Notes under the pieces: generated by a model
Told to the model about the DNA's origin: nothing
Seen by the model: only the letters and a program-made list of their open reading frames with translations
Databases searched by the model: none
Program-made: the position numbers and the translations under genes
Assembly: GCA_041484135.1 (NCBI GenBank)
Contig: JBGPHD010000002.1
Coordinates: 1 to 54,871 of the forward strand
Direction of reading: 5' to 3'
Origin: Gemmatimonadota bacterium
Lineage (GTDB): Bacteria; Gemmatimonadota; Gemmatimonadetes; Gemmatimonadales; JACORV01
DNA length: 54,871 nt
Part shown: in pieces, positions 1 to 54,871 of the stretch
How positions within the stretch are numbered: the stretch's first letter is position 1
How the letters are laid out: every line of letters starts with the position of its first letter

Positions 1-766
1 CGGCCGTGGGGTTGATACGGCTGATGCGCCCCGTCACCGAATCGCCCGCGAGCTGCGCCTCGGTGTGGTACACCGTGCGGGCGTGGCGGAGCTGGGGGAG
101 CCACTGCGCCTCCCCCGACGCCGCGAGCTGGAGCGTGCGCGTGTCCACCAGGTCCACCACCGGCTTGCCGAAATCGACCCGGTCCCCCGCCTGGGCGTAC
201 CGCCGGCTGATCACGCCGGCGGCCGGCGCGCGCAGCGTGGCCGTCGCGAGCCGGTCCTCGGCACCGGCCGCCTGCGCCTCCGCGAGGGCGAAACGCCCGC
301 GCGCGGCGTCGAGCGCCAGGATCGCGTTGTCCCGGTCGCGCGAGGCGATCGCGCCCTCGCGGAAGAGCGCCTCCGCCCGCGTGGACTCGGCCACCGAGAT
401 GCCGACCTGCATCCGCTGGGTGGCCACGTCGGCCCGCGCCGATGCCGCCCCCGCCCGCAGCACCTCGTCGCGGAACCGCGCGATGGGCTGGCCCTGGGCC
501 ACCGGCGTGCCCTCGTCCACGAACATCTCCGCGATCTGCTCGGCCACCGGCGCTCCGAGCGTCATGCTGACCCTGGGCTCCAGCGACCCCGAGAGGGGCA
601 CACCGGCGCGCAGCGTCGCGCGCGTCGCCAGCCCGATGTCCGCCGCGCCTAACGTCGCCACCTGCGGCGCCGCCTCGGCCTGCGCCTCACCCTGCGGCTT
701 GCCCCCGCAGGCCGTCACACCCGCGGCCAGCAGCAAGGCCGCCGCCACATTCTGATATGCCTTCAT
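1..766 (-). CDS. RND-type efflux membrane fusion protein (HlyD-family periplasmic adaptor); C-terminal part lies beyond the window
   Basis: Not in the ORF track because it runs off the window edge. My reverse-complement translation from ATG 766..764 reads MKAYQNVAAALLLAAGVTACGGKPQGEAQAEAAPQVATLGAADIG..., a lipoprotein-type signal with lipobox. Adaptor-like segments follow (TLRAPAAGVISRRYAQAGDRVDFGKPVV). The ATG overlaps the TGA of the upstream TolC-like gene (ATGA, 763..766). The listed + ORF 6..755 is an Ala/Arg/Ser-rich shadow. Confidence 0.75.
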   Translation of the reverse strand, partial: MKAYQNVAAALLLAAGVTACGGKPQGEAQAEAAPQVATLGAADIGLATRATLRAGVPLSGSLEPRVSMTLGAPVAEQIAEMFVDEGTPVAQGQPIARFRDEVLRAGAASARADVATQRMQVGISVAESTRAEALFREGAIASRDRDNAILALDAARGRFALAEAQAAGAEDRLATATLRAPAAGVISRRYAQAGDRVDFGKPVVDLVDTRTLQLAASGEAQWLPQLRHARTVYHTEAQLAGDSVTGRISRINPTA

Positions 767-2280
767 GGAGTCTGCTCTCCCGTGTTCGATCGATCGATGC
801 CCGCCGGAGCCTCCGCACGGCGCTCCCCGCTCACCACCGGGACCGGACGCCCGAGCGCCCGCTCCAGGCCGGCCAACGCGAGCAGATAGTCCCGCGTCGC
901 CTGCGCCTCGTTCACCCGCGACTGCTGCATCGCCAGCCGCGCGTCCGATACTTCGAGCGCCGCGGCGATGCCGTTCGCGTACCGCACCGACGCCAGATGG
1001 TGCGCCCGCGTCGCCTGCGCCACCGTCTGCCGCCGCGCCGACACCAGGGCCCGCGCCCGCACCATCTCGGCGCGCGCCTGCTCCACCTCGATCCCCACCG
1101 ACTCGCGCGTCTGCGCCAGCACCAGCTCGGCCCGGCTGAGTTCCGCCCGCGCCTGCTCCACTCGGCCGCGGGTCCGGAAACCGTCGAAGAGCGGCATCGA
1201 GAGCGACAGCGACGCCGTCCAGTCCTTCCGGAAGTCGCTCCCCGAGGGGAAGGTCCCCGACGGGAAGGCCTGGCCGCCGTAGCTCATGTTGAAGCGCAGC
1301 GTCGGGTAGTTGTCCCCGCGGTAGACCCGCACCGCCTGGCGCCGGAATTCCACGCCCGCCTCCGCCGCCTGGAGCGCCGCCCGGTCCGCGAGCGCGCGAT
1401 CGAGCGCCTCGAGGTCCACCGCCGGCAGCGAGTCGCTCACCGCGAGGATCCCGGCGTCCAGCTCGATCGGCTGGTCGGGCGCGATGTTGACCAGGCGGCG
1501 CACCTCGAGCCCCGCCAGGTCGCGCGTGTTGCGCGCCGCGATCACCTGCGGCTCCTGGTTCGCGCTCTCCACCTCCGCCCGGAGCAGGTCGTAGTCCGCC
1601 GACGAGCCCACCTGGTGGTTGAGCTGCACCCGGCGCAGCTGCTCGTCCGACAGCGCCTGGCTCCCCTCGGCGATGTCGAGCATGCGCTGCGCGAACAGCG
1701 CGTTGAGATACGCCTGCTTCACGCGGTAGACGATGTCCTGCTGCGTTTCCTCGAGCTGCGCCCGCGTCGCGCGCTCGTAGGCACGCGCTCCCCGCAGCCC
1801 CGCGCCGACCTTGCCCCCCTGGAAGAGGGTCTGCTGGACGGTCACCGCGGCGGTGTAGGTGTTCTCCCGGCCGAAGGGGGTCGCCGCGAAGAGCTGCGAC
1901 AACCCGCGCGGCAGGTTGTTCGGGTACTCGTCCTCGAGGTAGCGCACGCGCTCGCCGAGCGACGCCGTCGTGTCGGGCGCGAAGGGCGCCAGGGTCGGGC
2001 CGGTGCTCTGCCCTCCGGCGAAGACCGACGCGAAGGTCCGCTGGTACGTGATCGAGGTCCGGATCTCCGGCAGCGCGGACGCAAACGCTTCCGTCACCTG
2101 CCCGTGCGCCTGTTCCACTGAGGCGCGCGCCAGTCTCACCTCTTCACCGTTGAGGAGGGCGAGGCGGACCGCCTCCTGCATCGTGAGCCGCACGGGCGGC
2201 CGAGCCGGCGCCTGAGCGGACAGGCCGTGAGCGCTCGCCGCGAAGGCCACGGCGGCGGCGATCGACGTGAGGGCGCGCAT
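763..2280 (-). CDS. TolC-family outer-membrane efflux protein
   Basis: 505-aa ORF with signal peptide MRALTSIAAAVAFAASAHGLSAQ. Two-fold repeated helical/beta pattern and composition are typical of outer membrane factor proteins. It sits between a TetR gene and an adaptor gene, with 0- and 4-nt junctions. Confidence 0.85.
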   Translation of the reverse strand: MRALTSIAAAVAFAASAHGLSAQAPARPPVRLTMQEAVRLALLNGEEVRLARASVEQAHGQVTEAFASALPEIRTSITYQRTFASVFAGGQSTGPTLAPFAPDTTASLGERVRYLEDEYPNNLPRGLSQLFAATPFGRENTYTAAVTVQQTLFQGGKVGAGLRGARAYERATRAQLEETQQDIVYRVKQAYLNALFAQRMLDIAEGSQALSDEQLRRVQLNHQVGSSADYDLLRAEVESANQEPQVIAARNTRDLAGLEVRRLVNIAPDQPIELDAGILAVSDSLPAVDLEALDRALADRAALQAAEAGVEFRRQAVRVYRGDNYPTLRFNMSYGGQAFPSGTFPSGSDFRKDWTASLSLSMPLFDGFRTRGRVEQARAELSRAELVLAQTRESVGIEVEQARAEMVRARALVSARRQTVAQATRAHHLASVRYANGIAAALEVSDARLAMQQSRVNEAQATRDYLLALAGLERALGRPVPVVSGERRAEAPAGIDRSNTGEQTP

Positions 2281-2910
2281 CTAGGCCCCCCCGGGCTTGC
2301 GCAGGCCGTCGAAGACGATGGTGAGTTGCCGCCGCACCGCCTCCTGCAACGTGACCTGGCGGGCGACCTGGTCGAGGCTCTCGTCGTTGGGGCCCACCCA
2401 CCAGAGCAGCGTGCCAAGCAGTACGGCGCCGAGGACGCCGAACGCGCGGTGCGCGTCCACCTCGGTGCGGAACTCGCCGCGCTCCTGGCCTTCGCGATAG
2501 ATCCGGGAGAAGAACTGCTCCAGCCGATGGGTCGCGCCCTCCGGCTCCGGGCAGCACATGGTCTGCATGCTGACGCGGACCACCAGCCGCGCGAGCGCCC
2601 GGTTCTCGCCGTAGGCCGCGGCGGCCGTGCCGAACAACGTGACCAACCGGTCCACGGCGGGGCGGTGGGAGTCCGCCGCCGCTTCCTCGGCCTGCTCCAG
2701 CCATTCCTCGCTGAGGTACTGGAGGATCGATTCCTTGCGCGGGAAGTAGTTGAAGAACGTGCCCTTGGCGACGTCGGCGCGCTCGGTGATCTCGTCCACC
2801 GTCGTCGCCTCGAAGCCCTTCTCATGGAACAGCTCGAGCGCGGCGACGAAGATCCGCCGCTTGGTCTCGCTCTTCTTTCGCTCGCGCCGTCCGACAGCAA
2901 CCTCAGTCAT
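2281..2910 (-). CDS. TetR/AcrR-family transcriptional regulator
   Basis: 209 aa. The N-terminal HTH (KRRIFVAALELFHEKGFEATTVDEITERADVAKGTFFNYFPRKE) is a textbook TetR signature. First gene of the efflux operon. Confidence 0.9.
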   Translation of the reverse strand: MTEVAVGRRERKKSETKRRIFVAALELFHEKGFEATTVDEITERADVAKGTFFNYFPRKESILQYLSEEWLEQAEEAAADSHRPAVDRLVTLFGTAAAAYGENRALARLVVRVSMQTMCCPEPEGATHRLEQFFSRIYREGQERGEFRTEVDAHRAFGVLGAVLLGTLLWWVGPNDESLDQVARQVTLQEAVRRQLTIVFDGLRKPGGA

Positions 2911-2940
2911 AGCGCCTCTGATAGCGTCACTAGTGTAATT

Positions 2941-2954
2941 TTGACCACAGTCAA
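2941..2954. promoter_or_regulatory. Candidate TetR operator (inverted repeat TTGAC-CACA-GTCAA)
   Basis: Perfect 5-bp inverted repeat with a 4-nt spacer, 31 bp upstream of the tetR start. It lies in the only AT-rich stretch of the divergent intergenic region 2911..3118. Confidence 0.3.
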
Positions 2955-3118
2955 TTTCAATCCAAAGTCTAGTTCTGGACTACGGTCGCGTCAACGGGGC
3001 GGTTTCATGGGACATTACGACCGAAAATGTCGGGTTTCAGAGTGGAAATGGTCCTTTCTGACCACCCACTCGACGCACGGGTGTTTCGCTTCGGCCCTCC
3101 GCGCCGCATCTTGGCAGC

Positions 3119-4039
3119 ATGCTCGTCGCCCTGACCGGCGCCACCGGATTCGTCGGCTCGCACCTCGCCGAGCGGCTCCTCAGGCGCGACCACGACCTCA
3201 GGATCCTCACGCGCCGTCCCGAGCGGGCCGGCCGGCTGCGGGACCGCGGGGTCGAGGTCGTCGCGGGGGACCTGGACGACCAGGCGGCGCTCCGCGCGCT
3301 CGTCTCCGGCGCCGACGCCACGGTGCACCTCGTCGGCATCATCGTCGAGACGGGCAAGCAGACGTTCGAGCGGGTCCATCTGGGTGGGACGCGCAACCTC
3401 GTCGCCGCCAGCCGCGAAGCGGGCGTCGGGCGATTCCTGCACATGAGCGCGCTGGGCGCGCGTCCCACGCCCGAGGCGACGGCATACCATCGGACCAAGG
3501 CCGCGGCGGAGGACGTGGTGCGCGCGAGCGGGCTCTCGCACGTGATCCTGCGCCCGTCGCTGATCGCCGCGCCGGACAACGCGGTCATCAAGATGCTGGT
3601 GGACATGCTCCGGCTGTCACCCGTCATCCCGGTCATCGGGGACGGCACGTACCGGCTTCAGCCGGTGGCCGTGGACGATGTCTCGGAGGCGTTCGCGGTG
3701 GCCCTCGAGCGCCCGGACATCCAGGGCACCTTCGACATCGCCGGGCTCGACGCCCTGACCTACCATCAGTTGCTCGACCAGCTCGAGCAGGCGCTCGGCG
3801 TGAAGCGCCGCCGGGTCCCGGTGCGGGTGGGCATCGCGCGCTTCGCGGCGAGCGCCGGCACGGCCCTGCCCAACCTCAACCCGGTCAGTCCCGACCAGCT
3901 GACGATGCTCCTCGAGGGGAACGCCACCGGTTCGAACGCCCTGGAGAGCGTGTTCGGGGTCTCGCCGCGCCGCTTCGCCGATGTGGCCCGGGAGGTGTGC
4001 GAGCCGTACGCGGCCAAGGCCGGCGTGGGTGAACGGTGA
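3119..4039 (+). CDS. NAD(P)-binding atypical short-chain dehydrogenase/epimerase (NDUFA9/NmrA-like)
   Basis: 306 aa. Rossmann motif LTGATGFVGSHL at the N-terminus, YxxxK (YHRTK), and a good coding-type composition. Confidence 0.8.
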   Translation: MLVALTGATGFVGSHLAERLLRRDHDLRILTRRPERAGRLRDRGVEVVAGDLDDQAALRALVSGADATVHLVGIIVETGKQTFERVHLGGTRNLVAASREAGVGRFLHMSALGARPTPEATAYHRTKAAAEDVVRASGLSHVILRPSLIAAPDNAVIKMLVDMLRLSPVIPVIGDGTYRLQPVAVDDVSEAFAVALERPDIQGTFDIAGLDALTYHQLLDQLEQALGVKRRRVPVRVGIARFAASAGTALPNLNPVSPDQLTMLLEGNATGSNALESVFGVSPRRFADVAREVCEPYAAKAGVGER

Positions 4040-4608
4040 ACGGGTGTGGGGTGTCTCTCATGGCGGCCGTCGTCACACTGGCGGCCGCGACGCGTCTTCA
4101 CGGCCAGGCGGTCGCGGCGTTGCCGCTCCGGCACGGCGAGATCGCGTTCGCGATGCGCGCCACCAAAGTGAACGACTTCGTGGGCCATGTGGCCGCGCTC
4201 CGCGCCGAGTACCAGGGCACGGACCTCACGAACCTGCACGGCACGATCGAGCTCCGCGTAGCCGACATGCACACGGGGATCGGGCTGCGCGACACGCACA
4301 TGCGCAACGCCATGCGCGCGGACAGCTTCCCCACCATCCGCTTCGAGCTGGTGGGTGTGGACGCCGCGGCGCCCCGCGGCGATACCATCCCGGCCGTCTT
4401 CCAGGGCCACCTCACGATCCACGGCATCACGAAGACGGTCCGCGTGCCGGGCTCGGTGGTCCTCCGTCCGGGCGGCGTGGACGTAGTCGCGTCCATCGCC
4501 ATCGACATGCGCGAATACGGTATCGACCCGCCGACGAGGTTCTTCGGCGCCATCCGCGTGGACCCGGTGACCATTGTGACGGCGACGCTGAGCTTCGGCG
4601 GGAACTAG
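4036..4608 (+). CDS. YceI-family periplasmic protein
   Basis: 190 aa with a signal-like N-terminus (MAAVVTLAAATRLHGQA). YceI-like core (...IELRVADMHTGIGLRDTHMRNAMRADSFPTIRFELVGV...). The GTG start overlaps the upstream TGA (GTGA). An alternative ATG lies at 4060. Confidence 0.75.
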   Translation: MNGCGVSLMAAVVTLAAATRLHGQAVAALPLRHGEIAFAMRATKVNDFVGHVAALRAEYQGTDLTNLHGTIELRVADMHTGIGLRDTHMRNAMRADSFPTIRFELVGVDAAAPRGDTIPAVFQGHLTIHGITKTVRVPGSVVLRPGGVDVVASIAIDMREYGIDPPTRFFGAIRVDPVTIVTATLSFGGN

Positions 4609-4609
4609 G

Positions 4610-4641
4610 AACGAAAAGACCCCGGAGCTTGCGCCCCGGGG
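4610..4641 (-). terminator. Candidate intrinsic terminator for the minus-strand pseudopilin/small-protein unit
   Basis: On the minus strand: CCCCGG-loop-CCGGGG (6 GC pairs, 4620..4625 with 4636..4641) followed by UCUUUUCGUU. It lies between convergent genes. Confidence 0.4.
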
Positions 4642-4665
4642 CCGGGTGACCGGGCAAAGCCGCCG

Positions 4666-4860
4666 TCAGACTTTGCGCGCGACCACTTCTCCGTACTGCG
4701 GGTCCTTCACGTTCTTCCTCGGAATGAAGATGGTCGGCCGGAGCGCCGCCAGCTCCTCGGGCGTTGCGTTCTGCGCCGTGCGCCACCGCCACCCGCGCCA
4801 TCCCAAACCCACCAACAGCAGCACGCCGGCACCGAGCAGCTTCTCGTTGAGCGCGACCAT
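4666..4860 (-). CDS. Small hypothetical membrane protein
   Basis: The ORF has high GC3. The ATG at 4860 is preceded by AAGGGGGA (SD-like). One hydrophobic helix (LLGAGVLLLVGLGW). The track starts it at an upstream GTG (4878). Confidence 0.5.
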   Translation of the reverse strand: MVALNEKLLGAGVLLLVGLGWRGWRWRTAQNATPEELAALRPTIFIPRKNVKDPQYGEVVARKV

Positions 4861-4918
4861 GGCTTCGTCCCCCTTCACCTGTTTGGATGTGTGAACGAGG
4901 AGAAAGGTTGCAATGGTC

Positions 4919-5347
4919 TCAGGCGCGGCGGAGACGCCCGGTCCGGGAGATGAAGAGGGTATCTGCGGCGACTCCCCGGGTGAACACGATCCGGGTGTTG
5001 GAGGCGCCGTAGCCGATCCCGATCGGGTCGAACGTGACGATGGACCGGCTGGCGCCCAGCGCGGCGCCGCCCAGCATCCGGGTGTCCACCGTGTCCCACG
5101 CCACCCGTGTCCTCCGCACGGCGATCACCAACGTGTTCCGGGTGGAGTCCAGCTCGAGACGCGCGAGGGCGCCCCGCGCGATGGCCAGTTGGCGGGTGGT
5201 CTCGTGGAGCACCGCGTAGCGCTGCACCGCCTCCTCGACCGCCGCGCGGTCCAGGTGCCGCCGGAGCCTCGGCGTCGCGATGCCCGCGAGGACCGACACG
5301 ACGAGCAGGACGGTCGTCATCTCGGGAAGGGTCACGCCGCGCGCCAT
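4919..5347 (-). CDS. Prepilin-type N-terminal cleavage/methylation-domain protein (GspH/FimT-like pseudopilin)
   Basis: Track ORF 4919..5635 trimmed to the internal ATG at 5347. The N-terminus then reads MARGVTLPEMTTVLLVVSVLAGIATP, the classic G|(F/V)TLxE + hydrophobic-helix prepilin signature. Confidence 0.65.
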   Translation of the reverse strand: MARGVTLPEMTTVLLVVSVLAGIATPRLRRHLDRAAVEEAVQRYAVLHETTRQLAIARGALARLELDSTRNTLVIAVRRTRVAWDTVDTRMLGGAALGASRSIVTFDPIGIGYGASNTRIVFTRGVAADTLFISRTGRLRRA

Positions 5348-5483
5348 GGCGGCCACGATAATCGTCGGCGCACGGATCTTCGGACCCGAACAACGGCAAC
5401 GGGGGGCCGATCCACCGCGCCCCCCGTCGTGACCTTTCACCCATTTGCGACACTGTCGCGTCGCCGGTACGTTATCCCCGCGC

Positions 5484-6119
5484 ATGAGCGACCCGCTGCT
5501 GACCCTCCGCGAGTACGCCAAACTCGCCCCGTGGAACATCCGCGACCTCGCGACGTTGTCGGGCGGGATCCTGGAAGCCTCGGGGGTCACGCCGATCAAT
5601 GCGGCGGCGCAGAGCCAGCCTACCGACCGCACCATCCGCTTCTACGTCACGCGCCACCTGATGAGCGCGCCCGACGGGCGCGGGACCGCCGCGACCTACG
5701 GGTACCGGCATCTCCTCCAATTGCTGGGCATCAAGCTCCGGCAGATGGAAGGCGCGACGCTCACGGTGATCTCGAAGGAGCTGGCCGAGTCGCCCGGGGA
5801 CGTGCTGGAAAAGCGGGTCGCGTCGTCGCTCGGCAACCTCCCGGCGCCGACGGAGCTGGATCTCGAGCCGACCATCGCGCCGCGCGGCCGGGTGGCGCGC
5901 GCCCTCTCCCGCTGGCGCTCCGACGGTGAAGGGCGTGCCCCACGTGGCGAGTCCGCGCCGCTCCAGGACGGCGCCTGGTACCGCCTCGCCGCCGGCGACG
6001 GCGTCGAGCTGGCACTCCGCCACGACCATCCCGCCGCCCGGACGGGCGCGAGCAGGAAACGCGCGGCCGAGGTGGTCGCGAGGGCGCTGCGCGAGACCGT
6101 ATGGGAGGGGGAGCCTTAG
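5484..6119 (+). CDS. Hypothetical protein with MerR-like HTH features
   Basis: ORF 5445..6119; the more likely start is ATG 5484 (MSDPLLTLREYAKL...). Segments TIRFYVTRHLM and YGYRHLLQLLGIKLRQMEGATL resemble a MerR-type wing/recognition region. The assignment is weak. Confidence 0.45.
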   Translation: MSDPLLTLREYAKLAPWNIRDLATLSGGILEASGVTPINAAAQSQPTDRTIRFYVTRHLMSAPDGRGTAATYGYRHLLQLLGIKLRQMEGATLTVISKELAESPGDVLEKRVASSLGNLPAPTELDLEPTIAPRGRVARALSRWRSDGEGRAPRGESAPLQDGAWYRLAAGDGVELALRHDHPAARTGASRKRAAEVVARALRETVWEGEP

Positions 6120-6125
6120 CCGGGC

Positions 6126-7427
6126 ATGCGGAGGTGGCGCGGTCCACTCCTCCTCAGCGCCATCATTCTCCTGGCGCAGCTCGCGCGACTCTCGCCGCTG
6201 ATGGATGTCGTCTCCGGTCAGGGCCCCACCGACGCCCGCCTCGTCTACCCGTTCACCCACGTCCTCTTCGCACCCTTCACGCTCACCGCCGACTGGCTGA
6301 ATGGCGGCGGCGCGCAGGACCTCAAGGGGTTCCTGCTCTGGGCGGCCGTGGTGTACGTGCTGGCACGGCTGATGGCGAGCGCCGCGAAGGGCCAGCCGGC
6401 GCGCGACCCGACCGGCGCGGCCGGGCAGGTCCGATCGGCGGGGGCGCCGGCGTGGCGGCGTGAGACCGCGGCCGCGGCGGCCTTCATCCTCGGCCTCGCC
6501 GCGTTCATCGCGTACGTAGCGTACGCACCCCGGCCGATCCCGCGCCTCGTCGTGGCCGACGCGGAGCTGCTCATCCTCGATGTCCACTCCCACACGGCCC
6601 TCTCGCACGACGGGCGGCGCGGTTTCGGCGGGGCGGAGAACGCCGCCTGGCACGCCCGCGCCGGGTTCGACGCCGCGTTCGTCACCGACCATAACGTTTT
6701 TGGGGCCGCGAAGCAGTGGCGTATCGACGCGCCTGCCCGCCCGCCCCGCCTCCTCGACGGTGAGGAACTGTCGCTCTTCGGCCTGCACCTCGTCGTCCTC
6801 GGCAACCTCGAAGCGATCGACAACGCCGGGTACACCGGAAGCTGGGACTCGACGGGCGCGCTGATCCGGCACCTCGCGTCCCCCGACACCCTGCACCCGA
6901 CACCCTACACCCCATTTCTCGTTGCCAGCCTTCCCGAGTACTGGCGCAGCCACTGGGGACCCGACATCGCGGACCTGGTCCGTTGGGGCGTGGGCGGGTT
7001 CGAGATCTGGACGGTCTCACCCAGGGCGATGGACCTCCCCGAGCCGATGCGGCGTGCCGTCATCGCGCGCTGCCGCCTGGGCCGCCTGACGATGTTCGGC
7101 GCCACCGACATGCACGGGCTCGGGAATACGGCCAGCGTGTGGAACCTGACGCGCCTCCCCGGCTGGCGGGCGATGGGCGATCCGGCGCTGACCGCGGCGC
7201 TGCTGGCCACGTTCCGTGCCCGCGGCGCCGAGGCGAACCGGGTGATCGCGCTCCGCCGCTGGATGCCCGCCTCGCGACTCGGCCGTGCGCTGGCGGTGCC
7301 GGTGAACGCGGCCTGGCAACTGCGCGCGACGTCGCCTGGGCACGCCGTCGCGCTGTTGGGATGGGTCTGGCTGGTGGCGGGGGCGGGAAGAGCGCTGAGA
7401 ACGCGTCAACGCTTCAGGGGAGCCTAA
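6126..7427 (+). CDS. Membrane protein with PHP-like metal-dependent phosphoesterase domain
   Basis: 433 aa with several N-terminal hydrophobic helices, then LDVHSHTALSHDG ... AFVTDHN, a PHP-type His/Asp motif pattern. The C-terminus has another hydrophobic helix. Confidence 0.55.
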   Translation: MRRWRGPLLLSAIILLAQLARLSPLMDVVSGQGPTDARLVYPFTHVLFAPFTLTADWLNGGGAQDLKGFLLWAAVVYVLARLMASAAKGQPARDPTGAAGQVRSAGAPAWRRETAAAAAFILGLAAFIAYVAYAPRPIPRLVVADAELLILDVHSHTALSHDGRRGFGGAENAAWHARAGFDAAFVTDHNVFGAAKQWRIDAPARPPRLLDGEELSLFGLHLVVLGNLEAIDNAGYTGSWDSTGALIRHLASPDTLHPTPYTPFLVASLPEYWRSHWGPDIADLVRWGVGGFEIWTVSPRAMDLPEPMRRAVIARCRLGRLTMFGATDMHGLGNTASVWNLTRLPGWRAMGDPALTAALLATFRARGAEANRVIALRRWMPASRLGRALAVPVNAAWQLRATSPGHAVALLGWVWLVAGAGRALRTRQRFRGA

Positions 7428-9391
7428 CGTCCTTGCGCGCAGGGCGCCGCCGAGACGGTGACCTCGGCGGGATCGAAGAAGGCGCGCAGGTCCACCAGCA
7501 CGCCGCCGTCGGCTACCAGCACCAGCGCCGGATGCTCGTCCGGCGCGGTCCCCCGGCGCACCGCGACGCACGACTGCGGCGTCAGCCAGGGGAAGCGCAG
7601 GGTCAGCCGCTGCTGGCGGAGCGCGCCTAACCGGATCGTCGCCGAGCGATCGGCGGGCCGGTAGCTGAGCGCGAGCGAGTCGCCGGCGAGCCGCCATCCC
7701 TCCAGCCGCCAGGTGAAGTCGTCCGCCACGCCGTCCATCCTGGGCGCCACGTCCACGCCGTCGAGGTGTTCGGTCACCCCGAAGAGCCCGCCGATCACGC
7801 GGTCGAAGAACGCTCCCGCGGCGGCCATCGTCAGACCGTTGGTGTCCGGCTGGTCCGCCGGGCGGCCATAGCCCGACCGGAGCGCGCTGGTGGCGGCGTC
7901 GCTGAGCGCGTCCCACCGCGGCGCCGCACGGCTCGACGCGAGCGCCGCACGGAGCTGCTCCACGGCGCCCCCCATGGCGCCCCGGTCCGGTGCGGCCGGG
8001 AAGCCCCAGCGGGCGGCCGCTTCGTCCTCCATCTCCACCAGGCGCTGCAGCGCTTCCAGCAGGAGCAGGCCGGCGCGAACGTCCCCGCGCACGGCCGACC
8101 AGTCCTGGGAGAAGACGTCCACGTGGCGCTGGGCGATCCCGCGTAACACCGGCAGCTCCCCGGCGAGCCACGCGCTGTCGCGGGTCGCGCGATAGCAGGC
8201 GTACCCCGTCAGGATCTGCCCCGCCTCCTCGTCCACGGTGCCGGCGCTGGCGGAGTCGATCGCCAGGGAGCGGCCGCGCGCACCGAGGCGCAGCGCGACG
8301 CCGTGGGGTGGGGTGCCTCCCGCCGTGCCGTACCGCCGGAACAGCCGATAGTGGCCGCACACGGCGTCCGCATCCCCGAGCTGGAGCGCGAGGGCGGCCC
8401 CGCGCCATCCGTCGGCTGGCCGCGCGACCAGCGCGTCCCCGGAGCCGGCGGGGAGACTGCGCGCCCCCGCCAGCCGGTCCCAGTCGAGCATGGGGCGAGT
8501 GGCGGCCAGGAGCTGGCCGAAGACCAGGTCCACATCCCTCGACGGTGTGGCCAGGCGCGGCATGGCGCCCGCCGGCGCCGCGTCCCGCTCCGCCGACGCC
8601 GCCTGCGCGGCCTGCGCCGCCTCGTCCTCGCTCGCGCCCACGCCGAACATGATCTCCGCGTGCGCCGTGCCCGCCGGGTCGCGCGCGGGGTCGATCACCA
8701 GCACCAGCTTGCCCACGGTGCGCCGGTCCCGGCCCAGCTCCTCCCCCAGGCGTTGGGTGACGAGCACCGTCGTGATGTCGGCGCGCAGCACCCCGCGGGT
8801 CCCGCTCCCCATGCCGATGGCCACCACCGTGCCCCCGACGGTGGTGTCGGTGAGGAACGCCATCCCGCGCCGGTCGTCCACGCGGATACGGTCGCGCACG
8901 CCGTAGCCGGCCGCGCGCCAGTAGTGCTCGAACAGATCGGCGGGGTCGATGGTGATGACCAGCACGCGGCTGAAGGGCCAATTGGGGGCGGTGATGCTGA
9001 GGCGTCCGCCGGCCGCGTTCCGCGCCCCATGCGGCTCGACGACGATGGGCGCGTGCGAGCCGGCGTCGGCCACCAGCAGCGCCACCTGCCCGTCGCCGCC
9101 GAAGCGCACGCTGTCGGCGAAACCTCCCGGCTCCGGCTCCCGCGCTCCCGCCCGGGCCCCCTCGACCCGGATCGTCCCGGTGAAGGTGACCGGGTTGACG
9201 GTGAGGTTGGCGAGGACGAGGCCCCCGGCCGCGGTGTCCACGGCCACGTAGAACTGCAGGTGCGGCAGCAGGACGCCCGTGGGGCGGAAGGACGGGCTGG
9301 CGATCACGGTGATGCCGGAGGCGGGCTGCTGGGCGGCGACGGTGACCGGCAGGCAGCCGCCGAGGAGGAGCAGGGCGGCGACGCGGCGCAT
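7424..9391 (-). CDS. Secreted hypothetical protein (about 655 aa)
   Basis: Track ORF 7424..9868 trimmed to ATG 9391, giving signal peptide MRRVAALLLLGGCLPVTVAAQQ. The untrimmed 5' part would overlap lemA and is low-complexity. No family is recognised with confidence. Confidence 0.6.
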   Translation of the reverse strand: MRRVAALLLLGGCLPVTVAAQQPASGITVIASPSFRPTGVLLPHLQFYVAVDTAAGGLVLANLTVNPVTFTGTIRVEGARAGAREPEPGGFADSVRFGGDGQVALLVADAGSHAPIVVEPHGARNAAGGRLSITAPNWPFSRVLVITIDPADLFEHYWRAAGYGVRDRIRVDDRRGMAFLTDTTVGGTVVAIGMGSGTRGVLRADITTVLVTQRLGEELGRDRRTVGKLVLVIDPARDPAGTAHAEIMFGVGASEDEAAQAAQAASAERDAAPAGAMPRLATPSRDVDLVFGQLLAATRPMLDWDRLAGARSLPAGSGDALVARPADGWRGAALALQLGDADAVCGHYRLFRRYGTAGGTPPHGVALRLGARGRSLAIDSASAGTVDEEAGQILTGYACYRATRDSAWLAGELPVLRGIAQRHVDVFSQDWSAVRGDVRAGLLLLEALQRLVEMEDEAAARWGFPAAPDRGAMGGAVEQLRAALASSRAAPRWDALSDAATSALRSGYGRPADQPDTNGLTMAAAGAFFDRVIGGLFGVTEHLDGVDVAPRMDGVADDFTWRLEGWRLAGDSLALSYRPADRSATIRLGALRQQRLTLRFPWLTPQSCVAVRRGTAPDEHPALVLVADGGVLVDLRAFFDPAEVTVSAAPCAQGR

Positions 9392-9479
9392 GGGACAGGA
9401 TACCGAGGAAGGCGCGGACTTGCCAGCGGTACACCGGACCGCCACATTCGCGCTACCCCCGTCCAACAGGCCAAACGCC

Positions 9480-10061
9480 ATGCCCTTCATCATTCTGGTC
9501 GTCCTGATCGTGGTCGTCGCCTTCTGGGCTGTTGGTGCGCGCAACGGCCTGGTGACCCTCAAGAACGAGACCCTCAACGCCTGGAAGCAGATCGACGTGC
9601 AGCTCAAGCGGCGGCACGACCTGATCCCGAACTTGGTCAACACCATCAAAGGCTCGATGGAGTTCGAGAAGGAGACCCTGGAGGCGGTGATCAACGCCCG
9701 GTCGCGGGCGATGGGTGGCGGCGGCGGCGTGAAGGAGACCGCGGCGGCCGAAGGGGCGCTGACCGGCGCGCTGAGCAAGCTCTTCGTGGTGATGGAGCAG
9801 TACCCCGCCCTCAAGTCCTCGGAGAACGTGAAGGGCCTGCAGGAGGAGCTGTCCTCCACCGAGAACAAGATCGCCTTCGCGCGGCAGTTCTATAACGACG
9901 TGGCGACCAAGTACAACACCAGGCAGCAGCTCTTCCCGACCAACCTCGTCGTCGGCCTCGCCAGCGCGTCGCCGGCCGAGCTGTGGGAGATCGAGGACGC
10001 CGGCGACCGGGCGGTGCCGCAGGTGGACCTCTCGATGGGGAAGAAGCCGCCGGCCGCGTGA
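9480..10061 (+). CDS. lemA: LemA-family membrane protein
   Basis: Trimmed to ATG 9480. MPFIILVVLIVVVAFWAVGARNGLV...NAWKQIDVQLKRRHDLIPNLV...QYPALKSSENV...ENKIAFARQFYND matches the LemA family end to end. Confidence 0.9.
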   Translation: MPFIILVVLIVVVAFWAVGARNGLVTLKNETLNAWKQIDVQLKRRHDLIPNLVNTIKGSMEFEKETLEAVINARSRAMGGGGGVKETAAAEGALTGALSKLFVVMEQYPALKSSENVKGLQEELSSTENKIAFARQFYNDVATKYNTRQQLFPTNLVVGLASASPAELWEIEDAGDRAVPQVDLSMGKKPPAA

Positions 10062-11086
10062 CCGAGACGCTGAACCTCCTCGAGCAGCAGGCCCGGAACC
10101 GTCGCCAGACGAAGCTCTGGCTGCTGCTCTTCATCCTCTTCTTCGCCTGGCTCGGCTTCGGCGGGGATCTGGTGCTGTATCTGGGCAGCCAGGACGCGTA
10201 CGGGACGGCGCACTACACGGTGCCCTGGATCGGCATCGTCGTCACGTTGATCGCGTCCATCGTGGCGTGGAACGCCGTGCGGCGCGGGGCCAAGCAGGTG
10301 CTCTGGGCGTGCGGCGGCGTCGAGCTCGTCAACCCCCAGACGCTCGAAGAGAAGCAGCTCATGAACGTGGTCGAGGAGATGGCGATCGCGGCGGGGCTGC
10401 CTCGGCCGAAGGTCTACATCGTCGAGGACGCCGATCCGAACGCGTTCGCCACCGGGAACGGCCCCGAGACGGCCTGCGTCGCGGTGACGCGCGGGTTGCT
10501 GACGGCCCTGAACCGGGACGAGCTCCAGGCCGTCGTCGCGCACGAGATGGGCCATGTGCGGAACCTCGACGTCAAGCTGATGACGATGATCGCGGCGCTG
10601 GTCGGGGTGATCGTGATCCTCTCGGACGGCATGGGCCGCTTCTTCCGCGGCGGCGGCGGGCGATTGTTAGGCGGCCGCGGCGGCGGGCGGAAGGGCGGCG
10701 GGGCCGGCGCCCTCATGATCGTCGTCCTGGTACTCTGGCTCATCACGCTGATCCTCGCGCCGCTGATCACCCGGCTGATGGCGATGGCCGTCTCGCGCAA
10801 CCGCGAATACCTCGCCGACGCCACCGGCGCCGAGTTGACGCGGAACCCCGCCGCGCTGGCCTCCGCCCTCGCGAAGATCGAGGCCGCCGAGGCCCCCACG
10901 GCGTCCATCAAGCGCGGCACCGCGCACCTCTGCATCGCCGACCCGCTCGGCCGGGCCGTCAACGCCAAGGAAGGGCGGATGGCCAACTTCTTCGGGACCC
11001 ATCCGCCGATGCCGATGCGGATCTCGCGGCTCAAGGGGATGGCGTTCCAGTCGGCCAAGGCCGCCGGCGAGACGCCCACCGCCTGA
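10058..11086 (+). CDS. M48-family zinc metallopeptidase (HtpX-like)
   Basis: An in-frame GTG at 10058 overlaps the lemA TGA (GTGA). Two N-terminal TM helices, HEMGH zinc motif (VVAHEMGHVRNLD), and further TM helices. The LemA + M48 pairing is a known conserved gene pair. Confidence 0.85.
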   Translation: MTETLNLLEQQARNRRQTKLWLLLFILFFAWLGFGGDLVLYLGSQDAYGTAHYTVPWIGIVVTLIASIVAWNAVRRGAKQVLWACGGVELVNPQTLEEKQLMNVVEEMAIAAGLPRPKVYIVEDADPNAFATGNGPETACVAVTRGLLTALNRDELQAVVAHEMGHVRNLDVKLMTMIAALVGVIVILSDGMGRFFRGGGGRLLGGRGGGRKGGGAGALMIVVLVLWLITLILAPLITRLMAMAVSRNREYLADATGAELTRNPAALASALAKIEAAEAPTASIKRGTAHLCIADPLGRAVNAKEGRMANFFGTHPPMPMRISRLKGMAFQSAKAAGETPTA

Positions 11087-11088
11087 CG

Positions 11089-13659
11089 ATGCGCCTGCTT
11101 CTCCTGTGCGTCTGCGCGTCCGTCGCGTCCGCGCATCCGGCTTTCTCGCAATGCCCCGACGGCCTGCCGCCGCCGTGCGCGGGGGCCCGCCGCGCGGCGC
11201 CGCGCCGCCTTCCGCCCCCCGGGGCCGAGCAGCGCCGGCGCAGCTTCCTGGTCCTGCCGTTCCGCAACCTGTCACGCTCGCCCGATCACGAGTGGCTGGT
11301 CGAGGGCTCCCCGGTGCTCATCGCCGACGCGCTGAGCCGGCGCGAGGAGCTCACGGTCGTCCCCGACGAGCGGCTCTACCCCGCGCTCCGGCGCGCGGGC
11401 CTGCACCCCGGCGCGGTCATGGACCTCGCGGTGGTGCGGCGCATCGCGGGCGAGACGGGCGGCTGGACCGCCGTCACGGGCGAGGTGCTCGCCTTCGGCG
11501 ACCGGATCCGGGTGAGCGCGCGAGCCTTCGACGTGGTCTCCAACCAGGAGGTGGTGCGCGCCGTGGAGGAGACGGCGGCCGGGGAGGACGTGCGGGCGGT
11601 CTACCAGCGCCTGGGCACCCGCCTCATCCGCGCGGCCGGTATCGACACCGCGGCGGCGGACCTTGCGGCGACCACCACGCGCTCGCTGGACGCGTACCGC
11701 TCTTACGTCCGCGGCGTCGCGCACTACAACCGGTCCGAGGTGCGGCAGGCCCGGGACGCCTTCCTCGAGGCCGTCAGGATCGACAGCACCTACGCCCAGG
11801 CTTACATGCGGCTCGCCGAGGCTACGCTCGGCGCCAACCCCATGGAGATCGCCACGGCCGGTTCGCGGAGCCTCGCCTATGTCGCCCGGGCGGCCGCACT
11901 GTCCGACCGCCTCGCCCCCCGGGACCGAGAGTTGGTCCTGGGCATCAACGAACTGTTAGGCGGGCATTTCCGTGCCGCGCGCGAACGCCTGGTGCGCCTG
12001 TCCTCGCAGGACACCACCGACGTGGACGCGCTCGAGTGGCGTATGAGCGCCGAAGGCTTCTACCCGATCCTCGTCCGCAGCGGCGGGGGGGAGCGTCCCG
12101 CGGGGAACATGAACCTGGCGCTCGCCATCGCCAAGCGCGTGCTCGAGCTCGACCCCTCCCGGCATCACCTCTATGGGAACCTGACCCAGTTCTATCTGCT
12201 CGCGGCCGGCGGAACGCCGGGGTTCGTGCCCGCCTGGCGCGAGGAGGCCGCCTCGCTCCCGGCCCTACTCAACAGCCCGCCGGCGCGGACCTTCGTTCCG
12301 CTGCTGTTCGACTCGTTGGTGCTGGTACCCACCGAGTCGCTCCAGACGGTGCCCGCGGATACGGTCCGGGCCGCCCGGGCGCGCGCCCTGGCCGTCGCCC
12401 GGGCCTGGATCGACCGCTGGCTCGCGGTCGGCCGCTCCGAGGCGGAGGCGCACCTGTGGGCGTCCCGGGTGGCGGACCAGGGCGGCGACGCCGCGACGGC
12501 GCTGCGGGAGCTCGAGACCGCCGACTCCCTGGGCGTCGAGACCGGCCTCGAGAATGTCCCGGCGCGGCGCATGGCGCTGCTCGCCAAGCTCCGGCGGTAC
12601 GCGGACGGCTCCCGGATCGCCGACTCGCTGCTCCAGGCCGGGGCGCTCGACATGTCGACCCTCAATGCCTTCCAGATCGAAGGGGCGGGCTGGGGCTTCA
12701 CGCTGTTCCAGATGGAAGGGCGCTACGACCGCGCCGACGCGCTGCTCGACCGGACGATCGTCGCGCTGACGCCGGCCGCGCTGGCGAACCCCGAGCTGTC
12801 GGGGGACATGCTCGGCTTCATCTTCCTCAGCGGCTACGTGCCCCAGTTCTTCAACCTGCCCGTCGAGGTGCGCGTAACCGTGCTCGAGAAGGTGCTGGCG
12901 GACGCGCCGAGGCTCGCCTCCACGAGCAGCGTGGCGCGCATGCTGCCCTTCTCCGCCATGCTGCTGCTCCGGGACACGCTGACGCCGGGCCGCGCCCACC
13001 TCGCTTCGGACGTGCTCGCGAGCGCCCGGGCGCTCGAAGGCAGCGGGCGCGCCGATCTTGCCTACGAGCTCGCGACCGTCGCGGGCATGGACAGCGCCGC
13101 CCGCGCGACCGTGGTCGGCCTCCCGTGGTACGAGGCGCGCCATCGCACGGCGCGGGCGCTCCGCATCGCCACGGCGCAGCGCTTCCACCCGCTCCGCGCG
13201 ACGGTGACCGACAGCGTGGCCACGTTCTCTTGGACCGTCCAGGGCGACACCTTCTCGTGGTATCGCGCCGAGACGCCCATCACCGAGTCCGACTTCGCCT
13301 GGACGGCGGAGTTCGACGCGGGCGGCAAGCACTGGGAGGTCATCGCGAACGTGGACCGCATCGCGGGCCTCAGGCCCCGGACCGGCCCGCTGCCCGACCT
13401 GCTGCGCGCCGCGCTTCGCGCGCTGCACGAGGTCATGGCGGATACCACGGCGCCGCACCGGCCCGTCCGCACCGCGGTGGTGTCCGTGGGGCCCGAGGCC
13501 GGCGGGTTGCGCGTGGTGCTTCGCGACGCCGACGTCGTCGCCGCGCTCCGGCGTGAGCGCCCGACCACGGTGCGCTTCCGCTTCCGCCCCTGCGGGCGCG
13601 ATCCGGCCGATCCTGCGGCGCGGTGCGTGGACGAGCCGGTCCCGGTCACCTACCCGTGA
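11089..13659 (+). CDS. Secreted TPR protein with N-terminal TolB-N/CsgG-like domain (paralogue 1)
   Basis: Track ORF 10267..13659 trimmed to ATG 11089 (MRLLLLCVCASVASAHPAFSQ, signal peptide). QCPDGLPPPCAG motif, then FLVLPFRNLSRSPDHEWLVEGSPVLIADAL..., then TPR-like helical repeats. Confidence 0.7.
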   Translation: MRLLLLCVCASVASAHPAFSQCPDGLPPPCAGARRAAPRRLPPPGAEQRRRSFLVLPFRNLSRSPDHEWLVEGSPVLIADALSRREELTVVPDERLYPALRRAGLHPGAVMDLAVVRRIAGETGGWTAVTGEVLAFGDRIRVSARAFDVVSNQEVVRAVEETAAGEDVRAVYQRLGTRLIRAAGIDTAAADLAATTTRSLDAYRSYVRGVAHYNRSEVRQARDAFLEAVRIDSTYAQAYMRLAEATLGANPMEIATAGSRSLAYVARAAALSDRLAPRDRELVLGINELLGGHFRAARERLVRLSSQDTTDVDALEWRMSAEGFYPILVRSGGGERPAGNMNLALAIAKRVLELDPSRHHLYGNLTQFYLLAAGGTPGFVPAWREEAASLPALLNSPPARTFVPLLFDSLVLVPTESLQTVPADTVRAARARALAVARAWIDRWLAVGRSEAEAHLWASRVADQGGDAATALRELETADSLGVETGLENVPARRMALLAKLRRYADGSRIADSLLQAGALDMSTLNAFQIEGAGWGFTLFQMEGRYDRADALLDRTIVALTPAALANPELSGDMLGFIFLSGYVPQFFNLPVEVRVTVLEKVLADAPRLASTSSVARMLPFSAMLLLRDTLTPGRAHLASDVLASARALEGSGRADLAYELATVAGMDSAARATVVGLPWYEARHRTARALRIATAQRFHPLRATVTDSVATFSWTVQGDTFSWYRAETPITESDFAWTAEFDAGGKHWEVIANVDRIAGLRPRTGPLPDLLRAALRALHEVMADTTAPHRPVRTAVVSVGPEAGGLRVVLRDADVVAALRRERPTTVRFRFRPCGRDPADPAARCVDEPVPVTYP

Positions 13660-15620
13660 GACTGCCGCTCGCCCTCGCCACGCTCGCGGCGTGCGGCGCG
13701 CTTGCTGCTCCCCTTCACGCGCAGTGCCCGGACGGGACGCCGCCACCCTGCGCCGGCGCCCGGGTGCGCGCCGCCGCCCACGCGCCACCTAACGCGGCCG
13801 AGCGTGGCCGCCGGTTCCTGATCCTCCCGTTCCGCAACCTGTCCCGGTCGCCGGACCTGGAGTGGCTGGTCGAAGGCTCGACCACCATGCTGGCGGACGC
13901 GCTGAGCCGCTGGCAGGAGATCACCGTCGTGCCCGACGAGCGGCTCTATCCGGCGCTCCGCCGGGCCGGCCTCCAATCGGGCGCCGTGATGGACCCGGTG
14001 CGGGTGCGCCGGGTCGCGGAGGAGACCGCGGGATGGACCGCCGTGACGGGCGAGGTGCTCGCCACCGGCGGGCGCGTGCGGGTGAGCGCGCGGGCCTACG
14101 ATGTGCTCACGGGCCGCGAACTGGTGCGCGCCTCCGACGACGTGGCCGCCGGCGCCGACGTGCGCCCCGCCTTCGAGCGGATCGGCACGCGGCTGCTGCG
14201 GACCGCCGGCCTCGACACGGCGAGCGTGGACCTCGGTGCCGCCACGACCCGCTCGCTCGACGCGTATCGCGCCTACCTGCGCGGGGTCGCGTTCTCGCAG
14301 CGCGCGCAGTACCGCCGTGCGCGCGAGGCCCTCCTCGAGGCCGTCCGGCTCGACAGCACCTTCGCCAAGCCGTACGTGCTGCTGTCCATTTCATCGCTCT
14401 TCATCAACCCGCTCTCCACCTTCGATCCGCAGAGCGCCGCGCACCGGTACGCGGCCCGCGCCGCGCAGCTCTCCGCGCAGCTGCCGGCCGCCGACCGCGA
14501 TCACACGCTGGCGCTCAACGCGATCTTCGAGGGGCAGTTCACGGCGGCCAGGCGCACGCTCGAACGACTCGTTGCCGCGGACTCGAACGACATCAACGCG
14601 GTGAGCCTGCTGTCGCTCGTCGAGTACTCCGACCCCCTGCTCGTGCCTTCGGGCCGCGGCGAGCGGCCGCGCGGCTCGCTCAACCGCAACAACCGCCTCG
14701 CCCGGCGCGTGCTCGAGCTGGACCCGCTGGATCATGCCGCCTTCATCCCGCTCGTCTATGCGCACCTCCTCGCCGGCGGCGGGATGCCCGGCCTGATCGC
14801 CGCGGTGCATCGCGAGGCCGGGTCGTTCCAGGCCACGTTCCTCCAGGCCGGCAACGTGCGCCTGTTCGTCCCGCTCCTCCGCGACAGCTTCGAGCTCGTC
14901 CCCGTCGAGTCCCTGAGCACCGTGCCCGCGGAGACGCTGGCCGTCGCGCGGCGCCGCGCCCTCCTGGCCGCGCGCGACATCATCGACCGGTGGCTGGCGG
15001 TCGGCCAGGGCGAAGCCGAAGCGCACGTCGCGTCGGCCGCGGTGAGCGAGCTCCTGGGCGAGTGGGAGCGCGCGCTCGGCGAGATCGCGGTCGCCGAGTC
15101 GCTCGGCGTCGAGGTCGGGCTGACCTGCGTCGAGTGCCGCAGGCTGGCGTTGACGGGCAAGCTCCACCGGTACGAGGAGGCCCAGCGCATCGCCGCGGAC
15201 CTGTGGGCGCGCGGCCTCATCGGCTTGCTGGTGCCGGTGCCCACCGACAATACCGAGGCCTTCGCCTGGATGTTCAACCTCTTCCTGATGCGCGGCGGCT
15301 TCGCCCGCGCCGATTCCGCGCTCGCCCGCATGACGACCTCGCTCCTCCAGCTCGGCATGTTGCCCGACTCGACGTTCGCCGGCGCGATGGCGGTGACGCT
15401 GGTCGCCGGATCACCGGCCCGGCCCATCTGGCAGCTCGAGCTGCCGCTGGCCTTCCGCGCCGACGTCATGGACAGCGTGTGGGCGCGGCGCGCGCAGGTG
15501 CCGGCGCAGGGCCGTGTGGGGCGCGCCCTGCCCACGTTGCAGCGTCTCGCGAGCGCGGCGGTCACATCCGACAGCGCGCTCGCCGCGCGGGTGCGCGCCG
15601 CGCCGTGGTACCTGCGATGA
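13656..15620 (+). CDS. Secreted TPR protein with N-terminal TolB-N/CsgG-like domain (paralogue 2)
   Basis: GTG 13656 overlaps the upstream TGA (GTGA). Signal peptide VRLPLALATLAACGALAAPLHAQ. QCPDGTPPPCAG and FLILPFRNLSRSPDLEWLVEGSTTMLADAL are near-identical to paralogue 1 over about 250 aa. Confidence 0.7.
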   Translation: MRLPLALATLAACGALAAPLHAQCPDGTPPPCAGARVRAAAHAPPNAAERGRRFLILPFRNLSRSPDLEWLVEGSTTMLADALSRWQEITVVPDERLYPALRRAGLQSGAVMDPVRVRRVAEETAGWTAVTGEVLATGGRVRVSARAYDVLTGRELVRASDDVAAGADVRPAFERIGTRLLRTAGLDTASVDLGAATTRSLDAYRAYLRGVAFSQRAQYRRAREALLEAVRLDSTFAKPYVLLSISSLFINPLSTFDPQSAAHRYAARAAQLSAQLPAADRDHTLALNAIFEGQFTAARRTLERLVAADSNDINAVSLLSLVEYSDPLLVPSGRGERPRGSLNRNNRLARRVLELDPLDHAAFIPLVYAHLLAGGGMPGLIAAVHREAGSFQATFLQAGNVRLFVPLLRDSFELVPVESLSTVPAETLAVARRRALLAARDIIDRWLAVGQGEAEAHVASAAVSELLGEWERALGEIAVAESLGVEVGLTCVECRRLALTGKLHRYEEAQRIAADLWARGLIGLLVPVPTDNTEAFAWMFNLFLMRGGFARADSALARMTTSLLQLGMLPDSTFAGAMAVTLVAGSPARPIWQLELPLAFRADVMDSVWARRAQVPAQGRVGRALPTLQRLASAAVTSDSALAARVRAAPWYLR

Positions 15621-15648
15621 CGCCGGAGACCGCCGCCCGCGCCGCGCC

Positions 15649-17151
15649 GTGACCCTCGCCGCCTGGCTCCTCTTCACCCTCGCCGCGCTCCTTGCCGGCG
15701 GACTCGTCCTCTGGACCAAGCGCGCCGCGGCCAGCGTGGTGCGCAGTCGCTTCCGCCGCTGGGCCCGCCGCACCGTGCGCGACTTCCAGGCCCGCATCGC
15801 CCGCTTCAAGCTGGTCAGCCGCCGCTCCATCCACGACGAGCTGATCCTCGATCCGGTCGTGGTGGACGCGATGCGTGCCCACATGAAGGAGAAGAAGGTC
15901 AGCGAGCTCGACGTGCGGGTCCGCGTCGAGAGCTACATCGACGAGATCCTCCCCTTCTTCAACGTCCTCTCCTACTACAAGCTCGGCTACAACCTCGCCA
16001 AGCTGACGCTCAACCTGCTCTACAAGGTGACGATCGAATACGAGGACGACGACGCGCTGAACCGCATCCCCAAGAAGGACGTCGTCGTCTACCTGATGAA
16101 CCACCGCTCCAACGCCGACTACGTCGTGGTCGCCTACGTGCTGGCGCAGGGCGTCGCGGTGAGCTACGCGGTGGGCGAATGGGCCCGCGTCTGGCCCCTG
16201 GAGACGATCTTCAAGTCCTTCGGCTCGTACTTCATCCGGCGCCGCTACCGGGAACCGCTCTATCACGCGGTCCTCGAGCGCTACATCCAGCTCATCACCC
16301 GCCACGGCGTCACGCAGGGGATCTTCCTCGAAGGCGGGCTCAGCCGCGACGGGAAGTTCCGGCCCGCCAAGATCGGCCTGCTCGACTACATCGTGGGGGC
16401 GGCGCGCGAGGAAGGGTTCGACCGCGACATCTGGTTCGTCCCGGTCGCCATCAACTACGACCGCACCCTCGAGGACCGCTCGCTCATCCGCGAATGCCTC
16501 GACGAGTCGCTGCGCGAGCCGCGCCGCAAGCAACTCTTCGCCGTGACCAACTACCTCTTCTTCAACACGGTGCGCCTCTTCAGCGGGCGGCTCAAGCGCT
16601 ACGGCCGCGCCGCCGTGAACTTCGGCGCGCCCCTCTCGCTCAACGCGTGGCGGGCGAAACAGGACGGCGACGTGCTGCGCCTCCCCAAGGACCAGCGGCT
16701 TCCCCACGTCCAGCGCCTGGCCGACGAGGTGCTCGAGCGCATCAAGGACGTGATCCCGGTGACCCCGGTCTCGCTCGCCTCGGCGGCGCTCCTCTCCTTC
16801 GAGCGCGACACCATGCCCCTCGCCGACGTGCTGGCACGGATGCAGGACTATCGCGACCACCTGCTGGAGCGGAACGCCAAGGTGGTGCGCGCCGATCGCG
16901 AGATCCTCGAGACCTGGGAGCGCGCGCGGCTCATGTTCCGCATGCGCCGCACCGTCCTCGTGGAGGGCGAGACGGTCGTGGTGATGCCGCGGCAGCGGCC
17001 GCTCCTCGAGTACTACGCCAACGCGATCCGCCACCTCCTGCCCGCGCACGCCCTGCCGGAAGGGTTGATGACGCCGGCCCATGATACCGGGGAGATCGCG
17101 ATCGCCTATCGCTTGAAGCCGCCTCCTGCGCCGCCGGCGCGCGCCGGGTAA
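15649..17151 (+). CDS. Glycerol-3-phosphate/lysophospholipid acyltransferase (PlsB/GPAT-like)
   Basis: In-frame GTG 15649 followed by a TM helix. All four GPAT blocks are present: NHRSNADY (HX4D), GSYFIRR, FLEGGLSRDGK and VPVAINYDR. The ATG at 15617 is out of frame. Confidence 0.8.
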   Translation: MTLAAWLLFTLAALLAGGLVLWTKRAAASVVRSRFRRWARRTVRDFQARIARFKLVSRRSIHDELILDPVVVDAMRAHMKEKKVSELDVRVRVESYIDEILPFFNVLSYYKLGYNLAKLTLNLLYKVTIEYEDDDALNRIPKKDVVVYLMNHRSNADYVVVAYVLAQGVAVSYAVGEWARVWPLETIFKSFGSYFIRRRYREPLYHAVLERYIQLITRHGVTQGIFLEGGLSRDGKFRPAKIGLLDYIVGAAREEGFDRDIWFVPVAINYDRTLEDRSLIRECLDESLREPRRKQLFAVTNYLFFNTVRLFSGRLKRYGRAAVNFGAPLSLNAWRAKQDGDVLRLPKDQRLPHVQRLADEVLERIKDVIPVTPVSLASAALLSFERDTMPLADVLARMQDYRDHLLERNAKVVRADREILETWERARLMFRMRRTVLVEGETVVVMPRQRPLLEYYANAIRHLLPAHALPEGLMTPAHDTGEIAIAYRLKPPPAPPARAG

Positions 17152-17160
17152 GATTCCTGC

Positions 17161-17796
17161 ATGACGGCCGGCGAGCTTCCCCGCACCACCGCATCGTTCG
17201 AGGAGCGGTCCGACGCCCTGGCCGAGTTCCTCCGCGCGGCGGGGCGCGCCCCGCGCCTCCTCCCCGCCGACGACGACAGCGCCGGCTGCCCGCTCTTCCA
17301 CGCCCTCGCGGCCCTCCAGTGGACCGGAGAGACGGGACTCGTGCAGCACGCCGACCGTCTCCACGCCGTCTGGTTCGCCGCCGAGACCGGCGCCACCGTG
17401 ATCGAGCGCGAGGTCGGCGGCGACACCGTCTACCGGTTCTTCGGCCCGCGCATGGAGACACGCCAGCACGTGCCGGTGGACGGCAAGCAGGTCATCGACG
17501 AGCCCTTCGTGCGGGGCTACGAGTTCACCGAGCGGTGGAACGCGGTGGCGCACTTCCTCGTCACCACGCAGGGCAAAGGGGCGCTGGTCTCGTTCCTCGC
17601 CGCCCGCGCACCCGAGGTCGAGCACGTCAGGCGCTGGCTCCTCGAGCTCTTCCAGGGCCCGGTCCCGGAGGGCGCGGACCACCTGCACGCCGGCTGGTTC
17701 AGCGTGACGGGCGCGGGGTTCCTCTTCCCGCCGGCGTCGTTCGCGAGCGGCGGCACGCGGGGCTGGACGTACGTGGAATTGGGAGGCGGGGAGTAG
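17161..17796 (+). CDS. Hypothetical protein
   Basis: 211-aa ORF with normal amino-acid composition and high GC3, 9 nt after the acyltransferase stop. No recognisable family. Confidence 0.55.
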   Translation: MTAGELPRTTASFEERSDALAEFLRAAGRAPRLLPADDDSAGCPLFHALAALQWTGETGLVQHADRLHAVWFAAETGATVIEREVGGDTVYRFFGPRMETRQHVPVDGKQVIDEPFVRGYEFTERWNAVAHFLVTTQGKGALVSFLAARAPEVEHVRRWLLELFQGPVPEGADHLHAGWFSVTGAGFLFPPASFASGGTRGWTYVELGGGE

Positions 17797-17801
17797 AAAC
17801 A

Positions 17802-17837
17802 CGACGGCCCAACTGAGTTTCCCCAGTCGGGCCGTCG
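17802..17837. terminator. Strong GC hairpin between convergent transcription units
   Basis: Arms 17802..17815 and 17824..17837 (14 bp). The single A.C mismatch on the + strand becomes a G.U wobble on the minus strand. The minus-strand version is followed by UGUUUCUACU. Confidence 0.5.
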
Positions 17838-18330
17838 CCGGAGCAGTTACCCGGAGCCGAAGGATTGCTCCTTCGTTTTTCTCCCACGAGCCACCGGTTG
17901 TCTTTTCAGGTTCCCGGTAGGGCTGGCAGAAGCTCCGGCTTCCATCCCCGCGCGGCATGGCCATGCCTCACGGTTCACTGCGCCGAGCGCTTCGGGTCGT
18001 GCCGGATCGCGGACCGGCCTCCCGCATTGCACCCCGCTGCGCCACGGCGGGGTGGGACGAGGCACGCGATTGGCCTCGCCTGTCCGAGTCGGTGGGTTGC
18101 CCTGGGATCGACGGATGCCTGAGCCCTTTGTTGCTTCGGCACCCTCCCCCAAGCTACCGCTCGGGCCCGTCAACAGGCGTTGATCAGGCAGAGCCCGATC
18201 CCTTCCCCGCTGACGACAGCGCCAAATATAGGCCCGCCGAAAGTGCTCGCAAGTGCCGGATTTGCTTCGGGTTACGTCACCTCGTGTGCGTAAGGATGTG
18301 GACTCCAACTCTCACGCGTTGAACGCTTTC
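17802..18330 (-). ncRNA. Candidate large structured non-coding RNA (unclassified); 5' end uncertain
   Basis: About 0.5-0.6 kb with no protein-like ORF and visibly lower GC than its flanks. Nested helices: 18104..18110 with 18196..18202, 18117..18122 with 18184..18189, and 18170..18174 with 18179..18183. Hairpins at 18030..18054, 18056..18080, 17954..17967 and 17858..17875 (GCAA loop on the minus strand). Mismatches resolve to G.U only on the minus strand. It ends in the 17802..17837 hairpin plus a U-rich tail. Confidence 0.35.
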
Positions 18331-18443
18331 GCGCGACTCTCCCCAGGGTGTCGACATGTGGACTGGATAACTTTGTGGACGACGTCGCTTGCCCACACCC
18401 AACACTGTCGCTACGGTTCGCGCTCGATCCACTTCACCCACGG

Positions 18444-20108
18444 ATGACACCGATGAAGACCCTTCGTTCGACGCTCGCGACGCTCACCGCAGTGGTGGCG
18501 CTGACGTCGCCCGGGCGCGCGCAGCGCGCCGCAGCTCCCGAGCTACGCGTCACGGGCGCGCTGCGGGCCAGCGACATCTCTTCGCGGCTGCACTTCCTCG
18601 CCGACGATCTGCTCGAGGGCCGCGGCACCGGCGCGCGCGGCGGCGAGATCGCGGCGCAGTACATCGCGGCGCAGTTCATGGGCATGGGCCTCGAGCCCGC
18701 GGGGGACAGCGGCACGTACTTCCATCGGGTGCCGATCGTCACCCTGCTGCCGTCGCCGACGTTCGAGATCACCGGGGGCCTGCCCGCGCGCACGCTGCGC
18801 TTCCCGGACGACTACGTGGCGTGGGCCGAGCGGTCCGACAGCGTGGTGAGCGCGACGGGTGAGCTCGTCTTCGTGGGCTTCGGCATCGCGGCGCCCGAGT
18901 GGCAGTGGGACGACTACAAGGGCATGGACGTCCGCGGGAAGATCCTGGTGATGCTGGTGAACGACCCCGGACTCCGCGACCCGGCGATCTTCCGCGGGCG
19001 CATCCTCACCTTCTACGGCCGTTGGACATACAAGATCGAGGAGGCGGCGCGCCGAGGCGCGGCGGGGATCATGCTGGTCCACAACGACACGATGGCCACG
19101 TACGGCTGGACCACCGTCCGGAACTCGTGGACCGGGGACCAGGTGCGTCTCGACCGTCCGGCGACCTCGCTCGCCTTCGCGTCGTGGATCACCCAGAGCG
19201 CGCTGACCGACCTGCTGCGCGCCAAGGGCATCGACTTCGATCAGCTGATGAGCGCGGCGGCGCGCCGGGACTTCCGGCCGGTGGCCACGGGGATCGAGCT
19301 CCGCGGCACGGTGCGCTCCGCCCTGCGGCGGACCAGCACGTCCAACGTGATCGGCCGGCTCCCCGGCGGCGATCCCACGCTCCGGGACGAAGTGGTCGTG
19401 ATCGGCGCGCACTACGACCATCACGGGATCGCGCAGCGGCCGGTGAACGGGGATTCGATCCTGAACGGCGCGCTCGACAACGCCTCGGGGGTCGCCACCA
19501 TGCTCGCGGTCGCGGACGCGTTCGTGCGGACCGGCGTGCGCCCGCGCCGCTCGCTCCTCTTCATCGGCGTGGCGGCGGAGGAGAAGGGGCTCCTGGGCTC
19601 CCAGGCGCTGGCCGAGCGGCCGCCGGTGCCGCTGGCGCTGATCGCGGCGGTGCTCAACATCGACGAGGCGAATCTCTTCGGCTCCACCCGCGACATTTCG
19701 GTGCTGGGCGGCGACCAGTCGAGCCTGGGGCGGATCTTCGACCGCGCCGCGGGCGCCGAGCACCTGCGGGTCAAGGTGGACGAGTCGACCCTGCTCAACG
19801 GCTCGTTCTTCCGGTCCGACCACTTCCCCTTCGCGCGCGCCGGCGTGCCGGCCCTCTCGTGGGAGCACGGTAACGAGTACGTCGGGAAGCCGGCGGGCTG
19901 GGGCGAACAGGCGTGGGGCACGTACAATCGCGAGCGCTACCACCAGGTCACGGACGAGATCCTGCCCTGGTACACGATGGACGGCGCGCTGCAGCAGGCG
20001 CGCGTACTGGTGCGGGTGGCCCTCCTGGTGGGGAACGCGCGGGCGCAGCCGACCTGGAACCCGGGCTCCGAATTCCGGGCCGCGGGAGAGCGGCGGGTCG
20101 GCCGCTAG
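18444..20108 (+). CDS. M28-family aminopeptidase with PA (protease-associated) insert
   Basis: Trimmed to ATG 18444 (MTPMKTLRSTLATLTAVVALTSPGRAQ). M28 metal-ligand blocks: IGAHYDHHG, NGALDNASGVA, AAEEKGLLGS and SDHFPFARAGVPAL. Confidence 0.85.
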   Translation: MTPMKTLRSTLATLTAVVALTSPGRAQRAAAPELRVTGALRASDISSRLHFLADDLLEGRGTGARGGEIAAQYIAAQFMGMGLEPAGDSGTYFHRVPIVTLLPSPTFEITGGLPARTLRFPDDYVAWAERSDSVVSATGELVFVGFGIAAPEWQWDDYKGMDVRGKILVMLVNDPGLRDPAIFRGRILTFYGRWTYKIEEAARRGAAGIMLVHNDTMATYGWTTVRNSWTGDQVRLDRPATSLAFASWITQSALTDLLRAKGIDFDQLMSAAARRDFRPVATGIELRGTVRSALRRTSTSNVIGRLPGGDPTLRDEVVVIGAHYDHHGIAQRPVNGDSILNGALDNASGVATMLAVADAFVRTGVRPRRSLLFIGVAAEEKGLLGSQALAERPPVPLALIAAVLNIDEANLFGSTRDISVLGGDQSSLGRIFDRAAGAEHLRVKVDESTLLNGSFFRSDHFPFARAGVPALSWEHGNEYVGKPAGWGEQAWGTYNRERYHQVTDEILPWYTMDGALQQARVLVRVALLVGNARAQPTWNPGSEFRAAGERRVGR

Positions 20109-20659
20109 CGGGGACGGGGCGCGGCGGCAGGGGGCGCGGCCCACCCGAACGCCACGCGCACCAGGGCGAGGTCCCCTTCGTAGAGCCGCAAGGCGGCCTC
20201 GGCCCGCGCGTTCACTTCCGCGACCGTGCGCCGCGCCCGGTCCACGGCGACCGGCCCGCGGCCGGCCGCGAGCGGCTCCAGCATCCGGGCGCACTCGGCG
20301 CCTAACGCCCTCAGCGGCTCCATCCGCCGCCGGTACCGCTCCACCGCCGCCTGGGCCGAGGCCGTCAGGCAGGACCGGCACAGCCTCCGCCCTTCCTCCG
20401 GCGCGCTCCGCTCCAAGTCCTGGCACCGCTGCCGGGTCCGCTCGGCGCCAGACACGATGTTGGTGGGCTGGTTGAAGACGATCAGCCTGAGCTGTCCCAG
20501 CGCGCCCCGCACGTAGCCCACCCGATAGCCCATCGTCACGATCGCCGCCGCCGTCGAGTCGTACGGCGTCCCCGATCCCGTCGCCGAGCCCGGACGGGCG
20601 GCGGGCGTCGCCGCGGGGACTTGCAGGGCGGCGAGCAGGGCGATGGCGAAGGGCGACAT
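20105..20659 (-). CDS. Secreted hypothetical protein
   Basis: Trimmed to ATG 20659 (MSPFAIALLAALQVPAA...). 184 aa with coding-like composition. Its stop shares the CTAG at 20105..20108 with the convergent peptidase gene. Confidence 0.5.
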   Translation of the reverse strand: MSPFAIALLAALQVPAATPAARPGSATGSGTPYDSTAAAIVTMGYRVGYVRGALGQLRLIVFNQPTNIVSGAERTRQRCQDLERSAPEEGRRLCRSCLTASAQAAVERYRRRMEPLRALGAECARMLEPLAAGRGPVAVDRARRTVAEVNARAEAALRLYEGDLALVRVAFGWAAPPAAAPRPR

Positions 20660-20757
20660 GAAGGGATCCCGGCGGTGTCGATGGTCGAGGGTCGAGGGGT
20701 TCCCGCGCTCAAGGCGGCAGCCTCGGCTCCGGGACCCCTCGACGGGGCGACCGGTCC

Positions 20758-21780
20758 CTACTGCGGAGCGGCTCCGGCGTACGGCGGATTGCGCTGCAAT
20801 CCCGCCGGCACCGCGAGGCGGCGCGCCGCGGGGAGCAACGGGTTCAGCGCGATGACGAACGCGCGGTCCCTCTCGTGCACGTTGCGGATCTGCGCGTACC
20901 ACTCATGGTAGAACGAGTTGGCCGACGACGTGTACTGCTGCCCCCACGGCTGCCACCGACCCGGCGCCGAGATCATGCTCGCGACATTGTCGCACTCGGC
21001 GGTCGCATCGACCTCGGAGAGCGCGGTGTCGAGCGCGGCCGCGGCCCGCTGGATCGCCGCGTCGGCGGGCAGGCTATCGCCGAATCCGCTCGCGGCCTCG
21101 GTGTAGGTGGTGAGATCCCAATGAAGGTCGCGGCACCGCCGCCACCGGTCACGCTCCCGCTGGGACAGGCTCGTCGTATCGACCGCTCCGCCCAGTGGCT
21201 GCCCCGACGTGTTCCGGAACACTCCCACCAGCGTCACGATCGTGGAGTCGAGCATCTGCGCCAGCCGGCGCGCATACTCGAGCCGGGCCGGCATCGCGCC
21301 GCCCGCGAAGGGCGGGAGCGCCAGTCCGGCGGTGAAACCGCTCGCGGGGCCCGGCGTCGCCGCCGGGGGCTGCGCCACGGCCGGCGGCTGAGTCGCCTGC
21401 GGCGTCACCGGGTTCGGCCGGCCACCCACCGGCGCGACGGGCTGCGCGGTCGGCGCCGCGGGCTGCACGGCGGGCGCCGCCGCGCCGGGCGCACCCATCA
21501 GCGTGGGTGAAGGGCGACGTCCCTTGAGAACGGCGGAGGCCGTCACGGTATCGCGCCGAGCCGGTGTCGCGCCGGGCGCCGGCGGCTGGACGGCGGGGGC
21601 TCCGGTGAGCGGGCAGCCGGTCGCATTGACCCGCACGCCTCGCGGCGTGTTGGGGCAGCGGTCCTGGAGGTTGGGCACGCCATCGCCGTCCAGGTCTCCG
21701 AGATTCTGTTGGGCGGAGAGTGGCGCCGTCAGCGTGACGGCGAGCAGGGCCGAAGCGGCGAGAAGGACGCGTTGATTCAC
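20758..21780 (-). CDS. Secreted protein with thrombospondin type-3-like Ca-binding repeat and Pro/Ala-rich linker
   Basis: Signal peptide MNQRVLLAASALLAVTLTAPLSAQ, then DLDGDGVPNLQDRCPNTP (TSP3/OmpA-type repeat), a P/A/Q-rich low-complexity stretch, and a C-terminal globular part containing Cys residues. Confidence 0.6.
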   Translation of the reverse strand: MNQRVLLAASALLAVTLTAPLSAQQNLGDLDGDGVPNLQDRCPNTPRGVRVNATGCPLTGAPAVQPPAPGATPARRDTVTASAVLKGRRPSPTLMGAPGAAAPAVQPAAPTAQPVAPVGGRPNPVTPQATQPPAVAQPPAATPGPASGFTAGLALPPFAGGAMPARLEYARRLAQMLDSTIVTLVGVFRNTSGQPLGGAVDTTSLSQRERDRWRRCRDLHWDLTTYTEAASGFGDSLPADAAIQRAAAALDTALSEVDATAECDNVASMISAPGRWQPWGQQYTSSANSFYHEWYAQIRNVHERDRAFVIALNPLLPAARRLAVPAGLQRNPPYAGAAPQ

Positions 21781-21889
21781 AGGGGCACCCCGGAAAACGA
21801 CGTACGGCTAGAGATAACGAGACGGGGTGCGATTTGCCAGTCGGAATGCCGCCGGAACGCGGGTGTGACCCGCGTCACACACCGGACGG

Positions 21890-23848
21890 CTAGGTCACGA
21901 TCGTGACACGGACCTCGGAGTCGCCCAGGCGGACGGTCGATGGCGCGCGGTGAAGCCTCTCGACACCCAGCACGCGGCGGAGCCACTCCATGGGCGCGGT
22001 GAAGCTGCTCCCACCGGCGACCTTGTCGCGCGTGACGCCGCTGAGGTACAGGCGCTCGCGCGCCCGCGTGAGCGCCCCGAAGAACCTTCGGCGCCCCGCC
22101 TGCTGGCGCTCGCCCGCGGCGCGCTCGAGCAGCAGCACGGTCGAGAGCGGCATGACCGGCTGTCCGTCGGGGCCCACCGCGGCGACGAGCGGGAGCCCCG
22201 ACCCCGCATCGAGCAGGGGCGCCACGAACTCGCGGCCATAGTGATCGTCGAGCTGCGCCACGAGGACGGCGTCCCATTCCCGGCCCCGCGCCTGGGCGAT
22301 CGTCAGGACCTCGATCCCCTCCGCCTCGGCGCCACGGCGATGGAGCGCGTCCCGGAGCACCTGCACGCCGTCCTCGGTGAGCGCAAGGACCGCGCAGGCG
22401 GCGGCTCCGCCGCGCCGGTCCGCGCAGGCGCGCTCGATCACCATCTCCGCCTCCCGCGCACGCGCCTGCGCGATCGGTTCCGGATGCTGGTCGCCGTTCG
22501 CGTCGGTGGCGACGCGCCGCCAGACCACGGCCAACTCGAGCGCCGGTCCAGGGGCGCCCTGCGCCGAAGACAGCGCCGCGGGCGCGAAGCCCGCGCCGCA
22601 CCCGGCGGGCCACAGCCGCTCCCCCACGCGGTTCACGATCCGGCCGCACGCCGGCGCGAACCGCGGAGCCGCGAGGAGCAGCACGCCCCGCTGCACCGAC
22701 CGCTGCAGCTCTTCGAAGGCGTTGCGCCGCAGGCGATCGCATCCCGCCACGCCCGGATCGCCGGAGACGAACAGGGTCCCGTTGCAGCTCAGCGCGCGCA
22801 GCATCGCGAGGTGCTCGGGGGCGAGCGCGTGCGCGTCGTCCACGAGCACGTGCCGCACGCCGCCGCACACCGCCGCCCGGATCGCCGGATCGGTGAGCAG
22901 GCGCGCCGCGCGCGACGCCGGCGATCCGCCGCGCCCCCGTGCGAGAGCGCCGCTCGCGGCCAGGCGTGCGGCCACGCGATACACCAGTGCGCGCGCGGGC
23001 GCGGCCGCCCCCTCCCGCCGCGCCACGTCCAGCATGTCCAGGCCCAGGACCTGTGCCAGCCCCCGCAACCGGTCCAACTCCGAAGCATCGTCGGTGCGGG
23101 CGTGGGTCGCCGCGTTGATCGCGCCCCGCAACTTCGGGAGGACCGCGCGCACGTCCGCGGGACGCCGCAGCCACATGCCGAGATTGCCGATGGGGTCGTC
23201 CTCGGAGCGGCGCCCGCGCAGGCGACGGTAGATCTGGCCCTCCGCGTCACGCTGCACTTCCTCCACCGCGGCCACCCCGAGGCGCATCATCGCCGCCGCG
23301 CCGTACAGCTCCGTCACCGGCCCCGCTTCGATCTTGCCGTACCCTCTCCCCAGACGCAGCACCGCGGCGGCGAGGAGCGACCGCGCCGTCGCCCGGTCAC
23401 ACTCCGCGCCCAGCGCCGCGGACACTTCGTCGGCGGCGGCGTCCGGGATGGACGACGTCAACGGGTCCGGCTCCTCGTCGCCGTCCCGGCTGCTGACCCC
23501 CACCAGCCGCTCAGCCACCGTGGCGACCGGAGCAACGGTCGCGAGGACGCAGCGCACCAGGCGCTCCGACGCGCCAGCCGTGCGCATCGCACCGCCCAGC
23601 CGGCGCCGCAGGTCCGCGGCATCGTCCTCCGTCGCTGTGGCGAGCAGCAGCACGGAGGGACTCTCGTTCAACTCGCACGTGAGCCACACGACCCGCGACG
23701 TCAGGGTCTCGGTCTTGCCGGTGCCGGGGCCCCCGCTCACCACGATGAGCCGGTCGCGGCTGCGGACGGCGGCGTCCTGGAAGGGGAAGAGTCGGCCGGG
23801 CGCGGGATGGCGTGCCTGGATGACGTGCTGCGCCGTCTGCGAGGTCAC
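21890..23848 (-). CDS. UvrD/Rep-like superfamily-1 helicase-related protein (motifs partly degenerate)
   Basis: Trimmed to an in-frame GTG at 23848. Walker A (VVSGGPGTGKTETL), DExx-like HVLVDDAHAL, LTIAQARGREWDAVLV and FFGALTRARERLYLSG near the C-terminus. Confidence 0.65.
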   Translation of the reverse strand: MTSQTAQHVIQARHPAPGRLFPFQDAAVRSRDRLIVVSGGPGTGKTETLTSRVVWLTCELNESPSVLLLATATEDDAADLRRRLGGAMRTAGASERLVRCVLATVAPVATVAERLVGVSSRDGDEEPDPLTSSIPDAAADEVSAALGAECDRATARSLLAAAVLRLGRGYGKIEAGPVTELYGAAAMMRLGVAAVEEVQRDAEGQIYRRLRGRRSEDDPIGNLGMWLRRPADVRAVLPKLRGAINAATHARTDDASELDRLRGLAQVLGLDMLDVARREGAAAPARALVYRVAARLAASGALARGRGGSPASRAARLLTDPAIRAAVCGGVRHVLVDDAHALAPEHLAMLRALSCNGTLFVSGDPGVAGCDRLRRNAFEELQRSVQRGVLLLAAPRFAPACGRIVNRVGERLWPAGCGAGFAPAALSSAQGAPGPALELAVVWRRVATDANGDQHPEPIAQARAREAEMVIERACADRRGGAAACAVLALTEDGVQVLRDALHRRGAEAEGIEVLTIAQARGREWDAVLVAQLDDHYGREFVAPLLDAGSGLPLVAAVGPDGQPVMPLSTVLLLERAAGERQQAGRRRFFGALTRARERLYLSGVTRDKVAGGSSFTAPMEWLRRVLGVERLHRAPSTVRLGDSEVRVTIVT

Positions 23849-24106
23849 GCGGCTTCGCCGGGCGTGCCCGACACGGGGAGGCGGTCTGCCACTGCGCGGG
23901 AAATCGCTCCGCGCGGCCGTACTTCGGTGCCCATGGTCTCCGCGATCTGCTCCAGATTGGGTCTCGACGCGCGGCGGGCCTGCCCGGCGGATGCGATCCC
24001 GCGAAAGGGCCACCGCTCGATGTCGCAGATGATACCCGTCGCGCGTCAGCACCCCGTCAGGGTTGGTTCGCCCCGATCCTGAAGAGCGGGAAGTCCGCGC
24101 CCGGCA

Positions 24107-25360
24107 ATGACATGCGCGAGCGCCCCGGAGACGGTCGAGTCTTGCGCCACGCGAGGGCACGGCCCTACCATTAGCCCGTCTCTCGACCTCCTGGGCGGCC
24201 TCATCGGATCCACGCACAGAATCCTCGCCGGCACCCGTCGTGCCGGCGCTCGCTCAGCCGGCGTCGCGCTCGTGGCCCTGCTGGCGGTGGCTGGCTGCCG
24301 GGGGTCCGACCAGCCGATCCGCATCGGACTGGCCGGGCCATTCTCCGAGGCCCGCGGCCACTCGATGCAACTCGCGGCCCGGCTCGCCGTGCAGGAGATC
24401 AACAGCCGCGGTGGGGTACGCGGCCGCCAGCTTCAACTGGTCGAACAGGACGACTCCGCCCAGAACGCGCGCGCCATCGCCGTGGCGGCCCTGCTTCGGG
24501 ACGACCCCGCCGTCGTGGCGGTCGTGGGGCATCTCACGTCGGGCACCACCATCGCCGCCGCGGACATCTACAACGGCGGCACCTCGCCGGTGGTGGAGAT
24601 CTCGCCGTCGGCCTCCAATCCCGACCTCACCGGCATCGGGCGGTACACCTTCCGGGTCTGCGCCACCGATCTCGCGCATGGGGCCAAGCTCGCGCGGTAC
24701 GCCTTCCAGGCCCTCGGCGCGCGGAACGCGGCGGTGCTCTATCTCAACGACGACTACGGCCGCGGGATCCTCGGGACCTTCACCGATGAGTTCCGGCGCC
24801 TCGGCGGCATTGTGGATCAACGGGACCCCTATGTCGCGTCGACCACGGACTTCAGCCCCTACCTCGAGCGCATCCAGCGGTCCGGGCGGGCCCAGGTCCT
24901 GATGATCGCTGGCGACCGCGCGGGCGCGGCGGCGATCCTGCGCCAGGCGCGCGGCCGCGGGATCACCCTGCCCGTGATGGGCGGCGACGCGCTCACCGGC
25001 ATCCAGGGCGAGGGCGCGATCGCCGAGGGCGTGTACCTCACGTCGAACTACCTGCCCGACCAGACCGGCGCGAAGAACGCGGCCTTCCTGCGCGCCTACG
25101 CGGCCGCCAACGGCGGCGAGGTGCCCGATCACCGCGGCGCCGGCGCCTACGACGCCATCTACCTCATCGCGCAGGTGATCGAGCGCGGCGGAGTGTCGCG
25201 CGACGCGATCCGCGAGGCGCTGGCGGCGGTGGACGACGCGCATCCGTTCGAGGGAGTGACCGGCCGCATCGCGTTCGACGCTCGCGGGGACGTGCCCGAG
25301 AAGGGCGTCGTGGTGGGCGTGGTGCACGGGGGGCGCATCGTGCCGGCGCGCGCACCATGA
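24107..25360 (+). CDS. Periplasmic substrate-binding protein, LivJ/branched-chain amino acid type (Peripla_BP_6-like)
   Basis: The mature part ([46 protein letters not shown]...) is typical. Lipobox LLAVAGC. The first about 35 codons after ATG 24107 have poor GC3, so the true start is uncertain. Confidence 0.8.
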
Positions 25361-27066
25361 ACCTCCGCTCGTGGTCCGGGTTCCGCACCATCCGGGTCCG
25401 GCTCATCGCCGGCCTCAGCCTGCTCGTTTCGGGCGGCGTGGTGGCCGCGCTGGTCGGCATCGCCGCGTTGCGCCTGATGACCAACGACACGTCGGCGCGG
25501 CTCGAATCCCTGCGCGAGTCGGCGGACATCAATGCGTCGCTCCAGAGTGGCATCCTGGGTGAGATCACCGCCGCGGAGCGCGAGCTGGCGGCGCCGAGCC
25601 CGGCGCTGCGCGCGCGCTTCGACAGCATCGGCCTGGCGACGCATGCGCTGCGCCGGCGATACCGGCGCCTCGCCAGGCTCGCCCCCGCCGACCGCGTCGT
25701 CATCGACAGCATCGGCAAGCTCCAGGCTTCCCTCGAGGTGAGCTATGCCATGGCCGACGCCCTCGGCGACCTGGGCCGCGCCGACGAGGCCCGCGCGATG
25801 GCCGGGACCGCGCGCGCGCCCGCCAACCTCATCGCGGGGAGCATCGAGGTCCTGTCGCGGCGCGAGACCGAGCGCGCCGCCGTGGAGGCCACCGACCTGT
25901 CGCGCCTCGCGGCCGGACGCGAACGGCTCCTGCTCGCGCTGCTCGTGTTCACGACCGTGGCCGGCGTCACGCTCGCGGTCTTCACGCTCCGCGCGGTCCA
26001 GTCCCCGCTCTCCAAGCTGGTGCGCGGCGCGGAACGCCTCGGCCAGGGAGACCTGCGCCCGGTGGACACCGGGCGGATGGCGACCGAGTTCGCGCTCCTC
26101 GCCGACGCCTTCTCCACCATGAGCGCCAGGCTGCGCGAGATCGTCGCCGAGGTGGTGCAGGAATCCGAGCGCATCGCCGCGTCGGCGGGGGCCCTCTCGG
26201 CCATCTCCGAGCAGTTGGCGGCGTCCTCGGGGGAGATCTCCACCTCGATGGTCGAGATCGCGGGCGGGGCCGAGCAGCAGTCGGTCAAACTGAAGGAGGC
26301 GGGCCACGCCGCCGCGGCCCTGCGCGCCGCCGCCGGCGAGAACGCGGCCGCCGCCGAACGCGTGGCGTCCCTCGGCCAGGAGATCCGCGGGGTGGCGGGC
26401 CGGCACCAGAAGGACGTGCAGGGCGCGTTAGGCGCCCTCCTCGGCGTCCGGTCGGTGGTGCGGACCTCGGCCTCCGAGGTGCGCGAGCTGGCGCGGTCCA
26501 GCGAGGCCATCGACGAGTTCGTCGCGCTGGTCAAGCGGATCGCCAGTCAGACCAACCTGCTCGCGCTCAACGCGGCCATCGAGGCCGCCCGCGCCGGCGA
26601 GCACGGCCGCGGCTTCGCCGTGGTCGCCGAAGAAGTCCGCAAGCTCGCCGACGAGAGCGCCGCCGCGGCCGAGCAGGTCACCGAGACGCTCCAGTTCATC
26701 CGCCGCCAGGTGGACCAGGTGACGCGGACCATGGAGGATGGCGTCGAGAAGGTGCAGGGCGTCGAGGAGGTGTCGCAGGCGGCGGCGCGCGGGCTCGAGG
26801 ACATCGTCGCCTCCGTGGCCGGGGTCGAGGACGCCGCGCGCGGCGTCGCGGACGCGGCCGCCAAGAACCGCGGCGCGGCGGAGGAGATCCAGTCGGTGTC
26901 GGTGGCGGTGTCGGCGCAGGCGGCCCGGCACGCGACGGCCGCCGAGTCGGTGACCGCGGCGGCCGAGGAGCAGAGCGCTTCGACGGAAGAGATGGCGGCC
27001 GCGGCGTCGGAGATGCTGGCGGCCGCTGAGCGCCTCAGAAAGGTCGTGTCGGGCTTCCGCGTCTAG
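25357..27066 (+). CDS. Methyl-accepting chemotaxis protein (two TM helices, HAMP, MCP signalling domain)
   Basis: 569 aa. TM1, a periplasmic helical domain, TM2 ([21 protein letters not shown]), HAMP, and the highly conserved hairpin [37 protein letters not shown]. The ATG overlaps the binding-protein TGA (ATGA). Confidence 0.9.
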
Positions 27067-27067
27067 T

Positions 27068-27586
27068 TCACTTCTTCTTCGCCGTCTTCCCCTTCGCCGC
27101 GCTCTTCGCCTTGGGCTTGTGGTGCGTCGCCTTGGGCTTCGCCTTCGCCTTCGCGGCATGATGCGGCTTGGCGTGCGGCTTCGCCGCGGACCCATGGCTC
27201 GGCGCCGCGTGCGCCTTCGGCGCGAACGGCCGGTGCGGAGCGGGCCGATGGACGGCATGGTGGCCGGGCGCCACCGGCTTCAGGACGACCGGCGGGGCCT
27301 TGGGAGCCGGCTTGTCGATCGCCGTCGGCGCCACGCCGTCGATCTCCCCCGCCACCCGATCCCCCTCATCACTACGGATGAGCCCGCGACGCACCGCGTA
27401 GCGGATCAGCTCGTGGGCGTCCTTGGGGTCGAACGGGGCAAGGCCAGCGGCTGAACGGGAGAGGTTGACGATCGCGTCGGCCACCGGGCTGCGGAGGACC
27501 GTCGCGATCCCGGGGACAGCTTCGAGGATGCTGGAGATCGCCCCGCTGCTCAGTTCGGTAGCCACGGCTATCCCCATGCCCGGCAT
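27068..27586 (-). CDS. Hypothetical protein with histone-H1-like Lys/Ala/Pro/His-rich C-terminal tail
   Basis: 172 aa. About 95 aa of globular N-terminus, then ...KPAPKAPPVVLKP...HAKPHHAAKAKAKPKATHHKPKAKSAAKGKTAKKK. Confidence 0.6.
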   Translation of the reverse strand: MPGMGIAVATELSSGAISSILEAVPGIATVLRSPVADAIVNLSRSAAGLAPFDPKDAHELIRYAVRRGLIRSDEGDRVAGEIDGVAPTAIDKPAPKAPPVVLKPVAPGHHAVHRPAPHRPFAPKAHAAPSHGSAAKPHAKPHHAAKAKAKPKATHHKPKAKSAAKGKTAKKK

Positions 27587-27704
27587 CGAGTTAGAGACGA
27601 AGGACCGCCGGTTACGGACCCATCGTCGATGGCGGGGAATCGAGCGGCAACCTAGCGTCGGAGCGTGGGTTCGTCAAGAAGATTGGCGGTCACCAGCATC
27701 GGTC

Positions 27705-27752
27705 AAAACGCCCTCAAACAAAGGCCCGGCAACGCTTTAGCGCTGCCGGGCC
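27705..27752 (-). terminator. Rho-independent terminator ending the cohesin-dockerin operon
   Basis: Minus strand: GGCCCGGCAGCGC-UAAA-GCGUUGCCGGGCC (13 bp with one G.U, which is an A.C mismatch on the + strand), followed by UUUGUUUGAGGGCGUUUU. It begins 23 nt after the stop at 27775. Confidence 0.7.
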
Positions 27753-27774
27753 TCGCTTGCTCGAACCTCGACGA

Positions 27775-30700
27775 CTATGGAGCGACTGGCGACCGCGCCG
27801 GCCGGGGCGCACTGGGCTGGCGACCCTTCTGCCACGCATTCGGGAATGCCCTCGGGCCAAGGCGCGCGGCGCGCGGCGTCACTGCGGGACTTGGCGGCCG
27901 CTGAGCCGCCTGCTGGCGCGTGGCCTCGGCCCGGGCCTGCTCCCGCTGTGCCAGCGCGGCTCGGCGTTCCCCGGCTGCCAGCGCGGACGTGGGAGCCGAC
28001 GGCGCGGCGGCGCCGGTCCGAACGCGCGCGATGTTCCTGCTCGCCAGCACGCGCGGTGCCGCCGGCACGCCACTCGGCGCGCTCGGCAGGAACGGCATGA
28101 AGATGATGCCCGCCGAGACGACTGAGTCACCCACGGTTGCACCGTTTGTCACGGCGCAGTCCACGCCCGTGACCTCGACTTTGCAACGGGGGCCGAACGG
28201 GTCACCCCAGTAATTGCTGTCGGCGTCCACCGTCGTCGTGTTCGGATAAGCGAGGTTGATCGCCCCGCCGACGACGTTCCCCTGGATGACGTTGTTGGCG
28301 GCGGACGGTGACGTGAACGGGCTGCTCGCATCCACGAAAATGCCGTATGCTCCGTTGCCTTGGAATCGGTTGAACTCGGCGCGTCCGCTCCCTCCGGCGC
28401 CGAAATTGATCCCGTTGTTGGTATTCGCGGCCAGCTTGTTGCTGTCGGCGTGGACCAACGATGCGTACACCCAGATACCGTCCACGCCGCTGCCGGTGAT
28501 GGTATTGCCGGTGGCGAAAACCGTGTCGCTCATGGCGGCGAGCAGCAGCCCAGACAGGCCGCTCCGCGTGATGGTATTCCGGGTGACGCGCGCCGTGAGG
28601 CCGCTGTAGACGTGGATGGCCTCGAGCGCGGTGCTGTCCACCGTGTTCCCCGACACGCTGGTCTGGCCGGTCAGGTTCCCCAAGCGGATGCCGTTCAGAC
28701 CGCTCACGCGGACCACGTTGCTGTCCACCCGGGCGGCGGCGCCGAAGTACATCTCGAGGCCGGTGGTGCTGCTGCTGTCCACGGTGTTGCCGACGATCAC
28801 GGTGGAATCCAACGGCGTGTCGAGATACACGCCATTGCCGTTCGCGATGAAGGCGTTGCGCCGGATCTCCACGGTGCGTTCGCCGTTGTAGGCGGCCACG
28901 CCGGCCTCGAAGCCCCGGATCCGGGAGTCGCGCACCACCAGCCGCCCGCCGTTGACGTGCACTCCCCCCTGGTACACCGTCAACTGTCCGGTAAGATCCG
29001 CCGAGTCCACCTGGACGAGCGTCAGTTGATCCGCGTAGATGCCGATGCCCGTCACCGACACCGTGTCGTGCACGCTGATGAGCGTGTCGGGTCGGCTGCC
29101 GGACTCTCCGCACTCGGCGATGTTGATCCCGTTGTATCGGGCGTTGCTGATGCGGTTCCCGATGGTGGTGACCTCCATCCGGATATCACCGCAGATGTTC
29201 ATGCCGTCGCCCTGCAACGTGTTGCTGAGGTGGTTGTGCCGCAGGGTGTAGCGGCCGCTCTGGAGCTCCAGTCCGTAGCTGCCGAACGAGCTGTCGCGCC
29301 CCGTGGTATCCACCACCAGGGAATCGATCGTCCCCACGGCGGCCGTGGCGGAGAAGCCCGTATGATCGCTGCCGATCACGGTGTCGCCGAGCGAGGTGAG
29401 CGAGACCACCGCGAAGTTGGTGCTCACCTCGATGCCCCGGGCATACCCGGTATAGAGGGTCGGCGTCCCGACGTTCCTCACGGCGTTGTGCTCGAGGACG
29501 ACGATCGGCGCGCTGACGCGGATCCCGGCTCCGGCCGCGTTGGTGACCCGATTCCCCGCGATCACCGCGCGTCCCGCGTCGTGCAGGACCTCGATGCCGA
29601 CGCACTGGGCGTTGGTGATGACGTTGTTGCGCACCTCGCTGAAGTTCACGCTGGACACCGTGATCGCCTGCGGGCTCCCGCAGTAGGGATACGTTCCCAC
29701 GCTGTCGCGCAGGATCTGGTTGTTCCTGACGAACGCCGAGTCCGCCTGGTCGATCTCGATGCCGTCGTCGTTGTAACGGTTGATGACGACGTTCTCCACC
29801 ACCGCACGCCCCAGGTCCCGCTGGCCCGGCGCGGCCCGGGGGCCCGGGCGGGCGGCGCCCTGCACGGAGGCCTGGCTGAGGATCTCGATGGCGGGGACGC
29901 CTCCGCCCTCGCCCAGGTCCCCGAACGCCGAGTCGACGCGCACGTCCCGCACGATGTTGGCGTGGCCCTCGAGGTAGATCCCGTTCCCGCGCACGATGAG
30001 GTGTGCCAGCTCCATCGTCCCCGCCGGGGAGCCGGCGCTCACGGTCTGGCAGCTCGGGCAGCCGTCCAGGCGGGAATCGATGATGGGCCGGTTCAGGGAA
30101 TCGCCGAGCAGGACCACCGACACGCTCGCCGAGACGCGCTCCTCGTACACGCCCCCCGCGACGTGGACGGTGTCACCGTCGCTGGCCACGCTCATCGCGT
30201 CCCCGATGAACGCGAAGGGTAGTGCTGCGGTGCCGGTCTGGGTCGGCGCATAGAGCGAGCGCCCGACGTCCACGAACCAGTTCCGGCGTCGCGCGAGGAC
30301 CACCACCTTGAGCGTGCCCCGCACGCCGGGGCCCAATTCCGCGGTCAGCACCGCGACGCCGGCGTCCCGCGCCTCGACCCGGGGGTTGTAGTAGTCGTTC
30401 ACGAACGCCGCCACCACGGAGTTGGAGGACCTCCATGTGAGGCTGGCCGCCGGCACCACCCGCCCCGACTCGTCCCGCGCCTGGACCTGGACCTGGACCT
30501 GCTGCCCCCTCTGGAGCTCGATGCTGTCTGGGAGCACCACCAGCGTCGAGGCCGCGCCGGTGCCGCAGGCGCCCGCGGCGGGCAGGCCGATGCGGAAGCC
30601 CGTGACCGGCAGGCCGACCGAATTGCTGAGGATGATCAGCGCGTCGCGCGAGGTGACGTTGCCGTCCGCGTCCACGTCGGCGAGCGCGCTCTGCACGATC

Positions 30701-31392
30701 AGGAGCGTGTCGTAGTCGTAGCCTTCGCCGTTGAAGATGGTGTCCACGACCAGCGTGTCCGCCGGGAGCCCCACGACCTTGGACAAGGCGATCAGCCCGT
30801 CGCGGCTGTTGGACACGCCGTCGAAGTCCGTGTCGCCCCAGGTGCCGAGGGACCGGCAGAAGACCCCGTCCACGACCTGCGCGAGCGGCAGCAGGTCGGC
30901 GAACGTGCCGGCCTCGGTCAGCTCCTGGAGGTCGAGCGTGATGGCGCTCGGCGCGGCATCCGTATACACGTAGAAGCGGATGGTGAAGAGCGTGATGACG
31001 CCCGTCGCTCCGCCCGGCCGGAGGGCCGTGAGCTTCAGCACACCGCTCGAGTAAACGCTGTCGGTGTTGACGAGCGGCTCGGCGAACCCGCTCGGCGAAA
31101 GGACCTGACTGTAGGACAGCTGGGCCGGATCGGTCACGAGGCGCAGACGGTAGGCGCCGAGCGAACGCCCCGGGGCGCCCGTCATGTCCACCGTGACCGG
31201 CACATCGACGTAGTTCCCCGTGCGGGCGGCGAGGTCGCCCCCGACGCGCACCACGATCTGCGGCGCGCGCTCGGCGGGGGCGGTGGAAGGGCGGAATGCC
31301 GCCGCGACGGACGCCCAGGGCGCCGGCGCGTGAGCGCCTAACGCCAGCCCGAGCGACGCGAGCGCGACGCGGAAGGTCAGGCCCGCGCTCAC
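27775..31392 (-). CDS. Large secreted protein: cohesin-like + dockerin-like cassette, Big_2, right-handed parallel beta-helix (PbH1/NosD-like) repeats, basic Ala/Arg/Gln-rich tail
   Basis: 1205 aa with a signal peptide. The GTG start overlaps the upstream TGA (GTGA). Dockerin-like repeats GDTDFDGVSNSRDGLIALSKVVGL and ADVDADGNVTSRDALIILSNSVGL. Ig-like segment LVVLPDSIELQRGQQVQVQVQARD. Many N-x-I/V-x-G beta-helix turns, and a terminal SNYWGDPFGP cap. Confidence 0.8.
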   Translation of the reverse strand: MSAGLTFRVALASLGLALGAHAPAPWASVAAAFRPSTAPAERAPQIVVRVGGDLAARTGNYVDVPVTVDMTGAPGRSLGAYRLRLVTDPAQLSYSQVLSPSGFAEPLVNTDSVYSSGVLKLTALRPGGATGVITLFTIRFYVYTDAAPSAITLDLQELTEAGTFADLLPLAQVVDGVFCRSLGTWGDTDFDGVSNSRDGLIALSKVVGLPADTLVVDTIFNGEGYDYDTLLIVQSALADVDADGNVTSRDALIILSNSVGLPVTGFRIGLPAAGACGTGAASTLVVLPDSIELQRGQQVQVQVQARDESGRVVPAASLTWRSSNSVVAAFVNDYYNPRVEARDAGVAVLTAELGPGVRGTLKVVVLARRRNWFVDVGRSLYAPTQTGTAALPFAFIGDAMSVASDGDTVHVAGGVYEERVSASVSVVLLGDSLNRPIIDSRLDGCPSCQTVSAGSPAGTMELAHLIVRGNGIYLEGHANIVRDVRVDSAFGDLGEGGGVPAIEILSQASVQGAARPGPRAAPGQRDLGRAVVENVVINRYNDDGIEIDQADSAFVRNNQILRDSVGTYPYCGSPQAITVSSVNFSEVRNNVITNAQCVGIEVLHDAGRAVIAGNRVTNAAGAGIRVSAPIVVLEHNAVRNVGTPTLYTGYARGIEVSTNFAVVSLTSLGDTVIGSDHTGFSATAAVGTIDSLVVDTTGRDSSFGSYGLELQSGRYTLRHNHLSNTLQGDGMNICGDIRMEVTTIGNRISNARYNGINIAECGESGSRPDTLISVHDTVSVTGIGIYADQLTLVQVDSADLTGQLTVYQGGVHVNGGRLVVRDSRIRGFEAGVAAYNGERTVEIRRNAFIANGNGVYLDTPLDSTVIVGNTVDSSSTTGLEMYFGAAARVDSNVVRVSGLNGIRLGNLTGQTSVSGNTVDSTALEAIHVYSGLTARVTRNTITRSGLSGLLLAAMSDTVFATGNTITGSGVDGIWVYASLVHADSNKLAANTNNGINFGAGGSGRAEFNRFQGNGAYGIFVDASSPFTSPSAANNVIQGNVVGGAINLAYPNTTTVDADSNYWGDPFGPRCKVEVTGVDCAVTNGATVGDSVVSAGIIFMPFLPSAPSGVPAAPRVLASRNIARVRTGAAAPSAPTSALAAGERRAALAQREQARAEATRQQAAQRPPSPAVTPRAARLGPRAFPNAWQKGRQPSAPRPARSPVAP
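30607..31260 (-). other. Cohesin-like + dockerin-like N-terminal cassette of the 1205-aa protein (aa about 45-262)
   Basis: The cohesin-style pattern (TGNYVDVPVTVDM..LGAYRLRLVTDPAQLSY..GVLKLTAL..GVITLFTIRFYV) is followed by two D-x-D-x-D-G-x5-D-a-L repeats. Cys179 and Cys276 flank the dockerin. Confidence 0.6.
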
Positions 31393-32966
31393 GGCGTCCT
31401 CCGGAACGACGGCGCGTCGTCTTCACCCGCGGTCAGGCGACGGATGGCGCCGGTACCGTTCTCGATCAACCAGAGCCCGTGACTGCCAAGAGACTGGAGG
31501 GTGATCACGATGCCCGGCGAGCCCCAGTCGACCAGGTTGGTGAAGTACCCGTACGGGTTCGCGGGCTGGATGCCCGTCAGCCCGATCGCACGCCGCGCCA
31601 CACCGCCGGTTCCCCCCACCAACCACACGCCCGCCTCGCTGGTCTGACCGCTAAGCCGCATGAGGGCGAGCGAGTCTCCCGCGGGCGACCAGCGCACGTC
31701 CCTGAAGCCGTTCGCGGAGAGGCCCGTGATCGTCAGGGCCGTGAGGCTGGAGCCGTCCGCGTTGATCGTCTTCACATTGCCGGACGAGAGGAAGGCGATG
31801 CGTACGCCGTCGCGGTTCCAGGAAGGAGTCCCCCCAGCGGGGATACCGCTCTCGGAGTCGTAGGTCTGGGACAACTGCACCTGCGACCCGCCAGTGGCGG
31901 TCATCGTCCAGAGACGGCCCGTGAGACCGAACACGATCTGCGAGCCGTCGGGCGACCAGTCGAGCGCCTCCATCGAGGTAGGAGTCAGAATGGCGGCGCC
32001 CGAGCCGTCCGTCTGGATCCGGCAGATCTCGCTGGTGAAGATGTCCGCCTGGTAGCAGTAGTAGGCGATCGTCGCGTCGTCGGCTGCGAGACGCGGCCCG
32101 ACCATCTGGCTCGCGTCAGCGCCGGTGGTCACGAGCTGGGGCGTGGTCGAGCCGGCGGCGAGATACATCAGCTGGACGTTGGGGCTCAAGGCCGGTGGCC
32201 AGCGGCGGAAGACCAGGCTCTCGCCCGGGGGCGTAAGCCCCGGGCACACGGACGGCACGCCCAGTGACAGGCGACTGACACCGTTGGTAGGCAGTCCGAT
32301 GGCATAGCTGAGCACCATCAACGCGTCGCGCGAGTTGACCATGCCGTCGGCGTCCACGTCGCCCACGCCGAGGTTGAACCCGTTCACCGGCAGGCCGACC
32401 GCCGCCGACAGCGCGATGAGCGCGTCGCGGGATTCCAGCTTGGCGTTGCCGTCCACGTCGCCGAAGAGCACGGTCGAGGTGCAGACCTGGCTGATCGGCA
32501 CGGTGAAGTTCTGGGCGAACGGATTGCCGTAGGGGTAGTAGCAGTAGTAAAAGAGCTGGGTCGTGTCCGCGGTCGCCCAGATGTACGCGCCGGCTGGTGC
32601 GCCCGGCTTGAGCTTCACCCGCAGCTTGAACGCCCCGACGTCGACGCCGGACACGCACCCGGTCCCTGACACCGTGAAGGTCCCGCTGGTGGTGGCGGAG
32701 TCGGTGATGCCGAGCCCGTCGGGGAGCGCGCCGATGATGTCGATCGCGGCCGGATCGTAGTGGAACGTCAGGCGCGCCGAGTACAGATAGTAGTAATAGC
32801 CGCTCGGGTTGGCGGCGCGGACGGGCAGCTGGACCTCGACGCCCGGCAGGAGCCCCACGGCGGTGTCTCCCGCCACGCTGCCCAGGTAGAAGGTCTGCGC
32901 CCGCGCGCCGCGCACGGCCGTGAGGACGAGCCCGAGGACGAGGAGCCCGGCCGCTGTCCGTCTCAT
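31389..32966 (-). CDS. Secreted protein: cohesin-like + dockerin-like cassette fused to TolB/PD40-type beta-propeller
   Basis: 525 aa with signal peptide MRRTAAGLLVLGLVLTAVRGARAQ. Dockerin repeats GDVDGNAKLESRDALIALSAAVGL and GDVDADGMVNSRDALMVLSYAIGL. Propeller blades with WSPDGSQIVF, SWNRDGVRIAF and WSPAGDSLAL. ATGA overlap upstream and GTGA downstream. Confidence 0.8.
   Translation of the reverse strand: MRRTAAGLLVLGLVLTAVRGARAQTFYLGSVAGDTAVGLLPGVEVQLPVRAANPSGYYYYLYSARLTFHYDPAAIDIIGALPDGLGITDSATTSGTFTVSGTGCVSGVDVGAFKLRVKLKPGAPAGAYIWATADTTQLFYYCYYPYGNPFAQNFTVPISQVCTSTVLFGDVDGNAKLESRDALIALSAAVGLPVNGFNLGVGDVDADGMVNSRDALMVLSYAIGLPTNGVSRLSLGVPSVCPGLTPPGESLVFRRWPPALSPNVQLMYLAAGSTTPQLVTTGADASQMVGPRLAADDATIAYYCYQADIFTSEICRIQTDGSGAAILTPTSMEALDWSPDGSQIVFGLTGRLWTMTATGGSQVQLSQTYDSESGIPAGGTPSWNRDGVRIAFLSSGNVKTINADGSSLTALTITGLSANGFRDVRWSPAGDSLALMRLSGQTSEAGVWLVGGTGGVARRAIGLTGIQPANPYGYFTNLVDWGSPGIVITLQSLGSHGLWLIENGTGAIRRLTAGEDDAPSFRRTP
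32292..32894 (-). other. Cohesin-like + dockerin-like N-terminal cassette of the 525-aa protein (aa about 25-225)
   Basis: Same order and spacing as in the two giant proteins. Cys162 and Cys241 flank the dockerin repeats. Confidence 0.6.
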
Positions 32967-35900
32967 GGCCGCCTCGCTGGTGCGTGGGTCGGCGCCGGCT
33001 GCGGGGTGGGGGCTCCGGCCGTGGGCCGGGCCCGAACGGCAGCGCGCGCCTGCGCGACGCGTGCAGCCTGCGCCGTGCGCGCCTGCTCGAGAGTCGCCCG
33101 CTCAGCCTCAAGCCGGCCCTCGATCCGCGCCGCTGCCGCCGCGCTCGCGACTCCGCGCGCGATCCGCTGCTGCTGCCGCGCCGCGAGGCGCTCGGCACGC
33201 GCCGCCGGAAGCCCGGCGGGGATCCGCGGCGCCGCGACGAACGCCGCCGGCTGCCGGCGCGCCGGGCGTACAGGCGCTGCTGTCCGGGCGGGAGGCATGG
33301 CCGCCTCGGGCGCGGGCAGCGCACGGGACGCCACCACGCGAGGCGCGCGTGCGGCGGTCGTGGCGAGCGCCCGCGGCGCCGGCGGCGGCGAAGACGCGTT
33401 CGGCGCCAGGAGCCATGGGAAGACGGCCCAGCTGTTCGACACGCTGTCACCGAGCGTCGCGGGATCGCAGTCCGAGGCGCAGCGCGGCCCGCGATCGTCC
33501 CCCCACCAGTTGTTGATCGCGTAGGACCCCTCGCTGTTGTCCCGCAACCCGAACGCGTTGCCACTGATGTTGTTCAGCGCGATCCCCCCACCGAAGTTGA
33601 TATAGGGGGAGAGGTAGATGCCCTGGTTCAGGCTGCCCGTGATGGTGTTGCGCGTGAGCAGGCCGTTCCCGTACTCGAAGTCGATGCCCGTGCCGGAGCC
33701 GGAGATCGTGTTCGAGTCCACCTGCATGGTGGTCGTGTCCCCTGAATAGTCGTAGACGAGGACCCCGGAGCCTGCCGCCCGGCGGATGGTGTTGCCCTGG
33801 GCCGCCGCGAAGTACTTGAGGCCGTACATCAGCCGGATGCCATCCTGCTGCACGTCCTGGATGCTGTTCGCCGCCACGACCGCCGTGTCCACGTACTCCA
33901 CGCTGATGCCGTCGCTCTTGGAGAGCGAGATCGTGTTCGAGTCGATCAGGGTGGTGGCCCGGTACCCGTAGTAGTAGTACCCCTGGACGAAGATCAGTCC
34001 GTTCGACAGGTAAGCGCTGCTGTCGCCCGTGATCACGTTGTTGGAGATCCGGGTGCGCGTCGTGCCCTCGGCGTACACGCCGCCGCCGCCGCTGATGCCC
34101 GGCAACGTGATGGTGTTCCGCAGGATGCTGTCGTCCTTCGTGCTGGCCCCGTACTGGCTGAGGTACACGCCGTAGAAGCAGCCGGCGATCACGTTGTCCG
34201 CGACCACCGCGTCGGTGGCGCCGACGTCGACCCCGACGTCACCCTCGAACTGGGTGATGCACTGGACCTGGTTCCGGAGCACGTCGAAGTGCATGCGGAC
34301 GGTGTCGGCGTAGTTGTCGCCGTTGACGCGGATAGCGGTCTGGCCGCCGCGCGTCACGATGTTGTCGGCGACCACGCCCGTCACGGAGGTGTCGTTGAGC
34401 GTCAACGTGATCGAGTAGTTCACGTCGTCGAAGACGTTGCGCTGGACCGATTGGGCGGCGTACCCGAAGGCATCGATCCCCTCCGACTGGCCGGCCACGA
34501 AGGTGTTGTCCTCGATCGTGACGGGGCCGTAGTACGACGTCACGCCGGTGTAGAACCCGTTGATGGTGTTGTTCCGCATCGTCAGGCCCGCCGGGCTGCA
34601 CGTCGGGCACCCGATGAAGTAGTTCCCGTAGAACTGCACCCCGTACTCCACCCGCCGGAACGTCGAGTTGGTGACCGTGAGGCTCGAGTCGCCGTTGGTT
34701 TGCACCGCCTGGTTGACGTTGGTGAAGTCCACGCTGTCCACCGTGGTGCGCGCGTCCTGGGTGTAGACCGCGTCCGCGCAGAGGTCGCAGCGCGGATCCC
34801 CGGTGAAGCTGGTGTTGCGGACGTCCACCACGCCGCCGCCGAACCCGCCGCCGCCCACGTACACCTGGAAGACGCTGTTCGACACGTCGCGGAAATAGCC
34901 GCCCCGCACCCGCACGTACGGCGTGTTGTAGATGTAGCCGCTGGCGGACGGGAGCACCGCCCGCACGGAATCCACCGTGACGCTGTCCAGGTCGTACGCG
35001 GTGAGCCAGTTGTCGTCCGAGTTGTAGATCGAGTCGCCATGGAAGGCGATGAAGCCGCCGCTCGTTTCGCACTGGTTCTGGTAGACCAGGTTGCGCTCGT
35101 CCACCCGCAGCACGTTGTTGGTGAACACCGCCGAGCCCAGGTCCTCGAGGTACATCAGGGTGGAGCCGCTGCGCTGGAGCGTGCTGTTCTCCATGGTCAG
35201 GTGGAACTGCGCGCCGCTGCAGCTTCTCCCCAGCTCGAGCCCGTAGTACGAAAGGTCGTGGATGTTGGACCGCGCGATGGCGACCGAGTCCACGTCCGGC
35301 GCATAGACCCCGGAGCGGCCGAAGTCGCCGATCTCGGTGTCCTCGATGACCAGCGTGTCCACGTGGTAGTTCATCTGGATCGCGTCGGAGTCGAAGTTCT
35401 CGACCCCCCGGCCGATGATCCGGCCCTTCTCGACCCGCACCGAGGCCGTCACGGCGTCGGTCACGATCCCGTTCTCCACGCCCTGGCTCCTGAGGCCGCG
35501 GAGCAGCACGTTGTCGGGCCCGTCGATCTCGACGGCGTTCCAGAGGTTCTCGAAGCCGACGTTGACGATCCGGCGGGGTCCGAGGCCGTACACGTAGACG
35601 CCCGAGCCCGCGAGGAAGGGATCGCCCACGCCGAAGATCGTCGGCCGCGTCCCGTCCAGGAGGGTGTCGCCCAGCAGCACGATGTCGGCGCCGATATCGA
35701 CCGGCCCCTGATACCGCCCCGGCCGGAGCTCGATGGTGTCGCCCGCCTGCGCGAAGTCGAGGGCCTGGGCGGTCGTCCCGAAGGGCAGCGCGGCGGTACC
35801 GATCTGGTTGGTGGCGTTCACGGCCGCGGCGTCCACGACATGCCGGGTGCGCGACGCGAGGACCGTGATGGTCGCCTGCGCCGAATCGTTGGCGCCCCGG

Positions 35901-36901
35901 AGCGCCGTGATGACGACCGAACCAGCGGTGTAGGCGCTGAGGAGTCCGTCCGCGTCCACGTCGGCGATCTCCACGTCGCTGGAACGCCAGGTCACGTCGC
36001 GCAGGGTCTGGAGCGCGCCGCCGGCCACCGCCGCCCGGGCCTCCAGCTGCACCGTCTGGTCCCGCACGATGTCCACCGGGACGGGCGTGATGGACATCGC
36101 GATGGCACCGCCGGCCGCGCACGCGCCGCCGGCCAGCAGCCCGATGCGGAAGCTGGTGACATCGATCCCGACCGCGTACGACAGGATGATCAGCGCGTCG
36201 CGGGTATCGGTGACGCCGTTGCCGTCCACGTCCCCGAGGGGGATGGCGAAGTTCCCGACGTTCAGGCCCACGGCGTTGGAGACCGCGATGAGCGCGTCGA
36301 GGCTGTTGACGAACCCGTCCTGGTTGATGTCCCCGTAGAGGCCACCCGCGGGGCAGAAGAGGCGGTTCGTCACCAGCGCGCTCGGCCGGAGGTTGGCGAA
36401 GGTGCCGGCCGCGTAGAGCTCGCTCAGGCTCATCACGAGGGTGGTCGTGTCGCCGATGAGCGGCGTGAAGCGCAGCGTGCCGAGCGTCACCATGCCGCCG
36501 GCGCCGGCCGGATTGATGCCCGCGAGCCGCAGGACGCCGTCGTTCAGCGAATCGGTATTGGCCGTCGTGACGCCGAAGGTGCCGTTGATGAGCGCGTCGA
36601 ACTGCAGCACCGCCGGGTTCCAGGAGAGCCGGGCCGCGAAGGAGCCGATCTTCTCCGTGCGCAGCGTCATGTCCGCGATGATCGGCGTGTAGAACGGCAC
36701 GCCGACCACCGAGGTCAGCTGGCCCCCGGGCCCCACGGGGATCTCCTGGGCACGCGCGGCCCGGGGCGCGAACGCCGCCCCGAGCAGGGCGAGGACGATC
36801 GGCGCCACGCGCCTCACGGCCTTCCCTCCGGTCCGCGCGCGGGAGCGGAGCCCAGGGAGGCCCCGCCGGCGCGGTCCGTCGTGCGACCCGGTCGTCATCA
36901 C
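32963..36901 (-). CDS. Large secreted protein: cohesin-like + dockerin-like cassette, Big_2, long parallel beta-helix, basic Ala/Arg/Gln-rich coiled tail
   Basis: 1312 aa with a signal peptide ending APRAARAQ. Dockerin repeats GDINQDGFVNSLDALIAVSNAVGL and GDVDGNGVTDTRDALIILSYAVGI. Big_2-like segment (VTWRSSDVEIADVDADGLLSAYTAGSVVITAL). Dozens of beta-helix turns, and an NNWWGDDRGP cap. Confidence 0.8.
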   Translation of the reverse strand: MMTTGSHDGPRRRGLPGLRSRARTGGKAVRRVAPIVLALLGAAFAPRAARAQEIPVGPGGQLTSVVGVPFYTPIIADMTLRTEKIGSFAARLSWNPAVLQFDALINGTFGVTTANTDSLNDGVLRLAGINPAGAGGMVTLGTLRFTPLIGDTTTLVMSLSELYAAGTFANLRPSALVTNRLFCPAGGLYGDINQDGFVNSLDALIAVSNAVGLNVGNFAIPLGDVDGNGVTDTRDALIILSYAVGIDVTSFRIGLLAGGACAAGGAIAMSITPVPVDIVRDQTVQLEARAAVAGGALQTLRDVTWRSSDVEIADVDADGLLSAYTAGSVVITALRGANDSAQATITVLASRTRHVVDAAAVNATNQIGTAALPFGTTAQALDFAQAGDTIELRPGRYQGPVDIGADIVLLGDTLLDGTRPTIFGVGDPFLAGSGVYVYGLGPRRIVNVGFENLWNAVEIDGPDNVLLRGLRSQGVENGIVTDAVTASVRVEKGRIIGRGVENFDSDAIQMNYHVDTLVIEDTEIGDFGRSGVYAPDVDSVAIARSNIHDLSYYGLELGRSCSGAQFHLTMENSTLQRSGSTLMYLEDLGSAVFTNNVLRVDERNLVYQNQCETSGGFIAFHGDSIYNSDDNWLTAYDLDSVTVDSVRAVLPSASGYIYNTPYVRVRGGYFRDVSNSVFQVYVGGGGFGGGVVDVRNTSFTGDPRCDLCADAVYTQDARTTVDSVDFTNVNQAVQTNGDSSLTVTNSTFRRVEYGVQFYGNYFIGCPTCSPAGLTMRNNTINGFYTGVTSYYGPVTIEDNTFVAGQSEGIDAFGYAAQSVQRNVFDDVNYSITLTLNDTSVTGVVADNIVTRGGQTAIRVNGDNYADTVRMHFDVLRNQVQCITQFEGDVGVDVGATDAVVADNVIAGCFYGVYLSQYGASTKDDSILRNTITLPGISGGGGVYAEGTTRTRISNNVITGDSSAYLSNGLIFVQGYYYYGYRATTLIDSNTISLSKSDGISVEYVDTAVVAANSIQDVQQDGIRLMYGLKYFAAAQGNTIRRAAGSGVLVYDYSGDTTTMQVDSNTISGSGTGIDFEYGNGLLTRNTITGSLNQGIYLSPYINFGGGIALNNISGNAFGLRDNSEGSYAINNWWGDDRGPRCASDCDPATLGDSVSNSWAVFPWLLAPNASSPPPAPRALATTAARAPRVVASRALPAPEAAMPPARTAAPVRPARRQPAAFVAAPRIPAGLPAARAERLAARQQQRIARGVASAAAAARIEGRLEAERATLEQARTAQAARVAQARAAVRARPTAGAPTPQPAPTHAPARRP
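36164..36745 (-). other. Cohesin-like + dockerin-like N-terminal cassette of the 1312-aa protein (aa about 53-246)
   Basis: Pattern VVGVPFYTPIIADM..IGSFAARLSWNPAVLQF..GVLRLAGIN..GMVTLGTLRF, then the two Ca-binding repeats. Cys183 and Cys261 flank the dockerin. Confidence 0.6.
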
Positions 36902-36908
36902 CGGCGAC

Positions 36909-37430
36909 CTAGTGGCTCGCCGCGCGGCTGAGGAAGACCTGCGGGGAGACGCGCAGCTGCGCCTGCAGGTTGGTCAGCGACATCGCCGCCGACAGCTCCT
37001 CCATCTGCAGCACGAGGTCCGCCGCGTAGTTGGCGCCCTTCACCTCGAAGGTGCCGTCGTACAGCACCAGGTTGGCGAACCCGCCCGCCGACGCTCCGGC
37101 GAACCGGATCTCGCCGCGCGGCGCGTTGGCCGGGTTGGCCACCCGCAGGCCGTCGCTGATCACGTTCTCGCTCCTGAACTCGAGGCGCGCCGGGTTGAAG
37201 CGCAGCCGGCCCGTGAAGCTTCCCAGCTTGAAGTTCTGCTGGGTGCCGACCTGGACCTCGACGCGGACGCGGACCGTCTGGCCGACCCGCGCCGTCAGGT
37301 TGTCCACGGTGACGAACGCCTGCACCCCCGTCTGGGTGGGCGGCGGCGTCGGCGCGGTGGGCCGCGCCGGCTGGTCCTGGCAGGCGGTGACCGCCAGGCT
37401 GATGAGGGCGAGTCTGAGAACGTGCATCAT
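36909..37430 (-). CDS. Small lipoprotein consisting of a single cohesin-like domain
   Basis: 173 aa with lipobox LISLAVTAC, a Pro/Thr linker, then ARVGQTVRVRVEVQVG..KLGSFTGRLRFNPARLEF..GEIRFAGAS..LVLYDGTFEV, the same pattern as the other cohesin-like modules. Confidence 0.7.
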   Translation of the reverse strand: MMHVLRLALISLAVTACQDQPARPTAPTPPPTQTGVQAFVTVDNLTARVGQTVRVRVEVQVGTQQNFKLGSFTGRLRFNPARLEFRSENVISDGLRVANPANAPRGEIRFAGASAGGFANLVLYDGTFEVKGANYAADLVLQMEELSAAMSLTNLQAQLRVSPQVFLSRAASH

Positions 37431-37470
37431 CGGTTCCTCCCTGGGGTGCGGCCGGAGCCGCGGAACGTCG

Positions 37471-40197
37471 TCACTGTACGCGTACCGTGCTGGCGGTGAT
37501 CACCGCCGCCGACACGTACTGGGTGAAGGTCGGGTTGATGCCCGACAGGTCCGTGACCGAGAACGTGAGCGGCGAATTGCCCACGGCGTTGGCCACGAAC
37601 ACCACCATCACGAGGCCGACGGTCGGTCCGGCGGTGCCCACCGCGTTGGCCGCGCCGAAGCGCAGCTGGCCGCTCGCCGTCGCCGACTCGTTCAACGTGG
37701 GCGCCACGAACCCGCCGGCGACCGGATCGCTCCGCACGTAGGTCAGCGCCGCGGTGCTCCAATCGAGCTCCGCGTTGTAGCTGCCGAGCTTGTCCGGCGC
37801 GACGCGGCGCAGGTCCACCTGCACCAGCACCCGCACCGTGTCGCCCGGCTTGACGATGTCGAACGCGCGCCCGTCGCTGATGGCGCTCACCACGGCGGCC
37901 CCGACGCCCGCCACCGCCACGGTGATGGAATCGAACACGGTGCCGGTGCTGCCGACGGCCGACGCCACGATCACCGTGGTACCGTTGGTGTTGCCGGTGA
38001 CGAGGCCCGCCGCGTTCACCGACGCTACCGCCGGCGTGCGCGAGACGAACGTCAGTCCGGTCACCGTCGCGGCGGCGCCGCCGGCGTCCTTGCCGGTGAC
38101 GCTCAACGACACCGTCCCGTCGACCAGCAGCACGCTGAATCCGGGCGCCACGGTGATCGCGGTCAGGGGCGGCGGCGCCACCACGAAGGTCACGGCGACC
38201 GTCCGCGGGCTGTTGCTCGCCACCGGCGAGGTCACCGGCACCGTCGCCGTGTAGGTGCCTGCCGAGAGCCCGGCGAGCGACGCGGTGAGCGTGAGCGTAG
38301 CCGGCGCGGTGGCGGGGTCGTTGGTGAAGTTGCCGTCGGCGTTCAAGTCGGGGAACCTGGCCGTCAGCCAGCCGGTCGCCCCCGCCCCGTACGTGATAGT
38401 GCCGACGAGGAGGCCGTTCAGCGTGCCGCCGCTGCTGTTGGTCACACTCACGGTCTGTGACGCGGGGTTGGCCAGCGTGACGGTGCCGTTGAACGTGATC
38501 GTCGCCGGCGCGAGGGCGATGGCCGGCCCGGCCGCGACGTTGAAGGTGACCGACACCGTCTGCGGACTGTTGGTCGCCACGCCCGACGTCACCGGCACGC
38601 TCGCCGTGTAGGTGCCCGCGGCGAGGCCCGTGATGTTCGGGGTGAGCGTGAGGGTGGACGGCGCCGTCGAGGTCGAGAACGAAGCGCTGAGCCAGCCGGT
38701 CGCCCCCGCGCCGTAGGTGATGGCGCCCGTCGCGAGACCGCTCAACGTCCCGCCGCTGCTGTTCGTCACGCTGACCGTCTGTGCCGCGGGGCTCGCGCCC
38801 GTCGCGATGCCGTTGAACGTGATGGTGGTGGGCGCGAGCGCGATGGCCGGCCCCGCCCCGACGACGAACGAGACCGAGACCGTCTGCGGGCTGTTGCTCG
38901 CCACGCCCGACGTCACCGGCACCGTGGCCGTGTACGTGCCGACGGCGAGGCCCGTGATCGTCGGCGTCAGCGTCAGCGTGGACGGCGCCGTGGTGTTGAG
39001 CGAGGCCGCCAGCCAGCCCGTCGCCCCCGCCCCGTACGTGATGGTGCCGACGGCGAGGCCGCTCAGCGTTCCGCCGCCGCCGTTCGTCACGTTCACCGTC
39101 TTCGCCGCGGGACTCGCGCCGCCGGTGACGCCGTTGAACGAGACGGCCGTGGGCGCGAGCGCGATGGCCGGCGGCGGGGCCACGACGAACGTGACCGCGA
39201 CCGACTGCGGGCTGTTCGACACACCGGACGCGGTGACCGGGACGGTCGCCGTATAGGTGCCCGCCGGGAGACTGTCTACTTGGGGCGTCAGCGTGAGCGT
39301 CGCCGGAGCCGTCGTCCCACCTAACGTCGCCGAGAGCCAGTCGGTGGCACCCGTCCCGTACGCGATCGTGCCGACCGCGAGGCCCGCGAGGACCTGGCCG
39401 CCGACGTTCGTCACCGCGACCGTCTGCGCCGCCGGATCGGACCCGCCGGACACCCCGTTGAACGTGATCGTCGTCGGGGCCAAGCCGATCAACGGCGCCG
39501 GCGCCGACGTCACGGTGACGCGGGCGCTGTCCCGGATCGTGTTCCTCGCCACGCTCGCGATGATGATCTCGACGACGCCGTCCGCCATGCCGAGCACCCG
39601 GCCCGCGGCGTCCACCTGCGCGATGTGGTTGTCCCGCGAGCGGAAGTGCACCGGCACGCTGTCGTCGGGCATCGCGACACCGAGCGTGTCGAAGCCCGTG
39701 TACGTGAGCGCCGCCGCCTGGCCGGGATTGATGGCGAACTGCCGCGGGTTCACGACCAGCGACCCGATGCCCTTGCCGGGGCCCACGTAGCCGGCCTGCA
39801 CCGGCTGCGGTGGCGCCGGGATGCCGGCGTGCAGCTCGACCGACTGCGTGCCCGCGTAGAGCTCCGTGCCCGAGGTCGAGTTGAACCCGTGGAACGCGAT
39901 GCCCACGGTGTCCAGCCCGCCGCCGACCCGCACAACGACCGAGAGCTGGATGGTGTCCTGCCCCGGCGGCAGGTGCCGGTAGATGGTGTCGGGCGGATTG
40001 GGCGGATTGTTGATCTCGAAGCGGAACGAGTCCACGTCGCTCGGCGCGCCGTCGAGCGGGCCGTAGCCTTCGAAGACCGGATAGAACGCCAATTGCACAC
40101 GCTGCCCGGCGTCGGGGGCGAGGGAGTCGAAGCATCCGAGGGCCGACAGGCACACGGACACCACCACTGCCAGGGCCGCCGGACGGGCTGCTCTCAC
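37471..40197 (-). CDS. Scaffoldin-like lipoprotein: N-terminal domain, Big_2, four tandem Ig-like (BACON/ASH-like) repeats, Big_2, C-terminal cohesin-like domain
   Basis: 908 aa with lipobox CLSALGC. The GTG start overlaps the upstream TGA (GTGA). Four repeats of 107-119 aa. C-terminus: VKPGDTVRVLVQVDL..LGSYNAELDWSTAALTY..GQLRFGAAN..VGLVMVVFVA. Confidence 0.8.
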   Translation of the reverse strand: MRAARPAALAVVVSVCLSALGCFDSLAPDAGQRVQLAFYPVFEGYGPLDGAPSDVDSFRFEINNPPNPPDTIYRHLPPGQDTIQLSVVVRVGGGLDTVGIAFHGFNSTSGTELYAGTQSVELHAGIPAPPQPVQAGYVGPGKGIGSLVVNPRQFAINPGQAAALTYTGFDTLGVAMPDDSVPVHFRSRDNHIAQVDAAGRVLGMADGVVEIIIASVARNTIRDSARVTVTSAPAPLIGLAPTTITFNGVSGGSDPAAQTVAVTNVGGQVLAGLAVGTIAYGTGATDWLSATLGGTTAPATLTLTPQVDSLPAGTYTATVPVTASGVSNSPQSVAVTFVVAPPPAIALAPTAVSFNGVTGGASPAAKTVNVTNGGGGTLSGLAVGTITYGAGATGWLAASLNTTAPSTLTLTPTITGLAVGTYTATVPVTSGVASNSPQTVSVSFVVGAGPAIALAPTTITFNGIATGASPAAQTVSVTNSSGGTLSGLATGAITYGAGATGWLSASFSTSTAPSTLTLTPNITGLAAGTYTASVPVTSGVATNSPQTVSVTFNVAAGPAIALAPATITFNGTVTLANPASQTVSVTNSSGGTLNGLLVGTITYGAGATGWLTARFPDLNADGNFTNDPATAPATLTLTASLAGLSAGTYTATVPVTSPVASNSPRTVAVTFVVAPPPLTAITVAPGFSVLLVDGTVSLSVTGKDAGGAAATVTGLTFVSRTPAVASVNAAGLVTGNTNGTTVIVASAVGSTGTVFDSITVAVAGVGAAVVSAISDGRAFDIVKPGDTVRVLVQVDLRRVAPDKLGSYNAELDWSTAALTYVRSDPVAGGFVAPTLNESATASGQLRFGAANAVGTAGPTVGLVMVVFVANAVGNSPLTFSVTDLSGINPTFTQYVSAAVITASTVRVQ
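38179..39504 (-). repeat. Four in-frame tandem coding repeats (321-357 bp each) inside the scaffoldin-like gene
   Basis: Protein repeats at aa 232-339, 340-446, 447-554 and 555-673. Consensus: PAIALAPTTITFNG..G.SPAAQTVSVTN.GGGTLSGLAVGTITYGAGATGWL.AS....APSTLTLTP.ITGLAAGTYTATVPVTSGVASNSPQTVSVTFVV. Recurring DNA landmarks cgccgt(g/a)ta(g/c)gtgcc lie at about 38247, 38603, 38925 and 39248. Confidence 0.85.
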
Positions 40198-41294
40198 ATC
40201 GTCTTCCGCACCGACATGCCGATACTGAAGCCCCGGAAGCCGATGTTGGTGGCGCCGCTGGGCAGGCTGCCGGTGTCGAAACGCAGGGACGGCTGGATCG
40301 ACATCGTCTCGCCCACCGCCACCTGATAGCGCAGGCCGAGCGAGAGCAGCGTGCCGGCCTTGGTCAACGTACTGTCTCCCTCACCGATCATGCGATACTC
40401 GACCGAGGGACGCAGCAGGTTGCGGCCACGCGTGAACGACAATCCCGCGCCGACCGTCACGAGGTTCTGCTTGCCAGTGGTCTGGCCGTTGATCGGCACG
40501 TCGCCCGCCGCCCGGTAGAGATCCCACCCGTACAGCGACAAGCCGACGTTGCCGAGCGGCAAGCTCAGCGACACCTGGCTGATGTACCGCCGCCCGGGAC
40601 GGAAGACGTCGGCGCCGCCGAACTCGTCGGTGCTGAAGCTCGAGTAGGTGAAGCCGGCCGAGAACCGCCCCTGGCCGATCACCCGGTCCACGCCCGCGCG
40701 GATGCGCACTTCGGCTCCCGCCCGGTACGTCGAATCCACACCCGCCAGCGGCGTGAAGCTGCCGCTCATCCGGTAGCTCCCGGCGATCCCGAGCGCCCAG
40801 CCGCCTAACGGCAGGGCCAGCGCGAGTCCCGTGGTGACGCTGGCGCCCGAGCCGAAGTTCGCCACCGGGAACGGGAAGAGGTTGGAGCCGATGGCGCCGG
40901 CCACCGCCAACTCGTCGTTGGAGAGCTTGGTCTTGCCGGTCGGGATGTTGGCCGTGAGCGTGAAGAGCGCCTTGTCGGAGATCAGCTGCACCACCGCGCG
41001 GGCCTGGATGTCCGTGAGCCCCGTGATCGTGCCGCTCCCCCCGGTCTCGTCGGTGCGCTGCGCCCGCGCGAAGCGCGTCCCGATGTCCACCGTGAACCGG
41101 TTCGAGAAGGGGAAGACCAGGCCGACGGGGACGACGAGCTCCGTCACCGTCTTGGTGCCGATCCCCGCGTCGAACGACAGGGAACGGTACTCCGCGCCGG
41201 TGTAGAGCGTCGGGCGCGCCTCCTGGGCGCACAGGGCCGCCGGCGCGACGAGCAGCGCCAGGAGGGCCGAGCGAGTCATCCGGGCAGCGCTCAT
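40194..41294 (-). CDS. Putative outer-membrane beta-barrel protein
   Basis: 366 aa with signal peptide MSAARMTRSALLALLVAPAALCAQ. Alternating hydrophobic beta-strand pattern with Gly/Ser/Thr-rich loops throughout. ATGA overlap with the upstream lipoprotein gene and GTGA with the downstream gene. Confidence 0.65.
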   Translation of the reverse strand: MSAARMTRSALLALLVAPAALCAQEARPTLYTGAEYRSLSFDAGIGTKTVTELVVPVGLVFPFSNRFTVDIGTRFARAQRTDETGGSGTITGLTDIQARAVVQLISDKALFTLTANIPTGKTKLSNDELAVAGAIGSNLFPFPVANFGSGASVTTGLALALPLGGWALGIAGSYRMSGSFTPLAGVDSTYRAGAEVRIRAGVDRVIGQGRFSAGFTYSSFSTDEFGGADVFRPGRRYISQVSLSLPLGNVGLSLYGWDLYRAAGDVPINGQTTGKQNLVTVGAGLSFTRGRNLLRPSVEYRMIGEGDSTLTKAGTLLSLGLRYQVAVGETMSIQPSLRFDTGSLPSGATNIGFRGFSIGMSVRKTM

Positions 41295-42637
41295 GTCGGC
41301 CTCCGGATGACGATCACGACGGTGCCGGTGGTGGGCCGGACGCTGCCGCCGGTCACCTCCGACGTGTTGTTGCGGTTGGCGGGCGGCGTCGTCTGCGTCT
41401 GCTGCTGCGCCGCCTGGTCCGACGTCTGCGTCCCCGCGACCGCGTTGGCCGCGTTATTGAGCGCGTCGGTCGGCGCGCCGGCGGGTCCGGCGGCCTCCTG
41501 CTGCGCGTTCTGCGTCACGGTGACGTCCACGTCGCTCACTGACTGGGTCGAGGCGGCGGAGAGGTCGGTGGCCGTCGCGGCGCCCTGCACCGCGGCCACG
41601 AAGCTCGGGTCGAGGCCCGACGCCTGGGTGTACGCCTCGCGCGCGGCCTGGAAGTCGCCCATGTCCTCGGCCTCGAGCCCGCGGCTGTAGGCGAGGAAGG
41701 CCTGGATGTTCTGGGTCGGACGCTGGTTGATCGAGGCCCGCTCCGCGTCGCTGAGCTGGATGCCGAGGTTCTCGAAGATCGAGAAGACGAGCGCCTTCTC
41801 GAGGTCGAAGATGCGACTGAGCTGGTCCGAGGCGTTGCCCGTGGCGGCCACGCCGGCGCTGCTCACGTCCACGACGGCCGCGTCCACGCGGAGCTGGTCG
41901 CCGCGCTCGGCGATCGTCCCCTGCACCACGCGTTCGGCCCGCAGCAGGCGGCCGCTGCGGACCGCGGTCTGCTGCTCGACCCGGTTCTGCTCCGACAGCC
42001 GCATCTCGTCCAGCATCGACTGCATCCGCTCGCGCTCCAGGACCACCACCTGCCGCGACTTGGCGAGGTCGGTGATCACCAGTTGCGCCAGGCCGCGGCC
42101 GAGCGGCTGGATCTGCGGGTTGGTCCCGGTATAGCTGAAGGGCATCACGGCAACGGTGTTGGGGGTCGGCGGCGTCTGGAGCAGCGTGGCTTCCGAGGCC
42201 AGCGACTGCCGCGCCTGGAACTCCAGCTCCCGCCGGCCGATGAGGGCGAGACGTTGCCGCGCGGTGTTCCGGAGCTCCCGGCTGCGCGCCACCGTGACAT
42301 AGCGCTCGTAGGCCGTGCGCGCGGCGGGGAAGTCGCCGAGCGCCTCGGTGGTCATGCCGAGATAGATGGCCGCGATGCCGTTGGAAGGATCGCGCGCCGC
42401 GGCGGTATCGAGCGCCGTCCGCGCTTCCTCATACCGGTTGGCCTTGAAGTACGCCACGCCCAGACGGGTGAGCGTCATGGGGTCGTTGGGCCGCTGGCTC
42501 CGCTCCGCCTCGAGCGAGGGAATGGACTGGGGTGTGATATCGCCGATGCGCAACGCCCCGCCGCCGGCACAGGCGGCGAGCGACGCGAGCAGCCCGAAAC
42601 GGACAACGTCCCGGGCGCGACGAAGGAGAGTGCTCAT
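41291..42637 (-). CDS. Lipoprotein with TPR repeats, CsgG/TolB-N-like domain and Gln/Thr/Ala-rich tail
   Basis: Trimmed to ATG 42637 (MSTLLRRARDVVRFGLLASLAACAGG, with lipobox). TPR-like LTRLGVAYFKANRYEEARTALDTAAARDPSN. Then VAVMPFSYTGTNPQIQPLGRGLAQLVITDLAKSRQVVVLERERMQSMLDEM, a CsgG-type signature. Confidence 0.75.
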   Translation of the reverse strand: MSTLLRRARDVVRFGLLASLAACAGGGALRIGDITPQSIPSLEAERSQRPNDPMTLTRLGVAYFKANRYEEARTALDTAAARDPSNGIAAIYLGMTTEALGDFPAARTAYERYVTVARSRELRNTARQRLALIGRRELEFQARQSLASEATLLQTPPTPNTVAVMPFSYTGTNPQIQPLGRGLAQLVITDLAKSRQVVVLERERMQSMLDEMRLSEQNRVEQQTAVRSGRLLRAERVVQGTIAERGDQLRVDAAVVDVSSAGVAATGNASDQLSRIFDLEKALVFSIFENLGIQLSDAERASINQRPTQNIQAFLAYSRGLEAEDMGDFQAAREAYTQASGLDPSFVAAVQGAATATDLSAASTQSVSDVDVTVTQNAQQEAAGPAGAPTDALNNAANAVAGTQTSDQAAQQQTQTTPPANRNNTSEVTGGSVRPTTGTVVIVIRRPT

Positions 42638-42682
42638 GGGCACGCCTCGACTGGTGAACGGGGAACCCTGCGGAATGGCGTG

Positions 42683-42712
42683 AATATGCAGGCGTCCCCA
42701 TGGCCGCGGCAA
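42683..42712 (-). promoter_or_regulatory. Possible sigma70-type promoter of the operon (TTGCCG-N18-CATATT on the minus strand)
   Basis: The hexamers lie at 42712..42707 and 42688..42683, about 45 nt upstream of ATG 42637. The match to consensus is only moderate. Confidence 0.25.
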
Positions 42713-42800
42713 GTTGCGCGCGGCGCTCGTTTTCGCGTATCGCAGAATACGGGGGCCGCCGCCGCCGCCGCCGTGACCGAAGTCACGCGGCACGAGTGCT

Positions 42801-43049
42801 TTATCGGCCGCGCACCGGGGAAGCGGGAGCGCGCCAGCGCATGACCCGCACTTCCGTCTGAGAGAGGATCTCGGCGATCACGGCCTTGGTCCGGGCGTCC
42901 ACCGGCCAGTCGAAGTGCATCTCGAGCCGGTAGCCGGCGCGGTCCGCGCCGCGCCCCTCCATCACGAACCCGTCCGGTGTCGCGAGCACCTCGTCGATCG
43001 GGACGTCGGCGACAAGGTCGAGTTCCGGCAACTGCTTGGGACCGGGCAT
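42801..43049 (-). CDS. Small hypothetical protein (82 aa)
   Basis: Trimmed to ATG 43049, which is preceded by a strong SD (GGAGGTGTTTC-ATG). Acidic, globular-looking sequence MPGPKQLPELDLVADVPIDEVLATPDGFVMEGRG... Confidence 0.55.
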   Translation of the reverse strand: MPGPKQLPELDLVADVPIDEVLATPDGFVMEGRGADRAGYRLEMHFDWPVDARTKAVIAEILSQTEVRVMRWRAPASPVRGR

Positions 43050-43116
43050 GAAACACCTCCGCCGGAGAGAGTTATCCCCCGGCGGAGTCCATCGCAAGCA
43101 CGTCCTTCGTGTGTGG

Positions 43117-43605
43117 CTAGTGGCGCACCGGCACCTGTGCCGGCGTGGGCTCACCGTCGTTGATGGTGCTGCCGGGACCGCCCGGCTCCCCGACGATGAT
43201 CGTCCCCTTCATGCCCAACGCCTGGTGCGGCAGGCAGAAGAAGTCGTACGTGCCCTGCGGCGCGCCGGTGAAGGCCACCCGGTAGACCTGGTTGTTCTGC
43301 ATCATCATGGGGCCGGCGAGATCACCCATGCGCTGCGGCATGGCGCGGTTGAGCACGTCCTTGGCGCCTGCCGGGATGCGGTTGGGGTAGAACTGCACGT
43401 TGTGGGGCCCGCCCGAGACGTTCACGAACTCCACGATGTCGCCCGGATTGATACGGATACCGGCCGGGTCGAACTTGAAGGCCGTGCCCTGCTGCAGCAT
43501 GCGCACCCGCACCGTGGCGGGCGGAGGCGTGCGCGCACCCGGACGCACAAAGGCCGCGGCGCTCAACGCGAGCACCGGCAGGGCGACGAGGGACCAACGC
43601 TTCAT
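43117..43605 (-). CDS. Type-1 copper protein (plastocyanin/pseudoazurin-like cupredoxin)
   Basis: Trimmed to ATG 43605 (MKRWSLVALPVLALSAAAF, signal). Copper ligands are in the canonical arrangement: GGPHNV ... FFCLPHQALGM (C-x2-H-x4-M). Confidence 0.85.
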   Translation of the reverse strand: MKRWSLVALPVLALSAAAFVRPGARTPPPATVRVRMLQQGTAFKFDPAGIRINPGDIVEFVNVSGGPHNVQFYPNRIPAGAKDVLNRAMPQRMGDLAGPMMMQNNQVYRVAFTGAPQGTYDFFCLPHQALGMKGTIIVGEPGGPGSTINDGEPTPAQVPVRH

Positions 43606-43682
43606 AGCCACATCACTCCAATGAAAGGGGAAAGCTGGCCTGCTCAGTACCCCGGAAGCGCGCCGAAGGTCGCGGCCTGCTT

Positions 43683-43698
43683 TGTGAAATGTTTCACA
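43683..43698. promoter_or_regulatory. Perfect CRP/FNR-family type palindrome TGTGA-N6-TCACA
   Basis: TGTGAAATGTTTCACA lies in the divergent intergenic region between the cupredoxin gene (start 43605) and infA (start 43808). The arms extend to 7 bp (TGTGAAA/TTTCACA). Confidence 0.45.
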
Positions 43699-43807
43699 TA
43701 AGGTGGTATATTGGCAAGTTGGCCAGGAACGCCTGATTTGCGTGAGGTTCCGGCCTCCCTTAGGTTGCTCCCCACACGATTCCTCTTCGACGGAGCGGGA
43801 CGCGAGC

Positions 43808-44023
43808 GTGGCAGGCGACGCCATTCAGATGATGGGCACCATCACCGAGGTGCTCCCGAACACCACCTTCCGCGTCGAGCTCGAGAACGGCCACGCGATC
43901 CTGGCCTACGTCTCCGGGAAGATGCGCAAGAACTACATCCGCATCCTGCAGGGCGACCGCGTCGCGGTCGAGCTCTCCCCGTACGACCTCACCCGGGGAC
44001 GGATCACGTACCGCTACAAGTAG
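43808..44023 (+). CDS. infA: Translation initiation factor IF-1
   Basis: From GTG 43808: [71 protein letters not shown]. This is near-identical in pattern to bacterial IF-1. The track ORF carries a spurious 5' extension. Confidence 0.95.
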
Positions 44024-44030
44024 GGGTGTG

Positions 44031-44083
44031 GGGTGTCGGGTGTGGGGTGTCGCCATCAATCCGACACCCCAGACCCGACACCC
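44031..44083. terminator. Bidirectional terminator hairpin between convergent infA and the TonB-dependent receptor gene
   Basis: 22-nt arms GGGTGTCGGGTGTGGGGTGTCG and CGACACCCCAGACCCGACACCC with one mismatch and a 9-nt loop. It starts 8 nt after the infA stop and ends 5 nt before the receptor stop. Confidence 0.7.
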
Positions 44084-44087
44084 GGCC

Positions 44088-46145
44088 CTACCAGTCCGTT
44101 CCAGACTCGATCCCCGCATACCAGTTCCGTCCCGGCGACGGCTCGAAGTAGCGCGCCGCCGCCCCGTTCACGTTGACCGAACCCGCATAGCGGGCGTCGA
44201 AGACGTTGTTCACCCCCGCCACCAGCTCGGCGCGCCGCCGCAGCCCGCCTAACCGCCAGCTCGCGCGGACCCCGGTCGTCTGCCAGGCGGCCGCGGCCAC
44301 TGTGTTGGCGTCGTTGGCCGCCGTGCGCCCCGCCGCCGTCCACTCGACCACCACCCGCACATCGGCGCGGGGCCGCACCGTCCACATCCAGTCGGCGGTC
44401 CCGCGGGGGACGCCCGGGATCCGCTTGCCGTCGAGCGCGGCGGTGTCGGTGGGGTAGGCGAGGAATCGCGCGTCGGTGAGCGCCAGGGCCGCGCGCTGCT
44501 CCAGCCACGGGAAGGTCCGCCACCGGAGCGCGACCTCGGCACCGCGGTGGCGCGAGCGCCCGGTGTTCCGGAACACGAACCGGCCCGGCGCCGCAGCCAC
44601 CTCGTACGGCAGGAGCCCGCCCCGTACCGCGGCCTGGAAGAGCGCGATCGTGACGCTGAAAGGCGCCGCCTCCGGCGCGAGACTCGCGCCCAACTCCCAC
44701 TGCACCGCCTGCTGCGGCGAGAGACCGCCGTTGAGGCCGCCCGCGCCGGGGTTGGCGAGCTCCGTCGTGGTCGGCGTCTCGAACGCCGAGCCGACGCTGG
44801 CCCGGATCGCGAGAGCACGCGTCAGGCGGCGGCTGACGCCGGCGGTGAAGCTCACCGCGTCCATCATGCGCGCCCCGGATTCGTCACCGTCGGCGAGGAA
44901 CTGGTCGCGCACCCGGAACCCCACGCGGTCGTAGCGCAGGCCGCCCAGAAGGACGGTGCGCGCGTCGGGCTGCGCGGCCATCGCCACGCGCGCGCCCATC
45001 GCGGTCACGATCTCCTGCTGCGCCACCCGGAGGGTGTCGCCCCGGCGGCCGGCCAGGTTGTCGTAGTTGCGGCGAAGGTCGCTCATCCGCTGGAAGTCGG
45101 CGCCGGCGAGGAGCGTGAGGCGGCGGCGCGCATCGAGCGCCCGCTCCGCGGCGAGGCGGGCGCCCCAATCGGTCCGGTCGAGCGTCACCCAGGAGGAGGC
45201 GAGCGGGTTGTCGAGGTCGCGCCGCACGGCATAGACGATGGCGGCCGTGCGGCCCCGCTCCGAGCCCCGGTCGAGCCCCACCGATCCCTGCCACTGCCGG
45301 ACCCGCTTGCCCGCGTGCATCGCGACGTTGCGCGCGCTGGCCGCGGCGGGACCGGTGCCGAGCTCCGCCAGGGTGAGAGCGCCGGGGTTCTCGGCGCGCG
45401 GCAGGTCGGCGAAGCGCAGCCGCGCTACCAGCTGCGTGCCCGGCCCGAGCGGGACGCCGGCCGCCAGCGCGGCCTGGGTGAGATCCGAGGCGCTGTGATC
45501 CCGGTACCCGCGCTGGTGCACCTCGGCGAGGTCGAGCGCCAGTCCTCCCCGCCCCGGGCGCTCGGGGCCTAACGGCGCGCGCACCCCCGCCGAGAGGCGC
45601 GTGAGCCCGAAGCTCCCGGTCACGACGTCCGCGTGCGCGGCGCGCCGGACCCCGAAGAGCGGCGCGCTCTCCATGGTGACGACGCCCCCCGCGGCGTTCC
45701 CATAGAAGGCGGCCGCCGCCCCACGCACCACCTCGGCCCGGTCGATGGTGCCGATGTCGATGTTGGTGAGCTGGCCCTGGCCATCGGGCATGGTCTGCGG
45801 GACGCCGTCGAGGATCAGCGTGACGCCGCGCACCCCAAAGGCGGAGCGCGCACCAAATCCGCGGATCACGACCCGCGTGTCGAGGGCGTAGGTATAGCGC
45901 TTCTGCGCGCTCACCCCGGGTACGCCGGCGAGCACCTCGTCGAGACCGAGCATCGCCCGCGCCCGGCCCGCGTCCCACCATTCGATCACGCTGACGGAGA
46001 AGACCGCGTCCGCGCCGCGCGCGGCGGCCTGAACGGCGATCGGCTCGAGCGCGGGGCCGGGGCGCACCGAGTCCTGCTGCGCGCGCAGGGCCCGGAGCGG
46101 GAGGAGGACGGCGAGGGCCGCGGCGGCGGCGGGGCCCGGTCTCAA
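44088..46145 (-). CDS. TonB-dependent outer-membrane receptor
   Basis: 685 aa with a signal peptide. Plug-domain blocks (VVIRGFGARS, VTLILDGVPQ, IDRAEVVRGAAAAFYG). Long beta-barrel with a C-terminal aromatic end (...GIESGTDW). Confidence 0.9.
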   Translation of the reverse strand: MRPGPAAAAALAVLLPLRALRAQQDSVRPGPALEPIAVQAAARGADAVFSVSVIEWWDAGRARAMLGLDEVLAGVPGVSAQKRYTYALDTRVVIRGFGARSAFGVRGVTLILDGVPQTMPDGQGQLTNIDIGTIDRAEVVRGAAAAFYGNAAGGVVTMESAPLFGVRRAAHADVVTGSFGLTRLSAGVRAPLGPERPGRGGLALDLAEVHQRGYRDHSASDLTQAALAAGVPLGPGTQLVARLRFADLPRAENPGALTLAELGTGPAAASARNVAMHAGKRVRQWQGSVGLDRGSERGRTAAIVYAVRRDLDNPLASSWVTLDRTDWGARLAAERALDARRRLTLLAGADFQRMSDLRRNYDNLAGRRGDTLRVAQQEIVTAMGARVAMAAQPDARTVLLGGLRYDRVGFRVRDQFLADGDESGARMMDAVSFTAGVSRRLTRALAIRASVGSAFETPTTTELANPGAGGLNGGLSPQQAVQWELGASLAPEAAPFSVTIALFQAAVRGGLLPYEVAAAPGRFVFRNTGRSRHRGAEVALRWRTFPWLEQRAALALTDARFLAYPTDTAALDGKRIPGVPRGTADWMWTVRPRADVRVVVEWTAAGRTAANDANTVAAAAWQTTGVRASWRLGGLRRRAELVAGVNNVFDARYAGSVNVNGAAARYFEPSPGRNWYAGIESGTDW

Positions 46146-46185
46146 GGTGAGGACGGCGAGCAGGCAGGCCGCCGGCGCGGGTGCG

Positions 46186-46938
46186 CTACCTCGGCGTGGT
46201 GCCGATGCGTCCCCACCGGATGGCGGTGAGAAACGGCAGCGCCCTCCAGGAATCGTGGTCGAAGGAGTAGTAGACGAAGAGCGGCCGGCCCCGGATCACG
46301 CGGCGATCCACGAAGCCCCAGTACCGGGAGTCGTACGAGTTGTCGCGGTTGTCGCCCATCACGAAGTACTGTCCCGCCGGCACCACGATGGGTCCCCAGG
46401 TGCCGCGGGTCGGATGGTACGCGTCGCGATCGAGGCCCGGCAGGAGATAGGTGATCTGCCAGGCGCGCATCTCGGGGTCCGCGGGGTCCGCCAGGGAATC
46501 CACGTGCTGCGTGAAGGGCTCGAGCTGCGGCGCGCCGTTCCGGTAGAGCACGTTCACCCGCATCTCCAGCGTGTCTCCCGGGACGCCCACCACCCGCTTG
46601 ACGACCTTCACGTTGGCCTGGGTCTTGGAGTCGAAGACCACGATGTCATGGAGCCTGGGCTCGCGGAACGCGGGGAGCCGCGTGTGGATCAGCGGGACCT
46701 CGGCGCCGTAGAGCGCCTTGTTGACGAACAGGAAGTCCCCCACGAGCAGCGTGTGCTCCATGCTCGAGGACGGGATGCGGAACGCCTCCACCAGCAGCGC
46801 GCGCAGCACGAACCAGATCACCAGCGCCACCGCGATCGACTTCACCCATTCCCACGCCCAGCGGCGGAAGGACTTGGGCTGCGGCGGGGCGGGGGCCTGG
46901 GCATCCGGTTGGTTCGACGTCATCGGCTTCTCGCTCAT
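46186..46938 (-). CDS. lepB: Signal peptidase I
   Basis: TM anchor, then catalytic Ser box IPSSSMEHTLLVGDFLFV, Lys box VKRVVGVPGD, and GDNRDNSYDSRYWGFV. Confidence 0.9.
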   Translation of the reverse strand: MSEKPMTSNQPDAQAPAPPQPKSFRRWAWEWVKSIAVALVIWFVLRALLVEAFRIPSSSMEHTLLVGDFLFVNKALYGAEVPLIHTRLPAFREPRLHDIVVFDSKTQANVKVVKRVVGVPGDTLEMRVNVLYRNGAPQLEPFTQHVDSLADPADPEMRAWQITYLLPGLDRDAYHPTRGTWGPIVVPAGQYFVMGDNRDNSYDSRYWGFVDRRVIRGRPLFVYYSFDHDSWRALPFLTAIRWGRIGTTPR

Positions 46939-48008
46939 GGCACCCAGTCGGCGATGAAGATGTTGGTCTCGCCCCGCACCCGGCCGTTACGGTTCGAGGC
47001 CCACACGAGTTTCCGGCCGTCGGGCGAGAACATCGGGAAGCTGTCGAAGTCGGGGTCGGTGGTGACCTGCTCGATCCCGGTGCCGTCGATGTTGACGAGG
47101 TAGAGATCGAAGTTGCGGCCGCGCGGGTTGGTGTAGTTGGTCCCGAAGATGATGCGGCGGTCGTCGGGCGTGAAATAGGGCGCGAAGCTCGCGCCGCCCA
47201 GGTGCGTGATCTGGTGCCGGTCGGTGCCGTCGGCGTTCATCACCCACAGTTCCATCGTGGTCGGCCGCACCAGATGCTGTCCCAGCAGGGACCGGAACTG
47301 CGCCACCGCCTCCGGCGTCTGCGGGTGGTCCGCGCGATAGACGATGAGGCGGCCGTCGTGGGAGAAGAACGGTCCGCCGTCGTAGCCCACCTCGGTGGTG
47401 AGGCGCCGCACGTGGGAGCCGTCGGTCCGCATGGTGTAGATGTCGAGGTCGCCGTCGCGCTGGGAGGTGAAGACGATCGTCCGTCCGTCGGGCGAGAGCG
47501 TGCCCTCCGCATCGTAGCCCGGGGTCGTGGTGAGGCGGTGGAGATCGGACCCGTCGGGGCGCGCGGTGAAGATGTCGAAGTCCTCGAGCTTCCAGACATA
47601 GCCCTGCGAATAGTCGGGCGGCGGCGGGCACTCGCGGGCCGCGAGGTGGCTCGACGCGTAGAAGATGCGGCGGCCGCGGTCGTAGAAGTAGCCGCAGGTC
47701 GTCTTGCCGTCGCCGTTGGAGACGCGGTGCTTGTCCGAGCCGTCCACGTTCATGATGAACTGCTGGTCGCAGCGGGCGCTGTCCACCGTGGCCTGGTAGA
47801 TCAGCCGGGCGCCGTCCGCGGAGAAGTACGCTTCCGCGTTCTGGCCGCCGAAGGTGAGCTGCCGGATGTTGGCGAGGTGGGTCTCCCCGGAGTCCGGGGG
47901 CACCGGCACCGAGGACGGAGGTCCGGGCCGGGGGGGGGCCGCGGCGAGGGCCAGGGCCCCCAGGGCGGCGATCGTGAGGAGCGAGCGGGTCGGGATCATC
48001 GTCTCCAT
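46935..48008 (-). CDS. Periplasmic TolB-like (PD40/WD40-like) beta-propeller protein
   Basis: 357 aa with a signal peptide. Repeated blades with SADGARLIY, LSPDGRTIVF, FSHDGRLIVY, FTPDDRRIIF and FSPDGRKLVW. The stop overlaps the lepB ATG (ATGA). Confidence 0.8.
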   Translation of the reverse strand: METMIPTRSLLTIAALGALALAAAPPRPGPPSSVPVPPDSGETHLANIRQLTFGGQNAEAYFSADGARLIYQATVDSARCDQQFIMNVDGSDKHRVSNGDGKTTCGYFYDRGRRIFYASSHLAARECPPPPDYSQGYVWKLEDFDIFTARPDGSDLHRLTTTPGYDAEGTLSPDGRTIVFTSQRDGDLDIYTMRTDGSHVRRLTTEVGYDGGPFFSHDGRLIVYRADHPQTPEAVAQFRSLLGQHLVRPTTMELWVMNADGTDRHQITHLGGASFAPYFTPDDRRIIFGTNYTNPRGRNFDLYLVNIDGTGIEQVTTDPDFDSFPMFSPDGRKLVWASNRNGRVRGETNIFIADWVP

Positions 48009-48040
48009 TCTAAGCCCGCCGGCGGCGGGGCTGTAGTCCC

Positions 48041-50380
48041 TCAGGGAACCGCCACCGACGGCCGTTCGACGGGCGCCGGGGTGGGGGTCGGGCCGTAGGC
48101 TTCACGGTACCACACGTAGCTGGCGTACACCGTCTTCACGTACTCGTTCGTTTCACGGATGGAAACGCGCTCCGCGAAGAGGTCCGGGTCCTCGAACTCG
48201 ACCCAGCGGCGCCACCGGCTCACGCGTTCCGGCCCGGCGTTGTAGGAAGCGAGCACGGCCCACATCGGGAGCGCGTCCACGTTGATCCGGTCGTAGAGGT
48301 AGCGGCCGCCCAGGTGCAGGTTGAAGTCGGGGACGTAGAGCAGGTCGGCGTTGTAGGCGCCGAGCCGCATGCGGTCGGAGAGCTGGCGGCCGGTGGCCGG
48401 CATGACCTGGCCGATGCCGCGGGCGCCGGCCTTGGAGCGGGCCTGGGGATCGAAGCGGGACTCCTGGCGGATGATGGCGGCCACGAGCAGCGGATCGACG
48501 CACTGCTCGGCCGCCTCGGCCTCGATGACCGCGCGGTACGGGATGGGGAAGAGGGCGCGCGCCGCCCCGACCACCATGCCGGCGCGCCCCCGGGCCGCCT
48601 CGCCCAGCGTGATGGCCTCGCGCGAAAAGCCCGCCTCGGCGATGGCCGCCGCCGCCGCGAAGAGGACCTGCACAGAGGCCGAGGAGTCGCCCGCCCATCC
48701 CACGGCCTCGGCCCGGGCGTCGGCGTCGAAACCCAGGCTCGCCAGCAGGCGCACCCGCTCGCGGGCCCGGGCCGGCGGGAAGGAACCGGGGCGCGGCGCG
48801 GCGAGCGCCGTATCGACGATGAACGCCGCCGAGTCGCCCAGGATCTCGCGGGCGCGCACGCCGTAGTAGCTGAGCGGGAACTCGGCGGCGATGTGGCGGA
48901 GGGCCCCGGGGGCCGCCGCGTCGCCGAGGAGGAGGCGCAGGCGCGCGTCCCAGTACCGGGGCGCGAGGCCGAGCTGCCGGGCGCTGTCGAGGGCGAAGGC
49001 GCGGCTCACCATCCCGGCGGCGCTGTCGGTCTCACCGCGGGCGAAGGCCTGGAGGCCGAGCCGGAAGCGGGCCGCGTTGGCGGCGGGCGCGTCGGCGAAG
49101 CGTCGCATCAAGAGCTGGTAGTGCGCGCGCTCGTGGTCGGCGTCGCCGCGGGCGCGATCGTGGTCGGCGAGGAACATCACCGCCCGCGCCACGCTGGAGT
49201 CTCCTCCGTACGCGCGCGCGAGGGTGTCGGCGCGCGCCTCGGCCTCGTCCCAGAACCCGGTGAGGCCCAGGACCTGGACCCGCGCCGCCCCGATGAGCGC
49301 GCGCGGTGGGGATGTCGAACGCCGGCGGGCCCGCGGCCGCTCGGGCCGCGCCGCCGCGCTGTCGAGCGCCTCCATCGCGCCCCGCAGCCGCTTGTGCTCC
49401 GCCTCGACCCGCGCCAGCTCGAGCCACGCGCCCACGCTGGTGTCCGACCGCACGATGGCCCGGCGCGCATACCGCTCCGCCGACGGGAGGTCGTCGCGGG
49501 CCCGGTAGGCGCGGCTCACCGCCAGGTACTCGCCTAACGACAGCGTGTCGAACCGTTCGGTGAGGAACGTGGCGGCGAGGAGCGCCGCCGGCCGGGTCGG
49601 ATCGGCGAGGAGGATCGAGTCGGCGCGCTGCCGCGCCGAGCGCCGCTGGCCCAGCGCGAACTCGACCCGGGCGATGTCCAGCGTGCGCCGCAGCCGCTGG
49701 TAGACCTCGAGGGCGCCGCGCAGGTTGCCGGCCGCCAGGCGCCGCTGCGCCACCAGGAGGTCCGCGCGTTGCGCCGCCCCCGGTGAGCGGGCCGCCCCCA
49801 CCGACGCGAACGCCACCGCGGTGTCGCGCTCGATCTCGGCCCGCTCGATGGCGAGCCAGTCCGCGATCTCGGGGAGCGCCTGCGCCGCCCGGCGGAACGC
49901 CGCCGCCGAGGAGTCGCGGCGCCCGAGCTGCCGCTCCACCAGCGCGAGCCGCACCGTGGCTGCGGCCGCGGTGGCCGGCGGCACCGACTCGAGCTGCGCC
50001 AGCCGGCGATACCTCAACCCCGCCGAGGCCCAGCGTCCCGCGCGCTCGTCGGCGCGCGCCGCCGTGGCGAGGAACGCGGGCAGCGAATCCCCGCCGCGGG
50101 CCCGGCGCAGCAGCTCGTCCACGCGCGCCGCCTGCCCCAGCCCCTCGGCGATGGCGGCCTGGATGACGGCGGCGGCGGGCGGGAGCGCGCGCCCCGCGGG
50201 CGGAACGGGCGCGGCACGCGACGCGTGCCAGAACCGGCCCATGGCGATCAGGCTCTCCGCCGGAAGCCGGGGGGCGACCACGACGCACCCTTGCGGCGGC
50301 GGCGCGCGGACGGGCGCGGGGGCCGGACCCTGCCAGCAGATCAGGGCCGCCAGCGTGAGCAGCGTCGATCGGAACGTCAT
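48041..50380 (-). CDS. Soluble lytic murein transglycosylase (Slt70-like: superhelical N-domain + SLT domain)
   Basis: Trimmed to ATG 50380 (MTFRSTLLTLAALICW...). Long Ala/Arg-rich helical-repeat region. C-terminal catalytic block AIIRQESRFDPQARSKAGARGIGQVMP ... ASYNAGP. Confidence 0.85.
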   Translation of the reverse strand: MTFRSTLLTLAALICWQGPAPAPVRAPPPQGCVVVAPRLPAESLIAMGRFWHASRAAPVPPAGRALPPAAAVIQAAIAEGLGQAARVDELLRRARGGDSLPAFLATAARADERAGRWASAGLRYRRLAQLESVPPATAAAATVRLALVERQLGRRDSSAAAFRRAAQALPEIADWLAIERAEIERDTAVAFASVGAARSPGAAQRADLLVAQRRLAAGNLRGALEVYQRLRRTLDIARVEFALGQRRSARQRADSILLADPTRPAALLAATFLTERFDTLSLGEYLAVSRAYRARDDLPSAERYARRAIVRSDTSVGAWLELARVEAEHKRLRGAMEALDSAAARPERPRARRRSTSPPRALIGAARVQVLGLTGFWDEAEARADTLARAYGGDSSVARAVMFLADHDRARGDADHERAHYQLLMRRFADAPAANAARFRLGLQAFARGETDSAAGMVSRAFALDSARQLGLAPRYWDARLRLLLGDAAAPGALRHIAAEFPLSYYGVRAREILGDSAAFIVDTALAAPRPGSFPPARARERVRLLASLGFDADARAEAVGWAGDSSASVQVLFAAAAAIAEAGFSREAITLGEAARGRAGMVVGAARALFPIPYRAVIEAEAAEQCVDPLLVAAIIRQESRFDPQARSKAGARGIGQVMPATGRQLSDRMRLGAYNADLLYVPDFNLHLGGRYLYDRINVDALPMWAVLASYNAGPERVSRWRRWVEFEDPDLFAERVSIRETNEYVKTVYASYVWYREAYGPTPTPAPVERPSVAVP

Positions 50381-51381
50381 CGCGGCGCCACGTTCAGGCG
50401 GCGGGCCTCCGCCTCCCACACCGGACGCGACGGATCCTCGGCCATCTCCCAGAGCGTGTGGTACGCGAGGCGCGTCACGCGCGAGGCCTTGTCGGGGTCG
50501 GTACGGTCGGCGTGGTCGGTGGGCCGGTGATAGTCCGCATGCTCTCCAGTATAGAAGAAGATGTACGGGACGCCCCGGTGCTGGAACGGGTAGTGGTCCG
50601 AGTCGTCCGGCGTGACGGGCGCGTCCTCGACGTCGGGACCCACCGAGAGGCCCAGCTCGGGGTGCGCGGCGGCGAGCCGCCGCACCAGTCCGGAGAGCGA
50701 GCTCTTGCCCCACCCGTTGAGATACACGGAGTCCGGCCGGTTCCTGCTGATCATGTCGAGATTGACGAGTCCGACGATCCGATCGAACGGCACCGTGGGG
50801 TGCGCGACGAACCACCGCGAGCCCAGGAGCCCGCGCTCCTCGCCGCTCACCACGAGGAAGAGGACCGACCGCCGCGGCCGCGTGGCCATGCCGCCGAACG
50901 CCTCGGCCAGCGCCAGGACCCCGGCGGTCCCCGACGCGTTGTCGTCGGCGCCGTTCATGATGGAGTCGCCGCGCTCCGGACGCCGCACCCCGAGGTGGTC
51001 CAGGTGCGCCACCACCACCACCACCTGCTCCCGCAGCTTGGGATCGCGTCCCCGCAGCAGGCCGATCACGTTAGGCGCCGATGCGCCGCGGCCGCCGGCG
51101 TGCACCGGGAACCGTTGCGCGTACCCGCCGCTGTCCCCCGCCGGCGCGAGGCCCGCCCCGCGGAAGACCGCGGCGACGAACCGGGCCGCCTGCTCGAGCT
51201 CCGGGCTCGGCGTGGCCCGCCCGCGCATCGAGTCGGCGGCGAGGAGGCCGATGAACGAGGCCAGCCGGGACGGCGTGATGGCCGTCTGCTGCGCCGCCGC
51301 TCCGGCCGGCACGGCGCCCCCGACGATCACCGCCACCGCGAGGCGGCGGACCCACGCCGCGCGGCGGCCGGCGGACCTCAC
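50377..51381 (-). CDS. M28-family peptidase
   Basis: Trimmed to an in-frame GTG at 51381 (VRSAGRRAAWVRRLAVAVIVGG...AAAQQ, signal). Blocks VVVAHLDHLG, NGADDNASGTAGVL, SGEERGLLGS and DHYPFQHRGVPYIFF. The stop overlaps the Slt ATG. Confidence 0.8.
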   Translation of the reverse strand: MRSAGRRAAWVRRLAVAVIVGGAVPAGAAAQQTAITPSRLASFIGLLAADSMRGRATPSPELEQAARFVAAVFRGAGLAPAGDSGGYAQRFPVHAGGRGASAPNVIGLLRGRDPKLREQVVVVVAHLDHLGVRRPERGDSIMNGADDNASGTAGVLALAEAFGGMATRPRRSVLFLVVSGEERGLLGSRWFVAHPTVPFDRIVGLVNLDMISRNRPDSVYLNGWGKSSLSGLVRRLAAAHPELGLSVGPDVEDAPVTPDDSDHYPFQHRGVPYIFFYTGEHADYHRPTDHADRTDPDKASRVTRLAYHTLWEMAEDPSRPVWEAEARRLNVAPR

Positions 51382-51382
51382 C

Positions 51383-51919
51383 TCAATGATGGTCGGCGGC
51401 GGCCAGGCCGATGTTGCCCAAGGTGTCACGGCGGCAGAGCAGCATGACGGGGAGCACCTGCGCGGGATCGCCCTCCACTCGCCGGCGCCATCCCAGCGCG
51501 AGGAACCCCTCCCGCGCGCTGTTCGGCTGCACCGGCCCCACGCGGTAGCGCGGATCCAGCGAGATGTCCCGCTGCATCCGGACCCGCTCCTCCTGGTCGA
51601 CCGTGTTGCCCTGGTACTGCATGTACTGGGACGCGACATCGGCGCCGGAGAGGAACGTCACGTTCCGCCCGTTCATCCGGGCCGAGAGGTGCGTCGGGTC
51701 GAAGGTCTGCGGTGTCGGCGACGTGTTCCGCACCCGGACCAGGAACCCGATGCCCGCGAACTGGTCGGGCCGGATGTCCATGAACTGAAGGCGTAGTCCT
51801 TCGCAGGAGGCGGTGTCGGCGTGCGTGCTGTCGAACGCGAGACGCGGTTGCGGCAGCTGGGCGCACAGCGCGGAGGCCGAGGCGGCCCCCATGAGAACGA
51901 CGGCGACGGCGGAGCGCAT
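51383..51919 (-). CDS. Secreted hypothetical protein
   Basis: 178 aa with signal peptide MRSAVAVVLMGAASASALCAQ and normal composition. Its stop lies 1 nt before the downstream start. Confidence 0.55.
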   Translation of the reverse strand: MRSAVAVVLMGAASASALCAQLPQPRLAFDSTHADTASCEGLRLQFMDIRPDQFAGIGFLVRVRNTSPTPQTFDPTHLSARMNGRNVTFLSGADVASQYMQYQGNTVDQEERVRMQRDISLDPRYRVGPVQPNSAREGFLALGWRRRVEGDPAQVLPVMLLCRRDTLGNIGLAAADHH

Positions 51920-51975
51920 GGCGAGGATCCCGGGCTGGTAGACGTCGGGAACATATGAACGCGCCGCCGCCGTCG

Positions 51976-52665
51976 CTACCGCCGGAGCGAGAACGCCACC
52001 GGCACGAGGATCCGCACCCTGACGGGGCGCCCGGCCACCCGCCCCGGCCGGTAGCGCGACCCGAGGACGACCGCGGAGGCCTCGGCGTCGAACAGAGGGT
52101 GCGCGGAGGTCGCGATCCGCAGCGTGCGGGGCTCGGCGCGGCCCAGGGTGTCCACCACCACCTCGACCACGACGCGGCCTTCGAGGCCGGCCTCGCGCAG
52201 CAGGCCGGGATACCGCGCCTCCGGGTGGCCGAGGAGCACCGGCGGTTCCTCGGCGAAGCGGGCGTCGATCGGCGCCGGCGAGGTAAGGCCCGGCGTTCCG
52301 GGCACGCCCGGGGCCGCCCCGCCCAAAGTGTCACCAGGCGTGGGCCACGTGTTGAAGCCGGGATCCACGGGGACGGCCCCGGGGTCCGGGATCATCGGCG
52401 GGATCTCCACCGTGAATGGCAGGGACGGCGTGCAGCCGCAGGGCGGCGCGGGCGCGGGGGGCGCCGGGCGCGCGGTCTGCGGCGCCGGATGCGGGAAGAA
52501 CACGGTCGTGACGGTACGCTCCGGGACAGCCGGCGGGGCAGCATGGCGCGTCGCCGCGATGGCGGTGGCGATCAGCGCCGAGTGCACGATGAGCGAAGCG
52601 GCCCGGGCGCCCCAGGGGCGCTCGGCAGCGGCGGTGTCGCCTGAGGCGACGAGGATCTCGAACAT
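51976..52665 (-). CDS. TonB-family energy transducer (TM anchor, Pro-rich spacer, TonB C-terminal domain)
   Basis: Trimmed to ATG 52665. TM helix LIVHSALIATAIAA, a Pro/Ala-rich linker, and C-terminal EARYPGLLREAGLEGRVVVEVVVDTLGRAE...GRPVRVRILVPVAFSL. Confidence 0.8.
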   Translation of the reverse strand: MFEILVASGDTAAAERPWGARAASLIVHSALIATAIAATRHAAPPAVPERTVTTVFFPHPAPQTARPAPPAPAPPCGCTPSLPFTVEIPPMIPDPGAVPVDPGFNTWPTPGDTLGGAAPGVPGTPGLTSPAPIDARFAEEPPVLLGHPEARYPGLLREAGLEGRVVVEVVVDTLGRAEPRTLRIATSAHPLFDAEASAVVLGSRYRPGRVAGRPVRVRILVPVAFSLRR

Positions 52666-52764
52666 CGGACGTCTCCCGGTTAAAGGTCCCGGCTCCAAGG
52701 TGGGAGACGTCGCTGTCCCTGCGATTGACACATCATGACAGAAGGCTAACGGCGGGATGACGGC

Positions 52765-53463
52765 TCAGCGGCGGATCAGCTTCACTCCTTTGGTGCCCGC
52801 GATCACCGCCACGTGGGCCATCTTGAGGAAGAGCCCGTCCTCGACGACGCCGGGGCGGCGGGCGAGCGCGCGGGCGAGGGCGGCCGGATCGGGGATGCCG
52901 CGCGGGAAGCGGCAGTCCACGATGTAGTGGCCGCCGTCGGTGACGAGCGGCGCGCCGTCCGGGGTCAGGCGCAGCGCCGGGGTGGCGCCGAGGCGCTCGA
53001 AGAACGGCAGCAGGGCCGGCCAGCCGAACGGGATCACCTCGACCGGCACGGGGGCCCGGGTGCCGAGCCGCCGGACGCGCTTCGATTCGTCGGCGATGAC
53101 GATGAAGCGCCGCGCGGCGAGGGCGACGAGCTTCTCCCGCAGCAACGCGCCGCCCAGCCCCTTGATGAGGTCGAGCTTCGGGCCGACCTCGTCGGCGCCG
53201 TCGATGGCGAGGTCGAGCTCCGGATACTCGTCGAGCGTCACGAGCGGGATGCCCAGGGCCCGGCACCGATGCGCGGTGTCTTCCGACGTGGGGACAGCGA
53301 GGATGCCCCGGAGCGCTCCCGACGCGAGACGCGCCGCGATCGCGTCGAGCAGCGGCCGGACCGTGGAGCCGGTCCCGAGACCGATGGCCGTGCCGCTCTC
53401 GACGAAGGTCACGGCGCGCTCTGCCGCGGCGCGTTTAAGATCGTCAGCGAGACCTGGTCGCAT
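52765..53463 (-). CDS. rpiA: Ribose-5-phosphate isomerase A
   Basis: 232 aa. IGLGTGSTV, DLAIDGADEV, LIKGLGGALLREK and PVEVIPFG blocks align with RpiA along the full length. Confidence 0.9.
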   Translation of the reverse strand: MRPGLADDLKRAAAERAVTFVESGTAIGLGTGSTVRPLLDAIAARLASGALRGILAVPTSEDTAHRCRALGIPLVTLDEYPELDLAIDGADEVGPKLDLIKGLGGALLREKLVALAARRFIVIADESKRVRRLGTRAPVPVEVIPFGWPALLPFFERLGATPALRLTPDGAPLVTDGGHYIVDCRFPRGIPDPAALARALARRPGVVEDGLFLKMAHVAVIAGTKGVKLIRR

Positions 53464-53508
53464 TCAGGGAACGAACCTAGCACGCCCGCCGCGACCCCGC
53501 ATGGTGGG

Positions 53509-54585
53509 TTGACAGACGCGGTCCGCACCCGGTTATCTAGCCGCAGACACCATCGAGGGGTCCCGCTGGACAAGCGCACGACATCCCGGAAGGCCAAGCG
53601 GACCGGCACCCGGCGCCAGGCGGATACGGACCTCACCCGCACACTGTCGCTGCTCCGGGCCACCCTCGACTCCACCGCCGACGGGATCCTGGTGGTGGAC
53701 CAGGATGGCCGCATCGAGATCTTCAACCGGAAGTTCGCCGAGATGTGGGGGATCCCCGAGGCGGTCCTCGCCACCCACGACGACAAGCAGGCGCTCGACT
53801 TCGTGCTCAAGCAGCTCGCCGACCCGCACCAGTTCCTCACCAAGGTCCGGGAGCTCTACAGCCAGCCCGAGGCCGCGAGTTTCGACGTGTTGCACTTCGC
53901 GGACGGCCGCATCTTCGAGCGGTACTCGCAACCGCAGCGGGTCGAGGGGAAGACGGTGGGGCGGGTCTGGAGCTTCCGGGACGTCACGGCGCGCGCCAAG
54001 GCTGAAGCGGCGCTGCTGCGCGAGCACGCGTTCGTGCGGCTGCTGCAGGCGGTGGCCGTCGCGGCGAACGAGGCCCGCACCGTCGAGGACGCGTTCCTCA
54101 ACTGTCTCGACCGCGTGTGCCAGCACACCGGGTGGCCGGTCGGCCACGTGTATCTCGCCGGCGAGGACCTCACCGGCGACCTCGTCCCCACCAAGCTCTG
54201 GCACATGGACGACCCGGTGCGATTCGAGGTCTTCCGCCGCGTGAGCGAGACGACCCGACTGACCTCGGGATCGGGGTTGCCCGGCCGGGTGCTCGCCACC
54301 CACAAGCCGGTCTGGATCGCGGACCTCCGGAGCGACCCCGGGTTCTCGCAGACCCGCATGTCGCGCGAGATCGGCCTCCGGGCGGGCTTCGCCTTCCCGG
54401 TGATGGTGGGGACCGAGGTCGCGGCGGTGCTGGAGTTCTTCGCCCCCGCGCCGGCGCCGCCGGACGAAGACCTGATGGAGGTCTCGGTCCACGTGGGGAC
54501 GCAGCTCGGCCGGGTCATCGAGCGCAAGCGGGCGAGCGGGCGGACCTCGGGTCCGCGTTCCGCGCCGGATCCCTCGCGCGCCTAA
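53509..54585 (+). CDS. PAS + GAF sensor-domain protein without recognisable output domain
   Basis: PAS: LLRATLDSTADGILVVDQDGRIEIFNRKFAEMWGIP...GRVWSFRDVT. GAF: ...GWPVGHVYLAG...GLPGRVLATHKPVWIADL...AGFAFPVMVGTEVAAVLEFF. TTG 53509 is the only canonical in-frame start that keeps the PAS N-cap. The first about 15 codons have poor GC3, so the start is uncertain. Confidence 0.7.
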   Translation: MTDAVRTRLSSRRHHRGVPLDKRTTSRKAKRTGTRRQADTDLTRTLSLLRATLDSTADGILVVDQDGRIEIFNRKFAEMWGIPEAVLATHDDKQALDFVLKQLADPHQFLTKVRELYSQPEAASFDVLHFADGRIFERYSQPQRVEGKTVGRVWSFRDVTARAKAEAALLREHAFVRLLQAVAVAANEARTVEDAFLNCLDRVCQHTGWPVGHVYLAGEDLTGDLVPTKLWHMDDPVRFEVFRRVSETTRLTSGSGLPGRVLATHKPVWIADLRSDPGFSQTRMSREIGLRAGFAFPVMVGTEVAAVLEFFAPAPAPPDEDLMEVSVHVGTQLGRVIERKRASGRTSGPRSAPDPSRA

Positions 54586-54610
54586 CGTACAGGCTGGCCT
54601 CCCCCGTCCC

Positions 54611-54871
54611 TCAGCGCGCGACGCGCCGGGTCCCGTCCCCCTGATAGACGTACCGCAGGCTCATGCACCCTCCCTCGGCCCCGCCACAGTAGTAGCTCAC
54701 GATCGTGACCTTGGCGTAGCGACCGTCGGCGGTGCGTACCGCGTACACGTCGCCCTTGGGCGTGAGCAGATGCGAGGTCCAGCTGTAGCGGTACCACTTC
54801 CCCACCGCGGTGTTGATGCTGTCCGCGCGATCGGCGACGTACCCGGTATCGGGGAGACTCGTCACCGAGTC
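54611..54871 (-). CDS. C-terminal fragment of a hypothetical protein (gene continues beyond the window)
   Basis: The frame is open to the window edge. The end of the protein reads ...WYRYSWTSHLLTPKGDVYAVRTADGRYAKVTIVSYYCGGAEGGCMSLRYVYQGDGTRRVAR, which looks like a beta-sandwich. No family is assigned. Confidence 0.45.
   Translation of the reverse strand, partial: DSVTSLPDTGYVADRADSINTAVGKWYRYSWTSHLLTPKGDVYAVRTADGRYAKVTIVSYYCGGAEGGCMSLRYVYQGDGTRRVAR

Follow-up and report, generated by a model that had tools for sequence, protein, structure and literature searches.

The seven genes g1-g7 form a minus-strand operon which probably (we put the probability at about 60%) specifies a non-cellulosomal cohesin-dockerin cell-envelope assembly system of the Gemmatimonadales. 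The operon lies in a 54,871-nt stretch of DNA, called the window below (Gemmatimonadota bacterium, assembly GCA_041484135.1, contig JBGPHD010000002.1, positions 1 to 54,871), and the following features were distinguished.

g0, 42801..43049, minus strand: 82-aa conserved ORF, flanked by g1 and, upstream, by a terminator-like hairpin (43087..43057)
g1, 41291..42636, minus strand: 448-aa lipoprotein, lipobox LAAC
g2, 40194..41294, minus strand: 366-aa secreted protein with signal peptide
g3, 37471..40197, minus strand: 908-aa lipoprotein; two borderline Big_2 modules, four tandem repeats of about 108 aa, C-terminal cohesin-like module
g4, 36909..37427, minus strand: 172-aa lipoprotein, essentially one cohesin module
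g5, 32963..36901, minus strand: 1312-aa secreted protein
g6, 31389..32966, minus strand: 525-aa secreted protein
g7, 27775..31392, minus strand: 1205-aa secreted protein
Intrinsic terminator, 27713..27754, minus strand: 15-bp stem, 4-nt loop, then UUUGUUUG; end of the operon

A seven-gene operon had been suggested by the sequence-only reading, and this description held. All seven reading frames are present and their coding signal is strong, the GC content being 0.90-0.95 at third positions vs. 0.49-0.59 at second positions. Four junctions are 4-nt stop/start overlaps, ATGA between g1 and g2 (41291-41294) and between g5 and g6 (32963-32966), GTGA between g2 and g3 (40194-40197) and between g6 and g7 (31389-31392). 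The g4/g5 spacing is 7 nt and the g3/g4 spacing 40 nt, where GGAGG precedes the ATG. The terminator stem (27754..27721) is perfect and G+C-rich; its folding energy is -39.7 kcal/mol (z = -5.3) and none of 200 shuffled sequences was equally stable. The unit had been drawn up to position 42712. Since the g1 orthologues are 451 aa long, the start of g1 is most likely the ATG at 42636, thus the coding span is 27775-42636. Counterparts of g0 were detected by tblastn at the same position in the related loci L001, L006, L007 and L010 (61-76% identity); g0 lacks a signal peptide and matches no Pfam family. It is a possible first gene or regulator, and its membership in the operon is uncertain.

Cohesin and dockerin modules

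The AF2 model of g4 (pLDDT 84.5) was compared with the PDB by Foldseek, and the best 43 matches were exclusively cohesins (best E 4.5e-6, TM up to 0.69). The length of this protein, given earlier as 173 aa, had to be corrected. No other protein of the operon is as conserved: 245 homologues were found, the 120 listed share 65-87% identity with it, some of these bear a precomputed PF00963 hit, and the lipobox Cys is invariant. The cohesin-like modules of the other four proteins are profile-homologous to g4 (96.4%, E 1e-9 by hhalign for g3; 97.0% for g5; 93.5% for the family N-terminal profile of g6; 85.4% for g7), which supports the cohesin fold assigned to them. The Pfam Cohesin scores of the window's own modules stay below the gathering threshold, g7 for example reaching 20.8 bits under a cut-off of 24.1.

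In g3 the cohesin-like module (about 37474-37914) follows a repeat region, in which the DNA itself is a tandem repeat (38359-39474, 324-nt unit, 3.5 copies, 74-81% identical). The four repeats had been called Ig-like; their tandem nature was verified, while the Ig-like character is inferential, as the Pfam search of the repeats of about 108 aa matched no family. In the g3 orthologues the lipobox Cys is followed by x-[DE]-x-[FL]-x-P. The number of stalk repeats varies between relatives: the called products in related loci have 572-681 aa vs. 908 aa here, and the open frames holding the orthologues, upstream extensions counted, span 468-964 codons.

The secreted proteins g5, g6 and g7 begin with a signal peptide and a cohesin, and a dockerin starts no more than about 7 residues after the cohesin (CohDoc proteins). 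In g5 the cohesin (about 36347-36748) and a Cys-bracketed dockerin (36119-36355) precede a Big_2 module, a right-handed beta-helix of about 800 aa, an NWWG cap, a P/A linker and a basic R/E/A/Q helical tail (Pfam: Beta_helix 8e-28, NosD 1.6e-17, Big_2 1.5e-9). The order in g6 is cohesin (32484-32897), dockerin (32244-32483), flanked by Cys162 and Cys241, a pair invariant in the family, and TolB-like beta-propeller (31392-32219); its AF2 model (pLDDT 89.9, pTM 0.89) has TolB as best Foldseek match (E 2e-14). In g7 the cohesin (30859-31260) and the dockerin (30565-30858), whose two repeats are separated by a 30-aa insert, are followed by a beta-helix (Beta_helix 1e-30, NosD 4e-16), an NYWG cap and a basic tail.

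The double dockerin repeats proposed earlier were substantiated. Dockerin_1 scored 24.5 bits in g5 and 25.3 bits in g6 (cut-off 22.9); in g7 it was not reported at E<=0.1, and the double motif is present there too. The loop D-x-[DN]-x-[DN]-[GA]-x5-D-[AG]-L, with the canonical Ca-loop positions, occurs six times, twice in each of g5, g6 and g7; the rest of the window is free of it in all frames. The PDB sequence search with g5 matched dockerins, and the isolated g6 module matched about 20 solved dockerins (best E 8e-8). The operon thus has five cohesins (g3-g7) vs. three dockerins (g5-g7).

Conservation of the gene block and a reduced version

About 25 species of soil Gemmatimonadales, represented by MAGs, share the order barrel, g3, g4 and three to five CohDoc genes. 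The conserved neighbourhood includes the envelope genes SLT, a PD40 protein and signal peptidase. Among 44 CohDoc relatives, 10 matched Pfam Cohesin at E<=1e-3 (best 8e-13) and one carries a T9SS C-terminal sorting domain. By tblastn g4 shows 48-73% identity in related loci vs. 27-43% for full-length g5 and g6 in the same loci, and the divergence rate of the CohDoc proteins and g3 is about double that of the flanking housekeeping genes. Within g6 the dockerin is the most conserved part (60% identity vs. 32-34% for cohesin and propeller).

A reduced version was found in two Gemmatimonadaceae MAGs. It consists of two cohesin lipoproteins, one g3-like and one g4-like, followed by a Sortilin/BNR propeller, in which a C-terminal Dockerin_1 (E 2.6e-11) is the sole module matched; neither g1 nor g2 is present. 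In one of these loci (L032) the start of the propeller gene overlaps the stop of the g4-like gene by 4 nt.

The g1-g2 pair

The description of g1 as a lipoprotein with TPR and a CsgG/TolB-N-like domain was supported. TPR repeats are followed by a TolB_N/CsgG/LpoB/FlgO-like alpha/beta domain, further TPR, a Q/T/P-rich linker and the C-terminal strand motif TGTVVIVIRRPT; this motif and the lipobox are kept across 21 orthologues. The Pfam matches were TPR_2 (1.3e-13), CsgG (1.4e-9), TolB_N (1.5e-5) and FlgO (1.5e-4). Like the CsgG curli channel, g1 is a lipoprotein, but its match is confined to profile positions 6-98 of 210, the N-terminal, non-channel half, thus the membrane-spanning hairpin region is missing. 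Moreover, TolB_N, LpoB and FlgO also match g1, more weakly (E 1.5e-5 to 1.5e-4), and the CsgA, B, E and F partners are absent.

Judging from its sequence, g2 is probably an outer-membrane beta-barrel outside every described family. The signal peptide of the barrel proposed earlier was recognised, and support for the barrel itself comes from sub-threshold OMP_b-brl matches in 3 of 14 family members. The g2 family profile found nothing meaningful in the PDB, the best hit (E 0.014) being to short segments of family-11 xylanases. The gene is located upstream of g3 in every related locus long enough to reveal it.

A TPR element and an outer-membrane barrel directly upstream of lipoproteins that possibly need surface exposure recall Slam/type XI secretion, in which a DUF560 barrel with an N-terminal TPR domain is encoded beside its lipoprotein cargo. 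This resemblance is an analogy only. In contrast to Slam, the TPR element and the barrel are made as two polypeptides, the TPR protein g1 is a lipoprotein and contains a TolB_N-like domain, and g2 gave no DUF560 match even at E<=1 and no detectable relationship to known translocons. AlgK/AlgE, PelB/PelC, BcsC and PgaA likewise combine a TPR scaffold and a beta-barrel (with a small alpha/beta lipoprotein fold in some) at the outer membrane, but here the polysaccharide synthase context is missing and g2 does not match those barrels in sequence. The pair may have an export role: g1, with its tethered C-terminal strand, and g2 would form an outer-membrane module aiding the placement of the anchors (g3, g4) or the cargo (g5-g7) at or across the outer membrane. 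The earlier view of a self-contained, self-exporting system is weakened by the CsgG half-match, the orphan barrel and the reduced version lacking both genes.

Proposed assembly and alternative explanations

In the assembly we propose, the anchors would be g3 and g4, lipoproteins with cohesins and without dockerins, g3 serving as a long, length-variable stalk ending in a cohesin and g4 as a minimal, strongly conserved cohesin. The Sec-exported cargo would comprise the giant right-handed beta-helices g5 and g7 and the propeller g6, each beginning with a presumably rigid CohDoc unit, in which the ends of the two-repeat, Ca2+-binding dockerin are tied by the conserved Cys pair, probably a disulfide clasp. 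The cargo dockerins would plug in trans into the lipoprotein cohesins, and the cargo cohesins could accept further dockerins, so that the beta-helix and propeller subunits would be linked into anchored chains or a lattice. This structure would most likely sit on the outside of the outer membrane and may act as a coat or adhesin rather than as a complex of enzymes. A surface-type payload is favoured because the cargo and g3 diverge fast, the stalk repeats vary, one relative has a T9SS domain, GH, PL and peptidase families are absent from the 44 CohDoc relatives, and glycosyltransferase or exopolysaccharide genes are lacking nearby.

Alternatively, the complex could reside in the periplasm, where g1, g3 and g4 would tether it to the inner outer-membrane leaflet; it would then have a scaffold or a Tol-Pal-like or cell-wall role, and g2 would be a membrane partner instead of an exporter. 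We consider this unlikely. The g6 propeller is nearest to TolB, the g1 core matches the periplasmic folds TolB_N, LpoB, CsgG-N and FlgO, the beta-helices show matches to NosD repeats, and the conserved neighbours are envelope genes. No dedicated secretion machinery, and no secretion system able to move folded beta-helices of 1200-1300 aa, is encoded in the operon or, for the former, near it; g3 and g4 do not fit the defined Bacteroidota surface-export signal. However, the NosD and TolB matches are far under the family cut-offs, and an about 1.6-fold variation in stalk length (called products 572-908 aa) is hard to accommodate in a compartment whose width is fixed. A cargo divergence exceeding that of the neighbours and a cargo gene number of 3 to 5 are typical of exposed proteins, the T9SS relative points in the same direction, and to our knowledge every characterised cohesin-dockerin system is extracellular. 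The TolB, TolB_N/LpoB and NosD-like families are typically periplasmic, which was counted against the surface reading.

It is similarly doubtful that the operon is a cellulosome analogue, in which glycan-active CASH/PbH1 lyases, hydrolases or epimerases are displayed together on the cell by cohesin-dockerin docking and would process a polysaccharide. Beta-helix (CASH/PbH1) domains are often glycan-active enzymes and their families are poorly covered by Pfam; the beta-helix/NosD/DUF1565 architecture occurs in many glycanases as well as in pectate lyases and AlgG, faint matches of Pel9A-like and AlgG-like type were seen, and cohesin-dockerin systems classically arrange carbohydrate-active enzymes. 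Nevertheless, no catalytic family reached significance in g5 or g7, the PDB sequence search of their beta-helix regions matched nothing, the DPH(D/E) epimerase motif is absent and sugar transport or catabolic genes are not co-located. The 44 CohDoc relatives have no GH, PL, CE, CBM or peptidase family, in agreement with the earlier statement that glycoside hydrolase, esterase and lyase signatures are lacking.

With the cellulosome scaffoldins of Clostridium thermocellum and Acetivibrio cellulolyticus (ScaA/ScaB/ScaC; PDB 5nrm, 5k39, 3fnk, 4uyp) the operon shares the cohesin jelly-roll fold, two-repeat Ca2+-binding type-I-like dockerins, the adaptor logic of anchored cohesin-only proteins plus cohesin/dockerin proteins, and an aromatic residue at dockerin position -1, as in known 'intramolecular clasps'. 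Unlike these Firmicutes systems, the host is a diderm, the anchors are N-terminal lipids instead of SLH domains or sortase, each protein has one cohesin instead of several, and the dockerin directly follows the N-terminal cohesin instead of ending an enzyme. Cys-bracketed dockerins, the TPR lipoprotein and the barrel, and the lack of GH and CBM modules are further differences. The cohesins of Archaeoglobus fulgidus (2xdh) and of the Clostridium perfringens toxin complex (2jh2, 2w1n, 2vo8), which appear at ranks 16, 18, 35, 37 and 49 among the g4 Foldseek matches, also function outside cellulose degradation. However, these come from an archaeon and a monoderm pathogen, are situated on glycoside hydrolases or isolated proteins, and none belongs to a conserved operon with lipoprotein anchors, barrel and beta-helix cargo.

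Each CohDoc cohesin could also bind its own dockerin in cis, yielding a closed head domain without intermolecular assembly and leaving g3 and g4 as unrelated cohesin-fold lipoproteins. The short linker and the pTM of the three-domain g6 model are compatible with such a fixed intramolecular arrangement, as is the conserved Cys pair, which fastens the two ends of the dockerin to the last strand of the cohesin. We regard this as rather improbable, because the reduced version pairs cohesin-only lipoproteins with dockerin-only cargo, which is sensible only for binding in trans. The excess of cohesins over dockerins also argues against it, and the S-R-D-A-L helix is nearly invariant in both repeats across the CohDoc family, as expected for an exposed recognition surface. 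The high conservation of the g6 dockerin parallels that of g4 and was likewise counted toward trans binding.

An exopolysaccharide pathway, with g1 and g2 as an AlgK/AlgE- or PelB/PelC-like outer-membrane end and the beta-helix proteins as periplasmic modifiers, is very improbable: the TPR lipoprotein and barrel resemble AlgK/AlgE, AlgG is a beta-helix protein and the TolB_N/LpoB-like fold of g1 presumably resembles PelC-type lipoproteins, but there are no glycosyltransferase/EPS genes near the operon, no glycosyltransferase, synthase or c-di-GMP receptor in the window or the conserved flanks of related loci, and the five cohesins and three dockerins would be left unexplained.

If the proposed envelope assembly system is correct, the assembly kit of the cellulosome would have been reused, without recognisable enzymes, on a double-membraned envelope.

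Operon layout and surroundings

The seven head-to-tail ORFs of the minus strand (coding span 27775-42636) constitute a tightly coupled, conserved operon. It encodes two cohesin-only lipoproteins (g3, a 908-aa stalk protein with a C-terminal cohesin, and g4, 172 aa) and three Sec-type proteins, the cargo (the beta-helix proteins g5 and g7 and the 525-aa propeller protein g6), each of which is headed by a tandem cohesin and dockerin unit termed CohDoc; no enzymes were detectable among the products. The two leading genes encode g1, a TPR/TolB_N-like lipoprotein, and g2, a putative outer-membrane barrel. The G+C content of the window is about 72%, and the GC at the third codon position of the seven ORFs was 0.90-0.95. 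The four 4-nt overlaps and the 7 and 40 nt gaps reported by the sequence-only reading could all be read directly, and the intrinsic terminator claimed there was found as well.

Junctions, terminator and upstream ORF of the operon
41291-41294 and 32963-32966, minus strand: g1/g2 and g5/g6 junctions, 4-nt overlap ATGA
40194-40197 and 31389-31392, minus strand: g2/g3 and g6/g7 junctions, 4-nt overlap GTGA
g4/g5 and g3/g4 junctions, minus strand: gaps of 7 nt and 40 nt, with GGAGG before the ATG in the 40-nt gap
20 nt past the last stop (g7), minus strand: terminator, 15-bp G+C-rich hairpin, then UUUGUUUG; -39.7 kcal/mol, z = -5.3
42801-43049, minus strand: g0, 82-aa ORF, no signal peptide, no Pfam match

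The start of g1 is most likely the ATG at 42636 (MSTLL...LAAC, 448 aa), since the length of this product fits the 451-aa orthologues. Upstream, a cupredoxin gene is followed by a terminator-like hairpin (43087..43057) and then directly by g0, which several related loci also have immediately ahead of g1 (61-76% identity) and which could be the true first gene of the operon or its regulator.

The remainder of the window is unremarkable chromosomal DNA (TolC/TetR, peptidases, MCP, TonB, acyltransferase etc.), in which no glycosyltransferase, EPS or secretion-system genes were found. Between 6126 and 15620, adjoining an M48 peptidase, successive large proteins are predicted (433, 814, 816 and 665 aa) without a Pfam match at E<=1e-4; within this run the ORF at 13623-15620 begins with a lipoprotein-like signal. 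The N-terminal region of a secreted 340-aa protein (20758-21780, minus strand) contains a Ca-binding thrombospondin type 3 repeat; this protein is unrelated to the operon dockerins. A mobile or horizontally acquired island was rejected, as the flanks are syntenic across species and the GC is just slightly under that of the surroundings.

Anchors, dockerins and cargo

The cohesin modules of the window scored 13.5-20.8 bits in Pfam, under the 24.1-bit cut-off of Cohesin (PF00963), and the g4-family profile gave nothing meaningful against PDB sequences. The AF2 model of g4 (pLDDT 84.5) superposes on solved cohesins, whose fold is a nine-stranded beta jelly-roll: each of the best 43 PDB matches in Foldseek was a cohesin (E between 4.5e-6 and 1e-4, TM at most 0.69), spanning cellulosomal types I and II and, from outside cellulosomes, those of A. 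fulgidus and C. perfringens. Against the g4 family, hhalign gave 96.4% for the C-terminal module of g3, 97.0% for the N-terminal module of g5 and 85.4% for that of g7. Propellers dominated the Foldseek matches of the complete g6 model, therefore the N-terminal module of g6, 9-10-stranded and all-beta in the AF2 model, was judged by hhalign; its family profile reached 93.5%, and the single sequence was weak (31.8%). The cohesin-like modules of the sequence-only reading are supported by these comparisons, and its length of 173 aa for g4 had to be corrected, as the product on record has 172. There are 245 homologues of g4; among the 120 matches listed the identity was 65-87%, and some or many of them carry a precomputed PF00963.

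Features within the operon proteins
38359-39474, minus strand: g3 repeat, 324-nt tandem unit, 3.5 copies, 74-81% nt identity, encoding 108-aa modules
about 40120-40135 (g3) and about 37370-37385 (g4), minus strand: post-Cys motif, C-x-[DE]-x-[FL]-x-P in g3 orthologues and C-Q-D-Q-P in g4
41291-41330, minus strand: g1 C-terminal motif tG(t/i)(i/v)R(I/V)(I/V)(F/I)R(R/L/K)P, strand-like, conserved in 21 orthologues
32963-33390 (g5) and 27775-28150 (g7), minus strand: basic tails after a conserved (N/Y)WWG cap

Lipoboxes are conserved in g1, g3 and g4. The 108-aa repeats of g3 matched no Pfam family. Since the size of the called g3 product differs across species (572-681 aa in related loci, 908 aa here), recent expansion and contraction of the stalk are suggested; as open frames including upstream extensions, the g3-orthologue ORFs have 468-964 codons. 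After the lipobox Cys, position +3 is acidic and conserved in both g3 and g4, as the sole such residue (the D of g4 is invariant; g1 has C-A-G-G). This motif recalls the Bacteroidota surface-export signal but differs from it: the LES is K-(D/E)2 or Q-A-(D/E)2 right after the +1 Cys (PMC5080379), and the one residue at +3 is suggestive.

The double dockerin-like repeat proposed for g5, g6 and g7 was recovered in all three proteins as two EF-hand-like loops, each followed by a helix, in line with the two segments of about 22 residues of a type I dockerin. All six loops are canonical (D1, D/N3, D/N5, D12), no dockerin loops occur elsewhere in the window, and a 30-aa insert separates the two repeats of g7. 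The Pfam gathering cut-off of Dockerin_1 (PF00404), 22.9 bits, was exceeded by g5 (24.5 bits) and g6 (25.3 bits); the g7 dockerin was not reported at E<=0.1. The g6 module searched alone matched about 20 solved PDB dockerins (best E 8e-8), and its helices lie at 179-189 and 212-222 of the AF2 model, with a short helix in between. It is flanked by a C162/C241 pair which is invariant across the g6 family and has equivalents in g5 and g7. The termini of dockerins are known from the literature to require a clasp; in this operon a disulfide probably serves as the clasp. Conservation within g6 is highest in the dockerin (60% vs 32-34% for cohesin and propeller). The closest solved match to the operon dockerins is PDB 8x39/8x3a, a 151-aa double-dockerin fragment labelled 'serine protease'; no paper describing entry 8X39 was found in the literature searched.

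The full AF2 model of g6 (pLDDT 89.9, pTM 0.89) contains a TolB-like propeller which superposes on TolB in Foldseek (E 2e-14). The protein is not TolB itself, as TIGR02800 gave 34 bits vs a cut-off of 343 and the N-terminus is CohDoc, not TolB_N. Proteins g5 and g7 contain Big_2 plus about 800 aa of Beta_helix/NosD repeats (Pfam); an AlgG-type epimerase was rejected because the DPH(D/E) motif is absent. In their tails a P/A-rich linker precedes a basic helix rich in R/E/A/Q. Such tails (median 128 aa, median net charge +8) were present in 79 of 116 relatives, oligomerisation and the binding of an anionic envelope polymer being possible roles.

Apart from its TPRs, g1 contains a domain that matches CsgG at profile positions 6-98 of 210 only (Pfam) and, more weakly, TolB_N, LpoB and FlgO. 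Of its earlier description as a TPR and CsgG/TolB-N-like lipoprotein, the TPRs, the lipobox and the TolB_N match could be retained, while the CsgG similarity covers half of the profile only. With this partial match, and no curli genes in the window, a CsgG secretion channel was rejected. The C-terminal motif follows a disordered Q/T/P-rich linker of 60-80 aa and may act as a tethered strand docking into the g2 barrel or another partner. Protein g2 has a signal peptide and weak OMP_b-brl similarity; no PDB or Pfam family was matched, also when it was tested as a family profile. Slam/DUF560 (PF04575) gave no match in g2 and 13 orthologues at E<=1. The putative g1/g2 module is analogous, not homologous, to the Slam/TXISS (architecture as in PMC8406197) and AlgK/AlgE designs.

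Conservation across relatives

Conservation was assessed by contig look-ups, a scan at one genome per species (28 loci) and tblastn. All loci of sufficient length showed the arrangement TPR-lipoprotein, barrel, g3, g4 and three to five CohDoc genes (beta-helix, beta-helix, propeller, beta-helix), even where g4 identity falls to about 50%. Among the closer relatives synteny extends into the flanks (PD40 protein, signal peptidase, cupredoxin). A single locus with the complete order (L022, JBLNGH010000674.1) is labelled an Acidobacteriota MAG, all the others being Gemmatimonadales; the label probably reflects mistaken binning rather than horizontal transfer.

Identity to L007, a related locus from another MAG
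Signal peptidase: 74%
PD40 protein: 69%
g4: 65%
g2: 48%
g3: 45-49%
g7: 42%
g5: 40%
g6: 39%

An exhaustive representative search with the CohDoc unit yielded 1411 clusters (379 at E<=1e-10, 122 at E<=1e-30), vs 3 matches only when the g5 module was used in a word-indexed search. The unit was nearly always N-terminal in proteins of 1000-1400 aa. Among 44 sampled relatives, Dockerin_1 was present in 33, Beta_helix in 31, Big_2 in 21, Pfam Cohesin in 10 (best E 8e-13) and a T9SS sorting domain in one. The best relative, P0244 (2393 aa), has cohesin and dockerin at its N-terminus and again at about 1338-1524; this reflects either a true fusion between two CohDoc beta-helix proteins or a missed stop that merged neighbouring genes.

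Proposed assembly and its alternatives

Ca2+-dependent cohesin-dockerin binding in this operon is predicted from genomic association. The g5-g7 dockerins would engage the cohesins of g3 and g4, and further dockerins would be taken up by the cohesins of the cargo. Anchored chains or a lattice would result, with the cell surface as the most likely site and g1 and g2 as a putative outer-membrane assembly or export module. In the fullest form of this reading, to which we give a probability of about 0.2, the dockerin of one CohDoc protein would insert into the cohesin of the next, head to tail, and build on the g3/g4 cohesins a surface coat or fibre of a previously unknown, cohesin-dockerin-built kind in a diderm. 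At the same time the split TPR-lipoprotein/orphan-barrel pair g1/g2 would constitute a novel outer-membrane translocon, in which the tethered C-terminal strand of g1 docks into g2 and which would flip the anchor lipoproteins or export the giant beta-helices.

It is rather unlikely that the complex is periplasmic. It also appears doubtful that the system displays glycan-active beta-helix enzymes of an as yet unrecognised kind: in agreement with the absence of a catalytic signature noted from the sequence, no GH, PL, CE or CBM family was found by Pfam in the seven proteins or in the 44 CohDoc relatives, and the latter likewise showed no family of glycoside hydrolases, lyases or peptidases. The system is not a cellulosome, having no GH/CBM cargo, one cohesin per protein and no multi-cohesin scaffoldin.

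Purely cis binding of cohesin and dockerin is improbable in view of a mini-variant found in two Gemmatimonadaceae MAGs (loci L032, about 7800-12840, and L031, 13-4800). It consists of a g3-like lipoprotein, a g4-like cohesin lipoprotein (165-171 aa) and a Sortilin/BNR propeller, without g1 and g2. In L032 the g4-like gene is a small ORF of its own (98.3% against the g4 profile), and its stop overlaps the propeller start by 4 nt; for the C-terminal module of the g3-like protein of L032, the g4 profile gave no match (2.5%). The sole matching module of the propeller is a C-terminal Dockerin_1 (E 2.6e-11). The mini-variant is the strongest available argument that the cohesin lipoproteins take dockerins in trans, and the lack of g1 and g2 in it argues that these two would be accessory to the larger system. 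A synthase-dependent, AlgK/AlgE-like EPS export locus is effectively excluded, as neither the window nor the conserved flanks contain a synthase or glycosyltransferase gene.

Non-cellulosomal cohesin and dockerin modules have been catalogued for years, mostly without function, and the present locus is a defined, conserved and genetically compact case of them. The modules are already known; what is new in the architecture are the lipid anchors, the N-terminal CohDoc tandem with its Cys clasp, the non-enzymatic beta-helix/propeller cargo, and the TPR lipoprotein and barrel within the operon. No description of cohesin-dockerin systems in Gemmatimonadota/Gemmatimonadetes, or of a natural lipoprotein-anchored one in diderms, was found in the open literature, and the Gram-negative display examples of a 2025 cellulosome review are engineered only.

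Since the anchors and the cargo are clear, CohDoc is recurrent and a two-component mini-version exists, the purpose of non-cellulosomal cohesin-dockerins is directly testable here with recombinant modules. The locus is also a source of cohesin-dockerin parts for surface display that are lipoprotein-anchored and by nature suited to diderms. Gemmatimonadales are a common, poorly known soil lineage, and the locus would describe a major structure of their envelope.

Follow-up and report, generated by a model that had tools for sequence, protein, structure and literature searches.

Cysteine-bracketed cohesin-dockerin cassettes in a conserved Gemmatimonadales operon are candidate docking modules of the cell envelope

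To our knowledge, cohesin-dockerin docking is understood almost only in the cellulosomes of Gram-positive anaerobes, and we know of many cohesins and dockerins outside cellulosomes that are annotated and unexplained. In a contig of a Gemmatimonadota bacterium, the window (the whole stretch of 54,871 nucleotides that was analyzed) encodes three secreted proteins in which a cohesin-like and a dockerin-like module stand next to each other in a cassette, with a pair of cysteines around the dockerin. This raises the question of whether the modules are a real cohesin and a real dockerin and, if so, what they would bind. An earlier note on this sequence had proposed that such proteins could chain head to tail or could dock on two cohesin-only lipoproteins.

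The three cassette proteins, here W1, W2 and W3, belong to a seven-gene operon with a TPR/CsgG-like lipoprotein, a barrel protein and two cohesin-only lipoproteins, giving five cohesins and three dockerins in total:

41291-42637, minus strand: lipoprotein with TPR and a CsgG/TolB_N/LpoB-like part, lipobox LAAC
40194-41294, minus strand: barrel protein, 366 aa, signal peptide, predicted outer-membrane beta-barrel
37471-40197, minus strand: lipoIg908, lipoprotein of 908 aa that ends in a cohesin (about 37474-37920) after Ig-like repeats and Big_2-like domains
36909-37430, minus strand: lipoCoh173, 173-aa lipoprotein with lipobox VTAC (C17), a short Pro-rich tether and a single cohesin
32963-36901, minus strand: W3, 1312-aa secreted protein with signal peptide, cohesin, dockerin, Big_2, right-handed beta-helix and basic coiled-coil tail
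31389-32966, minus strand: W2, 525-aa secreted protein with signal peptide, cohesin, dockerin and TolB/PD40-like beta-propeller
27775-31392, minus strand: W1, 1205-aa secreted protein with signal peptide, cohesin, dockerin, beta-helix and basic tail

The genes of W1, W2 and W3 overlap one another, and their GC3 of 0.90-0.94 (0.94 in W3) indicates that these frames are the coding frames. Plus-strand ORFs overlapping W1-W3 were rejected as genes, being high-GC artefacts. The TPR lipoprotein likely starts at M53 of an ORF that extends to 42793, and the barrel protein has a weak Pfam OMP_b-brl match (3e-4, below cut-off). Signs of a diderm Gemmatimonadales host include OEP, TonB receptors and a lepB that shares 79% identity with proteins from Gemmatimonadales. 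The gene order (TPR-lipoprotein, barrel, lipoIg, lipoCoh, W3, an optional extra gene, W2, W1) is conserved on at least 15 contigs at 49-77% identity, with three or four cassette proteins after the two cohesin-only lipoproteins in the relatives, and in two genomes the operon lies at the same chromosomal site near lepB. As the earlier note had it, three proteins whose bodies differ share paralogous cassettes: Pfam Beta_helix matches W1 (1e-30) and W3 (8e-28, together with NosD and Big_2 at 1.5e-9), and the NCBIfam TolB propeller matches W2 (1.3e-8). No PDB sequence relative of the beta-helix body was found.

Within the cassettes, the modules lie as follows:

36353-36751, minus strand: W3 cohesin, aa 51-183
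36119-36352, minus strand: W3 dockerin, aa 184-261, with Ca loops at 36296-36331 and 36197-36232
32481-32897, minus strand: W2 cohesin, aa 24-162
32244-32480, minus strand: W2 dockerin, aa 163-241
30856-31260, minus strand: W1 cohesin, aa 45-179
30565-30855, minus strand: W1 dockerin, aa 180-276, with a 40-residue spacer between the loops

All six peptide strings quoted in the earlier note occur in the translations of W1, W2 and W3. Its cassette boundaries were right for the cohesin and the dockerin helices (W1 aa 45-262, W2 aa 25-225, W3 aa 53-246) and fell short of the second cysteine, which lies 14-16 residues farther on (C276, C241 and C261).

The cohesin-like module was examined by structure prediction and profile search. 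The AlphaFold2 (AF2) model of the W3 cassette (pLDDT 93.4, pTM 0.83) has a nine-stranded cohesin part, and its best Foldseek match is the Archaeoglobus fulgidus structure 2XDH (TM 0.80, rmsd 2.3 A), followed by more than 30 solved type I, II and III cohesins at prob 1.00. Judged from this model, the N-terminal beta-sandwich that had been called cohesin-like is a genuine cohesin fold. Pfam Cohesin (PF00963, gathering score 24.1 bits) scores W1 at 20.8 bits and W2 at 13.5 bits, both under the gathering score, and reports no match in W3, lipoCoh173 or lipoIg908; by these scores the cassette cohesins are a divergent subfamily. A tandem-cohesin relative (P0151) reaches 72 bits against PF00963 and so links the subfamily to that profile. 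Relatives in this subfamily have 3-4 tandem cohesins and adjoin dockerin-bearing enzymes; in the window there is one cohesin per protein.

The dockerin-like module also proved to be what it was called. Pfam Dockerin_1 (PF00404, gathering score 22.9 bits) matches W2 at 25.3 bits and W3 at 24.5 bits, both above the gathering score. It reports no match in the W1 dockerin, probably because of the 40-residue spacer between its loops, a long-spacer form found in 7 of 134 family members. PDB sequence matches of the W3 dockerin are dockerins (8X39 at 9.5e-7, 4UYP_B at 3.4e-4). The type I signature is a pair of F-hand repeats of roughly 22 residues with Ca ligands at loop positions 1, 3, 5, 9 and 12 and a helix after each; all three window cassettes have it (helices at model residues 163-173 and 196-206 in W3). 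In W3 the ligands are present at loop positions 1, 3, 5 and 12; across 134 cassettes, D1 and D12 are kept in both loops of every one, with D, N or S at positions 3 and 5. An aromatic residue (W/Y/F) occupies position -1 in 128/134 cassettes, as in the known intramolecular dockerin clasp (PMC3821032), which links residues immediately ahead of loop 1 to the C-terminal end, and it covaries with a conserved Arg after helix 3 (rank 25). Besides this pair, the covariation signal includes the loop 3-11 pairs in each F-hand and the helix1-helix3 contacts. On these sequence features, the module is a genuine two-F-hand dockerin.

The cysteine pair is conserved in homologues, a check that the earlier note had suggested. 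Of 147 full cassettes aligned with hmmalign, which comprise 50%-identity cluster representatives and those of the window, 146 have Cys1 and 140 have Cys2, and both are kept in 36/36 complete cassettes from 20 metagenome loci. The pair is C179 and C276 in W1, C162 and C241 in W2, and C183 (codon 36353-36355) and C261 (codon 36119-36121) in W3. Its spacing is conserved, as claimed, and tighter than claimed: all three window proteins have exactly 7 residues between Cys1 and the first Asp of loop 1 (also 7 in 119/134 cassettes), and 25-26 residues between the last Asp ligand of loop 2 and Cys2 (25 in 107/134). Conservation at such fixed spacing in these alignments is far beyond chance. Cys1 sits in the last cohesin beta-strand, and the pair lies just outside the putative -1 aromatic/Arg clasp. 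In the W3 model, short antiparallel bridges flank the dockerin; residues 150-151 pair with 219-220, which sets 146 opposite 224 and the cysteines in register. W1, W2 and W3 all carry signal peptides and have even cysteine counts (10, 6 and 12, respectively). A disulfide at the dockerin base would fit the modeled positions. Free-standing dockerins that adjoin related scaffoldins were found without the bracket, making it specific to the cassette.

The cohesin runs into the dockerin without a linker, about 5 residues separating its last strand from the first Ca loop, and a pTM of 0.83 for the model of both modules points to one rigid unit in which the dockerin contacts its own cohesin. The dockerin might therefore be permanently packed on and stapled to that cohesin. 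The cassette would then serve as a rigid cap at the N terminus or as a ligand-binding domain, its modules would not pair between molecules, and the lipoprotein cohesins would bind something else. The short connection and the fixed mutual orientation fit such a module, as would a disulfide tying the chain back to the cohesin, and the same Cys-bracketed cassette also occurs at the C terminus of unrelated Ig-repeat proteins (P0141 and P0157) as a self-contained unit. However, conservation of the Ca ligands and of both helices follows the pattern of binding-competent dockerins, the near-symmetry of the two repeats matches that of dual-binding ones, and the conserved dockerin-less cohesin paralogues of the operon would have no partner. 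The motifs LGSxxxRLxW, GxLRxxG and ELxAAGTF are also kept in dockerin-less cohesins, so packing in cis alone does not explain them. Judging from type I complexes, the 5 residues that follow strand 9 are probably too few for the dockerin to reach the 8-3-6-5 face of its own cohesin. We regard permanent packing in cis as unlikely.

Both cohesin-only lipoproteins named in the earlier note are present, and each is related to the cassette cohesin without having a dockerin. lipoCoh173, which has no cysteine besides that of its lipobox, aligns with the cassette cohesin at an HHalign probability of 98.1%; its AF2 model (pLDDT 83) has almost only cohesins among its top 50 Foldseek matches (TM about 0.66-0.68), and its lipobox is conserved in 11 orthologues. 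The last 150 aa of lipoIg908 align at 99.6%, and its lipobox is conserved as well; the gene contains 324-bp tandem repeats. The only dockerins in the operon are those of the cassettes.

We propose that this conserved Gemmatimonadales operon serves the envelope and that the cassettes are its docking modules. After Sec export, Cys1 in the last cohesin strand and Cys2, some 25 residues past loop 2, would form a disulfide. The dockerin would be closed into a covalent loop by this bond, which would act as a covalent counterpart of the known clasp, placed just outside the usual non-covalent contact of aromatic and Arg. The dockerins would then bind paralogous cohesins in trans in a Ca2+-dependent manner, with the two cohesin-only lipoproteins, whose genes lie directly upstream, as the first candidate partners and the cohesins of other cassette proteins as further possible ones. 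Two beta-helix proteins and one beta-propeller protein would thereby be tethered to a membrane, at the periplasmic face or the cell surface, as a hetero-oligomer that could be extended because there are five sockets for three plugs. Docking in trans is favored because both lipoproteins carry homologous cohesins and no dockerin, because the gene order from the TPR-lipoprotein to W1 is so widely conserved, because relatives of the subfamily place tandem cohesins beside dockerin-bearing enzymes, and because at one locus (L025) a paralogue of the Ig-lipoprotein has a cassette in place of its lipid anchor. Of the options in the earlier note, docking on the two lipoproteins fits the conserved operon best. 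Several observations weigh against docking in trans: the modeled contact of each dockerin with its own cohesin, the near-identical helices of the three dockerins, the lack of a coherent cohesin-dockerin signal in covariation, the Pfam Cohesin scores under the gathering score, and an operon with no recognisable secretion system for its 1200-1300-aa proteins. We hold with moderate confidence that the cassettes are stapled modules docking in trans, with Ca2+, onto lipoprotein cohesins, other cassettes or both.

The other option in the earlier note was a homotypic daisy chain, in which successive copies of one protein would be joined dockerin to cohesin, building head-to-tail filaments or lattices of beta-helix proteins. 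Every cassette protein does have one plug and one socket, and Ruminococcus bromii Amy4 offers a precedent, its cohesin binding its own dockerin to give species above 250 kDa (PMC4611034). The dockerin helices are near-identical among the three paralogues (SRDALIxLS in both repeats), so partner specificity is not readable from them and self and cross binding are equally possible on this basis. Against a purely self-chaining system stand the two dockerin-less lipoprotein cohesins, which are always in the operon and which it would not need, and covariation, which at low power gave no coherent interface signal within the chain between the cohesin face and the dockerin helices. We judge the daisy chain to be distinctly unlikely.

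The cassette could instead be a sorting tag, recognized by the TPR/CsgG-like lipoprotein and the barrel, which would move the three cargo proteins or place them in the envelope without any stable cohesin-dockerin assembly. The cassette stands directly after the signal peptide in every cargo protein of the operon and in none of its other proteins, and the TPR/CsgG/TolB_N-like lipoprotein and the barrel are always its first two genes. The CsgG match, though, is limited to the N-terminal alpha/beta part and covers only profile positions 6-98 of 210, we know of no secretion system whose signal is a folded N-terminal cohesin-dockerin with a disulfide bond, and docking explains the cohesin-only lipoproteins better. 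A sorting tag seems very improbable to us.

The earlier note remarked that scaffoldin and enzyme usually have one of the two modules each, which oversimplifies. In scaffoldins and adaptor scaffoldins, a cohesin and a dockerin share one chain. Outside scaffoldins the combination is already known from A. fulgidus proteins, from Amy4 of the R. bromii amylosome, which recognizes its own dockerin and can multimerise (PMC4611034), and, by domain annotation, from proteins with adjacent cohesin and dockerin domains in ANME archaea (PMC9012536) and syntrophic sulfate-reducing bacteria (PMC10553843). In Amy4 the modules are separated and C-terminal to the enzyme, whereas the cassettes are linker-less and N-terminal; for Amy4 and A. 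fulgidus no Cys bracket is reported, the envelopes are monoderm or archaeal, and there is no conserved operon with lipoprotein cohesins. The ANME and sulfate-reducer adhesins resemble the cassette proteins in coming from non-cellulolytic hosts, diderms included, and in having cohesin and dockerin adjacent, along with Ig-like domains. P0141 and P0157 share this adhesin architecture, a likeness of architecture alone that does not assign them to those organisms; in adhesins of their type the cassette is C-terminal, unlike in Gemmatimonadales, and operon and lineage differ too.

Cellulosomal type I pairs and adaptor scaffoldins (C. thermocellum CipA, A. cellulolyticus ScaA/ScaB; PDB 1OHZ, 4UYP) have the same two folds, and type I dockerins have two F-hand Ca loops and near-duplicate helices like those of the cassettes. 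Unlike in cellulosomes, where a multi-cohesin scaffoldin collects dockerin-bearing carbohydrate-active enzymes, the window has no such scaffoldin, and its cassette cargo matches only generic Beta_helix/NosD and PD40 families and none of the GH, PL or CE Pfam families. The cassettes lack the Pro/Thr linker between modules, and the anchors are lipoproteins with conserved lipoboxes in a diderm, as opposed to SLH or sortase anchoring in monoderms. No natural counterpart of the invariant Cys pair was found in the dockerin literature searched. The features that look new are the linker-less cassette with its putative staple, the anchoring by lipoproteins and the operon.

As a test case, the locus is compact and phylogenetically conserved, and it belongs to a widespread soil phylum whose surface biology is almost uncharacterized. 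Its lipid anchors are defined and its gene order is fixed, and pairing five cohesins with three dockerins gives a full interaction matrix of a size that could be measured. The cassette, with its invariant bracket and no linker, would be a natural covalently clasped dockerin, which bears on the resistance of dockerins to force and heat, and designer scaffolds might use it as a building block. Should the complex prove periplasmic or bound to the outer membrane, the cohesin-dockerin assembly principle would extend to the diderm envelope. More tentatively, and as a doubtful though serious possibility, Gemmatimonadales may build a lipid-anchored, self-extending assembly in which beta-helix and propeller proteins are ordered in a chain or a lattice and each subunit brings a stapled plug and a fresh socket. 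Such an assembly would be an S-layer-like coat or a polysaccharide-processing machine that follows cellulosome logic and evolved for an outer-membrane or periplasmic setting.

The window has a G+C content of ~72%, and third-position GC (GC3) identifies a minus-strand run of genes between 42793 and 27775 as coding; the plus-strand ORFs overlapping this run are high-GC artefacts. The run encodes three secreted proteins with an N-terminal cohesin and dockerin cassette (W1, W2 and W3), two cohesin-only lipoproteins (lipoCoh173 and lipoIg908), and further envelope proteins upstream.

Genes of the operon in the window
Upstream, minus strand: TPR lipoprotein with a CsgG/TolB_N/LpoB-like domain
Upstream of lipoIg908, minus strand: barrel-like outer-membrane protein, 366 aa
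37471-40197, minus strand: lipoIg908, a lipoprotein of 908 aa with Ig-like repeats and, at its C-terminus, a cohesin
36909-37430, minus strand: lipoCoh173, a 173-aa lipoprotein that is hardly more than a tethered cohesin
32963-36901, minus strand: W3, 1312 aa; signal peptide, cassette, Big_2 and right-handed beta-helix
31389-32966, minus strand: W2, 525 aa; signal peptide, cassette, TolB/PD40-like propeller
27775-31392, minus strand: W1, 1205 aa; signal peptide, cassette, beta-helix

The stops and starts of the W3, W2 and W1 genes overlap by 4 nt, and every peptide quoted in the earlier note was found in their translations. The three proteins share the cassette, directly after the signal peptide, and differ in their downstream bodies. 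A PDB sequence search with the W3 beta-helix gave no match, and NCBIfam yielded NosD and TolB similarities at sub-threshold scores only. W3 and W1 end (32963-33400 and 27775-28150) in a low-complexity tail of 100-150 aa after an 'NxWWGD..GPxC' motif, consisting of a Pro/Ala stretch with PxAPR(F/L/V)LA and, after it, a segment rich in Arg, Ala, Gln and Glu that resembles a basic coiled coil. Tail composition is kept in the orthologues of the fetched metagenome loci L004-L021. Might these tails act in oligomerisation or in binding to anionic surfaces? Elsewhere in the window, long ORFs with coding-type GC3 and no Pfam family at E<1e-4 (433, 814, 816, 665 and 211 aa) lie at 6126-9868, 11106-15620 and 17161-17796, and a 340-aa ORF (20758-21780, minus strand) matches the calcium-binding thrombospondin type 3 repeat at 23.5 bits, against a Pfam threshold of 25.

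The earlier note had called the modules cohesin-like and dockerin-like. Pfam Dockerin_1 scored above its cut-off of 22.9 bits in W2 (25.3) and W3 (24.5); the Pfam Cohesin match was below threshold only (W1, 20.8 vs 24.1 bits), so we checked the fold directly with a structure model. We modelled the W3 cassette with AlphaFold2 from 41 aligned family sequences; in the model (mean pLDDT 93.4, pTM 0.83), the dockerin helices come after nine strands. The model's first Foldseek match in the PDB was 2XDH, a non-cellulosomal cohesin of Archaeoglobus fulgidus (TM 0.80, rmsd 2.3 A), followed by more than 30 cohesins of types I, II and III. The C-terminal third of the cassette matches solved dockerins by sequence (8X39 at 9.5e-7, 4UYP_B at 3.4e-4, 2CCL_B and others), the calcium ligands are correctly placed in all six dockerin loops of the window, and loop residues D1 and D12 are invariant across 134 family cassettes among the matches listed. 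Both modules are thus genuine, one a cohesin and the other a dockerin. Their junction is ~5 residues, with no linker, and since two domains placed independently would not give so high a pTM, we infer a single rigid unit. The W2 cohesin has Tyr-rich strands and two further cysteines (aa 104 and 142, in GCVSG and YYCYY; window 32541-32657), features kept in W2-type orthologues that suggest a second disulfide within this cohesin.

Word-indexed searching for homologues of the cassette yielded only one and then five relatives. An exhaustive search of 1.84 billion cluster representatives with the cassette profile found 212 proteins at E<1e-30; with this number of relatives, and with frames that are coding by GC3, we rejected a chance or artefactual origin of the cassettes. 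Among the 150 of the 212 matches listed, 147 sequences (including the window's own) contain the whole cassette, at residues ~20-240 of 1000-1350-aa proteins. Within this listed set, the cysteine before the first calcium loop (Cys1) is present in 146/147 full cassettes and the cysteine after the second loop (Cys2) in 140/147, with seven residues between Cys1 and the first Asp in 119/134 and 25 between the last Asp ligand and Cys2 in 107/134. Both cysteines are also kept in all 36 complete cassettes of independently fetched loci. The pair that the earlier note had seen bracketing each dockerin is therefore retained in close homologues.

In the W3 model, Cys1 (C183, model residue 146) lies within the last cohesin strand, and short bridges (DSSP; residues 150-151 and 219-220) flank the dockerin; if these pair as an antiparallel ladder, Cys1 and Cys2 (C261, model residue 224) would be in register. 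Dockerins and their binding site are stabilised by a known non-covalent clasp (PMC3821032), whose usual position, -1, holds W, Y or F in 128/134 cassettes among the matches listed. In a mean-field DCA of 171 cassettes (Meff 155), this aromatic covaries with a conserved Arg after helix 3. The filled clasp position, the even cysteine totals (10 in W1, 6 in W2, 12 in W3) and the signal peptides of all three proteins fit a disulfide formed after export, and together with the modelled register they suggest that the cysteine pair is a further lock, covalent and outside the clasp.

Profile-profile comparison matched the upstream cohesins to the cassette cohesin with probabilities of 98.1% (lipoCoh173) and 99.6% (lipoIg908), giving the locus five cohesin paralogues and three dockerins. 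A PDB sequence search with lipoCoh173 returned no match; its structure model matches almost exclusively solved cohesins. The lipoIg908 gene contains 3.5 copies of a 324-bp tandem repeat (38359-39474, 74-81% matches) encoding the ~108-aa Ig-like repeats; orthologous proteins range from 458 to 908 aa and differ in repeat copy number. Upstream of the operon, a putative 117-aa ORF (42801-43154, minus strand), overlapped by a terminator-like hairpin at 43057-43087, is conserved in one fetched locus only (L010 4376-4675, 3e-33).

A metagenome scan using a cohesin-only alignment as the query yielded 20 loci, 49-77% identical, and contigs of sufficient length all show one gene order: TPR lipoprotein, barrel, Ig-lipoprotein, cohesin-lipoprotein, W3-type, in some an extra beta-helix cassette protein, W2-type and W1-type. 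This extra paralogue (1246-1428 aa), a fourth cassette protein encoded after the cohesin-lipoprotein and before the W3-type gene, occurs in L009, L013, L014 and L006. Lipoboxes are kept in all three lipoproteins. An NCBI assembly and a 1.2-Mb ENA contig have the operon at the same chromosomal site, downstream of SLT, a PD40 protein and lepB. The signal peptidase encoded in the window shares 79% identity with proteins that bear the name Gemmatimonadales or Gemmatimonadota, a name also given to one cassette relative. Shared gene order, site and relatives indicate that the operon is a vertically inherited trait of a diderm Gemmatimonadales lineage.

Cohesin and dockerin in one chain are already known, from scaffoldins, R. 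bromii Amy4 (PMC4611034), Archaeoglobus fulgidus proteins, and the adjacent cohesin/dockerin 'adhesins' of ANME archaea (PMC9012536) and sulfate reducers (PMC10553843). We rejected the cellulosome class for this locus, which lacks a multi-cohesin scaffoldin and any recognisable carbohydrate-active enzyme and has lipoprotein anchors instead of SLH or sortase anchoring. As far as the literature searched shows, the linker-less cassette with its invariant cysteine bracket, the predicted lipoprotein anchoring of cohesins in a diderm and the conserved Gemmatimonadales operon are new; interest would rise if assembly were demonstrated.

In other lineages, related cohesins occur as 3-4 tandem copies beside dockerin-bearing FGE-sulfatase/VWA proteins and a metallophosphatase (L026 10001-21410; L027 1444-5746), by gene content a classical split arrangement in small non-cellulolytic scaffoldin-enzyme sets. 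Free-standing dockerins beside these multi-cohesin proteins lack the cysteine bracket, which belongs to the cohesin-dockerin fusion and not to dockerins generally. Two Ig-repeat proteins (P0141 and P0157) carry the same bracketed cassette at the C-terminus. In an operon variant (L025; JGI Ga0480572_0001975, 1-15585), the cohesin-lipoprotein gene is duplicated and a chimeric protein, P0083, is encoded. P0083 begins with a signal peptide and a cassette almost the same as the one in the adjacent beta-helix gene, and carries on with the Ig-repeat body and the C-terminal cohesin known from the large lipoprotein. This paralogue of the Ig-lipoprotein has lost the lipid anchor, and the cassette occupies the anchor's usual place.

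The best-supported reading is docking in trans: with Ca2+, the stapled dockerins of W1-W3 are predicted to bind the lipid-anchored cohesins and possibly also one another's cohesins. Its support is indirect and draws on the constant co-encoding of dockerin-less cohesins with the operon's only dockerins, on the most conserved blocks of the family, which are common to cohesins without a dockerin in cis, on the split arrangement in relatives, and on the exchange of lipid anchor for cassette in L025. Several points count against it. The W1-W3 dockerins are too alike for partner assignment; the DCA recovered contacts within the dockerin and no cohesin-dockerin interface, the pairs between the modules being scattered and uninterpretable; the dockerin may be occluded, given the rigid contact modelled in cis; and the operon encodes no recognisable secretion system that would point to a compartment. 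Homotypic chaining of the cassette proteins, the first idea of the earlier note, is a less likely alternative for which R. bromii Amy4 offers a precedent; it leaves the lipoprotein cohesins without an explanation. Docking in trans to these lipoproteins would keep the beta-helix and propeller proteins attached to the envelope.
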